Below, one piece after another: positions 1-64,000 of a DNA stretch of 64,000 nt (positions are counted from its first letter, which is position 1; each line of letters begins with the position of its first letter). Source of the stretch: Piromyces finnis finn (lineage: Eukaryota; Fungi; Neocallimastigomycota); contig MCFH01000071.1 of NCBI GenBank assembly GCA_002104945.1, positions 171,082 through 235,081 on the forward strand, in the 5' to 3' direction. The position numbers and the translations under genes are program-made. The notes under the pieces are model-generated. The model worked only from the letters and a program-made list of their open reading frames with translations. It was not told the DNA's origin and did not search any database.

Positions 1-3000
1 GATTTTTGTATTAAAATTTTAAAAGATATGGTTAATGCTCCAGCTAAACGTAAGGAAAAGGAACAACAAGTTTACCATGTTTTAGGATTTTTAAAATCAA
101 TCATTATTGCTCTTGCATTACAAGGTGGTTCAGAACGTAATCGTCACAAGCTCTCAAATTTAGTTGATACTTTATTAAAATTACCAGTTGTTTATGCTGG
201 CTCAGGTAACACTATTATTACTCAATGGGTATTCCAAGTTTTAGAAGTTTTATTATTAGCTGGAAAGAATGATAATCCAAATGTTATTGAACAAGTTCAA
301 TTAGATGTTAAATTAATTGATAATGTTATAAATTCTTTAATGAATATTATGCCAAATCAACAAGATATTATTTTAACTCCATTATGGTTAAATTTAGTAA
401 AACAATCTTTCTTACGTATGGCTGAATTAATTAATGAACAAACATCAAATGATGATATGGTTGAAGATGCTGAAATGATTCATCAACAACAACAATACAT
501 TTATACCCAACATCCACAGTTACTTTCTAATTTTATTAATGTCACTTTCCCAGTTTTAATGAATGAAAGTTCAAAGGCTGTTATTTTCATGAATGCTGCA
601 GAATGTTACATTGAAATTATTAAAAATGGTATGACTAAGCCAATTTTAGAACAAACTCTTATTCAAAAGGAAACTCCAATAACTTTAATGATTAATTTGG
701 CTGGTAAAAGTTTGGGTGATATTAAATATAGAAATTCATGGGGTTCAATTCTTTTAATTATTGAAGCTTTATTTGATGTAAGTTTTTTTTGAAGAATATG
801 ATAATATATTTGAATATATATATGTATATTTTAATGGATACAGTAAACTATTTGAATGCTTTAAAAGTTTAATTTTATTATAAACTCTAATATTTTAAAT
901 ATATAATATTATATATTATATGTTACATAATTAATTTATTTTGTTATCAAATATATATTTATACTAAATTTATTTTTATTCTGTGATTTCTTTTGGATAT
1001 ATTAAAAAAAATAGGTTCTTCAACAAGATTCACTTCCATTATTAGAAGAAATTTTATTAGTTGTCATGTCTATTCGTGATGATACCGATTACAACTCATC
1101 TTTTATTTTCAAATCTGAATTAGACAGTGTAATTATGGCCTCAGTTCGTGCTATTGGTATGGAAAACTTTGAGACTTTAGTTCCATTAAATATTGAAAGA
1201 GAAAATCCAGATGCTCCAGTCAGACCATATCTTTTATCTATTTTCACTAAAGCTTTAGCTGCTAATCAAAGTTCTTCTAAATTCGGTAACAATTCATTAA
1301 AATTCTATAGTGTCTATTTCTTACCATTAGCTAAAAGATTATACACCAAGAGTGCTGAATACTGGAAACAAGGTAAATTTACTGAATCCAAGCTTTTTGA
1401 AACTTTAGCTACTCAAGTTTGGCAAATTTTCCCAGAATTATGTGGTTCCATGCCAGGTGATGTTAAGCAATCCTTCCATTTAATTGTACAACACTTAGGT
1501 ATGATTTTACAACAGCCAATCGAAAAAATCTATCCAAATTTATCTTCCAAACCAGAATTACGTCCATTAGTTTGTGCTGGTCTTCAAGACTTAATTAACA
1601 AGAACTATGATATTATTAATAATCCAAAGGAAGCTGTCACCGATGAAGTTGTTTGGAAGGCTAAGAATAATTTAACTGAAATTAAAAAGTATGTTGCGAA
1701 ATTCTTAGCTACTCTTTGTAATGTTTTTACTAATGTTTCATTAGAAACTTTAGAAAGTATTAAAAAGGGTAATGTTAGTGCTTTCTATGAAAAGGAAAGA
1801 TTAGCTTATGAAGATACTATCGGTAGTTGCTTAAAGATCGCCGATGATAAGGATATTTCTGACTACTTTAAGAATTTAGTTAAAACTCTTCTTCAATCAC
1901 AAATCAACAATAATGGTAATGAAGGCCAAAAGAATAATGCTCAAGATCTTCAAAAAACTTATAGATTATACTACATTCTTGATTTAATGTTAGTTTTCTT
2001 ACCACATTTACCAGAAATGAAGGAACCAGGTAATGTTGATGAAAATAACCCAGTTGTTTTATATTACAAGGTTTTAATCGGTCAAATTAATGATACTGAT
2101 TCTATGATTCAAAAGAAGACCTATAAATCATTATCAACTCTTATTTCCAATGTTAAAGATAAACCAGAATTCTTAAAGGTTATTAACATTGAAGAACTTA
2201 TTTCTCAACTTATTGATCCACAAGTTATTATGAAGTTATCAGCCAACAGTGGTGTTAAAAAATTACGTACTAACACTTTAATTAGCGCTGTCAGTGCTAT
2301 TAATCCAGAGCAATCTGAAATTCTTTTACAAATTGTTCCAATTATTCTTTCCGAAATTATTCTCGGTACTAAGGAAGTTAATGAAAAGACTAGAAATACT
2401 TCCTATGATGGTATTGTTATTATGGGTAAAAAGATGCTTGAAATCGGTAAATTAAATGAACAAAATAGTATGATGGGTGAAGGTCAAAGTACATCTACAA
2501 ACAATTCATTTGATATGTCTAGATTAAATAATGATATTTCTTCAATTGATGAAAGCAACAAGAAGGTTAATGTTAATTTGAATGAATACTTTATGATGGT
2601 AGTAGCTGGTTTAGCTGGTTCTTCACCACACATGCAAGCTGCCACTATTGGTTGTTTATCTAGATTATTATACGAATTTAGAGATGACATGGACAAGCAA
2701 TTAATTAAGGAACTTTTAACTACTGTTATGTATTTCATGAATTCCTTAAGTCGTGAAGTCTTAAAGGCTGTTCTTGGTTTTGTCAAGGTTGCTATTGTTT
2801 GCTTAGAACAAGAACTTTTAGAAGATTTCGTTGAATTAATTGTAAGTAGCAAAGAAATTTATATCTAATTGCAAAAATATAGTAATTTGGTGTTGATTGT
2901 AAATTGGTTATGTTTTTTTTCTTATTTTATGAAAACCATCAATGGCCCATAATATATATATTATGGAAATAAATATTAACTAATAAATATATATATATTT

Positions 3001-4319
3001 ATGGAAACAATCATCAACAAATATAATATATTTTCATGGAAATAATTATAAACTAACAAATAATATTTTATATATTAATTATTAGATTACATCTATTTTA
3101 TCTTGTTCTAAAGATAAAAAGTCTCACTTTAAGACCAAGGTTCGTCACATTTTTGAACGTTTAATTAGAAAGTTCAGCTATGAAGTTGTTGAAGGTTTTG
3201 TTCCAGAAGACAGTAAGAAATTAATTGTTAATATTCGTAAGAGACGTGACAGAGCCAAGAGAAAGAGTAACAATGAGAAGAAGGATGAAGAAAATAAGAA
3301 CAAAGAAAAAACTAATGAAAATTACGAAAAAACTATGTATGATAGTGAAAGTGATTTAGGTAGTGGTGATGAAGGATCAGATGATGAAGATGAAGATATG
3401 GATAGTTTCCTTCCAGATCATTTCAAGACCTCAAATAAAACTAAAAAGCATGATGGTACTTGGATTAAGGAATCTGAAGATGCTATTGATTTCTTAGATC
3501 CACGTATTGTTTCTAGGGTTATTGGTACAAAAGAATCTACTATTGATGGTAGTAAGAGAAAGAATAAGAAGGATATCTTTAAGCGTAATGATTCTGGTAA
3601 GATGATTATTAATGATTCTGATGAAGAAGGTAATAATGGTAATGACATGGAAGAAGCTGCCGAAGAAGATTACTACATGCAAAGTGTTAAGAGTGCTGAT
3701 AGATTCACTCGTACACCATCTGGTCGTGTTAAGTTTAATAAAACTCAAACCAAGCGTGGAAGAAGTGAAGATGATGACTTTATGGATGAAGATGACTACA
3801 CCGAAGAAAAGAGTAACAAGCGTGGTAAGGGTGAAAACGGTAAGATTGCTAATATGCTTGGTAAAAACTATAAGGCTAAGGTAATTGGATTATTAATTAT
3901 ATAGTGAAAAAAATAAAGTCAACCATATAGTACAAATCAATTCCTAATATGTTTTTACAATTTATTTTAAATTAGAATGCTGCTGGTGATGTCAAAAAGA
4001 AGAACCAATTGGATCCATATGCTTACATTCCATTAAACTCTAAGATTGTTGGAAACAAGTAATTATTTTTTTTCTGTTTTTAATAAAATCTTAAATTATA
4101 AATATAAAAAGTTTAATTGTTATTCAATTATAATCAATACTCATTTTTAATTTTTAATTTTTTTTTTTTTTTAAAAAAATTAGACGTAAGTCAGCAAAGG
4201 TTGCTGGTTCATTTAAAAACATTATTCGTGCTGCTCAAAAGGGTAGTGCCGAAGGTCATAATTCTGCAAGAAAACAAAGAATCGCTCAAACAAGAAAAGG
4301 AAACAAAAAACACAAATAA
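1..4319 (+). CDS. RRP12: Ribosomal RNA-processing protein 12 (HEAT-repeat/NUC173), 5'-partial; exons <1-777, 1015-2841, 3086-3880, 3976-4058, 4184-4319
   Basis: GT-AG introns join the three ORFs in frame (1205 aa in window). Recognisable RRP12 motifs: FKSELDSVIMASVRAIGME, LFETLATQVWQIFP, MVVAGLAGSSPHM, REVLKAVLGFVKV, HFKTKVRHIFERLIRKF, GDVKKKNQLDPYAYIPL. The frame is open from base 1, so the start lies outside the window. Confidence 0.93.
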
Positions 4320-4807
4320 ATCAATTAATGAAATAAGCCATGATAGCCCTTTTTTTTCATAATATCTAATGTTTTTAAATTATTAGTCTTTTTTTTTTCT
4401 TTAATCCCATTTATTTATACACATACTATAGTATCTGATTTTATATTATTTTAAACATAAAAATAAATATTTATTCTATTTATCATTTTACTTTAAAAAA
4501 AAAAAAAAACATATCAGCATGTTTTTTATTAGAATTTCACAAAATGTAGAATTTTTTTTTTTTTTTACTTTTTAAAATTTTAACACAAAGAATCATAATA
4601 ATAAAATAGATAATTAAAAAAAAAAGTTTATTTTTTTTATAAGTTTGAAAATCTTTGAATTGAAAATGAAAAAAGGATAGTGGAAGTAAAAACATATCAA
4701 AAACAAGAAAAGTAAAAAGTAGGACTATGGTTAATGCTTTTAAATTCATGCATAGAAAAAGGTTACAAAATTTTATTTTTTATTAATTAAAACGTTTTTA
4801 ATTTTAA

Positions 4808-4841
<34 letters not shown>

Positions 4842-5188
4842 ATATCTCCAAAAAAATTTTTTTTTCCTTTTTTTATTTCTAATTATTTTTTCCTTCATTC
4901 TTTAAAGAAAAAGGCTTCCCTCTTACTCCGCCAGTAACAACAACAAAAAACATCGATTTTTTAGGTGAAAAAAAATTTTTTTTAAAAAAATATAATATAT
5001 GATCAATATATTATATTATATTAGATAATATATTGTAAATAAATTGACTATATAATTTTAGTCAATCATCGATCAGAATTTTTTGTGGCAGTGTATTGTG
5101 ATTGGTAAAAATAAAAAAAGAGAATAGTTAACAAAAATGAAATTTCACTAATTAGTTTTAATCTTTCTCTTTTTTAAATTAGTTAATC

Positions 5189-6335
5189 ATGGGTAAATAT
5201 TATATGTTGTATTTATGGATTAAATGAAATAAAAAAAGAGATGTTTATGTTTTTATAATTATGAATGGATGAATAAAAATTTTAAATAAAAAAAGTTTTG
5301 TAAAAAAATAATGTGGTATATGTTGGTGGTAGCGTTATTATTTATAATGGTATAATGTTCATTATAAATAATAAAGGGAAAAGAATGTAATGTTTAATGA
5401 GTAAATAATAATAAAAATTATTATTATGGATAAAATTAAAAGAAAAATGTAAATAATTCTATTCATATTAAAACGAAACTCTCTTTAAATGTATAAAAAA
5501 TGAAAATGAATCAATTTATTAACATTTTTATGAATTTTAAAAATAGGTATTAGCAGAGACAGTCGTCACAAGCGTAACGCTACCGGTGCCAAGCGCGCCC
5601 AATACCGTAAGAAGAGAAAGTTCGAAATGGGTCGTCAAAACTCTTTAACTAAGCTCGGAAGCAAGAAGATCCACACCATCAGAGTTAGAGGTGGTAATCT
5701 TAAGTACAGAGCCTTAAGATTAGATAGCGGTAACTTCTCCTGGGGTTCCGAAACTATTACCCGTAAGACTCGTATTGTTGCTGTTGTCTACAACGCCTCT
5801 GATAACGATCTTGTCCGTACTAACACTCTTGTCAAGAACGCCATTGTTCAAATTGATGCTGCTCCATTCAGACAATGGTACGAAACCCACTACGGTGTCG
5901 TTCTCGGAAAGAAGAAGGTAAATTTTAGTTGAAATAGATAAATTATAAAAATGAATATATTGTATAAAATGATGAATGTGTAATTAATTATGAATTTATC
6001 CTTTATTTTGAATAATAAAGGCCGATGAAGAAACTACCAAGGTCTCCAACAAGGTCCAACGTAAGCACGAATCCCGTAAGGCTCAAGCTGAAATTGAATC
6101 TAACATCAAGGACCAATTCGCTGCTGGTCGTCTCTACGGTAATTATCATAAATAATAATAGTAGACAAATAAAAAAAATGAAATGGTAAAAGTGCAATGA
6201 TGTTAATAATACATATTTTATAATATAATAGCCTGTATCTCCTCCCGTCCAGGTCAATCCGGTCGTGCCGATGGTTACATCTTAGAAGGAAAGGAACTCG
6301 ACTTCTACGTCAGAAAGATTAAGTCTAAGAAGTAA
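5189..6335 (+). CDS. RPS8: 40S ribosomal protein S8 (eS8); exons 5189-5192, 5547-5917, 6021-6138, 6232-6335 (198 aa)
   Basis: Spliced product [32 protein letters not shown]...[15 protein letters not shown]...[23 protein letters not shown] is unmistakable eS8. Strongly biased codon usage is typical of a highly expressed gene. Confidence 0.98.
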
Positions 6336-7315
6336 AAAGTGTATTAATATCAATATACATGTTTTAATACAATTTTTGACAACCTTAAATAAAGATAAAA
6401 TTAAAAAAAATAAAGATTTTTTTAATGTTCATGTTTTTTTGAGTAAATATATTTTAAAAATAAAATATAATTTTTTTTAGTATTTTAAATATTTATTATA
6501 TATAATATTTAAGAGTAGTGTGAATTATTATTTTAATAAACGAGATTAACATATAACAAATTTTATAAGAGTAAAAAGCAGTAAAAGAGGACGATACAAA
6601 TTCTTTTAAGTATATTTAAAAAAAGTAATGTTTGTTAATTATGATAATTTTTTTTGCGAAAAGAAAAAAAGGAGTTCTATATTTTTGAAGAGGAAGAGGT
6701 TTTTTAACTTAAGTTATTTGGATCTTACAACAGTGAAGGATACACCAAATACGAAAAGAAGAGGATGAATTGTAGAAAATGTGAATCTTTAGTTTACTGA
6801 AAAAAAAAAATATCACAAAGTATGTAGTAGAATATTGCCACCTAAAAAGTTTTTATAATTTTATGGTTATAAAATGTAGTTTACCCCGAGGCAAATTGGT
6901 TTCACTTTTAAGTTTTTTTTTTTTTTTTTACAGTAAATTTTTATTCAATGTTAATCTTGGAAATTAGAAACATTTTAATATTTGAAAGGAAAGGGAAAAA
7001 AAAAAAAATTCTCTCTTTTTTTTTTTTTTTGTTTTTCGTTTTTATTTTCAAGGTAAAGTTTTCGCATCATAAATAAACGATGCTATTTTCTCATTTATTT
7101 TATGATGCTATTGTTTCCCTTATACATTTCAAAAATAAAAAAATAAAAACTTTTTTTTTTTCTCATCTCCATTCCAATCCAATAAGCTACAATAAAATAC
7201 AATAAAAAATAAAAAAATAAAAAATAAAAAAAAGAGACTTTGTAATATTCAATGATACTGACTAAAAAATTTATAGTATAGGAAAATAAAAAAAAAAATA
7301 AATAAAAATATTTCA

Positions 7316-7346
<31 letters not shown>

Positions 7347-7512
7347 GTTAGTATGGTTACTGCGCAATCATTAAAATTATTTTTTTAATTGTTATTTGTT
7401 GTTTGTTGGCGTTGTTGTTTTCAATATTTTATTTATTTAGAAGAGGCTAAAAAAAAAAAAAAATCATGTTTATGACCTAAAATAAAAATTAAAAAATAAA
7501 TCTTTAATAATG

Positions 7513-7565
<53 letters not shown>
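7513..7565 (+). repeat. ~53-nt poly(A) homopolymer
   Basis: Directly visible; the length may be uncertain from sequencing. Confidence 0.9.
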
Positions 7566-7567
<2 letters not shown>

Positions 7568-8115
7568 TAAAATCTTTAAAAATATATTACCTACAACAGT
7601 AATTATTTTTTTTTTTTAATATAAACCTAATTTGAATACTATTTTTTTTTATATAAATTTCATTTAAAAAAAAAAAAAAAAAAAAAGGTTAAAAAGAATG
7701 CCTTGGATATATTCATTCGTAGTTGATTGGGATAATGAAGGATACTACCAGAATTAAAATAGAATAAAGTTGATTATTATTCCTAAACATAATCATAACT
7801 CCCCCGGCTATCTTTGTATCTGTCGTTATTATAGTAATACCGAAACTATTTTTTTTTTTTTTTTCATCATCATCATCATCATTAAATTTTAAATTGTTCT
7901 TTTATCAATACAATTCAAAGTATCTTTGTCCTCACTTAACTTTCTTGACCTTTTTTTTTAACTCTTTTCTCCAAAATACATAGAAGAAACCATATTATTT
8001 ATTTAATAAATTTTGTTGAAAAAGAAAAGGGAAAAGACAAGTAATAATTCAATTTATAAACATTTCCCTCTTTTTTTTTTTTCTTTTTCGGCGGCAATCT
8101 ATAGATGAAGCATTA

Positions 8116-8150
<35 letters not shown>

Positions 8151-8272
8151 AATGATAAAAACAAAAAATAAAGGTTCAATAGAATAAACAGTTTTTACCA
8201 CATTCATCAAAGTTTTTATATTCCAATAGATAAGAGGATTTCACAACTTTTTTTTTTTTTTTTTTTTTTTTA

Positions 8273-8467
8273 CTAAAAATCATTGTTTAGGTAAAACCAT
8301 TGAAAGGTTATCAAGAACACTAATGTTGTAGTGATAGAGCAAAGGAAGGTTCTGTAGGATTCTGTATATATAATCAGATGACCAGATTTAATATTACCAT
8401 TTTCATTTTCTTGAATGGAAATCTTAATAATTCCATAGGAAAGAGAAAGAGTGGGTTGAATGGACAT
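8273..8467 (-). CDS. Possible 64-aa small ORF with C-terminal hydrophobic segment
   Basis: ATG at 8467 opens MSIQPTLSLSYGIIK...TFLCSITTTLVFLITFQWFYLNNDF*. Sequence complexity is higher than in the flanks; no homology recognised. Confidence 0.2.
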   Translation of the reverse strand: MSIQPTLSLSYGIIKISIQENENGNIKSGHLIIYTESYRTFLCSITTTLVFLITFQWFYLNNDF

Positions 8468-10315
8468 ACACACACGCCATATTATTCTACTTGATAATGT
8501 AAACTTTTATTATTTCTTTTTTTTTAAAATAAAAAAAAAAAAATTAGATAGAGGGAGTAAGAAGGGAAGTATAAATCCTGTCTCCATACAATACATTTAC
8601 AGTATAAATGGCAAAGTTTATCAAACTATACCAATAGTTTTTATATACATTATTTTTTTTTTTTTTTTTTATTATTATTTTGTTATCGATAGTCATGGGT
8701 AACCTTACCTAATATAAAGGTTATAATATATAATTTTTAAGAAAAAAAAGGGAGAAACACTAAAAAAAAAAAACAAAAAAAAAAAAAAAAAAATTAAAAA
8801 AACATTTAATTCCAGATAGTTCACTGTTGAACTTTTAATCAATTATATATATATATATGGTTCATATAGTTTATACCATTAATTAAGAATGCTTTCATAT
8901 TTAAAATAAAAAAAAAATATATATATAAGAGTATCAAGTTCAATACTAAAGATAAAGCCAATACTTTGCCAAAACAATCATTGAAAATTCTAATATTTTT
9001 TTCTTTGTTTTATATTGTTTTTGGTTTGTTTTGTTTTCCTTTTCACCTCCTTCTTCTATGCTATCATTTAATTTTTTTTTTTTTTTTTTTTTTTTTGATG
9101 ATGATGATAAAAGAAGGAGATTCTATCTGACATTCATTAAAGGCAACAACAACAACTCTATACTATTATTTTTTAAAAAAAAAAAAAAAAAGACTAGAAA
9201 CTACATCCTACCCATTTTTTTTTATTCATTATATTTATTTGTGTTTAAATTTATTTTAAAATACATGTAAATATATATATTGATAATTTTTATCTCTTTA
9301 TTAGAGTAACCATGAAAGTCTTGATATAATTGTTGTCATTTAAATTATTTAATTGACCTTTTACCAACAATAAACCTAAATATGAATACTATTTAAAAAA
9401 AAAAAAAATAAAATAAAATTGGATAATCCTGTTTGTCAATTACATTATTATCTAATTGTAGGAAGAGATGATTTTATAATTTATTGAAATTAAACATAAA
9501 TATAGAGAGTTTATAAAGCATACTTCTTTACCTATTTACCTCACCTCACACTCCTATTCCTATTATCCTATTATCCCTCTTTAAAAGAAAAAAAAATCAA
9601 TTAACTGCACGATTTACCATAAAAAAAATTTTTTTTATATAGTTCAATGAATTTGTTAATATTAAAAAAAAAAAAAACTTTTTTAATACTAATTTTATTT
9701 TTATTATTTATTATTTATTATTTATTGTTGTTGTTGTTGTTGTTGTTATTTTATTTTGTTATTGTTATTATTTATAAAAAAAAATATATATGACATTGAT
9801 ATATATATTTAATGGAACTAGGTTGTTGCCGTTTTTTTTTTTTTTTTTCATTATCCTTGAATTTAAAAATTACTTTCTTTCACTCGTCCTCCGGTCATTT
9901 TGAAAATTTTATTTGTTCTATGATTAGTAAAAAAGGTTATTTTTTATTTTTTTTTTTTTTTTTTTACAAACATAAAATAATGCATCATATATATATAGTT
10001 TATCTAATATCAATAATAAAAAAAAAAAGGAATCCACCTACTAATTTATTTTAATAATAGATATAATTATATTATCTTTTTTCTTTTGAAAAAAAAAAAA
10101 AAGGTTTCAAAAATGTTAGGTAATGAAAGATTAGCAATAAACTTTCTATCTTTTTTTTTTTTTTTAATATCATTTCCACAGTCTTAATTTGTACAAACTA
10201 ACTATATTTCCTTTTTTATTTGATATACTACTATGTAGTAATTGTATATAATGAAATTATATTTCCCTTTTTCACAGGATATCCAATTTTTTAAGTCGTT
10301 ATATATAAATAAATC

Positions 10316-10361
<46 letters not shown>

Positions 10362-11801
10362 CTTTTCATAAAATATTACCCAAATTTATAAAAAAAAAAA
10401 AAAAAAAAGTCATTATTTTTTTATGGCTATCTATTTTTTAAAGTAATAACTTTTTTTCTTTTTTCCAATTTTTGGTCTTCCATCCCATTTATTCCTCAAC
10501 CTGATTCTATTCTTCATTAATTTTTTTTTTTTTTTTTTTTTTTGTAACGATTTAATTACTCAACTAGTGTAATATTCAGTCTGGTTTGGTCTATTTGATT
10601 AAAAAAAATAATAATAATATTTGTAAAAAAGGAGAAAGGTTTATATCATTATTTATTTTATTTTTTTTTTTTTTTTTTTTTTTTTTTTGATATAGGATAA
10701 TTTTTCACTACATAACTCGATGTAGTATTACTTTTCTTATTATAATTATAACTATTGAAATTTTTTATAATATATATATTATTATTTACTTATTTACCAA
10801 GCTATTTTTGTTTATGTATATATATATTAAAAATAATAATACTAATAATTAATTTTGAAAGCATCTTAATATATAAAGAAAAAATGAATGATATTTCTAA
10901 ACCTTTAATACAAAATTCTAAGGAGAAAAAAAAAATATTCGAAAGAAAGAAAAAAAAAAATTAAATTTGAAAATAAATGATTTAAATGACATTATGAAAA
11001 TAAAGTAAACTTTTTTTTTTTTCAAATTTTAAATATTCAAGATTAGGATAAAAAAAAAAAAAAAAAAAAAAAAAGCGTTTTAAATTCTTTTATTAATAAT
11101 TCTAATCAAAATCAAAATATGTTTTTTAAACCATGAGAAATTGATCATAAATCATATAAAAGATTAATAATGGGTAATAGGAATGTATGTATTAGTTAAT
11201 ACTACATGAATGACCGAATTCCTATTTAAAATTTACTCAAAATTGAAATAAAAAAAAAAAAAAAAAAAAGTAAAATTAATTATACATAAAACTATAAAAG
11301 ATAAAAATAAAATGAACCTTTTAAAAGATGGAGAGTATGATATGGAAAGATTTTTTTTTTTTTTTTTTTTTTTTCATAAAACTTTTCAAAATAATAAAAA
11401 ATCCTAAAACTTGCCAGTATAATAAATACTAATCTAACCCTTAAATAGAAATTTACTAATGAATTAGGAAAAAAGAAAGAGTTAAAAAAAAGTAGAATAG
11501 TAATAAGAATCAATCAATAAAATAATATAAAGGTTAAAAGCGATGATATATTTATTTTAATTAAGAGTTTTTTATAGTCCCTGTGTATTTTGTAGAGTAG
11601 CTTTTCTTTACTTTTGATGACTTTGTAGGTTAGGTTAAATAATATTTCTCAATTTTTTTTAACCTAACCAACCACCTATGTATCTATGTATCTATGTATA
11701 ATTATTTATAATGACAACATTATTTTATGCTAATAATCACATTTTTGTATGCCATTCACACATGATTTCGTGTGTGCTATTAACTTTACGTACTTTGATA
11801 A

Positions 11802-11872
11802 TAAGCAATAAATAAAACATTAAAAACAACAACAATGGCAGTAAGCAATAAATAAAACATTAAAAACAACAA
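11802..11872 (+). repeat. 31-bp direct repeat x2 (taagcaataaataaaacattaaaaacaacaa) with 9-bp spacer
   Basis: Copies at 11802-11832 and 11842-11872. Confidence 0.8.
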
Positions 11873-12507
11873 ATAACTAATAACCAATAATTTATGGTAA
11901 TAATAATCTGACTGTAATAGAAATAATTTAGCAGAAATAGAGTAATACACTAAATAATAAGAGTGATAATAAAATACATTCCTATTTAATTTAGAGGTCA
12001 TCTTCTACTTTTTCCCAAATAATAAAAAACTATTAAAAAAAAGAGTAGTATCATTTTTATATTGTATTGTTACTTTGTCATTTTTTATTTTTTTTTCGTT
12101 TTTTTTTTTTTCTTATAAATAAGTCATTTATGCTATATAGATTTCTTTATGTAAAAAACAACTTTTTGGTTATATAATCATAAAGAATGATGAAATAAAT
12201 AAAAAGGAAAATATGAAAAAGTTAAAACGCAAACTTTTTTTTTTTTTTTTTAAAATAATAATTATATTCTTTTGATAATTTATAATAGAATAAATATATA
12301 ATATATAGGTAGAGTAAACGTAGATTGGATAAATATATACGTTTTTTTTTAATTATTACTATTATTACAATTACAATAGTTAAAAAAGTTCATTGAGAAA
12401 CGAATCGTAAAAAAAAAAATTAGAAATTGTATTGTAGTGATAATAGTGATCATAAGACGAGATCTTTAAATAATTATACTTTGTATTGAAAATCTTTTTT
12501 TTTTTTT

Positions 12508-14644
12508 TTAACGTCTTTCGGTATCACCAAATCCTGAGTTTTTTTTTTTTTTTTTTTTAAATAAAATATTTCAAATAAATAATAAAAATTATAAAAAAGA
12601 AAAATAAATATTTAGTTATTATTGAATGAACATATTAATATTTTTTTTATTTTTTATTATTTTTAATAGTTGAATAAATTTATTAAAAAAAAAAAAAAAG
12701 GAATAATTACCATAAGCAGAATAAGTATGTGGTGGTGATGGTGTTCTTTCTCTAGTGAAAGAATTGGATCTTGATCTTGATCTTGATCTGGATCTGGATC
12801 TTGAACTAACAATAATTGATGTATAATAATAAAATATTAACAACAATAACAACAACAACAACAACATTATTAATAAAAAGGATCATTAAAAATAATTAAA
12901 TATGAAAAAAGCAGTAAAAATATATAAAAATAGAATATATTATATATAAATTTAATTACCTATTATTAAAGAAATTATTTGTAGTGTGATGATTATTATT
13001 TCTGCTACGAAGAAAATCAGCTGTTCTAAAACCACTCATAAAATCACCAAGTCTACTAGCTCTGGAAGAAGAATTACCTGAAAATAAATGATTTATTATA
13101 AATTATAAATAATAATTTTCATTACTATTACTATTACTATCACCAATTACCATTACTATTATTTTAAATTTTTTTTTTTTTTTTTATTTTTATTTTTATT
13201 TTCTTATTTTATTCTTATTTTATTACTCTTTTCTTTTCTTTTCTTTTCTTTTCTTTCTTTTTTTTTTTAAAATATTATTTTAAAAAATCTTACCATTATT
13301 ATTATTATTATTATTATTATTATCATTCCTATGATGATGATGGTGATGGTGACGATGATGTCTATCCTCCTCCTCCTCACTATTATTGCCATCATGTTCA
13401 TTTTCCCATGAACCGTATGGTGGTGGATTATCATTATTATTTTGGGATTCTTGACCTCTACGTTTTTTTTGCCATTTATTATACAACATAATACAAATGA
13501 TAATAATGACAACAATACAAATAAAAGTTATTCCTGAATCATCACTATTTTCTTTATTAGTTGCGGTATTTGGCTGATCATTGTAATAGAAATGTTGTTT
13601 TCCTTTTCCTGTTAAATATAATGAATCTAATATAGTTTATTTAAAATATATAATAATATAATAAAAAAATTATTATTATAAATACAAGATGTTATTATCA
13701 ATACTTTTTTTTTTTTACTAATAATATTAATAGTTTTACATACAACGAACTCCGCAACTACCACGAGTAATATATCTATCATCTTTATATAATAATAAAG
13801 TAATTAATAATTTATTCTTTTTTTTTTTTTTTACTATTCATTTTATAAAAGTATTATTTATGAATATCTTATTTTTTTACCTGGATTACTGTAACCTTCA
13901 CATGAAACCTTGGTGTAACCAATATAATAATAGTCTTCCAAAGGTGTTTCACATCGCCAACTAGCATTGTATCCATCAAATCCAACTTTATATATATAAT
14001 AAATGTGAAATGTAATAACCATTTCATTTATATATAAATCATTTAGAATTATTTTTTTTTGTTTTTAAAAATAACAACAATATATATATATATATACCAT
14101 TTATATATTTTAGAGTATAAAAAAAACTTACTTTGATTACATTGCATGGATGGTGGTTGGAAGTATTTACAACCGTCACCTTCAACACATTCCAACTTGA
14201 AAAAAAAAAAAATTATTATTATTGTGTGTATGTTTTTTTTTTTTTTTAAAAAGAACTCATAATAATTACAACAATAAAAAATTTATTTTACATTTATTAT
14301 TATTATTTTTCCATAAAAAAAAAAAAAAAAAAACTTACTTGGTTAACTCTAGAACGACGACCTTTAGTTTTTCTATTTTTATAAACAGTAAAGGTTTTCA
14401 ATTGTTCTAATAAAACCTTTTCTGGATCATTGTTGTTGTTGTTGTTGTTGGTGGTATATTCATAATTATTATTGGGGTAACCTTGGTTTCCATAGCCATT
14501 ATTAGGATAACCTTGATTAGCATAACCATTTTGGTTATTAGGATAACCTTGGTTTCCATAGCCATTGTCATATCTACCATTAGGATTTGGATAAATGTTG
14601 TTGTATCCATTGTTATTATTATAATTATAATTATTGTAATTCAT
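12508..14644 (-). CDS. SARAF: SARAF/TMEM66 (DUF1183) homologue; 8 exons 14644-14339, 14195-14132, 13985-13881, 13782-13744, 13626-13294, 13077-12960, 12805-12711, 12533-12508 (361 aa)
   Basis: Spliced product KVLLEQLKTFTVYKNRKTKGRRSRVNQLECVEGDGCKYFQPPSMQCNQIGFDGYNASWRCETPLEDYYYIGYTKVSCEGYSNPDDRYITRGSCGVRYSL matches the 6-Cys SARAF luminal domain as I recall it (KVLL...QLKCVGG...CQNKGWDG...WEC...SCEGY...YVLRGSCGLEY). It has one TM helix and the family C-terminus GFGDTERR. All intron phases are consistent. Confidence 0.9.
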
Positions 14645-15545
14645 TTTTTTTTTTTTCTTCTTCAATGGGTTTTAGTTGAATTTATTTAATATTTTTTTTT
14701 GTTAATGACTGAATTGTTGAATTTTTTCTTTTTAAAAATAAAATTATAAATTGTGTGTGTGTAATCTATATAAAATATATATCTTTTTTAAAGAGAAAAA
14801 AGTATACTTTTTATCCAAGCAAATATTCTATTTTATACTATCAATAAAGTAAAAAAAAAAGTTTTCCTTTTCTTTTTTTGTCTTGTTTCTTTTTGTTTTA
14901 AAGAAAAAAAAAAAAAAAAAAAATTTCTTTTTATTTTTAAAATTAAATAATATATTAGTTAAAATATATTCCAATATATTGTTAAATTATATTAAACAAT
15001 TTAATTAAAAAAAGAAAAAAAGGATTTTACTTTTTTATTTTTTTCAATGTAAAAAGCGATTTATGTTTTCTCCGTTTTCCTGTTTCATTGGTGATGTGGT
15101 AGGAAGAGCATCATTCTCATTTTCTTTTCTTTTCTTTTTTTAGTGTAAACTTTTTATTGGTTTTTTTTTTTATAGATTTTCTTATTTTTTTATTTTTTTA
15201 AAAAAAAAAAATTTCTATGGAACATACCATAAAAATAAAATTAATCATTGTTCAAAAAAAAAAGTGTGGGAATGCCGCCTAGGCATAACAGCAGCAACAA
15301 CATTTATGGATTGTTGTTACATCATTCAATAGACCTCCATTTTTATAAAAAGTCACAAAGACATAAAAAGTAAAAAAAAAAAAAAGATACATAAAAAAAA
15401 TAATGTTATTTTTTTTTTTCTTTTGTTTTTATTAATTATTATTTTATTTTATAAAGTATATTGTATTTATTAATTAGTAATTTTTTTTTTCTTTTATTTT
15501 TCAGTTTTTTTTTTCTATTAATTAATACGATTTATAGTTTATTTT

Positions 15546-15576
<31 letters not shown>

Positions 15577-15956
15577 CTATGTAATAATACGGGTATATTA
15601 TTATTATTATTATTATTATTATAAAATAATAGAATGTTTTTTTTTTTTTTTTTAATTAGATCATTATCTATAAAAATATTTATACCAAAATGATAATTAA
15701 TTATGTATCTAAAAAAATCATATAGACCTTGTCACCATGTATATATGTGAATGATTTATTCTTTCTATAATTAAGAAAAGAATAAAGATAAAAAAAAAAC
15801 CTTTTTTTTTTTTTTTAAATATGACTAATAATTTTTTTCTATATATATAAAAAAGTTTAATTTGTTGTTAAAAAAGGATTATCATTAAAATGATCTATAT
15901 TAAAAAAAAATTAAGTGTGAGTGTATGTATGTATTCAAAAAAAAAAAAAAGTTGTT

Positions 15957-18027
15957 TTATATATTGTATAAAAAGACAATAGTCACTATAGCTATTATTA
16001 TTTCGGCAATTTTACTGATAGAATTTATTACAGAAGAGCTTTCTTCTCTTTTTTCGTGTTTTGAATGATCAGAAAAACCGATGTTTTCTTCATCTTCATC
16101 TCTTTTTTCTATTTTTCTTAAATCAAAGTTGGTAACATTAGCATTTGGTTTTACCAAATCTTCATTGAAACATTCTTCGCCTGACCAAACGCCACGTTTT
16201 CTTAAATAACTATTATAATTCCAACCGATTGAATTTTTCATGTTACTTGGAGTAAAAATCCAAGAAGGATATTCTACTTCTTTAACCAATGGTGCTCTTT
16301 GTGCACCACTTGGGAATTTATATGAATTTACCCATGCTGGTTGAACATTATTACCAGTACATCTTGAAGATGGAATAGCATCACAGCACATGAACCATTC
16401 TTCAACAAATTGTCCATCAATCATAGTCCAAATTTTATCTTCATGTCTTCCAAACTTTGATGTTTCTACATCATAGCCATAGGATAAGGCATAGCCTTTA
16501 ATAAATGTATTTGCCTTTTTTTTTTTTTTTTTTAACATTTAATATATATATATATTTTTTTTGAAAAAAGATAAAAATATTATTACGATTATTATTATAT
16601 TGTAATTGTAAATAATTGTGATTATATAATTGTAAATATATTATTGTGTTTATATAATTGTAAATATATTATTGTGTTTATATAATTGTGTTTATATAAT
16701 TGTAAATATATTATTGTGTTTATATATTTGTGAATATATAATTGTGTATTTTTAAAATAAAAAGAGAGATTGAAATTATTTTTTTATATATATATATATA
16801 TAAAGTTAAAAGTTTTGTTTATTTCAATTGATTATTATTAGCATTATAAATAAAATTTATTAATGTTATAATAGATAAAAAAAAAAGTGAATATTATTTA
16901 TTTTTATAAAAATCAGTATTTATTAACAAATTAACAAGTTTTTTTTTAAATACTACTTACAACACCGTGTTGATTAACAATTAAAATTGGGTCATCTTCT
17001 GGTGGAAGATTATATATATAGTTAATAATGTCATCAAAACCACCACCACAACATACTTCTTCATCCGGATCTATCCCTAAGGATAAAGCTAAAGCATAAG
17101 TTTGATGATACTTTTTTTTTTTTTTAAAAAAATACATATTTTGTTAATTGATTTTGTTTATTATTGATTTTTTTAATTTTTTTATATATATATACTAACC
17201 ATACGACGAGAAGTATGGTGTCCACGATGACCATTGTCTTTTTATTTTATTTTTTTTTTTTTAAAAAAATAGTTTAATATTAATATTATTATTCAATATG
17301 AAATCAATGAAAAGTTTAATATTAATATTATTATTCAATATGAAATCAATGAAATGGCAAATATTAATATTATTATTCATTATGAAATCAGTGAAATGGC
17401 AAATATTAATATTATTATTCATTATGAAATCAGTGAAATGGTAAATATACAAACAATACACTATGACTATAGTTTACATAATATATATATATTTACATTT
17501 TTTTCCAATATATTTTTATTTATTAAAAAAAAAAAAAAACTTACTTATGAAATCTCCATTATTTTGTAATATAAAGTGTTGAGTAATGATACGTTTTGGT
17601 TGACGATAAAATGGTGCATTTGGACCAAAATTATTTGTCATACATGCAGCACGAAGCATACCTGTATAACCCTACCATTTCATATATCATATCATTTTAT
17701 AATATTAAAATTTTAAAAAAGTCAATATATATAAATATTTGTTTATTTATTATTTCGTTTGTTTGTTTGTTGTTATTGTCACTCTTTTTTTTTTTTTTTT
17801 CCCAAATAAAATGTATAATTTTTTTTATGAAATCTTACTAAACCATCGGATGGGTGACCGAGACCTTCCATTGAAGACATTGTTGAACCACCTTCAACCT
17901 TTTCATCTTCACTTCCAGTACCAGGTTTTTCAGCGTGAATTTGAACATAAACAACTCTTCCAAAACATTGCTTCTGCCATAATAATAATAACAACGTAAC
18001 AAATAAGATCGAATATTTATTATTCAT
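15957..18027 (-). CDS. Secreted, probably GPI/TM-anchored histidine-phosphatase (phosphoglycerate-mutase-like) family protein; exons 18027-17839, 17671-17545, 17237-17200, 17110-16961, 16514-15957 (353 aa)
   Basis: Signal peptide MNNKYSILFVTLLLLLWQKQCFG, then VYVQIHAEKP, GxxGxxRAxC, SRRMYHQT..LALSLG, CC, PILIVNQH, matching the small fungal RHGEKP...ILIxWxH family pattern. The C-terminus is hydrophobic (IAEIIIAIVTIVFLYNI). Splice phases are consistent. Confidence 0.75.
16623..16748 (+). repeat. Intronic minisatellite, 28-bp unit (tatataattgtaaatatattattgtgtt, made of 14-bp halves), ~4.5 copies
   Basis: Visible tandem array in the last intron of the phosphatase-like gene. Confidence 0.75.
17271..17440 (+). 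repeat. Intronic minisatellite, 42-bp unit x4
   Basis: Unit aatattaatattattattcattatgaaatcagtgaaatggca; reads as 14-codon periodic ORFs in the track. Lies in intron 2 of the phosphatase-like gene. Confidence 0.9.
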
Positions 18028-18099
18028 TCTTTTTTTTTTTTTTTTTAAAATTAACACTTTACAAAAAATATTTTTTTTTAAAATAAACTAAAATTTTTT

Positions 18100-19330
18100 T
18101 TTAAATTATTTGAAAAGATGTCGTCATTTATTTTTATTAGGATTTATTAAAATTTTTTAATAAATGAATAAATAATTAATTAATTAAATAAATATATAAT
18201 AAATTATTAAATAATCCTAATAATTTATTTATTTCATTATTTCATTATTTATTTATTTTTAATAATTATTCACTATTTTTTTTATGAACAAAGTTCATGA
18301 ATTAACTAAATGAATAATTAATCATTAAATAAATTATTTAATTTTATTGAGTGAATGGATAAATAATAAATTAAATAAATTCTTTTTATTCCTCCTTTAA
18401 AAATTTCGGTTGAACCAGTCAAAATACAGGAAAATAATAAAATAAATTAAAAAATGAAAATATTTAGAAAGTCTCCCTTTTTTAAAAAAAATGACAATTT
18501 AAAAAGAAAAATAATATTTAATAATAATAAAAAATAATATTTAATAATAATAATAATAAAATAATTATTAAATATTTAATAATAAAAAAAATAACTATTT
18601 TTATAATAATAATAATAATAATAATAATATTTAATAAAAAAATATTAAATAATAATAATAATAATAATATTACTATTACTATTTAATAACTATTTTTATA
18701 ATAAAAAAATAAAAAATATTTATTATAAAAAATAATTTTTATTTTTTTACCAATTTTTTAAAATATATTATTAATATATAATTAAATTAATTATAATTAA
18801 TTGTTAATATATTAAATTCTATGGTTTACATTTATTTTTTAATTTATTTTTGTTGTTTCAATGTGAAACATTCAATTTTAAATTTTGGCCAAGCAAAATA
18901 AAATGGTGGAGTGGGTAAAACAAACCAGAAATTAAAAAATAAAAAAATATTTTATAATAAATAATAGTAAATAATAAATAAATAATATTAAATAATAGTA
19001 AAAAAAAAATAATAATAATAATAGTAAATAATAAATAATATTGCGTATAATACTAATTAAATAAATATTTTATAATAAATAAATAATATTATTATTTAAT
19101 AATAAATAAATAATAAATAAATAATAAAAATAAATATTTTATAATAAATATAAATAAATAATATTTAATAATAATAATTAAATACTTAATATTATTATTT
19201 AATAATAAAAATTCTTTTTTTTTTTTTTATTATAAAATATTTTTTTATTTTTTTTTAACATTTTAAATAATAAATAAAATAAAATAAAAAAAAGAATTAA
19301 TTTTTTTTTAATATTAAAAAAAATTATATA
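18100..19330. repeat. Near-pure A/T low-complexity (AAT/TAA) tract between divergent genes
   Basis: Long (aat)n and aataaat runs with only small G/C islands near 18405-18430 and 18885-18930. Confidence 0.8.
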
Positions 19331-19636
19331 AATGAAAACATTGTAGAAAAAAAAAAAAGTAAATCATAACAAAGCAAAGCAAAGCAAAGCAAAAAAAACA
19401 AAATATAAAACTATTAGATGAAAAAAAAAGAATAGTTTTTTTTTAAAAAAACAAAACATAAAATTCTAGAGTAATAAAATTACTATCAACAACAACAACA
19501 ACAACAACAACAACAACGACAACAATAACAAATTATAATTAAAATAATCTATTATAGAAACAAACAAACAAACAAACAAGCGAAAAATAAATACAATCAC
19601 CCATTTCTATTTAAAATAATAAAAGTATCATCGATA

Positions 19637-22118
19637 ATGTGGAGGTCACTTTATTTCTTTTTTTTAATAATAAAAAGTGTATTATCGGAATATCAACCTT
19701 TTTCAGTTGCCTTAGGCAAAACCCAACCAACCATAGGAATAAATCCAGATTTATCGGTATTAACCGAAGAGGATTTCCCTTGTTTTTCAATAGCTGATAA
19801 TTCAGCTTGTTCTGGATACGAATTTTACATTCCTCAATCAGGTTATTATGGTTACAGTAAAAAGGATTCTTCTGATTTTACAACTTATGTAAATTTAGAA
19901 GTTGCTAATGATAATGGTTATATAATGGCCACTTGTCCCAATGTTTCATCTCATGATTTCTCAAAAATCGCTTATAGATACAGTGTATATTGTGGTCGAA
20001 TGATGTATTCTCAAGGTACGAATATTAACTTTTTTTTTTTTTTTAAAAAAATATAAATATTCCTCGGTTATTATTATTGCTTATTGCTATTGTTGTTGGA
20101 ATTGTTGTTTGTCACTGTTTATCTATAGATAGTATCTGAAAAAAAAATTTTTTTTTTTTGATATAAACTATAATTTTTATAAAATAAAATAATTATATAA
20201 ATATATAAATAATTATACAATTATATTTATATATCCCTATTACTTTTTTTTTTATTATAAATATAGTCCGTTGGTGTAAACAAAATCCAGATAATTATAG
20301 ACAAAAAGCAAGTTTAATGCTATGTAGAAGAACTTGCATGGAATATGCTCAAAGTATTGTTGATTATGGAGCAAGTGTATGTGGTGATACTACTATTGCT
20401 CAAAAAATTAGTGATAATATTGTAGCAAGATGGTGTAATTTATTTACAGATGACGAAGGATGTATTGAAGGTGTTAAAAATGAAGTTGAAAATTGTGGTA
20501 AGTAGTTAAGGGCCCAGAATTATATTTATATTTTATGAATAAAAAATTGAATGGAACTTGATAAGGGTTATTGGCTATTGGATTACTTTAAAATGAAAAA
20601 GAGAGACGAGACAATGCAAAAAAAAAAATATTGTAAAAAAGAAAAAAGAGACGAGACAATACAAAAGAATTATTGTAAAAAAAAACATAATAATTCAGCT
20701 AAATTAAAAGTTAATAATTTTTAATGATACAATTCAATTTAATGCAACAACAACAAAAAAAAAAAACTGAAGAGTAGCATTCAACTATTATTAATTATTA
20801 ATATCATTTTACATATTTTTTTTTTTTTTTTTTTTTAAAAAAAAGTTTAAAAAATATAAAACATTTATAAAATGTCATTTACAATCATTTGTGTAGTCCT
20901 ACCTTTTTTTTTTTATATAGTTAGAGTGTCAACGCATCAATGCATTGTTTTTTACATTAAAATTTTTCAACAATAAATAGTTAATAATAGTAATAAATAG
21001 CTAATATAAATTTATCTATGAATATATATATGTATATGCAAAATATTTATAGGATATTCTTCAGCTTCTCGTTCTTCTGAAGCAGTCACTTTTAATCCAA
21101 ATAATGCTTGTTGGAAACAACCAGACAAGATTGAAGAAATGAAACAAAAGGCTGACAATGAAGAAAAATCTCAGGTTAAAATGGGTTCCATTAAATGGAA
21201 AATAGCTTATCCTTTAGGAGTTATGCTTATCATAAGTTTAGCTACTTTATTGTTATGGAAAAAACAAAAAGAATTATATAAAAATGGTTATGGTTATATT
21301 GTTGAAAATGAACCAGCTCCGGAAATCATTCCATCTAATGTTAAACCTTCTAGAGATTATATTGATCCAAGTGAATTGGAATTCCCAGAAGCTACTTTAC
21401 CAAGAAAGAGCTCTTTTGCTGTTGGTACTTTAAGTCGATCCAATACTACTAAAACTAATGGTGGTACGGATAATAGTGCTATTTATATGGTAGCTATCTA
21501 TAATTATCATGCTAGAATGGATGATGAATTAGAATTAAAGGCAGGAGATCGTATTCGTGTTGAACATCAATATAATGATGGGTAAATATATATTTTTTTT
21601 TTATTTATGATTTAAAATAGTGAAGGATGAGTCATGTTATAATGAGAAGAAAGGATCCTAATAAGGTCCTAATAATAATGGTCCTCATAATAATGGTCCT
21701 AATCATTAGGATCGTAATAAGGTCCTAATAATAATGGTCCTAAAAATGGCCCTAATCATTAGGATCGTAATAAGGTCCTAATAATAATGGTCCTAAAAAT
21801 GGTCCTAATCATTAGGATATTTATTAAATTAACGATTCTTGTTTATTTATCATTATTATCATAAATTAATCATTTTTTTTGCTTATTATCACATTATTAA
21901 TAACACAATAATTATTATTTTTTAATCATTTTAGTTGGGCTGCTGGTATTAATGAAAGCAACAATAAATTCGGTGCCTTCCCATTAATTTGTTGTTCCGA
22001 TAATATTTCATCTAATCAAAGTCAACTACCTACTCGTAATAGATCAAGGATGAAATCAAGAAGTAGTTCTACTATCAAATCTACTGTAAGATCAACTCCT
22101 TTAAGAAAAAACATATAA
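19637..22118 (+). CDS. Type I membrane protein: signal peptide, Cys-rich ectodomain, TM helix, C-terminal SH3 domain; exons 19637-20015, 20267-20497, 21053-21581, 21935-22118 (440 aa)
   Basis: SH3 consensus VAIYNYHARMDDELELKAGDRIRVEHQYNDGWAAGINESNNKFGAFPLIC is split by the last intron. TM is IAYPLGVMLIISLATLLLW followed by KKQK. Ectodomain contains CFSIADNSAC, YSVYC, LCRRTC, CIEGVKNEVENCG. Confidence 0.85.
21653..21818 (+). repeat. Intronic minisatellite, 53-56-bp unit x3, built of aat/ggtcct modules
   Basis: Unit taataaggtcctaataataatggtcctaaaaatggtcctaatcattaggatcg, in intron 3 of the SH3 gene. Confidence 0.85.
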
Positions 22119-22706
22119 TTTAAGAAAGTAAAAAAAAAAAAAAAAGTAACAACAAAAATAGATTTTTTTAATATAATTATGTAAAAACAAAAACAAAAAA
22201 CAAACAAACAAGAAAAAAAAAAAAAAGTTTTTTAATAACTAAAAAAAAAAAAGAATATAATTGTATGATGTATATAGACATGTCTATATATTGATTGATT
22301 GATGTTTTACTCATTGCACACATCATCTCTCTACCCCTACCTTAACATTTTTGTTTTAAATATACCATATAATAATAAAATAACTTTTTTTTTTTTTTTC
22401 AATATATATATAGATAAATATAGATATATATTTATATAAAGAGGATGAGTTTAAAATGGATTATAAAAATTAATATTATATACATAAATTTTTTTTTTTA
22501 AATGTTATGATCCTTTTCCTTCTCCTCCTCTTCCTTATCAAATTCATTTTTTTTTTTTAAATAAAACTTTTAATATTAATAAAACAAATAAATAAATAAA
22601 TAAAAAAAAGTATAAAATATACAAAATAATCAATTTTTTTTTTTTTTTAAAAGTGTAAAAGAAATGAATTGTTATTTGACGAATAAAGAATTATTTAATA
22701 TTTAGT

Positions 22707-23133
22707 TAATTTTGGTCCAAATGCACCATTTTATCGTCAACCAAAACGTATCCGTATCATTACTCAACACTTTATATTACAAAATAATGGAGATTTCATA
22801 AGTAAACTTTTTTTTTTTTTTAATAAATAAAAAATATATTGGAAAAAAATGTAAATATATATATATTATGTAAACTATAGTCATAGTGTATTGTTTGTAT
22901 ATTTACCATTTCACTGATTTCATAATGAATAATAATATTAATATTTTCCATTTCATTGATTTCATAATGAATAATAATATTAATATTTTCCATTTCATTG
23001 ATTTCATAATGAATAATAATATTAATATTTTCCATTTCATTGATTTCATAATGAATAATAATATTAATTATAAAAAAAAAAATTAAAAGACAATGGTCAT
23101 CGTGGACACCATACTTCTCGCCGTATGGTTAGT

Positions 23134-23174
<41 letters not shown>

Positions 23175-23200
23175 AAAAAATCAATATGTATTTTTTAAAG
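22707..23200 (+). pseudogene. Inverted partial duplicate of the phosphatase-like gene (copy of 17111-17633: 3' part of exon 2, intron 2, exon 3, intron 3)
   Basis: Near-identical reverse complement, e.g. aattttggtccaaatgcaccattttatcgtcaacc and ggtcatcgtggacaccatacttctcg. Carries a 6-bp in-frame duplication (cgtatc), one synonymous change, and its own 42-bp array at ~22906-23070. Confidence 0.92.
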
Positions 23201-23496
23201 ATAAATTTTGTTAAAGGATACGTTAAATTACTCGAGGTTAACAAATAATTAAGAATAATAATTATAAAAATAGTATAATTTAAACTTTAAAAAAAAAGGT
23301 GTGGTGGCAGAGGAAACAAATTCATTTTAATGATATAAATTATTTAATAAATCTTAATCCATATTAATCCTACGTTCTTATTTATATATATTTTTAAAAA
23401 AGTGAATAATATATTTAAATTCATTCAGCCTTTTTTTTTTTTTTTGCTTCATTTCCTTTCTTTTATTTTTTTTTTTTTCCAATTTATATCAACAAA

Positions 23497-24048
23497 ATGA
23501 AAGTAATATGTTTTATGATGAGTTTTTTGGGATTTATCATGATTCCATGGGTAGGTTATGCCAGTCATCTTGAATACTTTTTCCCGGAAGATAAAGAATT
23601 TTTCTGTTTGGATACCTATAGAAAAAATTTTTTTGATAGACATCACAGTGTCAATGTCACTCTCGAAAATTGTTTTTTACTCTATCCGACAAACAAAATT
23701 CAATGTCATCTTAAATCGAATGAAGCTAACGATCATGGTAGTTACAAAACATTAAAAATTGTATCTGAGGAGGATCCCTACAAATGTATTCAACTTTCTA
23801 ATGATACCATGACCTCAGGAGGTAATGTTACCCTTTCTGATGTTAAATTATGGGGGATTATAATGGATACAGTGGATAATCGTTGGTTTTATCAAAGAAG
23901 AATTCAACAAGTTTACGATTTTAGTCGAAATTCCTTAGGCGGAAATTATAATAAAAAAAGATTTGAATTTACTTTTATGGTCGGGGAAAAACAACTTTGT
24001 CAATATTCTATTGAATATGATAAAAAAAGTATTGAATTTTACAATTAA
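23497..24048 (+). CDS. Intronless small secreted orphan protein (183 aa)
   Basis: High-complexity ORF with a hydrophobic N-terminus (MKVICFMMSFLGFIMIPWVGYA) and five Cys in the mature part; no family recognised. Confidence 0.7.
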   Translation: MKVICFMMSFLGFIMIPWVGYASHLEYFFPEDKEFFCLDTYRKNFFDRHHSVNVTLENCFLLYPTNKIQCHLKSNEANDHGSYKTLKIVSEEDPYKCIQLSNDTMTSGGNVTLSDVKLWGIIMDTVDNRWFYQRRIQQVYDFSRNSLGGNYNKKRFEFTFMVGEKQLCQYSIEYDKKSIEFYN

Positions 24049-26902
24049 ATCTTTTTAAGATTATTAAAGATTATTAAATTCCCTATTAATAACATTTCCA
24101 AAAAAAAAAAAAAAGTATATATATATATATATATTTTCATCACTACTACAATAGTTGCCTCCTGTAACTATTTTTATAAAAGTGATTAATATTGAATTAA
24201 TATTAACCTTTTATTTCTTTAATACAAAAATACCAATTGATATATATTAAAAGTGTATAGTGATTTTTATTTTCTCTTTTTCTTTTATCTATCTTGAGAA
24301 ATTAGAAATTTAGTTTTTTAATTATTTAATACTATTTATTATACTTTATAGACTCTTTTCTTGAAAAAAAAAAAAAAAACAACAATTGGATCATTAAAAT
24401 AATATATATAAAAAAGATCATGATAGAATATTATTGTTTTTATACCTTTATAAATAAATAAAATATCATAAAAAAGAATTTTATCATTTTTTCCCCCCTT
24501 TCTAATACTAAATTAAACTATCTATTATCTTTTTTTTTAACCCTTTTGTTTAAATAACCGTTTTTAACGAATTTTTTTCTATTTTATTTAAATAATATGT
24601 AAAAAAAAAAAAAAAAAAAAGAAATGAAAGTTTATACAGTTGGGTGGAGGAATATTCGTATATTAATTATAACAACGATAACATCAACATTTCTTTTCCT
24701 TTTTTTATTTTCCTATTTTTTTTTTTTTACTAATATAAAAAATTATAAAGTTTTGAGTTAATAATATTTATATATTTGTATCCATTAACCACACCACCAC
24801 TAACACCATGATTGAATGTATGTATATTCAAATTTTTATAATATAAAAATATGTCTTGATTAAAATAGGTACATTTCATCTAACTTCTAAACCACTACAT
24901 ATAACTATACAACTACACACATCACGTCACTAAAATAGTAAAAAAAAAAAAAAAGGATTTACATCTATAATTAAAAATATAATTTTTTTTTAATAAAAGC
25001 TTATTTTTTTTTATTTTTTAATTAAAAGTAAACAATAAAAGGTGTATGTATATATATATATATATAGAAATTAAAAAAAGCTTATCACTTTTTTTTTTTT
25101 TTTAATATGAAAATAGAGTAAATAAATAATAAAATAATAAATAATAAAAAAAAAAAAACAGTTTTTCACTTAATGTTTCATTATTAATAGGAAAAAGAGT
25201 ATTCACACATATTATTCATTGAATTATAAACTTTTTTTTTTTAATTCTAATATTTCATAATGTATGAATATATTCATATATTTAATTATATTATCTTTTA
25301 ATGATTTATTGTTTTTTTTTTTCTTAATACCACTTTTTTTTTTTTATAAAGTTTATAAAGTTTTTTTTATGTGATTTTTTTTAATAAAAAAAAAAAAAAA
25401 AAACTTTATTTTTTAATATACCCATATTGAAAACTTTATAAAGCTTTTTTCTTTTTATATTAAATCATTCTAGAGGAGGTAGAGAAAAAAGCAAAAACAT
25501 TATCTCAATAAAATTCTTTCAACACCATAAGAATGAATGCCATTAGATGAAGTTTTTTTTTAAATCCTGATTTATTTCTTATTTACTATATCAAGAATAT
25601 TTAATGAGAAAAATGTTTTTTTAGAGAATGAATATTAAAGTTTAAATAATAAGTCATTTAAAATTGTTAATATTTATTGTAATTTTTTTTTTTTTAAAGA
25701 AATAGCATGAATCATTAAAAAATAATAAAAAGAGAAAAAGTGATGAGTTGATGTATACATTAAATTAAAAACTTTAAACATTATAGGTAACCTTTTTTTT
25801 TTTTTTTTTTTTTAAAAAAAGGTCATTTTTAATAAAATTATGATATACCATACTACAAAAAAAAAAAAAAAAAAATACTCTTAAATCATGATGAACTTTA
25901 TAAAGTTAATAAAAAAAAAAAAGTATTATAAATAAATAGTTTAGTTGTTTAAACATACACACACATATATATATTTCTTTTTTTTTTTTTTTAATAAAAA
26001 AAAATATAGTTTTAGGAATACTCATTTATACTCATTCATATGTTGCATATATTATGATGCCATTTGTCTGTCTTGTATACATCTTTTAGAGAACAAACCA
26101 AATTCTTTTTTTAATTAATTTTCATTAATAATATTATTTGAATTTGTATTTTTTCATTTTTATATTTGTATTTTTGTCTATATAATTATTATATAATTAT
26201 TATTGAGATGATACTTTTTTTTTTTTTTTTAATTAATCTTAAAAATAGAGTTATAATTAAAAACAAAAAAGTATTAATTAATAAATGATTTAATTAAAAA
26301 GTAAAAAAAAAAGACTTTTTTTATATTTTTATTATTTTTATTTATTATTAGATTATTATCTTTTTATTAATGACCTTAATGATCTTTTTTTTTTCTTTAT
26401 GATGCATTACATCTTTTTTTTTTTTTTTCTTGTTAGTTTCATACCTTTTTTTTTCTTGTTTGCTGTAACAAAATAAAATGTTAAATTCACATATATTTAT
26501 GATATGTCATATGTTATATCCATTTTCATTGGATGGTTTTTAATCTATTTTATTAATTTCCTAAAAAAAAAAGTAAAAAGACGCTATACAACAAACCTTT
26601 ATTTTTATAAAAATATGAGTTAGAGGGTATGTATGTGTGTGTATTTTTCCCTTCTCATATATGGAATAAATACATATATAAAAAGTCATAAATGCATTGC
26701 ATGATTAGAATTTAATTCAACTATTAAAAGGTTCTTTTTTTTTTTATACTCATCCAAAGCAAAGCTAAAAAACCTTTTTTTTTTCGTTTTCTTTTCTAGA
26801 ACATTGAAAATATGATTCATTCAATCATTCTTTCCTTTGTTCTTATTGCTTTTCCTTATTTGCTTTTTTCTTTCCTTTTCACCTTTCTAGGATTGTAATA
26901 TC

Positions 26903-27066
26903 AATGAATGAAATATTAATAATTTAAATAAATAATTAATTATATTAATGAATGAAATACTAATAATTTAAATAAATAATTAATTATATTAATGAATGAA
27001 ATGCTAATAATTTAAATAAATAATTAATTATATTAATGAATGAAATACTAATAATTTAAATAAATA
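26903..27066 (+). repeat. Intergenic minisatellite, 44-bp unit x3.7
   Basis: Units begin at 26903, 26947, 26991 and 27035 (aatgaatgaaatactaataatttaaataaataattaattatatt). Confidence 0.9.
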
Positions 27067-27957
27067 GTATGATCAAGAATTTTTACCATTCTATTTTTTA
27101 TGTTTGGGTTAAATTTTTACCAAAAAAAGAATTTTTATAGTAAATAAACTTAATATATGAAAAATAAATTATAGAATATTATTTAATATATTATATAATA
27201 TAAATTTTTAATATATTAGTAATTTTTTTAATTTATAATTTTAAATGAAAAAAGATGAAACTAAACAAATTATATTAATTTTTAATTTATTATTAATTTA
27301 TAATATTAAATAAAGTTAAAAATCAATATAAATATAGTTTCTATATAATTATTTTTAAATAGAATAATATATTAATATAAATTCTAAATATATTCAAACT
27401 ATATTACATTACATTTTGTAGACTACTTACATGGAATAACCAATAGTATCAATTTAAAAATACATCATACGCTATAATGTATATTAATGTAGTTGAGTTG
27501 ACATTAAAAGTATGGAGAAAAAATTTATTGTAACGGCCCTTTATTAATATAACACAATATATTAAATTTATATTTATTAATAAATATCTAAATATAATTT
27601 TAATTTATTTACAATAGTATTGTATCATATATTCTATTCATTTGATAACAAAATAAAAAAAACGTTTTTTTATATTAAAATGGAAGATGAGTAACAAACA
27701 TGTCAATAAATTAAATGAATGTGTTATTATAAATTAAATAAAATATTAATTAAATATAAATGGACAGATTGACTATTAAATAAATAAATAAATAAAAAAT
27801 TTATAATTAAAAAATTTTATAATTAATAAAAAAAATTTCATCATTATTAATAATTCTGATAAAAAAAAAAAAGGTAACTTTTAAAAAAAAAATTTTTTTT
27901 TATTATAAAATCTCAATCTAAAATCTAAAAAAAAAAATAAATTAACAAATTAATAAC

Positions 27958-27988
<31 letters not shown>

Positions 27989-29440
27989 AAAGCAAACAAA
28001 CAAACAAAAGGAAACTGTTTATTATGTTATTATAAAGCACAAAAACAACAACAACAACAACGAAAAAAAAAGAAAATTAAAAAAAATTAAAAACTAAAAA
28101 GAAATTATTAAAACATTCTTCTTTGATGATTTAGTTTAAATAAAGAAAAAAGTTTTTTTTTTTTTTTACAATATATTTTATAGTCATATACATGTTCTAA
28201 TTTATTTATCCCTATTTATTTATTAAAAGGAAACAACAACTAAAAAAAAAAGTAAAATATCACCTTTTTATTTTTTAATAATAATATAATAGGAAAAAAA
28301 AAAAAAAACTATGGAAAAAAGAGTAAATAGGATTGATTATAGTTTTTTAGATTAAAAAAAATTTTATAAAAATAGTTTTGAAAAAACTGTCACTTTACAA
28401 TAGTTTTTTTTTATTAAAAAGTATCTGACGTGTTTATCATTTTTTTGTACTCAAAAAAAAAAGTTTTTATTTGAAATGGGACTTTTTTGGTAGTATACAA
28501 AATTAATTTCCCGTATTAAAAAATTTATATCTAAACACAAAATTATTTAGCCATAGCAAGGATTACTAAAAAAATATTATTAAAAATAAAACTAAACTAA
28601 AATGAAATGATATCTTTTTTTTTAAAAAACAAACAAACAAACAAATATATATCAAAAGAAAAAGAAAATTTTTTTATTTAAAAAAATATATAAATTCTAA
28701 TACTATTTTATTTCTATATATAATATAATGAAAATAATAGAAATTAATTTAAAGAAGCTACTTTAAATTAAAGTAAGTTTTTTTATAATTTATTTTAATC
28801 CATAATAAATTATGAAACAACAAACTATAATAACGTATTAACCATTTTATTCTATTATATATTGTAAAAAAAAAAAGAAATGACTCGTTTCAAATTTATA
28901 TAGTAGAACATATGTACAAATAATCAATTAAATTTGAAAAAATCGCATTAAATTCAATCAAAAAAAAAAAACTATTTTTTCAATAATACAATGAATAATG
29001 TTTTTAATACTATTATTTTTTTAGTTTTATAATCAAAATAAGAATAAAAGAAAAAAATAACGTAACCAAAAAAAAAACAATCAAATTAAATTAATCAAAT
29101 AATCAATTCAAAAAAATAAAGTAAAAAAAAAATTACTTTTTTTTTCAAAAAAAGTAACATTTAACACATCACTTAATTTATTTTTTTAAATTTAAAAAAA
29201 AAAAACAATTTAATTTATTTTTTTTTTCTTAAAAATTTTAATTATTTAATAAAACATTCATTTAATAATAGTAATATTCTATGAGTAATAATTACATCGG
29301 TAATTTGGACACAAAACAAACTACACAAAAAAATTTGATAAATAGTTTAAGCTAATAATAATTTATATTCGCATTAATTTATTACCTATAAATTTATAAC
29401 CTAAAAAATTTTTTATTAAATTTTTAAAGTATAAAATAAA

Positions 29441-32400
29441 ATGGCCGTGGTACGTCAATTATCTCATCAAAGCCATTTTATTTTATATTTTATTCTACAA
29501 TTGTGTCTTATATCAAGCCAATGGCTGGTTCAATCACAACAAGTAAAAATCACTTTTCCATTACAAAATGATAAAAAGAAATCATCATCATCAGTATATC
29601 CAAGAAGAGTTATTCTTAATAAGAGAAAGGTTCCAACAAGAAATGTAAAATTGGATAGAAATAGCTATTTAGCATTACTTTACGTTGGAGGATTTTCTCT
29701 TTGTATTATTTGTTTAATTCTTTTCCCAAACTTATACAGAAAACCATATCATTATGTCAAGGTAAAAAAAAAATACATATATATATATAATAATTTATTT
29801 AAAATAACAAACTTTTTTTTTTTTTGCAAAATACTAATTTTTTATTTCTTTCTATTTCTATCAATTGTTTGACAAACTAAATTTATTCTTTTTCATGAAA
29901 TGCCAATACCATACATTAAAATACTAACTCTATCCATTGTTTTTTATATATGAAATATAATATATATAATATATCAATACTAATACATTATTATGCATCA
30001 ATTCTTTTTATGGAATACTAATAATATATTAAATAATATACTAATAATATATTATTAATATATTATATATTATTATAATGCTATGATATATTTATAATAT
30101 TTATAATAATGATTTTAACATTCATCTTGTTTTATTTATATTATTGATCTTGACTTTTGTGCAATTTATATCAATAATTTTAACATTCATCTTGCATTGT
30201 TTATATTATTGATCTTGACTTTTGTGCAATTTATATCAATAATTTTAACATTCATCTTGTATTGTTTATATTATTGATCTTGACTTACACCATCATGTTT
30301 TTTTTTTAAAGAATTTATTGAAAAATTCAAAAATTCATGCTCTTTCTTTAAGCATTAAAAATTTAGTGGAAAAAGTGTTTAGTCATATTAAACATTCTGT
30401 TGAAATTGTATTAAATATCATCAATATTAAACTTATCCCAAAAATGGTTTTACGCCTTTTCCAATATTCTAAAAGTTTAATCATTTTTTACAGTAATAAA
30501 AATGTTATATATCAATGGTTAATGAAAGAAGACAGTATGTCTTCGGATAGCGATTGGGATTTGGAAAGTGGCCAACTTACAGCATCATCCCCTTTAATGG
30601 CCTATTCTTCTTCGAATCAACGTAATAATTCAAAAAATAATATGGTTCCAAAAAATAAAAAAGGTAATGATCATCATCATAAAAGAGGTTCTTCCAATAA
30701 ATTACATCATGGTTCACGGAATAAACCAGAAGCTCTTTTACCTGTAACTAATAGCCAAGTTGATGTTCAATATAGAATTGTGTCTGATCCTTTAACATCT
30801 CCAGTATCACCAGATAAAGTATCTAATAACTCACAACAGAATGTGATTGTAAATACAATGACCATGACTACTACCAGATCTACACCTTCTACTCCAGATA
30901 GTATTACAATGAAAATTGATGATGGTATCCCAGGAGGCCACTCAATGAGAACAAATAGTAGAGAAGCTGTTGTAGAAATTCTGGAAAAGTCTATTCCAAA
31001 TGATGATGGAAAGATGCCAATGAAATCTAATATGGCAAAATCTTCACCAAACACTTTTGATTTTACCCAACAAGAATTAACTTTAGCTCTTTCAAAAAAA
31101 GAACATCCTATAGAGTATCAAAGTGTTCAAAGTGTTCAAAATTACAATCCATATTTAACCAAACCATCAGCATCTTTTCCACCAAAAGAAGAAACCTCCC
31201 AGACAAATGAAGGCGCATCAAAAATGATACTAAAGAATGAATCTCTTTTGAAATTATCATCTTCCATGGCTGCTGGACAGACCATGACTTCATTAAAGGT
31301 TGCCCCACAAAAATCATTGGAAGATGATAAAAAAATAAAGGGAATATTAGTGAAAAAATTAATCACAGAAGATTTAGAAAACGATGGGGGTGCATTTGAA
31401 GTTGTAAATAAAAAGAGAGGAAAAAGAACGCATAAACATTCTTTATCCTTTTCTGTACCATTAACTTCAACTATTGAAGTTCCTTTGAAAAATTCATCCC
31501 ATAAACGTTCTTCTTCTTCTTCCTACTCCTCTTCCTCTACTAAACCTACTATAGATTCTGTTTCTGTGAATAATGCTATTTTCATTGGAAATAATTTCAA
31601 AACTGCTGCCGTCAAAAGTCAGACATCCTATTCTAATGCTGTTCAGTATTCTCAAAAGCAATTAAGAAAACGTTCTGTATCTACTCCTGTCGCATTAGAG
31701 AATAAGGTGTCATCTTCAAAAGTCACTCCCTCACCAACAAAGGATAGCTCTTCTATGACAACTAAAAATGAAAATTCAGCTGCTTCTACGGTTGTAGGTC
31801 ATATTCGCCGTTATTCCACTTCCATCATAGACAACAAATTAAGCTATGCTGATGTTCTTAACTCAAATATTCAATTTAATAAGGAACAAGAAAACGATGA
31901 TACCTTGAAAAATATGGAATCCTTAAAAAAGAATAATAAAAAGGTATCAAAGAATGCAGCGATCACTCGAAATGGTAATAATCCATCAGGAAATTCAGAA
32001 AATAACAAGAATCCATCAAACGACCATAACAATGGCTCTGCAGATCAAAACAATAGTCATGATCAACATTCCAATCAAGCCAATAATGGTCATAATACAA
32101 ATGGAAACAATAATAGTAGTGGTGGTAGTGGCGGTAATAACAATGGTAATAACAATAACAACAATGGTAATAACAATCCAACCACCACCGGAAAAGGAAA
32201 AAATAAAAAACAGAAAAAGGCCAAGAATGCCAATGGTAATGCGGATGAAAATGAAAATGAGGAAGGACCTACTGTTTCCAACCCTACCAAGAAAAAGGCT
32301 GCAAAAGTTAAAAAGGAAGCTAAAGCAAAAAATAAGGTAGCAGCAGTAGATACCACCACTACTCAAGGAAAAGCCAATGGAAATGAATTAAAGTCACCAC

Positions 32401-34484
32401 AAGTCAGTAAGAAAAAGGCAGCAAAAGCTGCAGCTAATGCTAAAAAGAAGGAAGTCAATAAAAATAATGAAGAAAGTGGATTACTGGTCACTGGTGAAAT
32501 TACCTATGGTAAAGCAGGTTTACAAGATGAACCTATTCCTACAGATGAAGAAGCTTATAATGCTCTCTTTTCTGAAAATGCTACCTATTGGACACCAGCT
32601 GAAAGAACAGAACGTATTAAGAATTCACCATTCTATGATCATAATCATCATATTGCCAAGTATGGTAAAATAAAGTATAAACCTATGGTGGAATACGATA
32701 CTGATATGAATGAAATTAATGATGAATTAGAAATGTATGAAGCCGCCGCCAATGAAAAAGGTAAGAAGGAAGAGAAGAAGGAAAAGAAGAAAAAGAAGAA
32801 GGCTAATGCCAATGCCAATGCCGCTTCTACTTCTGATGATAAAGATAACACCACTGGTGGTAATGAGCCAAAAAAATCAAAGAAAAAGAAGGCCGTTAAT
32901 AAAGATGAAGAAGAAAATGAAGATTCCGCTGAAGAAAAGATTGCCAAATCAAAGAAAAAAGGAAAAACTTTGAACGTCACATTAACAGATGAAGATGCAA
33001 CTCCTCAGGAGGCAGGAAAGTCAGAAGAGAATAAAAAAGGTAAAAAGAAGGTGAAAGCAGCTGTTAAAGCAAAGGTAGAGGCAAATGAAAGTGCTAGTGA
33101 GTTAGACATACCACCAGTACCAGCAAAGGCAAAGAAATTGAAAAAGGCCAAAAAGGTAGCCAAGAAGTATGACGTTGTTAGTGAAAGTGAAGAAGATTCT
33201 GACTCTATGTCAAATTCATCTCTTCCAGTGCCTACTCCTATCTTAGCACCAACGGCCACCTCAGAAAGTAGTTTAGTCTATTCATCCAATGTATCTACCA
33301 ATGTCAGCAATACACGTTCCACCTCACCACTTTCACAATCCACCACGATTCAATATGCCAGTAATGGCAATGAAGAATTATTGGTTAATAATAATATTTC
33401 TGGTAGAACGGCTTCACTTATCTTTAGTAAGGTATCTCAACCCTCACCACTTTCCTCTGTATCGTATGTCAACTATTATGATGATACAAATACGACAGCT
33501 CAATCCAATGTCACTGCCATGAAGCCTAATCCAACCCCACTTGCCCAATCTCCGGTTATTCCTATTCAAACTCCTAAAACTCCTCTTTTTGGACCATCCT
33601 CCACCACTCCCAAAATGGAAAATCCAGCCATGTTCTCCTTTTCCAATGGTCCCTCTTTAACCATTTCCAATGCCCCGGTAACCACTCCCAATCCAGTTGA
33701 TGTCCAAAGTCAAGGACAAGAAGAAACCATTATTGATTTGTTCAATAGAACGAATAAGAGTTTCCGTCGTCCACGTTCCATTTCATTGAATTCCCATTTC
33801 CAACCTAGTAACGAAAATCGTTCAAGTCTCTCACCACTTCTTATGAGTACTTTTAAGAATTCCTCTACCTTGAAATTGGATCAACCCTTCCTTTCCAATC
33901 ATCAACAATTTAACAATATTAAATTAAATGATAACCCCGCCGCCGCCGCAGCAGCCTCGAATAATTTACCATTTGAATCCTTTGAATCGGAAACTGGACT
34001 TTTCAATTCTAATTCTCATAGTTTAAGTACAAGTTATCTTCCACCAATGCATAATAAGAGTTCAGATTATATTAATAAAGAAACTATTCCAGCTCAAGCC
34101 TCCACCTTCTCCACCGCCACCAACAATCAAAGTGGTTTAAATTTCTTTGATTTTGGTAATGATGGTAGCAGTAGTAGTATGGCCAACCCAATTATTAAAA
34201 AGCCAACTGAAAATGTTATTCAGAGATATAGAAGAGCTAGAACACTTTCTTCACCAGCTGTTCCACCTTCAGTGGATAAAAAGAATCATTTCTATTCACC
34301 ATTTATGACTGGTTTGGATATTAAATATGACTTTTATATTCCAAAATCCAATTCTATTTCACCATTATCATCATCTTTTACCGCCACAGATTCCCATTCC
34401 TATGAAATGAATAGAGAAGAGACGACTCGTCGTCGTAGTCAAAGTATCAATGAAAGAAATAGACCCAATATTAATGATTTTTAA
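29441..34484 (+). CDS. Large single-pass membrane protein with a ~1400-aa low-complexity tail; exons 29441-29761, 30312-34484 (1497 aa)
   Basis: Donor AAG|gtaaaa at 29762 and acceptor ttttaaag|AAT at 30311 join the 143-aa and 1388-aa ORFs in frame. Signal-like N-terminus, TM YLALLYVGGFSLCIICLILF, then Ser-, Asn- and Lys/Glu-rich regions; no known domain recognised. Confidence 0.75.
30113..30286 (+). repeat. Intronic minisatellite, 65-bp unit x2.7
   Basis: Units start at 30113, 30178 and 30243 (ttttaacattcatcttg...gcaatttatatcaataa). Confidence 0.9.
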
Positions 34485-34943
34485 AAAATAAAGGATAAAA
34501 AAAAAAAAAAAAAAAAGGTAAATTGAGAATTGAAAAAAAAAATTTTTTTTTCATATCAATTTTTCTTTTTTTTTTTTTTTTTCATTTATTTAATTTTTAA
34601 TTTTTTTTTTTTTTATTTTACATTCCATGGTAATTTTTTTTTTATTTTAAAAAAACAGTTTAATTTTTTTTTTTTTTTTTATATTTTATAATCCTTTTAT
34701 AAATATTCTTTTTTTTTTTTTTAATTATTTTTTTCTTCATTATTTTTATATTGTTGCTATTTCTTAATAAAGGGTACTTTTGTTTTTTTTTTTTAAGTAA
34801 TGTATATAAAATAATGAAAACATAAAAGTAGGTTGAAAAAAAAAAAAAAAATTTTTTTTTTCCCAATCTATATACAATATACAATACTACACGACTACAA
34901 TATATACATAGCCGCTATTAGCCTACATCATGTATATATCAAA

Positions 34944-34991
<48 letters not shown>

Positions 34992-35318
34992 TTTTTTAAC
35001 ATTAAAACAATATTATTTTTATTGTTTTTATTGTTTTTTTTGTTTTTTTTTAAATTATATTTATTCATTTTATTTTTTTTTTTATTTTTTTATATAAAAT
35101 TTATATATATATATAAAAAAAAAAGAAAAAAAGAAACAGAAAGAAAATAAAAAAATAAAAACTAATCATTCAAAAAAAAAAAAAAAAAAAAAAAACAATT
35201 AAAATTGAATTAGCAAAAAAAAAGAAAAAAAAGAAAAACGAAAAATTCATTTAAATAACAATAGAAAGTTGAAAAAAAAAAAAAAAAAGTATAACCACAA
35301 ATCACTGTAACAACAACC

Positions 35319-35350
<32 letters not shown>

Positions 35351-36031
35351 GAGAAAATGAAAAACCAAAAACCAAAAACCAAAAACCGAAAAAAAAAAAA
35401 AAATTATTTATTTAATTATTATTATTTAATTTTTTATTAATTTTTTTTTTTATTAATACTTTAAATAAATAAATAAAATATATATAAAAAAAAAAAAAAA
35501 AATTCCCCCTTCATTTTATAATATCCCATTTAATTTGTTCCCCTTTTTTTTTTCTTCTTCTTCTTCTTCTTACCTATTTACATGAAATAAATATTTATTA
35601 GTATTTTATTATATTTTAAGGATAGGACAGTTAAGAAAAAACCCATTTATTTTATTGGTTGTTGGTTAGTTGTTGGTTGAATAAATTCTTTTTCTCCTTT
35701 GTAGTTATCAATTGTTTATTCTTATTCTAATTTTAATTATTTCCTTCCTCCTCTTTTTAGGAAATTTTCCTTTTTTTTTTTTTTTTAACATCTTTCTTCC
35801 TAGAAGAATTGAATCAAAGTGAAAGAAAAAAATTTTTTTTTAAATTTCAATAATTCAACCATAGCATAAAAAAAGTAAAAAAAATGAAAAGTTCTTTTAA
35901 TAGCCGTTTTTTTTTTTTTTTTTTTACAGTATAATTTGGAAATTCATACACATAGTAGTATTATTAAAAAAAAAAAAAAATATTTTATTTTATTGTTTTT
36001 TATTTATTATAAATTAAAATTTATTAAATAT

Positions 36032-36062
<31 letters not shown>

Positions 36063-36175
36063 ACCAATAGTAATTAATAAAATGATTTTATAATTAATCT
36101 CTTTTTTTTTTTTCTGGAGGAGATTTTCTTTTTTTTTTTTTCCTTCTTCCTGGTAGGATGGATGTGTCCATTTTT

Positions 36176-38030
36176 TTAAACATTAAAAGTAGTCTTGGTA
36201 CCATCACGTTTAAGTAAAGTAACCTTTGGTCCTTTACCAGAACTACTACTATTATTGGAATTATTATTGCTGTTGTTATTACTACCACCTTTCATGGAAG
36301 TCATAGAAGGTTTTCTACTGTAACCTTTATTTTTATTATTACTATTATTACTACCATTCTTTCGGCCAAAATAGTTGCGATTCGTATTGTTTGTATTACC
36401 ATTATCTCCATGACCATCACGGTTATCACGAGATTTTTGATTATTCTTATTATTACGGCTACCACCGTTATTATAACCACCACCATAACCATAGTTATTG
36501 CCAAAACCATATTTATTATTATTACCACTGAAACTACCATTATTTCTACGTTTATCCATTTTACCCTTACTGTTGTTGTTGTTGTTGTTACCACCATTAT
36601 TATTTGTAGTAGTAATAGTGGAAGTATTGTTATTACTGCTACTACCATTATTGTTGGTAGTATTCGTAGAACGTGTATCACTCATAACACTGAGATTTGA
36701 TTCACTATTGGTCTTGGATAAGTTTTCCATGGAATTATTGTTACTACTATGATTACTATTGATCGGGGTAGAGGTATCATTTTTAATTTTTGGACTATTA
36801 GGAATAGAGGATGGATTACTACTGTTATTACTACGATTACCACCATTATTTGTAGAGTTGCTGTTGTTGTTGTTGTTATTGTTGTTACTACTGTTGTTGG
36901 TATTAAGATCAGTTCTAGTCTTCATGACAATACTAATCTTTTTCTTTAAACCAGTACTACTAATACTTCGTCTCAATATCATGGTGGAAGAAGAATTATT
37001 CTTATTATTATTACTACTATTATTTTTATTGTTGTTATTGTTACTGCTGTTATTATCAGAATTATTTTTGGATTTTGATTTGGTGTCTTTAGTGTCTTTT
37101 GATGAAGCTTCCTTCTTTTCTTTTTGAAGTTTTTCTTGAAGTTGCTTTCTTTTCTCTTCTAATTCTTTTTCTTTCCTTTCTCTTTCTTGTAATTTAGCAA
37201 TATTAGCTAATTTGTTTTGTTCTAAACTAGCCTTTAAAGCATTCTTTTGTTGTCGAAGAGCATCTAAAAGTGGAGTTGACTTTGGTTTTTGAGGAGTAAT
37301 TGGATCAATGTAGGATATACCTGTTACCATGGAAGGCTGTATAATAATTTCAGTTTTTTGATTTTCAGTTTCTTCTGCTGCTTTTTCTTCACCTGAATTT
37401 TCTGGTTCTTTTGGTTTTAATGATTCTAAAAAGGCAAGATAATGGTGATCTTTTTTTTTTTTTTAACATTCATCATTATTATACCATTATACCAAATAAA
37501 ATAAACATTTTATGTAAAAATTAAAAAAAAAAAAAAATAGAATTATATGTATTAAATAATAAATTATTTTCATTAGTATCCCTTGCTTTACATAGTATAA
37601 AAAGTCAAACTATCCATAATTTATTAATGAATATAAAATATAAAATAAAAAAATTACCTTTTTCAATGGTATTTTGTTTTAAATCAACATTTTTTCTCTT
37701 TTTTGGAATCATTTGGTATAATGAAAATTCAACTAATGCTTGATATTCATTTCCTTTTTTTTTTTTTTTTTTGAATTAATGAATGAATGAATAAAAGAAT
37801 GAATGTAATGATAAATATTAAAAAAATAAATACATATATGGTATGTATATGGTATAGGGTATAGTTATATATGATGTGTTCATGAATATAAATAAGATTG
37901 AAATAGTAAAACAAAGTAATAAGTATAAACATAAATAATATAGGTTTTAATAATTTTTTTATAATTAGTTAAAATTATTGATAGAAATTAATTTTGAAAT
38001 TATTTATTTATTTTTATTTATACATATTAT

Positions 38031-38075
<45 letters not shown>

Positions 38076-38212
38076 GATTTCCTTACCTTTTGAATCAATA
38101 AACATATGGCCATCATATTCTTTAAAAAATTCAATCAAGGTTTCAATATTTTTAAAATTTAAATAAGCTCTTGAAAAGACATTTTCCTTGGCTTTACTGT
38201 TTTCCGTTTATT

Positions 38213-38247
<35 letters not shown>

Positions 38248-38777
38248 GTTGTTGTTATTTTTGTTATTATTAATTTGTTGTTGGTTTAATTGATATTTTT
38301 TTTTCAAATTTTGGAAATTGAAAAATGTAAATGTCATATCCATTGATAACAATGATTTTATTGAATATTATAAATAAAAATAAATTATTGTTAATTTTTT
38401 TATTATTATAATAATAATAATAATCACGTTGGAGGAAAAAATATATATATATAAACAATCAATTTATAATCGTAGTAATATATATATTATAAATTATTTT
38501 TAATTTTTATAATTTTTATCAATTAAATTCTACTATTTCTAAATAAATAAATAATGACGATAGCTATAAAGTTTTCTTTTGATTTAGTTTACCTTTTGCT
38601 TAATTTTCCTGGGTAATAGGATTTCCAGGTGATATTTTCTAACCATTCATTAATACTGTCATAAAAAACTTCTTCTGGAAGGTTTGGTGGAAGACGACGA
38701 ACAATAACTTTTGTTCTAGCTTTTAATTTCTTTTGATTTACTTGTTTTCTGGTATTCTTTTTAAGTTGTTTATTCAT
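36176..38777 (-). CDS. UPF3: Nonsense-mediated decay factor UPF3 (Smg4/UPF3 RRM-like domain); exons 38777-38593, 38196-38087, 37753-37658, 37449-36176 (554 aa)
   Basis: Spliced N-terminus KVIVRRLPPNLPEEVF...WKSYYPGK...FSRAYLNF...YDGHMFIDSKGNEYQALVEFSLYQMIP...NTIEKDHHYLAFLESL...STPLLDAL matches the UPF3 family; intron phases are consistent. Confidence 0.92.
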
Positions 38778-40265
38778 TTTTCATTTAAAAATTAAAAAAA
38801 AAAAAAAAGTTATACTATTTCAAAAAAATTATAAATTTTAAGTGAGTCTTTTTCTTTTTAAATTAAATATAAAAAAAGGAAAAATTAAAAAAAAAAAAAA
38901 AAAAAAAAAACGGATATACTGTGGGAATTAAGAATAATTTTATAAAGTATTCCTATAAATTAATGAAAAATAATAATAAAAAAAGGTATCAAACTTTGTC
39001 AAGTAAATAATATTGTCTTTGTCTTTTTATTATTATTATTATTTTATGTGTGTTTTATGCGTATTTTATAATAGATTTTGATGAATTGAACAATGTTTAA
39101 AATGTCAAAAAAAAAATAAAATAAAAAAATTAAAAAATAAAATTATTTATAATAAATTAATTTTTTATTAATTAAATTATTTCACCAAAAAAAAAAAAAA
39201 AAGAAAACTTTATGCTATAAAATACGAAAAGTTTTTATTTTTTTTGAATGAAAAAAAAAAAAGAAAAAGAAAAGAAAAACTATTGAAATGACAATGATAA
39301 TGTTTGTTTGCTTTTACTTTTTTTTTTTTTTTGTATTCTATTTTATTTTGATTCTATATATTTTTTTTATTGACCTCTTTTTTTTGGATTCCATATAACT
39401 TTATAAAAAATTACTACTACGAAAAACTACAGGTACAGTAAGACATCTATAAAATATTTCTTATTATTATTATTATTATTATTATTATACTCAATAACAT
39501 TGATTATAAAAATAAAACACATACATATATATATATATATATACATACACACCTTAAAAATAAAAAAAAAGAAAAAGAAAAAGAAACATGTAATAACTAG
39601 TTTCTTTTATAAAAAATAGAAAAAGTTACTATAAAATGGAACAACCACAACAACAAAAAAACTGCCACCAAACTTTGGCCAAACAAAAAATGTATACATT
39701 CATTTTGATTTTTTATTATTATTGGTCGAATTAGATCCAATCAATAATACTATTGTACATTACTTCAATTACATTTATTATTGAATTAAAATTTATTTAA
39801 TTAATTATTTTTTCATTCATTAACTTATGTATTTATTTACTTATGTATTCATTTATTTTTATTAATTATTTATTTATTTATTCGTTTATATTTATTATTT
39901 AAATTTATTTAATTATTTATTTATACATTCATTCATTTATATCCATTAATCTTTTTTATTTTTATATTAAAAAAAAACATTTAATTATAAAATTTTTTTA
40001 AAAAAAAAAAAAAAAACTTTATTTTTTTATAATAATAAAAGGGCCTTGAATAAAGAAATTAATCTGAAATTTCTTTTTTTTTTTAAAAAAAAATTTATTA
40101 CCAAATTGAACATTTCAAATTAATTTTGATAAGAGACTCTTCATCTTTAATAGAGTTTATATTTTAATTTTTTTTTTTTTTTTTTTTTATAGAATTTCAA
40201 ATAAAAGATTTTTCTTATATCCTTCCTATACCATTCCTATTTACATAAAACTTTATATATAAAAA
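38778..40265. promoter_or_regulatory. Putative bidirectional promoter region between UPF3 and RRP6
   Basis: Inferred from the head-to-head start codons 1.49 kb apart; no specific motif can be supported in this low-complexity sequence. Confidence 0.5.
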
Positions 40266-43200
40266 ATGGATTCAAAAAATTCAACATCCTCAGGAATTTC
40301 CAATGAAACCAATAATAAACTTTTCAAGGCTGTCGTAGGTACAGCCAAAGCAACTCAGTTTTTGATTCCAACCGAATATTCATTCTTTAAATCATCAGAC
40401 AAAAATTTTAGTAAATCTATAAAAAGAACCAATAAAACTTTACTTGATATTTGTAATAAATGTATCAATTATGTTAATAATACCAATGGAAAAGCTTTCA
40501 CAGATATAAACGATTTTTCTGATAACTACAAGGATATCGTTGAAGTTATGGATAATTTATTAGAAAAAGCTGTAAGTGTTCTTGCTTGTTTGAATCTTTA
40601 AATAGTATTGAAAATATATATATATATATTTGTACATTTCGATTTGAAATTATATTTCACCAATTTTAAACTGAAATTGAAATTGGGGAAATCTCTTGTT
40701 ACAACAAGTATAGAAATGAAAATAGAATATGCAATATACATTATACAATACCCATATATTATGTTTTGATAGATATTGCCATCACTCTTCATAAATCCAT
40801 AAAATTTTATATTTCAAATTAAATCATTAATTTTTTTTCTCTATTTTTATATAAATAAATGTATTTTATATATATAATACACCCATACCACTATTAAATC
40901 TATAAAATAAAAGGATGTTTGTATTGATGAAATTACAGGAAAAAGAAAGGCATACAATACTGCTGGAATCATAAAAACTAATCCACTTGTTGCTCAAATG
41001 AACGTAGATAATGACAATTCAAAAACCAGTAATTACAAATTACTTCATGCTCAAAACATTCTAAGACCACAACTTAAATTTGAAGATAAAATAGATAATT
41101 CTAATAATCCAGCTCCTTTAAAAATAAAAGTTAAACCAAATGCTAAAGTTCCACTTAATGTTATTGACGATGTTGATGAAAGTGGAAATCAAACTAATAT
41201 GGAAAAGTAAGTATTTTTTTTTTTTTATCATTATTTCTAGTATGATTTGGGGGAGGGAATTTCTAGATATATACCTATTATATTTATATACTATTTCTTT
41301 TTTTTTTTTTTTTTAATATGAAAAACATATATTTACTAATATTAAAATATATATATATATATTTATTATAATTATAACTATTATTGTTGTTGTCATTATA
41401 ATAATGATATGATAATTCATTATAATTTCAATTTCATTTACTCATCCTAAATTTTAAATTTTTCTATCAACATTTATTGTTAATTACAAAATATAAAGTT
41501 ATCATCCATACCAATATGAAATTGAACATATTGAATATCCAGATAGAATGTTCAACATTAATGAACCTATTATGCCAAAAGATTATGATCAAACTCCATT
41601 TACTTTTGTTGATACCAAAGAAGAATTTATGAAAATGATTGAAAAGTTAAATGTAGCCACTGAAATCGCTGTAGATTTAGAAGTATGTTCAAAAAATAAA
41701 CAACTCTATATAAAAAAACGGAATAATAAATCATCCATATTAAAAATCCGAATTTCTAATAAAACTTACAAATAATACAATAATATAATTCAAAAATATT
41801 AATTATTTTCTTAATATTACTATTTATATTTATTTACGCTTTTCTTTTCCCTTTAATATTTGCATATATTTGACATGATCAAACTAAATAGCATCATGAC
41901 TATCGTTCCTTCCAAGGTTTTACTTGTTTAATTCAAATTTCAACACGTACAGAAGATTGGGTAGTAGATGCTTTAGCCTTAAGAAGTCATATTTATCATT
42001 TGAACGAAAGTTTTACCAATCCAAACATTGTCAAGGTAAGAAAAAAAAAAAAAAAAAAAAGCATATCTAGAGAATAAAAGATCTACATACTTTATATTAA
42101 ATAAGAATAAGGATGATGATTTCTTTAATAATAATATTTTTTTTTTTTTTAAAAAAAAAAAAAAGGTTTTCCATGGTGCTGAATCTGATATTGTTTGGCT
42201 TCAATGTGATTTCGGTGTTTATGTTGTTAATCTTTTCGATACTTATCACGCCTCACATTTATTAAACTATTCTCAGCACAGTCTTGCTTATCTCTTAAAA
42301 TATTTAGTCAACTTTGATGCCGATAAGAAATACCAATTAGCAGATTGGAGAATAAGGTAATAAAAAAATTGTATAGATGTAAATTATAAATTATGTTATA
42401 TATCATACCTATCATATAGAATACACTTATTATTTACACAGTTACATAATTGTTTATTAATAAATTTTTATTTTTGATAATTTTATTTTTATTATATTAT
42501 ATATATATATATATATATATTTACTTTTCAATATTAAAAATATTGTTATTATTATTGTTATGTGACTGTTTCATTTCCTTTTTTTATGATAAATAACATT
42601 TAGACCATTACCAAAAGAAATGTTAAAATATGCTCGTGATGATACACATTATTTATTATATATTTATGATCGTATGAAGAATGATCTTATTGCTAATGGC
42701 GATCCAACCACTCATAATTTAATGAAAGTCACTTTAGAAAGATCCGAACGTACTTCTCTTAATGTTTATCACAAGGACATCTACAGTGAAGATGGTACTG
42801 GTAGATATGGTTGGCGTAGTATTATTCATCGTGATCCTAATGCAATTAATGGTGAACAATTTGCCATTCTTAAAGCCGTTCATAAATGGAGAGATCAAAC
42901 TGCACGTGAAGAAGATGAAAGTCCACGTTACGTTATGCCAAATCATATTTTAAGAAGAATTGCTGAAGTCATGCCAACAGATCCTCAAAGTATTCATGGT
43001 TGTTGTAATCCAATTCCACCTTTAGTTAGAATGTATTCCATGGATATTGCTCGTATCATTGAAAAAACACGTACTGAATTCCTCAAGCATAAAAAAGAAC
43101 ATGAGAAAAGATTTGCTGAAACTGCCAAGGTTTTAAAGGCTATGAAGGAAAGAGAAGAACGCGGACCAGTTCATCAATTCTTTGATAATGAAGAAGATGG

Positions 43201-44106
43201 TGATGAAGAAAATGGTGATTCTATTGAAAAGGAAGGTGTCCAAATGGACATTGATGAAGATGAAAATACCGAAAATCAACAAAGAAAAAAGATACCAATT
43301 ACCATTGCTGAAACTTCAACTCTTCTTATTCCAAGTGATGATGAAAAAGAAGATGATGATGATGATGGTAATACCACCAAGACAGAAGAAGATAAAAAAG
43401 CATATGATTTAATGCTTCAAATTCGTCAATCGCTTAAACTTGTTTCTCCAAGTGTAACCTTTTTAAAATCCACAAGTCAACCTGAAGCCACACCAAAATC
43501 TAAACCTTCTGTACCAGTCACTACCGCTAAACCAGTTACCGTTAAAAAGGAAGAAGAAGAGAAGAAGACCGAAGAAAATGAAATCTTTACCATATCAGAC
43601 ACCAAGACTAGCGGTAATAAAAGAAAAGCTACAGAATCTATTGAAGATTTACAAAAGCCAGCTGAAACTCAAGGAGGAGGTAAAAAGAAGCATAAAAAGA
43701 ATAAGCGTTCCAAAAAGAGAAGTAGTTCCACCACCACCGCCAATGAAGTTGCCACTTCTTCTGGTAAAGAAGGTGAAAAAGAAGGTGAAAAAGCCTTTGT
43801 ACCCTACGACTATGCTAATAATAAATCTGAAGTTATTGAAATGATTAAAGCTGAAGCTAATGCCAAAACTGTATTGGAAACTCATAAAGATAAACTTAAA
43901 AAGCTTAAAAACAATAAAAAGAAGGAAATCAACAAAACCTTTAAACCATTTAACGCTCTTCCAAATGAAGTCAAGGTAAAAAAAAAAAAAAAAAGAATAA
44001 ATAATATGATAATATAATATAAATAGTTTTTGAAATGGGGGGAACATTATTGATAATATAATAAAAATAGTTTTTTGAAATGGGGAAAAAAAAAAAAACA
44101 TTATTG

Positions 44107-44147
<41 letters not shown>

Positions 44148-44268
44148 TACTAATTCAATTATATATATATATCAAAATATTAAATAGTTTGCTGAAAAGA
44201 TTCAAAAGAATGCTGTTAATCCACGTTCCGGTAACCGTACCTACACCTTTAAGAATACAAAGAAATAG
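40266..44268 (+). CDS. RRP6: Exosome 3'-5' exoribonuclease RRP6/EXOSC10 (PMC2NT, DEDDy, HRDC); exons 40266-40571, 40914-41206, 41499-41682, 41892-42035, 42166-42356, 42604-43975, 44188-44268 (856 aa)
   Basis: Motifs [97 protein letters not shown], and C-terminal SGNRTYTF. Confidence 0.97.
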
Positions 44269-44772
44269 ATAAATAACAACAAAAAAAAAAAAAAATGCTA
44301 TTGATTGATTGATCTATTTATTTATTTATTTATTTAAAACAGCTTTTCTCTATTAATTATTATCCTTATTCAATAATAATATTTTTTTTTTTTTAGAAAT
44401 TTTTCTTATTTTTCCTTTTTACCTTTTTATTTTAAAATATATTATTTTTTTTTATAGAGAGATTTTATTTTATATATATATATATATACACATAATACAT
44501 ATATTTCTTCTTTTTATGTTTTTTTAAAAATAATAAAACTTGCTTTTTTTTTATAAAAAAAAGAAAAATAAAATAAAGAAATTTAAAAAAAAATAGTTGT
44601 TTTTTTTTTTTTTTTTTTTTTTTCATTATTAAAATAAGTTTCTATCAAACTTTTAGTAATTTCAAATAAAAAACAAAGGTTATGGTAATAACTTTTAATT
44701 TTATTTATTATTTTTATTGAGTAATAGATTTTTTTTTTTTTTTTTTTTTTTTATTTATTTATTGAAAAGGTG

Positions 44773-44803
<31 letters not shown>

Positions 44804-45069
44804 TTTTTTTTATGGATATAATAAATAAAAAAAAATACTGAAAATATTGAAAACATAAAAAAAAAAAATTAATATTACAAGATATATATTATCATCATTA
44901 CATTATATATTTTATATATTATTCCTTATTAATGTATATATATATAATAAGTAGTAAGAGGGGGAAAAAAAAAAACTTTTTTAAATAAAAAGGCTCTTTT
45001 TTTTTTTACTTTAATTTTAATAATAAAAAAAAATTAATTTTTTTTTTTTTATAATTTTCCTCTCTTTTT

Positions 45070-46383
45070 TTATTGTTCTTTCTTTTGTTCGATGGCATCA
45101 TCATCACTGGTAGTTTCAATAGAACTTTTTATGACATCTTCTTGAAACGGAGTTTTAGATGCAGCAACAGCAATAGCAGGGGATTGATTTTTATTGATGG
45201 TATTACCGCCAGTAGTTTTATTGGAGGAAGATTGAAGTTGACCATTTTGAAGTTTTAAAAGTTTATCCTTTATATTTTGAACAAGATGAATAATATCACT
45301 TGGATCTTCTAAAATAACATGTTTAAATTCTTCAATATAAATGTTATAACGAGCGATGGTAGTTTCAATTTCAGTAATAATAGTATTTAGGGCTGGCACC
45401 TTTTTCATGGTTTTTATAACAATATGACGTAATTCCCAAAAGTCATGAGAAGTTCTACTCAAATATTGCATACATTTTTCACCATCACTTCTACGAAGAT
45501 CTATGGATTTAGCCATAAAACCACCAGCAATTAAACCCTTTAAAATGGTATAAATACTGGAACCGCTAGTGAAACCAACAAAGATAGGTACAAAGAATGG
45601 TGGTACTGTAAACATACCCATGAATTGAGAATTATTTTCATCTTCAATTAACGAGTACATGAAAGCAATAGCAACTTCAAGAGAACCTAAAATCGAATAA
45701 GGTTTTGATTTACGAGTGAAAATACCTAAACCACTAGCAAGGTAGTCACAAGTAATGAAAGCAGCAGCCATTTTAACATTCATCATTAAATATTTATTTT
45801 CAGTGATAAGCCATTCCTTGTAAGTTTTTTGGGAGCCATCTTCTCTGTAACGTTGAACCCCTTGAATATAAACTTTTTTATCTCTGATAGTGTCACCCTT
45901 ACCATTGACATACTTTTCTAATTTACCACCATAGGTGACTAAATTGTAAATACGACGACCGACTTCATATAAAGATTGTCCCAAAACAAAATTATTAGTA
46001 ATGGCACGATGAAGTTGAAAACGTGGGAAAAAAGTTTTACTAGAATGGTAAAGTAATTTATTGGTATCAACAACCCCGAATTTTTGTAAAAGATAAATGG
46101 TAGCACCGGTGGTAGCATGAATAGAGGTAATTGGAGAAGAAGAAATAAAAGTATAAAGTTGATCTTGGAAAGGTTCATACCATTCTTTTTCCTTACCACC
46201 GACAACATCCTTCTTTTTTTGTTGTGCGTGTGTTTGATGGTAAAGCATTTCATTATCAAGGTTATTTAAAGGAACAACCAAAGATAAACCTAACGAAGAT
46301 ATATTTTTTTCCAAAGCTAAACGCATATGCATTTTTTGAAGACATTGATTATTTGGAGTGAAATCTAAAAAAAAAAAAGTCAA
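45070..46383 (-). CDS. Divergent Derlin/Der1-like rhomboid pseudoprotease; 5' end uncertain (possible exon 47188-47170 spliced to 46364, or start at an internal Met)
   Basis: SPITS...LLQKFGVV...RFQLHRAITNNF...YGGKLE...FMGMFTVPPFFVP...GSSIYTILKGLIAG parallels Derlin PxITR...RFQIWRPIT...RLE...GxxxG. The track start is TTG in T-rich, intron-like sequence. Confidence 0.6.
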   Translation of the reverse strand: MTFFFLDFTPNNQCLQKMHMRLALEKNISSLGLSLVVPLNNLDNEMLYHQTHAQQKKKDVVGGKEKEWYEPFQDQLYTFISSSPITSIHATTGATIYLLQKFGVVDTNKLLYHSSKTFFPRFQLHRAITNNFVLGQSLYEVGRRIYNLVTYGGKLEKYVNGKGDTIRDKKVYIQGVQRYREDGSQKTYKEWLITENKYLMMNVKMAAAFITCDYLASGLGIFTRKSKPYSILGSLEVAIAFMYSLIEDENNSQFMGMFTVPPFFVPIFVGFTSGSSIYTILKGLIAGGFMAKSIDLRRSDGEKCMQYLSRTSHDFWELRHIVIKTMKKVPALNTIITEIETTIARYNIYIEEFKHVILEDPSDIIHLVQNIKDKLLKLQNGQLQSSSNKTTGGNTINKNQSPAIAVAASKTPFQEDVIKSSIETTSDDDAIEQKKEQ

Positions 46384-49363
46384 TTAATTTAGGATATGCC
46401 AGCCAGTGCATATATATATGAGAGAGAGAGAGTGTGTGTGTGTGTGTAAGGAATGCAGATTTGTAGATATATATATGTGGAGAAAAAAAAAAGCGTGTAT
46501 ATTTGTATATATATTTGAGAAGAAATAAAAATGTGTATATACATTGTATATATATATTATATGCATATATAAATATATTGTGATGTAGGTGTGTTGATAG
46601 GTCAAGTAGGTAGGTAGATAGAAAGGTAAGTTAGAGGGAATATATTATAAATTAAAATAAATAGACAATAACAAAAAAATAAAATATATATATATATTAT
46701 ATATTATTTTTGTAATATAAAATGAAATTGCATTTTGAAAATATTAAAAAGTATATATTGAAACAATTCCCATCAATAAAATGATTAAAGAAATGTAAAA
46801 AGTAGAATAAACCGACATAGGCATAAATATGTATATATATACATATATATATACATTGTATTAAAAAAAAAAAAAAGGTTGAATATTTTTATATATATAG
46901 AATTTAGGTGAATTGATGGTAGAGTTAGTTGTTGGTTGGTTATTATATTTATAAATTATTATTGAATATTTTTTAATGGGTTTACGATATATAAATAATA
47001 TTAATAATATTTAAAAAAAAAAAAAAAAAAAAAAAAAGATAATAAAATATATATATATAAATATATAAATAATATGATATATAATTAGTTTTTTTTTTTT
47101 AATTATTTTTCGAAATGTATATATATAATAACATATATTTTTCTTATTGGGAAAAAAAAAAAAACTTACCCAAGCATTCCTTTTCCATGTCGTAACTTGG
47201 AGATTCAATCTTGACATTTGTTATAATATCCTGTATAAAAACCATTTTGACTTTTTTTTTTTTAGTGATAATTATTATTAATATTAAATAATATATTAAA
47301 TGTCTTTTTTTTTTTTTTTTTAAATTATTTTCTAATTGAAAAAAAAAAAATATTTTTTTTTTATCGTCTGAAAATTTAATAAAATAAAATAAAAAAAATA
47401 TTATTTTTTTATTTATAAAATATATAATAAATATTAAAAAAAAAAAAAGTTTTTCTCTTTTAAAAGTCTTTTTTTTTTTTAATTTCGGATTTCGGATTTT
47501 GCTATTTTAAACTATTTTAAAAAAGCAAAAAAAAAAAAAAAAAACTTTCCCTTTTTTTAGCCTTCACTTTTACACCGTAAAAAATATTGAAAATTTTCTT
47601 TTTTTATGGATGTCTACTAATATATGATTAATATATCTAATAGTATTAAATATAATATATTGAAATTGGTTATAATTCAATCATTTTTGATTTTAATTTA
47701 AATATTCAAAAGAAAAGCAAAACAAATGTCATTATTTTATCATATGTTATTATCATATGATTTAATTTATTTTATGATATTTCTGTATTAAAATATGTGT
47801 GGTTTGTTTTGGTAGTGATAAAAGTATCTAATAGAGAGAATAGAGAGTGGGTGTTAGAAAGACTACAATAGAAAACGTTTTTTATTATTATTTATTTATA
47901 ATGATAATGTATATCTATATTCTTCTTTTTTTAAAAAAAGAATGGTAAAATGTATAGAATAAAAACATAAACTAATATTAATAAAAAGTATTCACAGATT
48001 TTTAAACATTGATTATTGATTATAATATTTTTTTTTTTTTTTTTATTAAACTATAATTGCAAGTAAAAAAAAAAAAAAAAAAGGAAAAAAAAATGAAAAT
48101 GAACATAACTAACAAGTATATAAAGAATACTAGCTATTTTTTTTTTTTTTTTTTTTTTTTGATATTCCAAAAAATTAAAGGTAGAATTTACTAAATAACT
48201 ATTTTTTAATTCAAAAAGAGTGTACCTCATTGACATTATCAATGATGATGATTCCTTATTTATATATATATATTGACAATAATAAATTATTTACATAATA
48301 AAAAGTAGTTTTTTTTGTTTTTGTTTTTGTTTTCTTCTTCAAATAAGAATAGAAATAATATAGGATGATAATAATAATAATATATTTACAGATTCTTTAT
48401 CGGTAATATGTTACAAAGAGTTAATATAAAAATAAAAATAAAAAAAAAAAAAAGGAATCATACGGTTCATTGATGGTACAGAGAGAATTAAAAAATAATA
48501 TGAAAAAAAAATTATATATATATATATATTATATTAATATTAATATATTTATATATAATCTAGTATTTTTGTTCTTGTTGTTCTTATTGTTGTTGGTGGT
48601 GGTGTTTTTATGAAAAGGTTTTTTTTTTTTTTTCATTCTTCTTTTCATTTTCTTTTTTCCTTTTTTTTTTTTTGTAAATAAAGCAGTTGATAAATTATAT
48701 TACAATATTGTATTGATATATGGAAAAAAAATATATTTTACATATATATATAAAAAACTATATAATGTATAGTAGTAAAAAAAAAAAAATATTATTACAC
48801 ACTTTATATGTATTTTTTTTTCTCATAATAGATATGACTATGGTAACAAATTGGGTCGTTATTGTATAGTTAAATAGATATATGTATATTATTTGAGAGA
48901 AGCTAAATGCATTATTATATTATATACATATATACAAAATTGTGTAAACTTTTTTATTTCCTCTCTCACACTGATAAAATTCTTTTAAAAAAAAAAATAT
49001 TAAAATAAGAATAATATTTTTTATATTTATAGAATATCTATTGAATGATCCCACCATAGTCATTAAATATTTTACTTATAATGATAATAGTGTTATCATT
49101 ATAAATAGAATTATAGGATTAGTAGGTTATTATCTAAAATTTTGAATATATAAAAAGTTAAAAAAAAATAAAAGAAATCTATTTTGACGGGAATGTTTTT
49201 GAATCTAATTGTATTTTAATTTTCTAAAAAAAAAAAAAAGAATTGAAAAAAAAAAATTAATATTTCAAAGAATAAAAAAGTCTATAAAAAGTATTATACA
49301 TATTTATATACATTATTTATTCAAAAGGTGAAAAAAGTAACATAGTGTTTATTTGTTATCTAC

Positions 49364-52300
49364 TTACTTTAGAATGGGATGAATTTGAGAGATTGGATGA
49401 TGAAGATGATGTTGTGCTTTAAGAATTTCTTGATATTCAAATTTACGTTTAAGTCGGTAGTATTGTTCCGTAATACTATGAATAGAAGTAGATTCAGATC
49501 CCCGAATATTTTTTAAAACATCGGCTATTGGAAGTGTACGTGAAGCAACAAAAGTATCTTCTTCTTCTTCTTCTGGTAGGGTTGGGAAAGATGATTTATT
49601 AATAGCATTGTTAATTTCTAATTCGTTTGCTGGATTTACCTTGGAGACGGCTTGATTTATGAAAGAAGTGGTTTCCGTCGGTACTGCCGATGATAAAGAT
49701 GAAAGTTGAGTTGGAATATTAATGAAATTAGAATTAGTTACAGTAGTAGATTTGGCAGAACGAGAAGAAATCTTTGAAGCCAATGTAGCAAGAGATTTTG
49801 AAAGTGAAACTGAATTAACTTTTGGAATAGATAGGTGAGGTTTTATTATTGGAGTAGTGTTAATACCAACAGTAGAGGCCGTACTTGTACCTGTTATTGT
49901 TGCAGTTTTAGCTGCTATCGTTGTTGTAGCTGTTGCTGTTGTTGTTGTTGTTGCTAATTTTGGCGTTGTTAGTTTTGGCGTTGTTGTTGTTGTTGTTGTT
50001 GTTGTTGAAACTAAAATAGGCATTTTGTTATATTTAATTTTTCCAGTTGATGATGCCTTTGAATGTGTTGGGATATTTTTTTCTGGTTTTGGTTTTGGTT
50101 CAGGTTGAATAATATTTAATTTATAAAGCAATTCATTTTTAATCTTTGTATTGATTTCATCTAGATTCGACATAATTAATCTCTGTTATTCATTCATAAT
50201 AAAAATAATCAGTCATAGACAATAAATAAATAAATATATAAAAACATAGTAAAATAAATAGTAAAAAAACATTGATAAAAATATAAATAAATAAAAAACT
50301 GTCACAGTATAAATACTAATAGAATTTATACTATAATAATATTTAAATAAAGCTCTCTTGAAATTAATTCTTTTTTTTTATGGGGTCTATTTTCTTTATT
50401 TATTATTATTATTATTACTTTTAAATAGTTTTATACTTTACCTCTACTAATACTTCCTTTTTACCACAGACCTTTTTTCTTTTTTGTTTTAAACGGGTTT
50501 TCAATTCTTGTACACTCAATTTCATATAATTTTCTTTTTCTTTAAGAAGGGTTTCTAATCCAATAAATAATATTAAAAATAAGAAGAAGAAGAAGAAGAA
50601 GAAAATTTTAATATAATGATTCCACATAAAAAAAATTAATTGGCATGCATAGATAGATTACAAAATAAAATTAAATTAGAATGTATAGATGGTAGGAGGT
50701 CAATATTTATTTATTTTTCATTCCATTCTATAAAATAGATATTTAAATTGGAGGGTCAACTTACTTGTATAGTATTCATTATACTTTGGGAAAATATTTA
50801 AGGCAGCCTCTGATGTCGAAGTAGGAGAAGACAAGGAGGAAGATGAAGTGGAAGAAGAAGAAGTGGAGGAAGAACTTTGAACCGTACCTGAAGCTAAAAT
50901 AGAAGTTTCAGTAAAAGATTTTGTGGTAGCTGGTGGAACATAGGATTTTGATAAAGAAAAAGGTAATGTAGGTTTGTAGGATGAACGATCTTCTTTAGGA
51001 AGGATAGGAGTTACCGTGGTGGTAGTAGAAGTGGGTAAAGAAGTAGTAGATATAGAAGATGTGGTTGAAGGTAATATGGGTATAATAGCAGGAGCAACAG
51101 TACTTGGTGTAGATGATGCTAATGCAACAGTACTTGGTGCAGAATGAACCGTGGAGGATGATAATGCAACAGTACTTGGTGCAGAATGAACCGAGGAGGA
51201 TGATAATGCAATAGTACTTGGTGCAGAATGAACTGTGGAGGATGATAATATAGGAACAATAGAATTTAATGTTGATGATGATAAAAGTGCTGATGTTGTT
51301 GAAGAAGATGAAGAAGAAGAAGTAGAAGTGGGTGAAGAAGTCATTGAAGATATGATATTTTGTAAGTATGTTGATGGTATAGTGGTTGTTGAACTAGTTG
51401 CTGTCTTTGTTGATTGAAGTGAAGCAAGTTTTGTTGATGTCATCGTACTATCTAAAACTTCTGACTGGGTTGAGTCTATATTATTCTGATCTAAAGGAGT
51501 AGTAGTAGTGGCAATGGGATTATTATTATTAATACTTTCCATGGAAGAAGAGAGTTCATTCGAATTTAATGTAGGTGTACCTTGACCAGAAATTAGAGTA
51601 TTATCAATTAAGGAATGACCAAAAGTATTAGAAAGTAACGGTGCCAAATTTGCAATAGCAGATGATGAAAGGGAAGAGGTTAACTGAAATAAATCTTTAG
51701 AGGAAAGTAAAGAAGAATCATTTGGTAATAATGGTAGTGTTGATGTTGGCAGTGCTGAGGTTGGTAATGACGATGCGGATAATGATGATGTTAATAATGT
51801 TGATGGCGACAATGATGGTAATGTCGATGATGGTAATGCTGATATTTTTGTTGATGATGATGAAAGAGTTTGTTTGGTAAAAGGAAAGAGTAAGGAAGAT
51901 CTTGTTTCATTGGTAATTTTAGTTTCTGTAGATTCTTCTGATTCTGTTGTAGTTTGTAGGGTTGTTGATGATGATGATGATGATGATGAAATTGTTGTAT
52001 TCAATATGGGTTCTGAAATTGCATTGGATGAAGCTTTTGTTACAAGGTCATTATTTGTAAAAAGATAAGAATTTTTTAATTTTTGTCGAGATTCTATCTC
52101 GTTTTCAGTTTCTGTTTCATTTTCAATTTCTGTTTCAGTAGAATCCGATGATGATTGTTGCTGTTGCTGTTGTTGTTGTAGTAGTAGTTGCAATTGTTGT
52201 TGAAGTTGTTGTTGTTGTAAATTTAAAAGACCGGGATATTTTAAAAGAAGAAAAAGAAGTTGTTGTTGCTGTTGTTGCTGTTGTTGTTGTTGCAATAAAA

Positions 52301-52514
52301 GAGTAGTAGCAAATCGAAGAGAAAGCCATTGTTGTGTTGTTGTTGGAAAAGCGAAATTGGTAAAAAGGTTACGATTTTGTTGAAATTCCGTGGCATTAGC
52401 ACCTGTTGGTAATCCCATAAATCCAGAAGTGGTTAAAAAAGGATTTATTATGGGTTTAGGAGCTAATGGTCTTAAATGGTTTTTTCTTTCATTATTCTGT
52501 TCTGGTGTCAACAT
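49364..52514 (-). CDS. SAP-domain protein with polyQ and Ser/Thr-rich regions; exons 52514-50765, 50554-50442, 50182-49364 (893 aa)
   Basis: Splicing yields YMKLSVQELKTRLKQKRKKVCGKKEVLVE|RLI, which fits the SAP consensus (L+VxEL+xxL+xRxLxxxGxKxxLxxRL); intron phases are consistent. Confidence 0.8.
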
Positions 52515-52606
52515 TTTTTTTTACCTGTTTATTTATATTATACTAATTATTTTTTCTTTTTTTTTTTTTTCTTTTAATATGCTAATAAAATTAATATATT
52601 ATTGCA

Positions 52607-52663
<57 letters not shown>

Positions 52664-55544
52664 GCAATATATTAATATTAATATTAATACACAGAAAATA
52701 GCTTGTTGTTGTTGTTTTTCTATATATTTTTTACAAAACGTATTGGATAATACTATAGTTTAAATTGACGATTTGAATTGTTTATAATTAATAGATAAAA
52801 GAAAAAGAAAAAGAAAAAAAATATATATATTATATATTACAAGAAAATTATTTACTCCATAAAATTGTTGTTACAATAATATGTTTTATATACATGTAAA
52901 AGATGAATGTTTTTTTTAAAAAAAAAAAAAAAAAAAATTGAAAAGGGCTATTGATTAAAATTTAGTTGCCTTTTTTTTTTTTTTTTTTGAAATGATTATT
53001 GATAAATTTTTGCCATTGAAATTAGGGTAATAAAAAAAAGAATGTTGAATGAATTATTAATAATAAATATTTTTAGAGAGAGAGAGAGAGTATCAGTTTT
53101 ATTACAGGTATTCAATGAATATTACTTTTTTTTTCAATAGTTTATCCAAAAAAAAAAAGTATTTAGAATTTATTGAATTTCTTTTACAAATATTAAATTA
53201 GAAAAACACGACTTTTATTTGGTTTAAGTGGTTTGTTTTATTTTGTTTTTGAATAAAAATTATGGGGGTAATATACGTTAAAATAGTAATAATTCTATTA
53301 TTTATTATCTTTTTTTTTTTTATTATTGTAATCTTTCAAAAATGGTCTATTCAACTTTTTTTTTTTCTTAAATTAAAAATAATATGAATATAAAATAAAT
53401 ATATTTAAATAAAGAAATAAATTAGTTTTTAACTCTTTTTACCTTTATTCAAACAATAATATTATAATTATGCTATAATGATATTATAATAATACTACAG
53501 TTATGCTATAATAATACTATAATAATACTATACTATAATTATGCTATAGTTATACTACATATTAACTAAATAAAAAACGCTATATAATCTTTATAGAATT
53601 AAAAAAGAAATTGTAAAATGGTTATCAATTTTTCCCAATACTACAATATTTAAATGTAGCTTTTTCTAACAAGTCGTTTATTAATAAAAAAAAATACCTT
53701 ACTATATTTAGTGACAATATTTCTATTCTTCCTCCTCAGATGTATATGGATAGTTTTATTATGGTATTTTTATTTTTTCAATGTTAACGTTTTTATTTTT
53801 TTTTAATTCATAGCCAAATGAGAATAATTTATTTTTGTTGCTGCTGTTGCTGTTTCTTTTTTATTATTTTTTATTTATAATCGATTTTCAAAAAAAATAA
53901 AGATTCTTGTTGTTATTATTCAAAAAGAAAAAAAAAATCTTTTTTTTTTTAATTAATTTTTTATTAAAAATTTTTTTAATTTTTATTTCCACTAAAAAAA
54001 AAAAAAAAACTTTTTTCTTTTAATAAAAATAATAAAAATAATTATTATTATTATTTCTTTTTCTTTTTCTTTTTTTTTACTATTAAAACGAAGTATTTCC
54101 GCTTGACGTTATCTAAAAAAAAAAAAATGTCTTTTCTTTTAATACAAAAAAAAAAAAAAAAAACTTTTTCAAATAAAAATATAAAAATTTTAATAAATAA
54201 ATAAAAACTTTAAAAAAAAATTTTTTCTTTTTTTTTGTACTGAATGCAATATGCAATAAAATAATAATAAAATAATAATTAAATAAAATAAAAATGAGCA
54301 TATACTAAAAGAATAACGAAAATTAAAGTGTTGCTTTTTTATTCACCTAAAATTAAACCAAAATACACGCGAATGCCCAGGCAAACAAGCATAAATGCCC
54401 ACGCAAACAAACTTTTAAAAATATTTTTTTTAATATTAAATTTTTTAATTTAAATTTTTTAATTTAAATATTTTAAAATTTTAATTTTATTTAATTTTAA
54501 TATATGTATAATATATGAATATATTTATTATATGGTATATTACAAATTTATTATTTTAAATAGAATTTGAATTGGATTTTGTTTTAATATAAAATTTTTA
54601 AATTAAAATGAAAAAAGTTTAATTAAAAAAACAAAAAGCTAGATAGCAGCAATGAAGAGGAGAGTGTAGAAAATATAGGACGACAGTATATTGAATAAGA
54701 AACAACATTGTAGGGGATAAAAAGTAATAGAGAAAAAAAAAGAATAATACATCGTACATAGAAAGAGAGAGTATGCCTTTCATTTAATAAAGTTGATTTG
54801 GAATAAAAATGCAAGCGTCAAAGTATCAGAAAATGTTCCATCTATGCCTTAAAAAAAAATCAAATTTAAAAATGGTTTTATACTAAAAAAAAACTTTTTT
54901 TAAGCAACTATTCTGCAATGACTCAAGATTTTTAAAATAGAAAAAAGGGTTTTTTTTTTACAAAATAAAGAAATTGAAATTAGATTCCAAGTCAAAAAAA
55001 AATATTTTTTTTTATTTAGGCCAACGATTATTTTTTAGAATATAACCTTTTTTAAAAAAAAAAAAAGATATATTAGCGGCAAAAAAGGTAAGATGCAATG
55101 AAAATGAAAAAAAAAAATGCTGATATATTTATGATCAATTAAACTAGTATCTGCGAAAAAAAAATTCATAAATCATTATCTTTTTTCTCTTTAATTTTAA
55201 AACGATCCTTTCAAAGGACATCTTTTTAAAATCTTCCTAGCAATCAAGGTTTAAATAAACTTTTTTCATTGACCTATACTTACCCTCATTAGATATTAGA
55301 TATTTATTTAAACGTATAGTGTTATATTCATTTATTTAATTCATAGTAAATTTATTTATTATTATATTATTTATTCACTTATTTTAGCATGCAGGGATTT
55401 ATTTAATTTTATAATTATTCATTCACTTGCTTTTATTATCTGTAGTTATTTTATAATTATTCATTCATTTATTTAATTAATTAATTAATTCCTATTCATT
55501 TATTTATTTAATTTTATAATTATTCATTCCTTATTTTTATTATC

Positions 55545-55678
55545 TATAGTTATTTATTTATTATTTATTTATTTAGTTATTTATTTATTTATTTATTATT
55601 TATTTATTTATTTATTTATTATTTATTTATTTATTTATTATTTATTTATTTATTTATTTAGTTATTTATTTATTATTT

Positions 55679-55718
<40 letters not shown>

Positions 55719-55792
55719 GTTATTTATTTATTTAGTTATTTATTTATTTATTTATTTAGTTAATTATTTATTTAGTTATTTATTTATTATTT

Positions 55793-55828
<36 letters not shown>

Positions 55829-55853
55829 GTTATTTATTTATTTAGTTATTTAG

Positions 55854-55900
<47 letters not shown>

Positions 55901-55964
55901 GTTATTTATTTATTTATTTATTTATTATTTATTTATTTATTTATTTATTATTTATTTATTATTT

Positions 55965-56000
<36 letters not shown>

Positions 56001-56130
56001 GTTATTTATTTATTTAGTTATTTAGTTATTTATTTATTTAGTTATTTAGTTATTTATTTAGTTATTTATTTAGTTATTTATTTATTTATTTATTTAGTTA
56101 ATTATTTATTTAGTTATTTATTTATTATTT

Positions 56131-56170
<40 letters not shown>

Positions 56171-56203
56171 GTTATTTATTTATTTAGTTATTTAGTTATT
56201 TAG

Positions 56204-56242
<39 letters not shown>

Positions 56243-56307
56243 GTTATTTATTTATTTATTTATTTATTATTTATTTATTTATTTATTTAGTTATTTATTT
56301 ATTATTT

Positions 56308-56347
<40 letters not shown>

Positions 56348-56380
56348 GTTATTTATTTATTTAGTTATTTAGTTATTTAG

Positions 56381-56427
<47 letters not shown>

Positions 56428-56544
56428 GTTATTTATTTATTTAGTTATTTATTTATTTAGTTATTTAGTTATTTATTTATTTATTTATTTATTTAGTTAA
56501 TTATTTATTTATTTAGTTATTTATTTAGTTAGTTAGTTAGTTAG

Positions 56545-56583
<39 letters not shown>

Positions 56584-56608
56584 GTTATTTATTTATTTTT
56601 TATGATAT
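55545..56608 (+). repeat. ~1.06-kb degenerate (TATT/TAT/TTAG)n satellite
   Basis: Only T, A and G occur on the + strand between C55544 and C56609. Confidence 0.95.
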
Positions 56609-57054
56609 CATAATGACTTCATCGTCCTATATTTATTTAATTTATGATTAATATATTGTTATATATTATATTTCAATATATTTTAATATATGTTTGATTC
56701 AAATATCAATTTAAAAGAATGGCACTTCCATTATTGAAAAAAAGGCACTTCAGTTACATTACGTAGAATGTAATATGTAATGTATTAAATTTTTTCTTTT
56801 TATTTTCTTGCCATGGCAAACCAAAAAAAAAAGGTTGGTAACTTTTAAAAATGGCATCATCATAAAATTTTGGTCTTGTGAAATTGGAATAAAATGGCAT
56901 CATCCTTTCAGAATTTATTTAATAATTAATATTACATTTATTTAGTTAGTTACTATTAAATTTATTTAAATATATAATTATTCGTTTATTTATTTATTTA
57001 TTATTTCATTCTTTTTAGTTTAAAAAATTTTTAAAAAAATGGTATCATCATTTT

Positions 57055-57569
57055 TTAATGATGGCATCATTTTTAAAAAATTGAATTTTTTTTCCATCCT
57101 CCCCTTTACACCCCATTCCTTCCCTTCCTTTCCCCTTCAACCTTCCCATTTTTTTTATTATTACATTACGTAATTCTTTTGTTTTTTTGTAAATTAAAAA
57201 AGAATTCGTTCCTTTTTTAATTCCTACCAAATATAATAAATTGATTGCATATATTATAATATATGGTTGTATATATATTTCATATATTAATAATCAACTG
57301 CTCATATCAATGGATGTTCAACCAAAGAAGTCTTTTCCATCTATGAAGCCACCATTCTCATATATTATGATTATAATATAATATATAATATAATATATAA
57401 ATTAATTAAAATTGAGTATAATAAATGGATTTTACATTCAAGTCATTTAAATTTATTGCCTAATATATTATCATATATTATGAATATATTATGAATATAT
57501 TATAATATATAAAGGAACAGAGAATAGCTTAAAAAAAATTTTGGCCTAAAAAATGATACCATCACTTAA
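57055..57569. mobile_element. Possible degenerate MITE-like element with ~21-bp imperfect terminal inverted repeats
   Basis: ttaatgatggcatcattttt (57055) versus the reverse complement of aaaaaatgataccatcacttaa (57548-57569). Related atggcatcat motifs occur at ~56851, ~56895 and ~57039. No target-site duplication identified. Confidence 0.25.
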
Positions 57570-58437
57570 ATTTTTCAACCTAAAAAAATGACCTAAAAAA
57601 AAGTGGCCAACTTTATAAATTTCAGGCTTTTTTGGCTGGTTTTCATTGGGATCGATGTTAAATTTTATTTTAATAAAAAGAAATAAAGAAAAGATGCACT
57701 TTTTTAGGCTTAAAATGCCTAAATTTCTTTAGAGCCAAAAGAAGTGGTGCATCGCTCAAAAATATCAATTTTTATCTATTCTACTCATTTTTTTTATTTC
57801 ATTTTTTATACTAAAAAATTAATTGCGCAATTTTTTCATTAAAAAAATGTAAAATTTAATCAATTTATTAATTAAATTATTAATATGTTCACTAATTAAT
57901 TCATTAATATACTATTTTATTTAATTTCATTTAAATTTAAATGATTTTTAATATGATAAAAAAAAAAAAGTTTTTTTATTATTAAAAACATCACTTTTTT
58001 TTATTTTCCATCTTTTCATCTTTTCATCGAGATTGGTCTAAAAAGGAAAAAAAAAATAAACAGATTGAAAAAAGGTTCCATTTTTTTTTTAACTTTTTTG
58101 TGATATAAAGAAGAAAAAAAGGTAAAATTTTTAATAAAATCAAGGCTAAAAAGAAAAAAAGATTGAATCAATCAAATTTACTTTACATCAAACGCAAACG
58201 CAATTATTAGCACAACCAAAGAAGTATATACGCACACTCATTTAAATTACGCATAAATAATAATATACTTGTAGATAATCAATAGTTATTTATCAACAAC
58301 AATAACAACAAGCATAATTGGTGGATAAACTCTTTTCTTTTGAAAGATAAAAAATAGACCTACACACAACACATACATAGATTCATATCAATTATATATC
58401 AATTTTTAAAATTTTATTTTTATTAGCAATAAACAAC

Positions 58438-59343
58438 ATGTTATTAAAGAATATTTTATTATTTGCTGGTATGGCTTTTGCTATTCCATTATTTAAACGT
58501 GACGATGTTGGTGAAATCACTACTGAAGTTGTCACCAGTAGTAATGGTAAAAAAGTTACAGTTCAAAAAAAAATGGTTAATATCAGTCCAGTACTTAAAG
58601 CAGAACGTAAAGCATTTATTCCAGAAAATGAAGGAATAAAAGTTAATACCAAGGTCTGCTCAAAAGATCTTTTAGTTATGGGTAACAAAATTGAAAATCA
58701 TAATGCCTGTAAAAAATTCTACAATCGTTGTACTACCGTTGAATTAATATCTATTATGCTTTCTTACTACGGAAATTCTGCATTTGATTCTCTTGAAGAT
58801 GCCATTAAAGACGGAGCCTCCAAGGGAGCCATCTCTAGAAAATGTAGTTCTATTTTAATTAAAAATAAGATTTTCCTTAAAGATACTCAAATTATTGAAA
58901 CTATTATTGATAGTGAAGATACCACCTCCAACACTACTAGTGTAGAAAGCAATGCTAATGTTGACACAAAGGTCTGTAATAAAAATCTCTTAATCATGGG
59001 TAACAAAGTAAAGAATAACTCTGCTTGTAAAAAAGTTTATGATGCTTGTACTACTGTTGAATTATTATCTGCTCTTGTTTCCTTCAACGAAAGAAGTGAA
59101 CCATTCTCTATGGAATACATTATCAAAAATGAAGTTACCAAGGGTGCCATGTTGGAAAAATGTAGCGATATCTTAATCAATTCTAAAATGTTTTACAAGA
59201 ATACCAATGCCCTTCAACTCGATTCTACTACCGGATCTTCTTCTCTTAATAAGATTAAGGATATTAATGACATTTCTTGTGAAGGTTGTCAAGATCATCA
59301 ATTACAAAGTATTGAAAAAATGAATGAATCTGAAAACCTTTAA
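58438..59343 (+). CDS. Intronless secreted protein with two tandem 4-Cys helical repeats (301 aa)
   Basis: Signal peptide MLLKNILLFAGMAFA and dibasic site LFKR|DD. Two ~77-aa repeats: TKVCSKDLLVMGNK...ACKK...CTTVEL...KGA..KCS.ILI. Confidence 0.85.
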   Translation: MLLKNILLFAGMAFAIPLFKRDDVGEITTEVVTSSNGKKVTVQKKMVNISPVLKAERKAFIPENEGIKVNTKVCSKDLLVMGNKIENHNACKKFYNRCTTVELISIMLSYYGNSAFDSLEDAIKDGASKGAISRKCSSILIKNKIFLKDTQIIETIIDSEDTTSNTTSVESNANVDTKVCNKNLLIMGNKVKNNSACKKVYDACTTVELLSALVSFNERSEPFSMEYIIKNEVTKGAMLEKCSDILINSKMFYKNTNALQLDSTTGSSSLNKIKDINDISCEGCQDHQLQSIEKMNESENL

Positions 59344-60170
59344 ATAAGTGAGAAAAAAAATAATAGAGGAATCCAAACCTTTTTTTTTTTTTCTTAACCC
59401 AGAGTAGTCATGATGTATTTTTATTAAAAGTACAAAAAAAATCACTCTTGGTTTTTAAGTAAGGATAGGAAGAAATAAGGTAAAGGATTCTTTCAAAAAA
59501 AATGATATTTCATTTCTTTGATCTATACTTTTTGCAAGAAATGGTCATATTTAAAATTTTATTATCTATTATTAAATTTCTTTTTAAAAAAAAATAGTTT
59601 TAAATTTTTATCTATTATTTACATATATATATAATTCAATAGTTCAATAGGTATATTTTCTAATAGTCTACAATCAACAAAACAAGGCAAGATAAAAGTA
59701 AAAAAAAAAAAAAAAAAATAGAAAAATAAGGAATAAATATTGAACACGATTTATTTTTTGTTTTTTGTTTTTTTTTTTTTATATTTATATAGTTTGCTTT
59801 GATTTTTTGTTTTTTGTTCTTGTTTTGTTTTCCTATATATATATTATTATTTTTCATTTAATTCTATTTTATTAATTTTTTGATTTTGATGTTTAATTTT
59901 CTTTTATAAAAAAAATGATATAAAAAAAGAATTTTTTTTTTTTCTTTTTTTCACTTTTTTATTTTATGTATTTAATATAAAAATGAGAAGGAGAAGGAAA
60001 AAAGTTTTAAAATTGTATCATACTAAAAAAAAAAATATTTTAATAAATATATATGTCTACATAATAAAAAAAAAAAAATGTGTGTGTGTGTACATGAGGG
60101 ATAAGCGTGTGTTATAAGGGGAAAAAGAAAAATGTAAATTTTAGAAACAAAAAAAAAAAAAAAAAAAAAA

Positions 60171-62135
60171 CTATTTATCGATAGCATGATGTCTAATTAA
60201 ATAGTTAGCGAGAGCCCTATTACCATTTTTACGAACAATTTTTAATGGTGTATCTCCATGACAAGTTTTAAAATTAATATCTGCCCCATAATCCACTAAA
60301 ACTTTGACAATGGTATCATGTCGATTTAAGCAGGCTAAGGTTAAAAGTGTATGACCATTTGGATATACCTTGTTAATATCCCCACCTTGTTCTATGAAAT
60401 AGCGTAATAGAGGAATATTTTCATGATGACATACAATCTTTAAGGGGGTATCATGGTAAGCATTCGCTTTGTTAATTTCAGCACCACATTCTACTAAACA
60501 TCTAGCCAAGACTCTATCATCTTTTCGACAGGCACAAATCAAAAGAGGATCACCATGACGATCATTAGAATTAGGATCGGCCCCATGATCTATTAAAAAG
60601 GTGACTAGGTATATATTTCCTTTTTCACAGGCCAAGGCCAGAGGTGAAGGACCATCTGATGTTTGATAGTCCATGGCCCCATAATCTATTAACAGTTTAA
60701 CGGTATGACTAACCCTTTGATCTTCATGAAGATGACAATCATTAAAGCATGCCAGGTATAAAGGTGTTTCACGCTTTTTATTTTCTTTATTGACATCAGC
60801 ACCATGATCTAGGATATCCCCGATCACACTTTCATAATGATCATTTCTTATAGCCATCAGTAAGGCTGTATCCCCATCCTCATTTTCAATCGTCACATCA
60901 GCACCATGATCCAAAAGAAATTTAATTATCTTTTTACCAACCTTCTTTTCTTCATTTTGACAGGCGATCATTAGCATAGAATTGCCATGGCTATCCTGTT
61001 TATTGATATCCGCACCATGATCTATGAATTTTTTAATCATATCTTCATAGTGGGTTTGTCTTTTTAAAAAAGCGTCTTTTTTTTCCTTTTCTTTTGAAAA
61101 AGGTGATATTGACGATGCCGCTGTGGTCGTCTCTGTAGAGTCATGATCTAGCATATATTTCATATAATTATTAATGTAAACGGTTAAAGGAGTCTGACCA
61201 TTTTTGTTTTCTTTATTGATATCGGCTTCATGATCCATTAAATCATGTAGAATGACTTCATTTTCATTTTTACATGAAAGGATTAATGCTGTATAACCAT
61301 ATTGATCTTGATAATTGACGTCAGCACCATAATAGATTAAAAGTCTCACAATGGAATCATTATTATTTTTTTTACAGGAAAGGATTAAAGGAGAATTGCC
61401 TTGGGCATCAATTTTATTGACATCAGCACCATGATGAATTAAAAAATCGACAATGACAACATCCCCATTTTGACAAGCCGTCATTAAGGGAGTACCACCA
61501 TACCTATTTTCTTGATTTACCTCGGCTCCATACTTGACTAATAATTCTACCATTTTAACATCCATTTTTTTACATGCGGCAATTAACGGTGTATTACCCT
61601 TTTTATTTTCTTTATTTAAATCAAGAATGTCCATATTACCTAATAAATATTCTCTTAACTTTCTTTTTGAGGAGGTGGAAGTAGAAGAAAAAGAAAAAGA
61701 AATGTGATCATCTAACAAATTCTTGAGAATATACTCCACTTTACTATAGTCTTTTTTTTCTATTAATAAAACTAAAAAATCAGGGGTAATGTTGGTATGA
61801 ACTTCCCTTTGAATAAAATGTTTTAACTTTTCCATAGTCATTTCACCATTTTTATATAGGGTATAAAGTATATCTGCTGTGGGACTTGTAGTAGTGGCAG
61901 CACATTTTTCCTTTTCTTTATTAAATAGTGTGAAATGAAAAATACACAAAGACACCGTTTTTCAATAAATGTAAATATAAATAGAAAATAATGTTTTTTT
62001 AATTTTTTTTTTTTTTTTAATATTTTTATAAAAATGTTGTTGTTGTTGTTGTTGTTGTTGTTATTGTTGTTTTTCATTACCTTTCATCCTTTGATATTGA
62101 AGCAATTCATTAATTTCAAATTTTACTTTATCCAT
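60171..62135 (-). CDS. Ankyrin-repeat protein (~13 repeats); exons 62135-62081, 61915-60171 (599 aa)
   Basis: Repeated GxTPLxxAC...LIxHGADVN motifs. The upstream exon MDKVKFEINELLQYQRMK G|gtaatg splices in phase to aataaag|AA. Confidence 0.93.
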
Positions 62136-64000
62136 GGTGTATATTATTGATAGATAGATAGATAGATAGATAGATATGTATAAATTTAAAAAAAAAAAAA
62201 AAAGAATTTTAAATGATAAATAAAGTACAATGGTGAATCGATTACTGATAAATAATGAATAAATTTCTTTATATTTTGTTGTTAAAAATATATATATATA
62301 AAAAAAGAAAAATTTCTAAATTTTTAATGTTAAAAAAAAGACTTTATAATTTATTTGATAATAAAAATTTATTTAAAAAAATCATAAAAAATGAAAGAAC
62401 AAAAAAAATAATAATAATGAAAATGGTCATGTAAAACTTAAAACATAATTAAAATCTCGGTTTTTTTTTCTCGGTCCGTTTCTTAAGATAAATATTAAAA
62501 ACAAAATTTAACAAAATTTAAAAATTTTGATTTATATAGTTAAAGGTTAGATTTTAAATGTATATCCTAACCTTTATTTTTTTTAAAAAAAAAAGGCATA
62601 AAAAAAATGCTTTACTTTATTTATTGGTATGGTAAACTATACATAAAGTATTTATTCAGTATCTCATTTCTTTTTTAAAAAAAAAGTTTATTGTTTATAA
62701 TTGATGCTTCTATCATTAGTTCCTCACTCTAATATGGTTACTATTCTTCACCTTTTTTACACTTTTCTAAAGATAAAGTTCATTATAAAATATGAAAATT
62801 GGCTTTGATTTTTTTTAGAAAAAAAAAAAAACAACCTTTAACTTATATATTGAATATAACTAACAATAATAAATATTTTAAACTTTTTTTTTTATTCAGT
62901 AGTTTAAAAGTTTTTCTAACATGATTACTTTGTGAGTACTGAGATTCTAATACGTAATGTAAATCAACGTCCATTGTTTATATACAAGTGATATAATTAT
63001 ATTAGTTAATTTTTCCAATATAAATTTATATAGTTTTTATTAAATTTCTTCTATAATGTATATAAATGTACTACGTATGTATAATTAATGTAAGAACATG
63101 TAATGTAAAATAATACTACAGATGTATAATCCATAGAGTTCCAGCCTTATCATTGGACAACTAATTATTAAGTAAGGCTCATACAATAGACTACGGAATA
63201 ATTATTATTAAGGAGGCTTCTTGTTTTTAGAAAAAGTTTTAATAGTTAACAGCGACAGAATTAGTGTTTTAGTATTTAGACAGAATAGAAATATTGGAAC
63301 GTAATAAATAAAGTTATTAATAAAACATACATTATTTAAAGTTAAATGCTTTCTACATAAAGTTAGCGCGTATCACAAGTAGAGTCATCTCAAATCTATC
63401 AATGTACTTTTCTTTTTTTTATCCTAAAAACAAACAGAAACAATACATTATCAAAATATATTTAAATAATGTACCGCAGATACATTATTTGGTCAGAGAA
63501 TGAATACTACTTGATAATTTTTTTCTGATTTTTTAATTTGATTTAATATTTATAATAATATTTTTTTTCTTATTTCATATTGTAAGTTTTTTTTTTTTTA
63601 TTAACTTATCATACTTATTTCTTATTTTACTATGGAGCCATTGATAAGATTTTTCGATTATTATTTAGATGACTTTCATAGTTTTTTTTTTTTAATTTCT
63701 CTTTTAATAGGTAATTTTAGTGTCAATGATGTCACCAATAATTCATAAATAAATTAAAGCTAAAATACTTTAAAAAGTTTAAAATTATCATAGAAAATGA
63801 CCAACACCTTTGTTTCTTCTATTGATTACAAAAGAGAGAATGATTTTTGAATAGAGAGAGAGAGACGGAGAGAGAGAGAAAAAAATGAATATGAACATCA
63901 TCCGTAGAAATAGAAATAGTCAATATAGTAGCAGTAATAATCATAGACATAGATATAAACATAGTCATGATAATTTCATGGACATAAACAAATCATAATT

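Follow-up and report, generated by a model that had tools for sequence, protein, structure and literature searches.

The window, that is, the whole 64,000-nt stretch of Piromyces finnis DNA that we analysed (G000:C202:171082-235081, from a 56.5 Mb genome of 232 contigs and ~20% GC), carries genes for RRP12, RPS8, SARAF, UPF3, RRP6, an ankyrin protein and a large protein, together with a gene at 16-18 kb for which a Pfam search returned no family; the label 'phosphatase' that a first-pass annotation had attached to this last gene has no Pfam support. The same annotation had placed AAG at the 3' end of 14 of 34 introns. Our supported set for the window comprises 25 rebuilt introns, 12 ending in AAG, 11 in TAG and 2 in CAG; the high share therefore stands (12/25), but the denominator of 34 was not reproduced. 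All 12 of our AAG sites coincide with sites listed earlier, and the two others on that list, in the large-protein and ankyrin genes, are frame-consistent only.

Introns were rebuilt with a Markov model of sequence content, codon against non-coding, from which frame- and stop-consistent GT..AG pairs were drawn, and the junctions were then checked one exon at a time, by continuity along Pfam profiles, by alignment to PDB chains and by comparison with intronless homologues. Homology searches were run per exon, with exons aligned separately and no joined protein model as query. Candidate loci for the intron model were non-overlapping anchors subjected to strict filters, bulk sampling of the P. finnis genome covered 84 kb, and contigs of relatives were compared by blastn and tblastn. 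The sample is small, with 39-40 introns from P. finnis and 63 in all; the 15 P. finnis introns from outside the window come mainly from the content model, and a few of these are weak.

Most AAG acceptors in the window are fixed by homology

Homology tested per exon, whether to Pfam, PDB or intronless homologues, fixes 10 of the 12 AAG sites in the window; the remaining two, RRP6 introns 1 and 2, are fixed by frame, stop codons and the HPYQYE motif. RPS8 exons adjoin at residues 125/126 and 164/165/166 of 198-aa homologues, and the first of these junctions is that of intron 2 (5918..6020, + strand), which has donor GTAAAT, acceptor AATAAAG and its terminal G at 6020. Two cDNA-like contigs, L017 and L018, align to the gene in blocks that end at 5917/5918 and restart at 6018-6021, and the JGI/NCBI annotation of the orthologous intron in Piromyces sp. 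E2 also has AAG.

SARAF contributes three AAG introns, all on the - strand. Intron 1 (14196..14338), whose acceptor is a T run followed by CAAG, is the top frame-consistent pair; the exon upstream stops near PF06682 position 47 and the exon that follows is not long enough to match Pfam. Introns 2 (13986..14131; acceptor ATATAAAG, terminal G 13986) and 3 (13783..13880; acceptor TATAAAG, terminal G 13783) are flanked by exons on which profile positions are continuous: the first residue downstream of intron 2 aligns at position 74, and exons 3, 4 and 5 proceed through 74-107, 108, 109-120, 121 and 122 onward.

Three further AAG introns lie in the 16-18 kb gene, also on the - strand. Intron 2 (17238..17544) has the acceptor ATAAAAAG and is followed by a 38-nt micro-exon, while introns 3 (17111..17199) and 4 (16515..16960) end in runs of 14 and about 19 A, respectively, and then G. 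All five exons adjoin exactly in the intronless homologues P0124, P0125 and P0127, with boundaries in P0125 at 90/91/92 for intron 2, 103/104 for intron 3 and 153/154 for intron 4; in intron 4, the stretch from the in-frame stop to the exon contains no second AG.

In UPF3 (- strand), intron 2 (37754..38086) ends in a long A run then G and splits the codon for PF03467 position 84, between positions 83 and 85; intron 3 (37450..37657) likewise ends in an A run then G, at positions 115/116/117, and an alternative in-frame TAG lies 24 nt downstream of its AAG acceptor. A word search with the large UPF3 exon gave no matches and was swamped by low-complexity words.

RRP6 (+ strand) has three AAG introns. 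Intron 1 (40572..40913; acceptor AATAAAAG) was placed by frame and stop codons; the PMC2NT profile, of 91 positions, is followed by exon 1 as far as position 82, and AAG occurs at each of the two acceptor candidates that keep the frame, 40913 and 40949. Intron 2 (41207..41498) has the acceptor ATATAAAG. The exon after it begins YHPYQYE and matches yeast Rrp6, chain 2hbj_A, from residue 55 on; a stop codon lies just upstream and the open frame starts at 41497, so that no other acceptor is possible. Intron 4 (42036..42165) ends in a run of 14 A then G and joins PF01612 positions 79 and 80. The earlier statement that junctions in conserved motifs (QLEC, GFDG, KVFHGA, GNEY and HPYQYE) leave no YAG alternative is true for those junctions.

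The two sites outside the supported set were placed by frame alone: the large-protein intron (29762..30311, + strand; acceptor TTTAAAG) joins a 107-codon first exon to a 1,388-aa ORF, and the ankyrin intron (61916..62080, - strand; acceptor AATAAAG) joins an 18-codon first exon. For comparison, we used the 13 supported YAG introns, which span 778..44187. These lie in RRP12 (778-1014, 2842-3085, 3881-3975 and 4059-4183), RPS8 (intron 1, about 5196-5546, and intron 3, 6139-6231), SARAF (13627-13743 and, with CAG, 13078-13293), the 16-18 kb gene (intron 1, 17672-17838), UPF3 (intron 1, 38197-38592, with CAG) and RRP6 (intron 3, 41683-41891; intron 5, 42357-42603; intron 6, 43976-44187).

The introns are ordinary U2-type GT-AG introns

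All 63 introns start with GT, with A at +3 in 95%, A at +4 in 81% and T at +6 in 79%; the commonest donor hexamers are GTAAGT, GTAAAT and GTAATT. AG ends every modelled intron, which was a condition of the search, and is independently borne out at the homology-exact junctions and by a pair of contigs from a relative (L024 and L019, below). Frame is restored at conserved protein positions, as judged by Pfam continuity and intronless homologues. These are ordinary U2-type GT-AG introns. Donors resembling GTATCC or ATATCC, by contrast with those of U1 type, do not occur in the intron set, which lacks the pattern of U12-type (minor) introns, namely [AG]TATCCTT at the donor and, close to the 3' end, a TCCTTAAC branch box; since the donors are U1-type, a minor-spliceosome reading is ruled out. 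Nor are the introns non-canonical in the usual sense of terminal dinucleotides other than GT-AG, because all junctions are GT..AG. The term 'non-canonical' used in the first-pass annotation is thus a misnomer: only the -3 base is off consensus.

A survey of 50 eukaryotes found YAG-terminal introns in most species (PMC2483917), and the acceptor consensus is given as YAG/G (PMC10946897). Compared with the canonical U2-type introns of most eukaryotes and most fungi, those analysed here are alike in their GT donor with a U1-complementary consensus, their terminal AG, their shortness (about 90-450 nt) and their exact frame at conserved protein positions; they are unlike them in having no pyrimidine preference at -3, a last 12 nt that is A-rich rather than pyrimidine-rich, and mostly A at -4.

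Position -3 follows intron composition

Over the 63 introns, the -3 base is A in 31, T in 28, C in 4 and G in none (49%, 44%, 6% and 0%), and the interior composition is A 0.452, T 0.439, C 0.058 and G 0.052; the A:T:C ratio at -3 is therefore that of the intron background, with G alone missing. In P. finnis itself, A occupies -3 in 22 of 39 introns (22/40 in another tally; 95% CI 40-72%), which departs strongly from a norm of 10% A (p about 1e-12) but shows no excess over the intron background of 45% A (p = 0.2). As a set, the introns do not show the consistent -3 pyrimidine that defines the consensus YAG class.

Of the 63 introns, 46 (73%; p = 1e-5) have A at -4. Over -15..-4, the bases add up to 435 A and 272 T, A outnumbering T in 43 introns and the reverse holding in 15; T-richness is confined to -25..-16, so no polypyrimidine tract directly precedes the AG. 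At 6 of the 31 AAG sites, runs of 10-18 A adjoin the terminal G. AG is depleted within 30 nt of the acceptor, occurring at 2 of 1,890 positions versus 1.4-1.8% further upstream. The first exon base is G at 12 of 31 AAG sites, with no compensation by +1 G evident. YTAAY motifs peak 25-40 nt upstream of the acceptor, in small counts and for a motif that AT-rich DNA often contains. Homopolymer runs of A and of T abound across the whole P. finnis genome.

Related gut fungi differ at position -3

The sister anaerobic gut fungi compared here, that is, Piromyces sp. E2, Anaeromyces robustus and a relative known from metagenome contigs, share intron positions, A-rich intron ends, A at -4 and AAG use with P. 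finnis. In these small samples, AAG ends 3 of 9 introns in Piromyces sp. E2, 6 of 15 in A. robustus, 2 of 16 in the metagenome relative and 22 of 40 in P. finnis. The metagenome relative is equally AT-rich (intron interior A 0.48, T 0.42) and has A at -4 in 15 of 16 introns, yet its -3 base is T in 12, A in 2 and C in 2 (Fisher p = 0.006 versus P. finnis, the gene sets differing); at the 9 matched introns only, -3 is A in 1 versus 4 in P. finnis. Retention of T at -3 by a relative of the same AT-richness indicates that composition alone does not set the AAG share.

Orthologous introns change their -3 base between genera. At RPS8 intron 2, A. robustus has T where P. finnis, Piromyces sp. E2 and the metagenome relative all have A; in the 16-18 kb gene, introns 2-4 each carry A in P. 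finnis and each carry T in the metagenome relative; and the base differs between genera at 4 of 7 introns of KRR1. T at -3 is conserved across taxa in RRP12 and RPS8, and weak selection for T may persist in some genes such as these. RNA-like evidence came from a close relative, in which an intronless contig (L024) matches a genomic contig (L019) at 99-100%: the L019 intron 1296-1391, with its AAAAAG end, is the sole GT..AG solution against L024, and an in-frame open TAG at 1355, 36 nt upstream of the AAG used, is skipped. Exact-junction scans of JGI metagenome contigs with the relative's KRR1 junction and with the window's RPS8 junction gave 0 matches each.

Among other AT-rich eukaryotes, A at -3 is likewise raised in Plasmodium falciparum and Dictyostelium, with T probably still clearly above A; in P. 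finnis, A is at least equal to T. Both resemble P. finnis in their AT-rich introns and probably in weak branch consensus, and introns of P. falciparum and Dictyostelium discoideum are about 87-89% AT (PMC2483917). In yeast and mammalian splicing, AAG acceptors are a tolerated minority and first-AG choice is known; the AG-free zone of about 30 nt before acceptors in the present set resembles this, but here AAG is not a minority class. The literature that we searched yielded no description of -3 usage in anaerobic fungi.

Discussion

In this very AT-rich anaerobic gut fungus, AAG ends on roughly one in two ordinary GT-AG introns are confirmed as real, and the high share is best read as a loosened preference at a single position and no new splicing type. 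That gene models had forced frames onto AAG, with true acceptors at YAG elsewhere, is very improbable: although the large-protein and ankyrin sites (2 of 14) have frame alone behind them and the content model once mis-picked an upstream TAG, that sole error went to TAG and not to AAG, Pfam profiles or intronless homologues place 10 AAG junctions in the window exactly, the Piromyces sp. E2 annotation uses the orthologous AAG and, in a relative, use of one AAG acceptor is proved by the RNA-like contig L024.

The best explanation, and in our judgement the probable one, combines first-AG choice of the acceptor with a -3 base that is not selected for pyrimidine. The 3' splice site would be whichever AG comes first once a long AG-free stretch beyond the branch region has ended, a step to which AG depletion alone points; A, T and C occur at -3 at background frequencies, with G avoided. 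Because about the final 12 bases of the intron are A-rich, often with homopolymer A runs, many acceptors read AAAG or an A run then G. Discrimination between purine and pyrimidine at -3 would be relaxed in the lineage, through either changed recognition or ineffective selection.

Pure base composition, by which introns of ~90% AT drift to about 45% AAG with recognition unchanged, accommodates the match of -3 frequencies to intron background, the absence of C enrichment and the raised -3 A of AT-rich protists (P. falciparum and Dictyostelium). We consider it unlikely, given the T preference of the equally AT-rich metagenome relative (T12, A2). TAG satisfies AT pressure as well as AAG does, so a leftover T preference would show, as it does in that relative, and reaching background at -3 itself implies lost discrimination. 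The first-pass annotation had offered both relaxed -3 recognition, putatively by U2AF35 or Prp8, and AT pressure; the former fits better, with A:T:C at -3 equal to background, and the latter fails as a sole cause where the relative keeps T. Still less probable is a positive A-tract signal, in which an A-rich tail including -4 and -3 would act as a recognition element or keep the acceptor unstructured, with AAG a by-product. The A at -4 (46/63, and 15/16 in the metagenome relative), the A excess over -15..-4 next to a T-rich -25..-16 and the long A runs abutting G at 6 of 31 AAG sites would all be expected of such a signal; against it, A at -3 does not exceed background, T occupies -3 in the relative whose -4 A is strongest, and homopolymer runs of A and T are not peculiar to intron ends, being common genome-wide.

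A bolder version of relaxed discrimination at -3 goes further: the P. finnis lineage would have lost purine/pyrimidine discrimination there, anaerobic gut fungi would use an A-rich 'AWAG' 3' end replacing the pyrimidine tract, and changed recognition, by the U2AF heterodimer or second-step factors, would differ measurably even from one sister genus to another at the same AT content. We put this forward tentatively and regard it as doubtful in full.

To our knowledge, the -3 pyrimidine is among the few near-universal features of the 3' splice site. In animals, U2AF35 reads the -3 base, and U2AF35 mutations shift -3 preference in cancer. A natural lineage in which A is as good as T, beside a T-preferring sister of equal composition, would offer a clean comparison for the factor that sets the preference; if composition and weak selection suffice, the result would be a useful annotation rule only. 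Software for gene finding or spliced alignment that was trained on YAG acceptors and pyrimidine tracts will place acceptors wrongly in anaerobic gut fungi, a group now mined for biomass-degrading enzymes; the micro-exon and the A-run acceptors of the present set are easily missed.

Results

The window (G+C ~16–29%) belongs to an assembly of 56,455,805 bp in 232 contigs (G000:C202:171082-235081). Pfam searches of open segments identified RRP12 (1–4300, +), RPS8 (5156–6335, +), SARAF (14671–12977, −), UPF3 (38777–36179, −) and RRP6 (40266–44262, +), together with a DER1-like protein and an ankyrin protein. The nearest proteins to its RPS8 are those of Piromyces sp. E2 and Anaeromyces robustus (97% identity), which marks the source as an anaerobic gut fungus. 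RRP12–RPS8 order and intron positions are kept in these two fungi and in a close relative known from genomic metagenome contigs, hereafter the metagenome relative (L015, L016 and L020 versus window 1–6335); KRR1 lies 3′ of RPS8 in A. robustus and the metagenome relative, but not in the window.

Introns were rebuilt with a codon model of period three and a model of non-coding sequence, both trained on the window and on 84 kb from elsewhere in the P. finnis genome (L002–L014); all GT..AG pairs compatible with frame and stop codons were enumerated from non-overlapping coding anchors. The AAG acceptors of the first-pass annotation ranked first on content alone, and splice signals trained by EM from a flat start made the same choices. 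Each exon was also searched separately, our criterion for a junction being that adjacent exons abut in profile or homologue coordinates. The supported in-window set comprises 25 introns, 12 ending in AAG, 11 in TAG and 2 in CAG; the earlier denominator of 34 was not reproduced. All 12 AAG sites are among those listed earlier; the other two listed, in the putative "large-protein" (29762–30311) and ankyrin (61916–62080) introns, are frame-consistent. Tandem copies of ~60 nt ('...ttttaacattcatcttg...tattgatcttgactt...') occupy the 3′ half of the former (window 30100–30290).

Conserved domains place several acceptors to the residue. RRP6 exons 3–6 align to PF01612 at 2–28 | 29–79 | 80–142 | 143–144 | 145–172, and intron 4, whose acceptor is 14 A followed by G (42165), falls exactly at 79|80; exon 3 (YHPYQYE...) matches yeast Rrp6 from its second residue, its open frame starts two bases ahead of the acceptor, and both in-frame acceptor candidates of intron 1 are AAG. 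UPF3 covers PF03467 at 2–45 ... 49–83 | 84 | 85–115 | 116 | 117 onward; because profile positions run through the junctions, the A-run AAG acceptors at 37754 and 37450 are exact. UPF3 intron 3 also has a possible alternative 3′ splice site, a TAG in frame 24 nt beyond the AAG acceptor (window 37426, −), use of which would drop 8 residues. SARAF exons 3–5 occupy 74–107, 108, 109–120, 121 and 122 onward of PF06682, the match beginning at the first residue of exon 3 (GFDG), and the three coding exons of RPS8 correspond to residues 3–125, 126–164 and 166–198 of 198-aa homologues.

RNA-level matches gave the same picture for RPS8. Two intronless ENA contigs (L017 and L018; a 597-nt ORF with UTRs) match the window in four blocks at 88–97% identity, with edges at 5195, 5917/5918, 6018–6021, 6138 and 6231; intron 2 then has a single GT..AG solution, with an AAG acceptor. 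In the metagenome relative, the genomic contig L019 is matched in three blocks at 99.2–100% by an intronless JGI contig (L024), leaving intron 2 a sole GT..AG solution (L019:1296–1391, ending AAAAAG) that passes over an open TAG lying in frame 36 nt upstream. The content model had wrongly picked that TAG, so its errors are not biased to AAG.

The gene at 18027–15960 (−) had been labelled a phosphatase; we found no Pfam family in it, and its product resembles a secreted, C-terminally anchored protein specific to the lineage. In three intronless homologues its five exons adjoin end to end, with neither gap nor overlap (joins in one, P0125: 48|49, 90|91|92, 103|104, 153|154). They include a 38-nt micro-exon (window 17200–17237, −), flanked by AAG acceptors, that encodes NGHRGHHTSRRM, with 11–12 of 12 residues identical in the homologues. 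Intron 2 contains a tandem-repeat element of ~33-nt units (window 17261–17461), with an inverted second occurrence 5.5 kb away (22820–23086). Exon boundaries are identical in the metagenome relative, where all four orthologous introns end in TAG (L025:2816–3910 versus window 17838–16515), one after an A run of ~29; the P. finnis gene has AAG at three of these four, introns 2–4.

To describe the acceptor we pooled 63 introns, 39 from P. finnis and 24 from loci of Piromyces sp. E2 and A. robustus. Position −3 holds A in 31, T in 28, C in 4 and G in none (p = 0.035 for G), against an intron interior of A 0.452, T 0.439, C 0.058 and G 0.052. AAG ends 22 of the 39 P. finnis introns (95% CI 40–72%), a share of A that departs from a 10% norm (p ~1e-12) but not detectably from intron background (p = 0.2); in A. 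robustus KRR1 it ends five of seven, two of them exact on KH-domain profiles. At −4, 46 of the 63 introns have A (73%, p = 1e-5). A exceeds T across −15 to −4 in 43 introns and T exceeds A in 15; across −25 to −16, T leads in 37 and A in 19. Six of the 31 AAG sites have an A run of 10–18 adjoining the acceptor G. AG occurs at 2 per 1,890 positions in the last 30 nt before the acceptor versus 1.4–1.8% further upstream, which fits selection of the first AG beyond the branch region. Across the window, L002–L016 and the metagenome contigs L019, L020 and L025, the 3′-end consensus looks like A-W-A-G, A-rich rather than pyrimidine-rich.

Discussion

Homology-exact junctions, RNA-level matches and the P. 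finnis count bear out the claim that AAG acceptors are frequent; the term "non-canonical" was wrong, as these are canonical GT-AG introns. The first-pass annotation offered relaxed −3 recognition or tolerated AT pressure as the cause, a reading that is partly supported. The match of −3 to intron background is what AT pressure would give, yet AAG and TAG are equally AT-rich, so mutation bias alone could not erase a T preference. The metagenome relative, as AT-rich as P. finnis (intron interior A 0.48, T 0.42), prefers T at −3 (T12, A2, C2; A at −4 in 15 of 16), which counts against AT pressure alone; the samples behind this difference are small (Fisher p = 0.006; p = 0.04 with the in-window set only). 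Orthologous introns across taxa share exon boundaries and differ at −3: RPS8 intron 2 has A in P. finnis, the metagenome relative and Piromyces sp. E2, whose NCBI/JGI model uses the orthologous AAG, and T (TAG) in A. robustus, and four of the seven KRR1 introns carry different −3 bases in A. robustus and the metagenome relative. In all taxa of these small samples, TAG closes the introns of RRP12 as well as introns 1 and 3 of RPS8, so selection for T may persist in some genes.

Raised A at −3 also occurs in other AT-rich eukaryotes. Terminal YAG is reported for most species in a 50-species survey (PMC2483917). Full-text literature searches, whose coverage did not extend to the content of Nicholson et al. 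2005, turned up no account of the −3 base in introns of anaerobic fungi; a review (PMC5622200) credits that study with 'rules governing intron boundaries' in Orpinomyces, and the −3 pattern was possibly already described there. Our observations fit an acceptor that is the first AG past an AG-free zone, with −3 free of constraint save against G and an intron 3′ end that is A-rich in place of pyrimidine-rich. AAG usage is a lineage-level variant of the known acceptor signal.

Follow-up and report, generated by a model that had tools for sequence, protein, structure and literature searches.

The window, a 64-kb stretch of Piromyces finnis contig MCFH01000071.1 with a GC content of 22%, contains five GT-AG introns in which a run of A directly abuts the AG of the acceptor. 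The runs at 16515, 17111, 37450, 37754 and 42165 measure A18, A14, A14, A18 and A14, respectively, and all five are found where a previous sequence-only reading had reported 14-18 A ending at the AG. Two of the introns belong to a gene for a secreted or anchored protein specific to anaerobic fungi, two to UPF3 and one to RRP6. Judged by homology to PDB EXOSC10/Rrp6, to the Pfam UPF3 profile and to spliced mRNA contigs of related anaerobic fungi, the five exon junctions are codon-exact.

The gene for the secreted or anchored protein lies on the minus strand (introns at 16515-17544). It had been labelled a phosphatase, a name that finds no support: Pfam and PDB gave no match for its exons in the window or for P0003, a full-length relative. 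The 446-nt GT-AG intron at 16515-16960 starts with GTAAGT and ends in A18 (16516-16533) followed by the G at 16515; the junction that its removal creates, NQHGV/ANTF, is uninterrupted in the transcript ORFs P0002, P0003 and P0004 of relatives. An 89-nt intron (17111-17199) starts with GTTAGT and ends in T7, A14 (17112-17125) and the G at 17111, and its junction, SRRM/YHQTY, is uninterrupted in P0003 and P0004. The 307-nt intron at 17238-17544, whose junction is contiguous in P0003, carries an interrupted A-run at its 3' end (T7 A13 T A4 T A5 G). GenBank leaves the 16515 intron unspliced: a first gene ends within the intron and a second one starts, giving products of 172 aa and 155 aa where one protein of the 337-aa type is expected. 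A cluster look-up of P0001 returned nothing beyond the GenBank protein.

UPF3 is also on the minus strand (introns at 37450-38592). In its first intron (38197-38592), an A27 run ends 20 nt before the acceptor CAG, and the flanking exons are contiguous in the spliced mRNAs L017 and L018 of relatives, as are the exons around the two introns with abutting runs. The longer of these two (333 nt, 37754-38086) starts with GTAAGG, has an A41 located 14 nt downstream of the 5' splice site, and ends in a 30-mer of 77% pyrimidine followed by A18 (37755-37772) and the G at 37754. Its flanking exons correspond to positions 49-83 and 85-115 of the Pfam Smg4_UPF3 profile, with exactly one split codon between them in the spliced mRNA contigs of relatives. 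The other (208 nt, 37450-37657) starts with GTAATT and ends in A14 (37451-37464) and the G at 37450; it has no pyrimidine stretch within 70 nt, and a T15 further upstream ends 73 nt before the splice site.

RRP6 is encoded on the plus strand (introns at 42036-44187). Its 130-nt intron at 42036-42165 opens with GTAAG followed by A20 (42041-42060) and closes with T14 (42137-42150), A14 (42151-42164) and the G at 42165. The flanking exons align with residues 316-363 and 364-426 of human EXOSC10, the 363/364 boundary being contiguous, and the orthologous mRNA L019 joins its exons at the same place. The last RRP6 intron (43976-44187) displays the same phenomenon at the donor end: the GT of its 5' splice site is immediately followed by A17 (43978-43994), and L019 aligns up to 43975 and resumes at 44186.

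Are these junctions used in P. finnis? Were the introns retained or spliced to other acceptors, the A-runs would tell us nothing about splicing. The unspliced annotation of the 16515 intron is in keeping with poor use, as are the other introns retained in two transcript contigs of relatives (L003 and L010) and the lack of a full-length UPF3 model of 233-740 aa in the protein collection. This last result, from querying with words of the terminal UPF3 exon (region 1-120), has no bearing on expression; it is accounted for by the length filter and perhaps by a faulty public model. Against poor use, retention would truncate conserved domains, and all the junctions are codon-exact with respect to PDB, Pfam and orthologous mRNAs. 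The orthologous introns are missing from the mRNA contigs of relatives, and L019 documents in vivo splicing, in a close relative, at orthologous acceptors that are A-rich and have no tract. Within P. finnis, the 17111 acceptor must be used to obtain the annotated 172-aa product, since by exon arithmetic its length fits no other way. In addition, 29-37% of the 31-mers of region 37000-42900 are present in four public runs, a proportion that equals the exonic share (33-38%), as for spliced transcripts, although this argument is indirect. We regard unused or poorly used junctions as quite improbable.

The two ends of the five introns fit the U2 type. Their 5' ends, GTAAGT (16515), GTTAGT (17111), GTAATT (37450), GTAAGG (37754) and GTAAGA (42165), contain the GT in a GTAAGT-like consensus, and at the 3' AG the junction restores the frame of a conserved protein (EXOSC10, Smg4_UPF3, orthologous mRNAs or ORFs). 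A U12-type intron was considered and rejected on sequence: neither the /[AG]TATCCTT 5' motif nor the TCCTTAAC branch site occurs in any of the five. There is no metazoan-type polypyrimidine tract between branch site and AG, the final 14-18 nt being all A. Upstream of the A-runs, the 30-nt segments contain 40-77% pyrimidine. The acceptors at 17111 and 42165 do read T-run, A14, G, with T7 at the former and T14 at the latter, as had been noted; the remaining three had been described as lacking any U-tract nearby, a description that fits 16515 and 37450 (upstream 30 nt with 40% pyrimidine) but not 37754, where A18 directly follows the 77%-pyrimidine stretch.

Candidate branch sites differ among the introns. 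A near-invariant UACUAAC-type sequence is not present: UACUAAU occurs only in the 37450 intron, where it was identified by eye and places the branch-like A of CUAAU about 123 nt from the AG, and elsewhere a 5-mer scan found only UUAAY/CUAAY. UUAAY motifs lie 22-37 nt upstream in three introns (UUAAC at 33 nt in 17111, UUAAU at 22 nt in 37754 and UUAAU at 37 nt from the 3' splice site in 42165), a motif too degenerate at 86% A+T to be diagnostic. In the other two introns the nearest such motif is more distant, at 71 nt from the AG for 37450 and at over 290 nt for 16515. Upstream of the acceptors, the zones from which AG is excluded extend over 436, 82, 130, 326 and 52 nt (16515, 17111, 37450, 37754 and 42165, respectively). 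Each of the five acceptors is the first AG beyond such a zone; the agreement is weakly informative because G accounts for only 6% of intron bases, and the scarcity of G explains why AG-free zones extend over 50-400 nt.

We also considered a hairpin between a U-run and the A-run that would bring the branch point close to the AG. In the minimum-energy folds, U15 pairs with A14 in the 37450 intron and A20 pairs with U14 in the RRP6 intron. These folds were no more stable than those of shuffled sequences (z of -0.05, -1.2 and -2.0), and the hairpin was consequently dropped as an explanation.

How unusual the A-run acceptors are depends on the background of homopolymers, which is high. The window holds 255 A or T runs of at least 10 nt, with lengths of up to 53 nt. 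Among A-runs of at least 10 nt, 45% overall are followed by G (44% in intergenic DNA, 50% on the antisense and 50% on the sense strand of genes), and within genes such A(n)G sequences number 12 on the sense versus 13 on the antisense strand. To describe intron composition we used a curated set of 33 introns, 28 of which rest wholly or partly on a simple in-house gene model; the retuned gene finder, which had no term for acceptor composition, recovered all five acceptors, and 11 predictions were set aside as dubious (introns of more than about 900 nt, past stop codons or in a pseudogene copy). The introns are about 86% A+T, with A at 42.8%, T at 42.7% and one A or T run of at least 10 nt per approximately 185 nt (22 A-runs versus 23 T-runs). 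No pyrimidine bias was found beside the AG; at positions -3 to -14, A represents 54-58% and T 36-40%. Since pyrimidines are not favored by the AG and A equals T within introns, 3' splice-site choice would be made as in pyrimidine-tract-poor fungal introns. The suggestion of an undescribed splicing grammar is not supported; the sense strand of genes has A(n)G at a frequency similar to that of intergenic DNA and the antisense strand.

The A-runs also turn over. In close relatives, the orthologous introns keep their position and end in CT-rich sequence followed by (TA)n, in (AAT)n or in T15. The RRP6 intron provides the first two cases: it ends in CT-rich sequence and (TA)n in a relative whose flanking exons are 92-98% identical, and in (AAT)n AAAAG in another. 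The third concerns another RRP6 intron, which ends in T15AG in a relative versus mixed A/T in P. finnis. Orthologous introns of the secreted or anchored protein gene end in TACTAG, AAATAG or A6G. An inverted partial duplicate of 17120-17625, about 98% identical (22700-23220, plus strand), serves as a clock of run instability: the two copies have A7TTA7 and A35 at the same place, and T7A13 has become shorter. At the 17111 acceptor, the homology of this duplicate stops within the T7/A14 tract.

Long-read assemblies are prone to errors of homopolymer length, and in principle the true tracts could be mixed or U-rich. The 255 runs of the window are, however, very varied in length, and short-read metagenome contigs of related fungi (k141, L006-L016) contain 0.8-2.4 runs of at least 10 nt per kb, including a T15AG acceptor. 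An assembly error may shift a length by a few bases and does not produce an A18. An artefact of this sort is very improbable indeed. Since A(n)G is common everywhere, A equals T in introns, the runs are unconserved and the duplicates differ in run length, each A-run is most likely a labile, tolerated spacer.

Taken together, these observations probably describe ordinary introns of the major GT-AG type, in which a poly(A) run of low mutational stability happens to fill the segment between branch point and AG, and not a new splicing code. In such introns, a degenerate UUAAY/CUAAY branch site would be recognised and the first AG downstream of it would become the acceptor. The A-run would act as a harmless AG-free spacer, folding only with a nearby U-run. 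Slippage would lengthen the run until it reached the G of the AG, the sole base that could not change. Where a pyrimidine stretch lies just upstream of the A-run (17111, 37754 and 42165), the run looks as though it had been inserted between tract and AG. Splicing from the branch point alone, or by AG scanning, where no U-tract is available had already been proposed for these introns; it is the best-supported reading here, but it belongs to established fungal biology. Fungal pyrimidine tracts are mostly weak, with the branch point compensating (PMC3033335), and budding-yeast introns generally lack a tract, Mud2 being bound along the whole intron (PMC7384967). The polypyrimidine tract is dispensable in fungi (PMC3033335, PMC7384967), and tract-less introns exist in S. 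pombe (PMC5411709).

The distribution of the runs is not entirely that of a neutral background. An A-run of at least 10 nt is found at 5 of the 33 curated acceptors, compared to 4.7% of intergenic AGs (p=0.018) and 14.8% of intergenic AAAG-type sites (p=0.023); for A-runs of at least 14 nt, the comparison with the intergenic baseline gives p=0.0016. The A-run acceptors are thus 3-5 times commoner than the intergenic AG or AAAG baseline, a modest excess in a small sample from a window picked post hoc. Within introns, 6 runs abut the AG versus 0.42 expected under uniform placement, and A and T runs together number 11 near the 5' splice site versus 2.7 expected and 14 near the 3' splice site versus 4.2 expected. 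A purely neutral, uniform placement of runs does not predict this clustering at both intron ends.

These excesses could instead reflect selection, with dA:dT homopolymers at intron termini favored for intron or exon definition in anaerobic fungi and the A-run replacing the pyrimidine tract. Acceptors would carry A(n)G as the favored element and donors GTAAGT(n) or GTA(n), U-runs also belonging to the set. In RNA, such elements could serve as unstructured landing pads or work through an A- or U-binding factor (Nam8/TIA-1-like or PABP-like); in DNA, they could exclude nucleosomes from exon borders. In addition to runs at both ends well beyond uniform placement and to the 3-5-fold excess over both intergenic baselines, A exceeds T over the last 12 intron nt generally, and the orthologous introns of relatives again have runs near their ends, though type and length change. 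Yet the A-run is conserved at none of the orthologous acceptors examined, the 12 versus 13 count of A(n)G shows no sense/antisense asymmetry in genes, 28 of the 33 acceptors have no such run, and the sample is small and its window was chosen for the feature. Abutting runs could moreover arise without selection if the consensus bases themselves (T at +6, A at +3/+4, A at -2) act as seeds. We consider such a selected signal unlikely. A related proposition is that in Neocallimastigomycota selection maintains dA:dT tracts next to the splice-site dinucleotides (A(n)G acceptors, GTAAGT(n)/GTA(n) donors) as an intron-definition element peculiar to the lineage, working via an A/U-run-binding factor, enforced single-strandedness or nucleosome exclusion, and that poly(A) can replace the polypyrimidine tract; this, too, we consider unlikely. 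Nothing indicates an A-binding factor, which had been suggested, or a signal function of the A-run: the runs are unconserved at orthologous acceptors, and introns carry A and T runs in similar numbers. The genes for U2AF2, Mud2 and SF1 lie outside the window.

Like the introns of S. cerevisiae and many of those of S. pombe, these GT-AG introns would be spliced with no U-rich tract to separate the branch point from the AG. Unlike those of S. cerevisiae, they have no strong UACUAAC-type consensus, only degenerate UUAAY/CUAAY, and unlike known tract-poor fungal introns their spacer is an uninterrupted A14-A18 homopolymer. In the literature searched, we found general papers on weak-tract fungal introns only and no description of an A14-A18 acceptor spacer or of A-run acceptors in anaerobic fungi. 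In mammals and yeast, the AG is scanned for from the branch point or pyrimidine tract during the second step of splicing. Consistent with scanning, each of the five acceptors is the first AG past the candidate branch region, and three of the five introns have a pyrimidine-rich stretch upstream of the A-run. The distance of about 123 nt in the 37450 intron would nevertheless be long for simple scanning, if UACUAAU is the branch site. The extremely AT-rich genomes of Dictyostelium and Plasmodium have non-coding DNA saturated with A/T homopolymers that vary rapidly in length. The non-coding DNA of P. finnis is likewise rich in length-variable A/T homopolymers, but here the runs abut splice-site dinucleotides and cluster at intron ends, for which we found no report in anaerobic fungi.

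If the neutral reading is true, it has practical value for gene finding in anaerobic fungi. Gene finders trained on tracts would break genes at such introns, because acceptors show no preference for pyrimidines and long A/T runs lie against both splice sites; the GenBank split into 172 aa and 155 aa at an A18G intron is an example. A 3' splice site working with a purine homopolymer where a tract would be expected would also represent an extreme natural case that bounds the tolerance of the fungal spliceosome. Should the end-clustering of runs prove to be selected, the runs would be suspected of helping to define introns in this particular lineage. A run may also stop just short of the acceptor: an intron at 12534-12710 (minus strand), predicted by the in-house gene finder only, ends in A20 CTCAG, with the A-run 5 nt off the acceptor and not abutting it.

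All five poly(A) tracts reported by the sequence-only reading lie in the window sequence where it placed them and have the form it described. On the minus strand, the unnamed third gene (15957-18027) carries A18 at 16516-16533, followed by the acceptor G at 16515, and A14 at 17112-17125, preceded by T7 and followed by the G at 17111. UPF3, on the same strand, carries A14 at 37451-37464 (G at 37450) and A18 at 37755-37772 (G at 37754). In RRP6, on the plus strand, T14 at 42137-42150 is followed by A14 at 42151-42164 and the G at 42165. That these sites serve as exon-joining acceptors is supported by sequence comparison, with each exon searched individually, against human EXOSC10, Pfam profiles and the mRNAs and ORFs of related anaerobic fungi. 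The RRP6 exons that end at 42035 and begin at 42166 correspond to residues 316-363 and 364-426, respectively, of one EXOSC10 chain; these exons match positions 30-79 and 80-142 of the Pfam 3'-5' exonuclease profile. A spliced mRNA contig of a relative (L019) is joined at the same two places (42035 / 42166), and the remaining predicted RRP6 introns are also absent from it. Three upstream exons of UPF3 match positions 2-45, 49-83 and 85-115 of the Pfam Smg4_UPF3 profile. Two spliced mRNAs of relatives (L017 and L018, 82-93% identical) contain four UPF3 exons end to end, with a spacing of exactly one split codon, as the phases of the gene model predict. Of the 31-mers sampled from 37000-42900, 29-37% occur in four public runs of "organism A"; in this interval 33% of 31-mers fall wholly inside modelled coding exons and 38% of bases are exonic; this share is what spliced transcripts would give. 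The UPF3 model (36176-38777, minus strand) encodes 554 aa, of which the C-terminal 300 are N/S/G-rich low complexity. No protein of 233-740 aa in a large collection was found to include the sequence that opens the last UPF3 exon, and a full-length UPF3 model may be missing from public annotation.

The junctions SRRM|YHQTY and NQHGV|(C/A)(D/N) of the third gene are gapless in relatives' transcript ORFs, whether full-length or partial (P0003, P0004 and P0002). GenBank divides this locus. A 172-aa product spans 18027-16946, and its length is compatible only with use of the acceptors 17672, 17238 and 17111 together with readthrough of the donor at 16960, a model in which the stop lies inside the 16515-16960 intron; the 155-aa P0001 is annotated as a gene of its own, whose start is an internal Met in the last exon. 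Thus, the public annotation uses the A-run acceptor at 17111 and misses the one at 16515. Where GenBank makes this split (15957-18027, minus strand; L001), the relatives' transcripts encode one protein of ~337 aa, and comparison with the homologues indicates that the 172-aa and 155-aa products belong to one gene. The A18G acceptor seems to be where the gene model goes wrong. Nothing supports the earlier label of "phosphatase", as the gene matches neither a Pfam family nor a PDB chain. Its relatives in a set of 1.84 billion representative proteins number only 7, all on anaerobic-fungus-like contigs. Its product has a signal-like N-terminal segment and a hydrophobic C-terminal segment.

A U-tract had been said to be missing near 16515, 37450 and 37754. 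This holds for 16515 and 37450, which have no pyrimidine-rich stretch directly upstream of the A-run, but not for 37754, where a 30-mer with 77% pyrimidine adjoins it. A 30-mer of the same pyrimidine content lies directly 5' of the run at 42165, and T7 does so at 17111. Across the five introns the AG-free zone 5' of the acceptor measures 52-436 nt, and a motif scan placed yUrAy 22-37 nt upstream of the acceptor in three of them. In the intron ending at 37450 the closest UUAAU is 71 nt from the AG; a canonical-looking UACUAAU farther 5' puts a candidate branch A at ~123 nt, with T15 in between. In their GT and AG ends and their frame-restoring junctions all five introns fit the major type, the metazoan-style tract excepted, and a U12-type identity was rejected on sequence. 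Pairing of a U-run with an A-run is predicted in two introns, with a fold stability no greater than that of shuffled sequence.

The A-run introns are most likely ordinary U2-type introns. A metazoan-style tract is known to be dispensable in fungal introns, and the A-run introns, which likewise lack it, class with these tract-independent introns as a compositionally extreme case. Most fungi have weak pyrimidine tracts, for which the branch site compensates (PMC3033335); budding-yeast introns are generally without a tract, and Mud2 is bound along the whole intron (PMC7384967); in S. pombe tract-less introns exist and are spliced less efficiently (PMC5411709). The branch-point and AG-scanning reading proposed earlier stands as the most likely account, whereas what was taken for a possible undescribed splicing grammar falls within this established fungal picture. 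We found no description of A-run acceptors in anaerobic fungi in the literature searched. In the mechanism we favor, the sole sequence requirement between branch point and acceptor in this lineage would be the lack of an AG, and the acceptor would be the first AG 3' of a degenerate branch site. A poly(A) run, being AG-free, could then be lengthened or shortened freely by slippage, presumably neutrally, and could grow up to the constrained G, not through it.

The window, part of contig MCFH01000071.1 of assembly GCA_002104945.1 (the anaerobic gut fungus Piromyces finnis), has a G+C content of 22% and contains 255 A or T runs of at least 10 nt. When these runs are read in the A orientation on both strands, G follows 116 of them (45%) and precedes only 24%; among runs of 8-9 nt, ~25% have a following G. 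The share of long A-runs followed by G is equally high in intergenic DNA (91/205) and in genes, be it the antisense (13/26) or the sense strand (12/24), so that A(n)G characterizes the genome at large and does not single out acceptors. The excess of G after long A-runs could be a mutational signature or reflect a dispersed element. In the window as a whole, T(n)A(n) junctions outnumber A(n)T(n) roughly two to one (31 vs 13 for n≥5, 16 vs 8 for n≥7). Homopolymer runs, among them A53, A50 and A32, are densest in three large stretches of 15-19% G+C (8500-12500, 24000-29400 and 52500-58400) that lack a convincing gene model.

Gene models were built with a small HMM of our own that has no term for acceptor composition; it recovered all five cited acceptors, and 33 plausible introns were kept. 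A14 or longer adjoins the AG in five of these (15%), while 4.7% of intergenic AGs carry at least 10 A's. Compared with intergenic AGs the enrichment has p=0.018; compared with intergenic sites already carrying AAAG it has p=0.023, or p=0.0016 for runs of at least 14. This 3-5-fold excess, from a small sample in a window picked for the feature, is suggestive and not established. The placement of the 45 runs inside the introns (22 A, 23 T) is clearly non-uniform: the first 14 nt after the 5' splice site contain the start of 11 runs against 2.7 expected, the last 20 nt before the 3' splice site contain the end of 14 against 4.2, and 6 against 0.42 adjoin the AG; of 20,000 random placements, no more than one reached any of these counts. 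Donor-side runs include GTAAGT(n), GT+A10, GT+A17 (43976) and GTAAG+A20 (42036), and T-run acceptors include T12AG, T13CAAG and T10AAAG. Since A and T runs occur at both splice sites, the phenomenon is specific neither to A nor to acceptors. Of all the observations, only this excess of terminal runs is not fully explained by neutral slippage. Such runs may be seeded without selection by the consensus T at +6 and the consensus A's at +3/+4 and -2; alternatively, unstructured or nucleosome-free borders may be selected for. Overall, the 33 introns consist of 42.8% A, 42.7% T, 8.2% C and 6.3% G. A predominates at positions -3 to -14 (54-58% vs 36-40% T), T leads slightly at -15 to -30 (49% vs 39% A), and the acceptor trinucleotides are TAG (16), AAG (13) and CAG (4).

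In metagenome genomic contigs of relatives, every examined intron position is kept in RRP6 and the third gene, and the ends of these introns differ among close relatives. The RRP6 intron ending in T14A14G has instead a CU-rich stretch and (TA)n AG in one relative (L011 and L012), whose flanking exons are 92-98% identical, and (AAT)n AAAAG in two contigs of another relative (L013 and L014). RRP6 intron 2 ends in T15AG in L013 and in mixed A/T in the window, and intron 3 has A17-A20 near the donor in both relatives and none in the window copy. Orthologous introns of the third gene end in TACTAG, AAATAG or A6G. The A-runs at acceptors are not conserved among the orthologues examined. Two exons and an intron of the third gene recur as an inverted partial duplicate (about 22700-23220, plus strand, vs 17625-17120, minus strand) that is ~98% identical. 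The lengths of homopolymers in the two copies diverge sharply: the duplicate has A35 where the other copy has A7TTA7, and it lacks the T7A13 tract. Its homology stops within the T7/A14 tract at acceptor 17111. Independent short-read contigs of relatives contain 0.8-2.4 runs of at least 10 nt per kb, which argues against a long-read artefact as the source of the runs. Intron retention seems common in the metatranscriptome data of these relatives: the first intron of the third gene (L003:430-595) and the one that precedes the long exon of RRP6 (L010:1-135) are retained in contigs from which the other introns have been removed.
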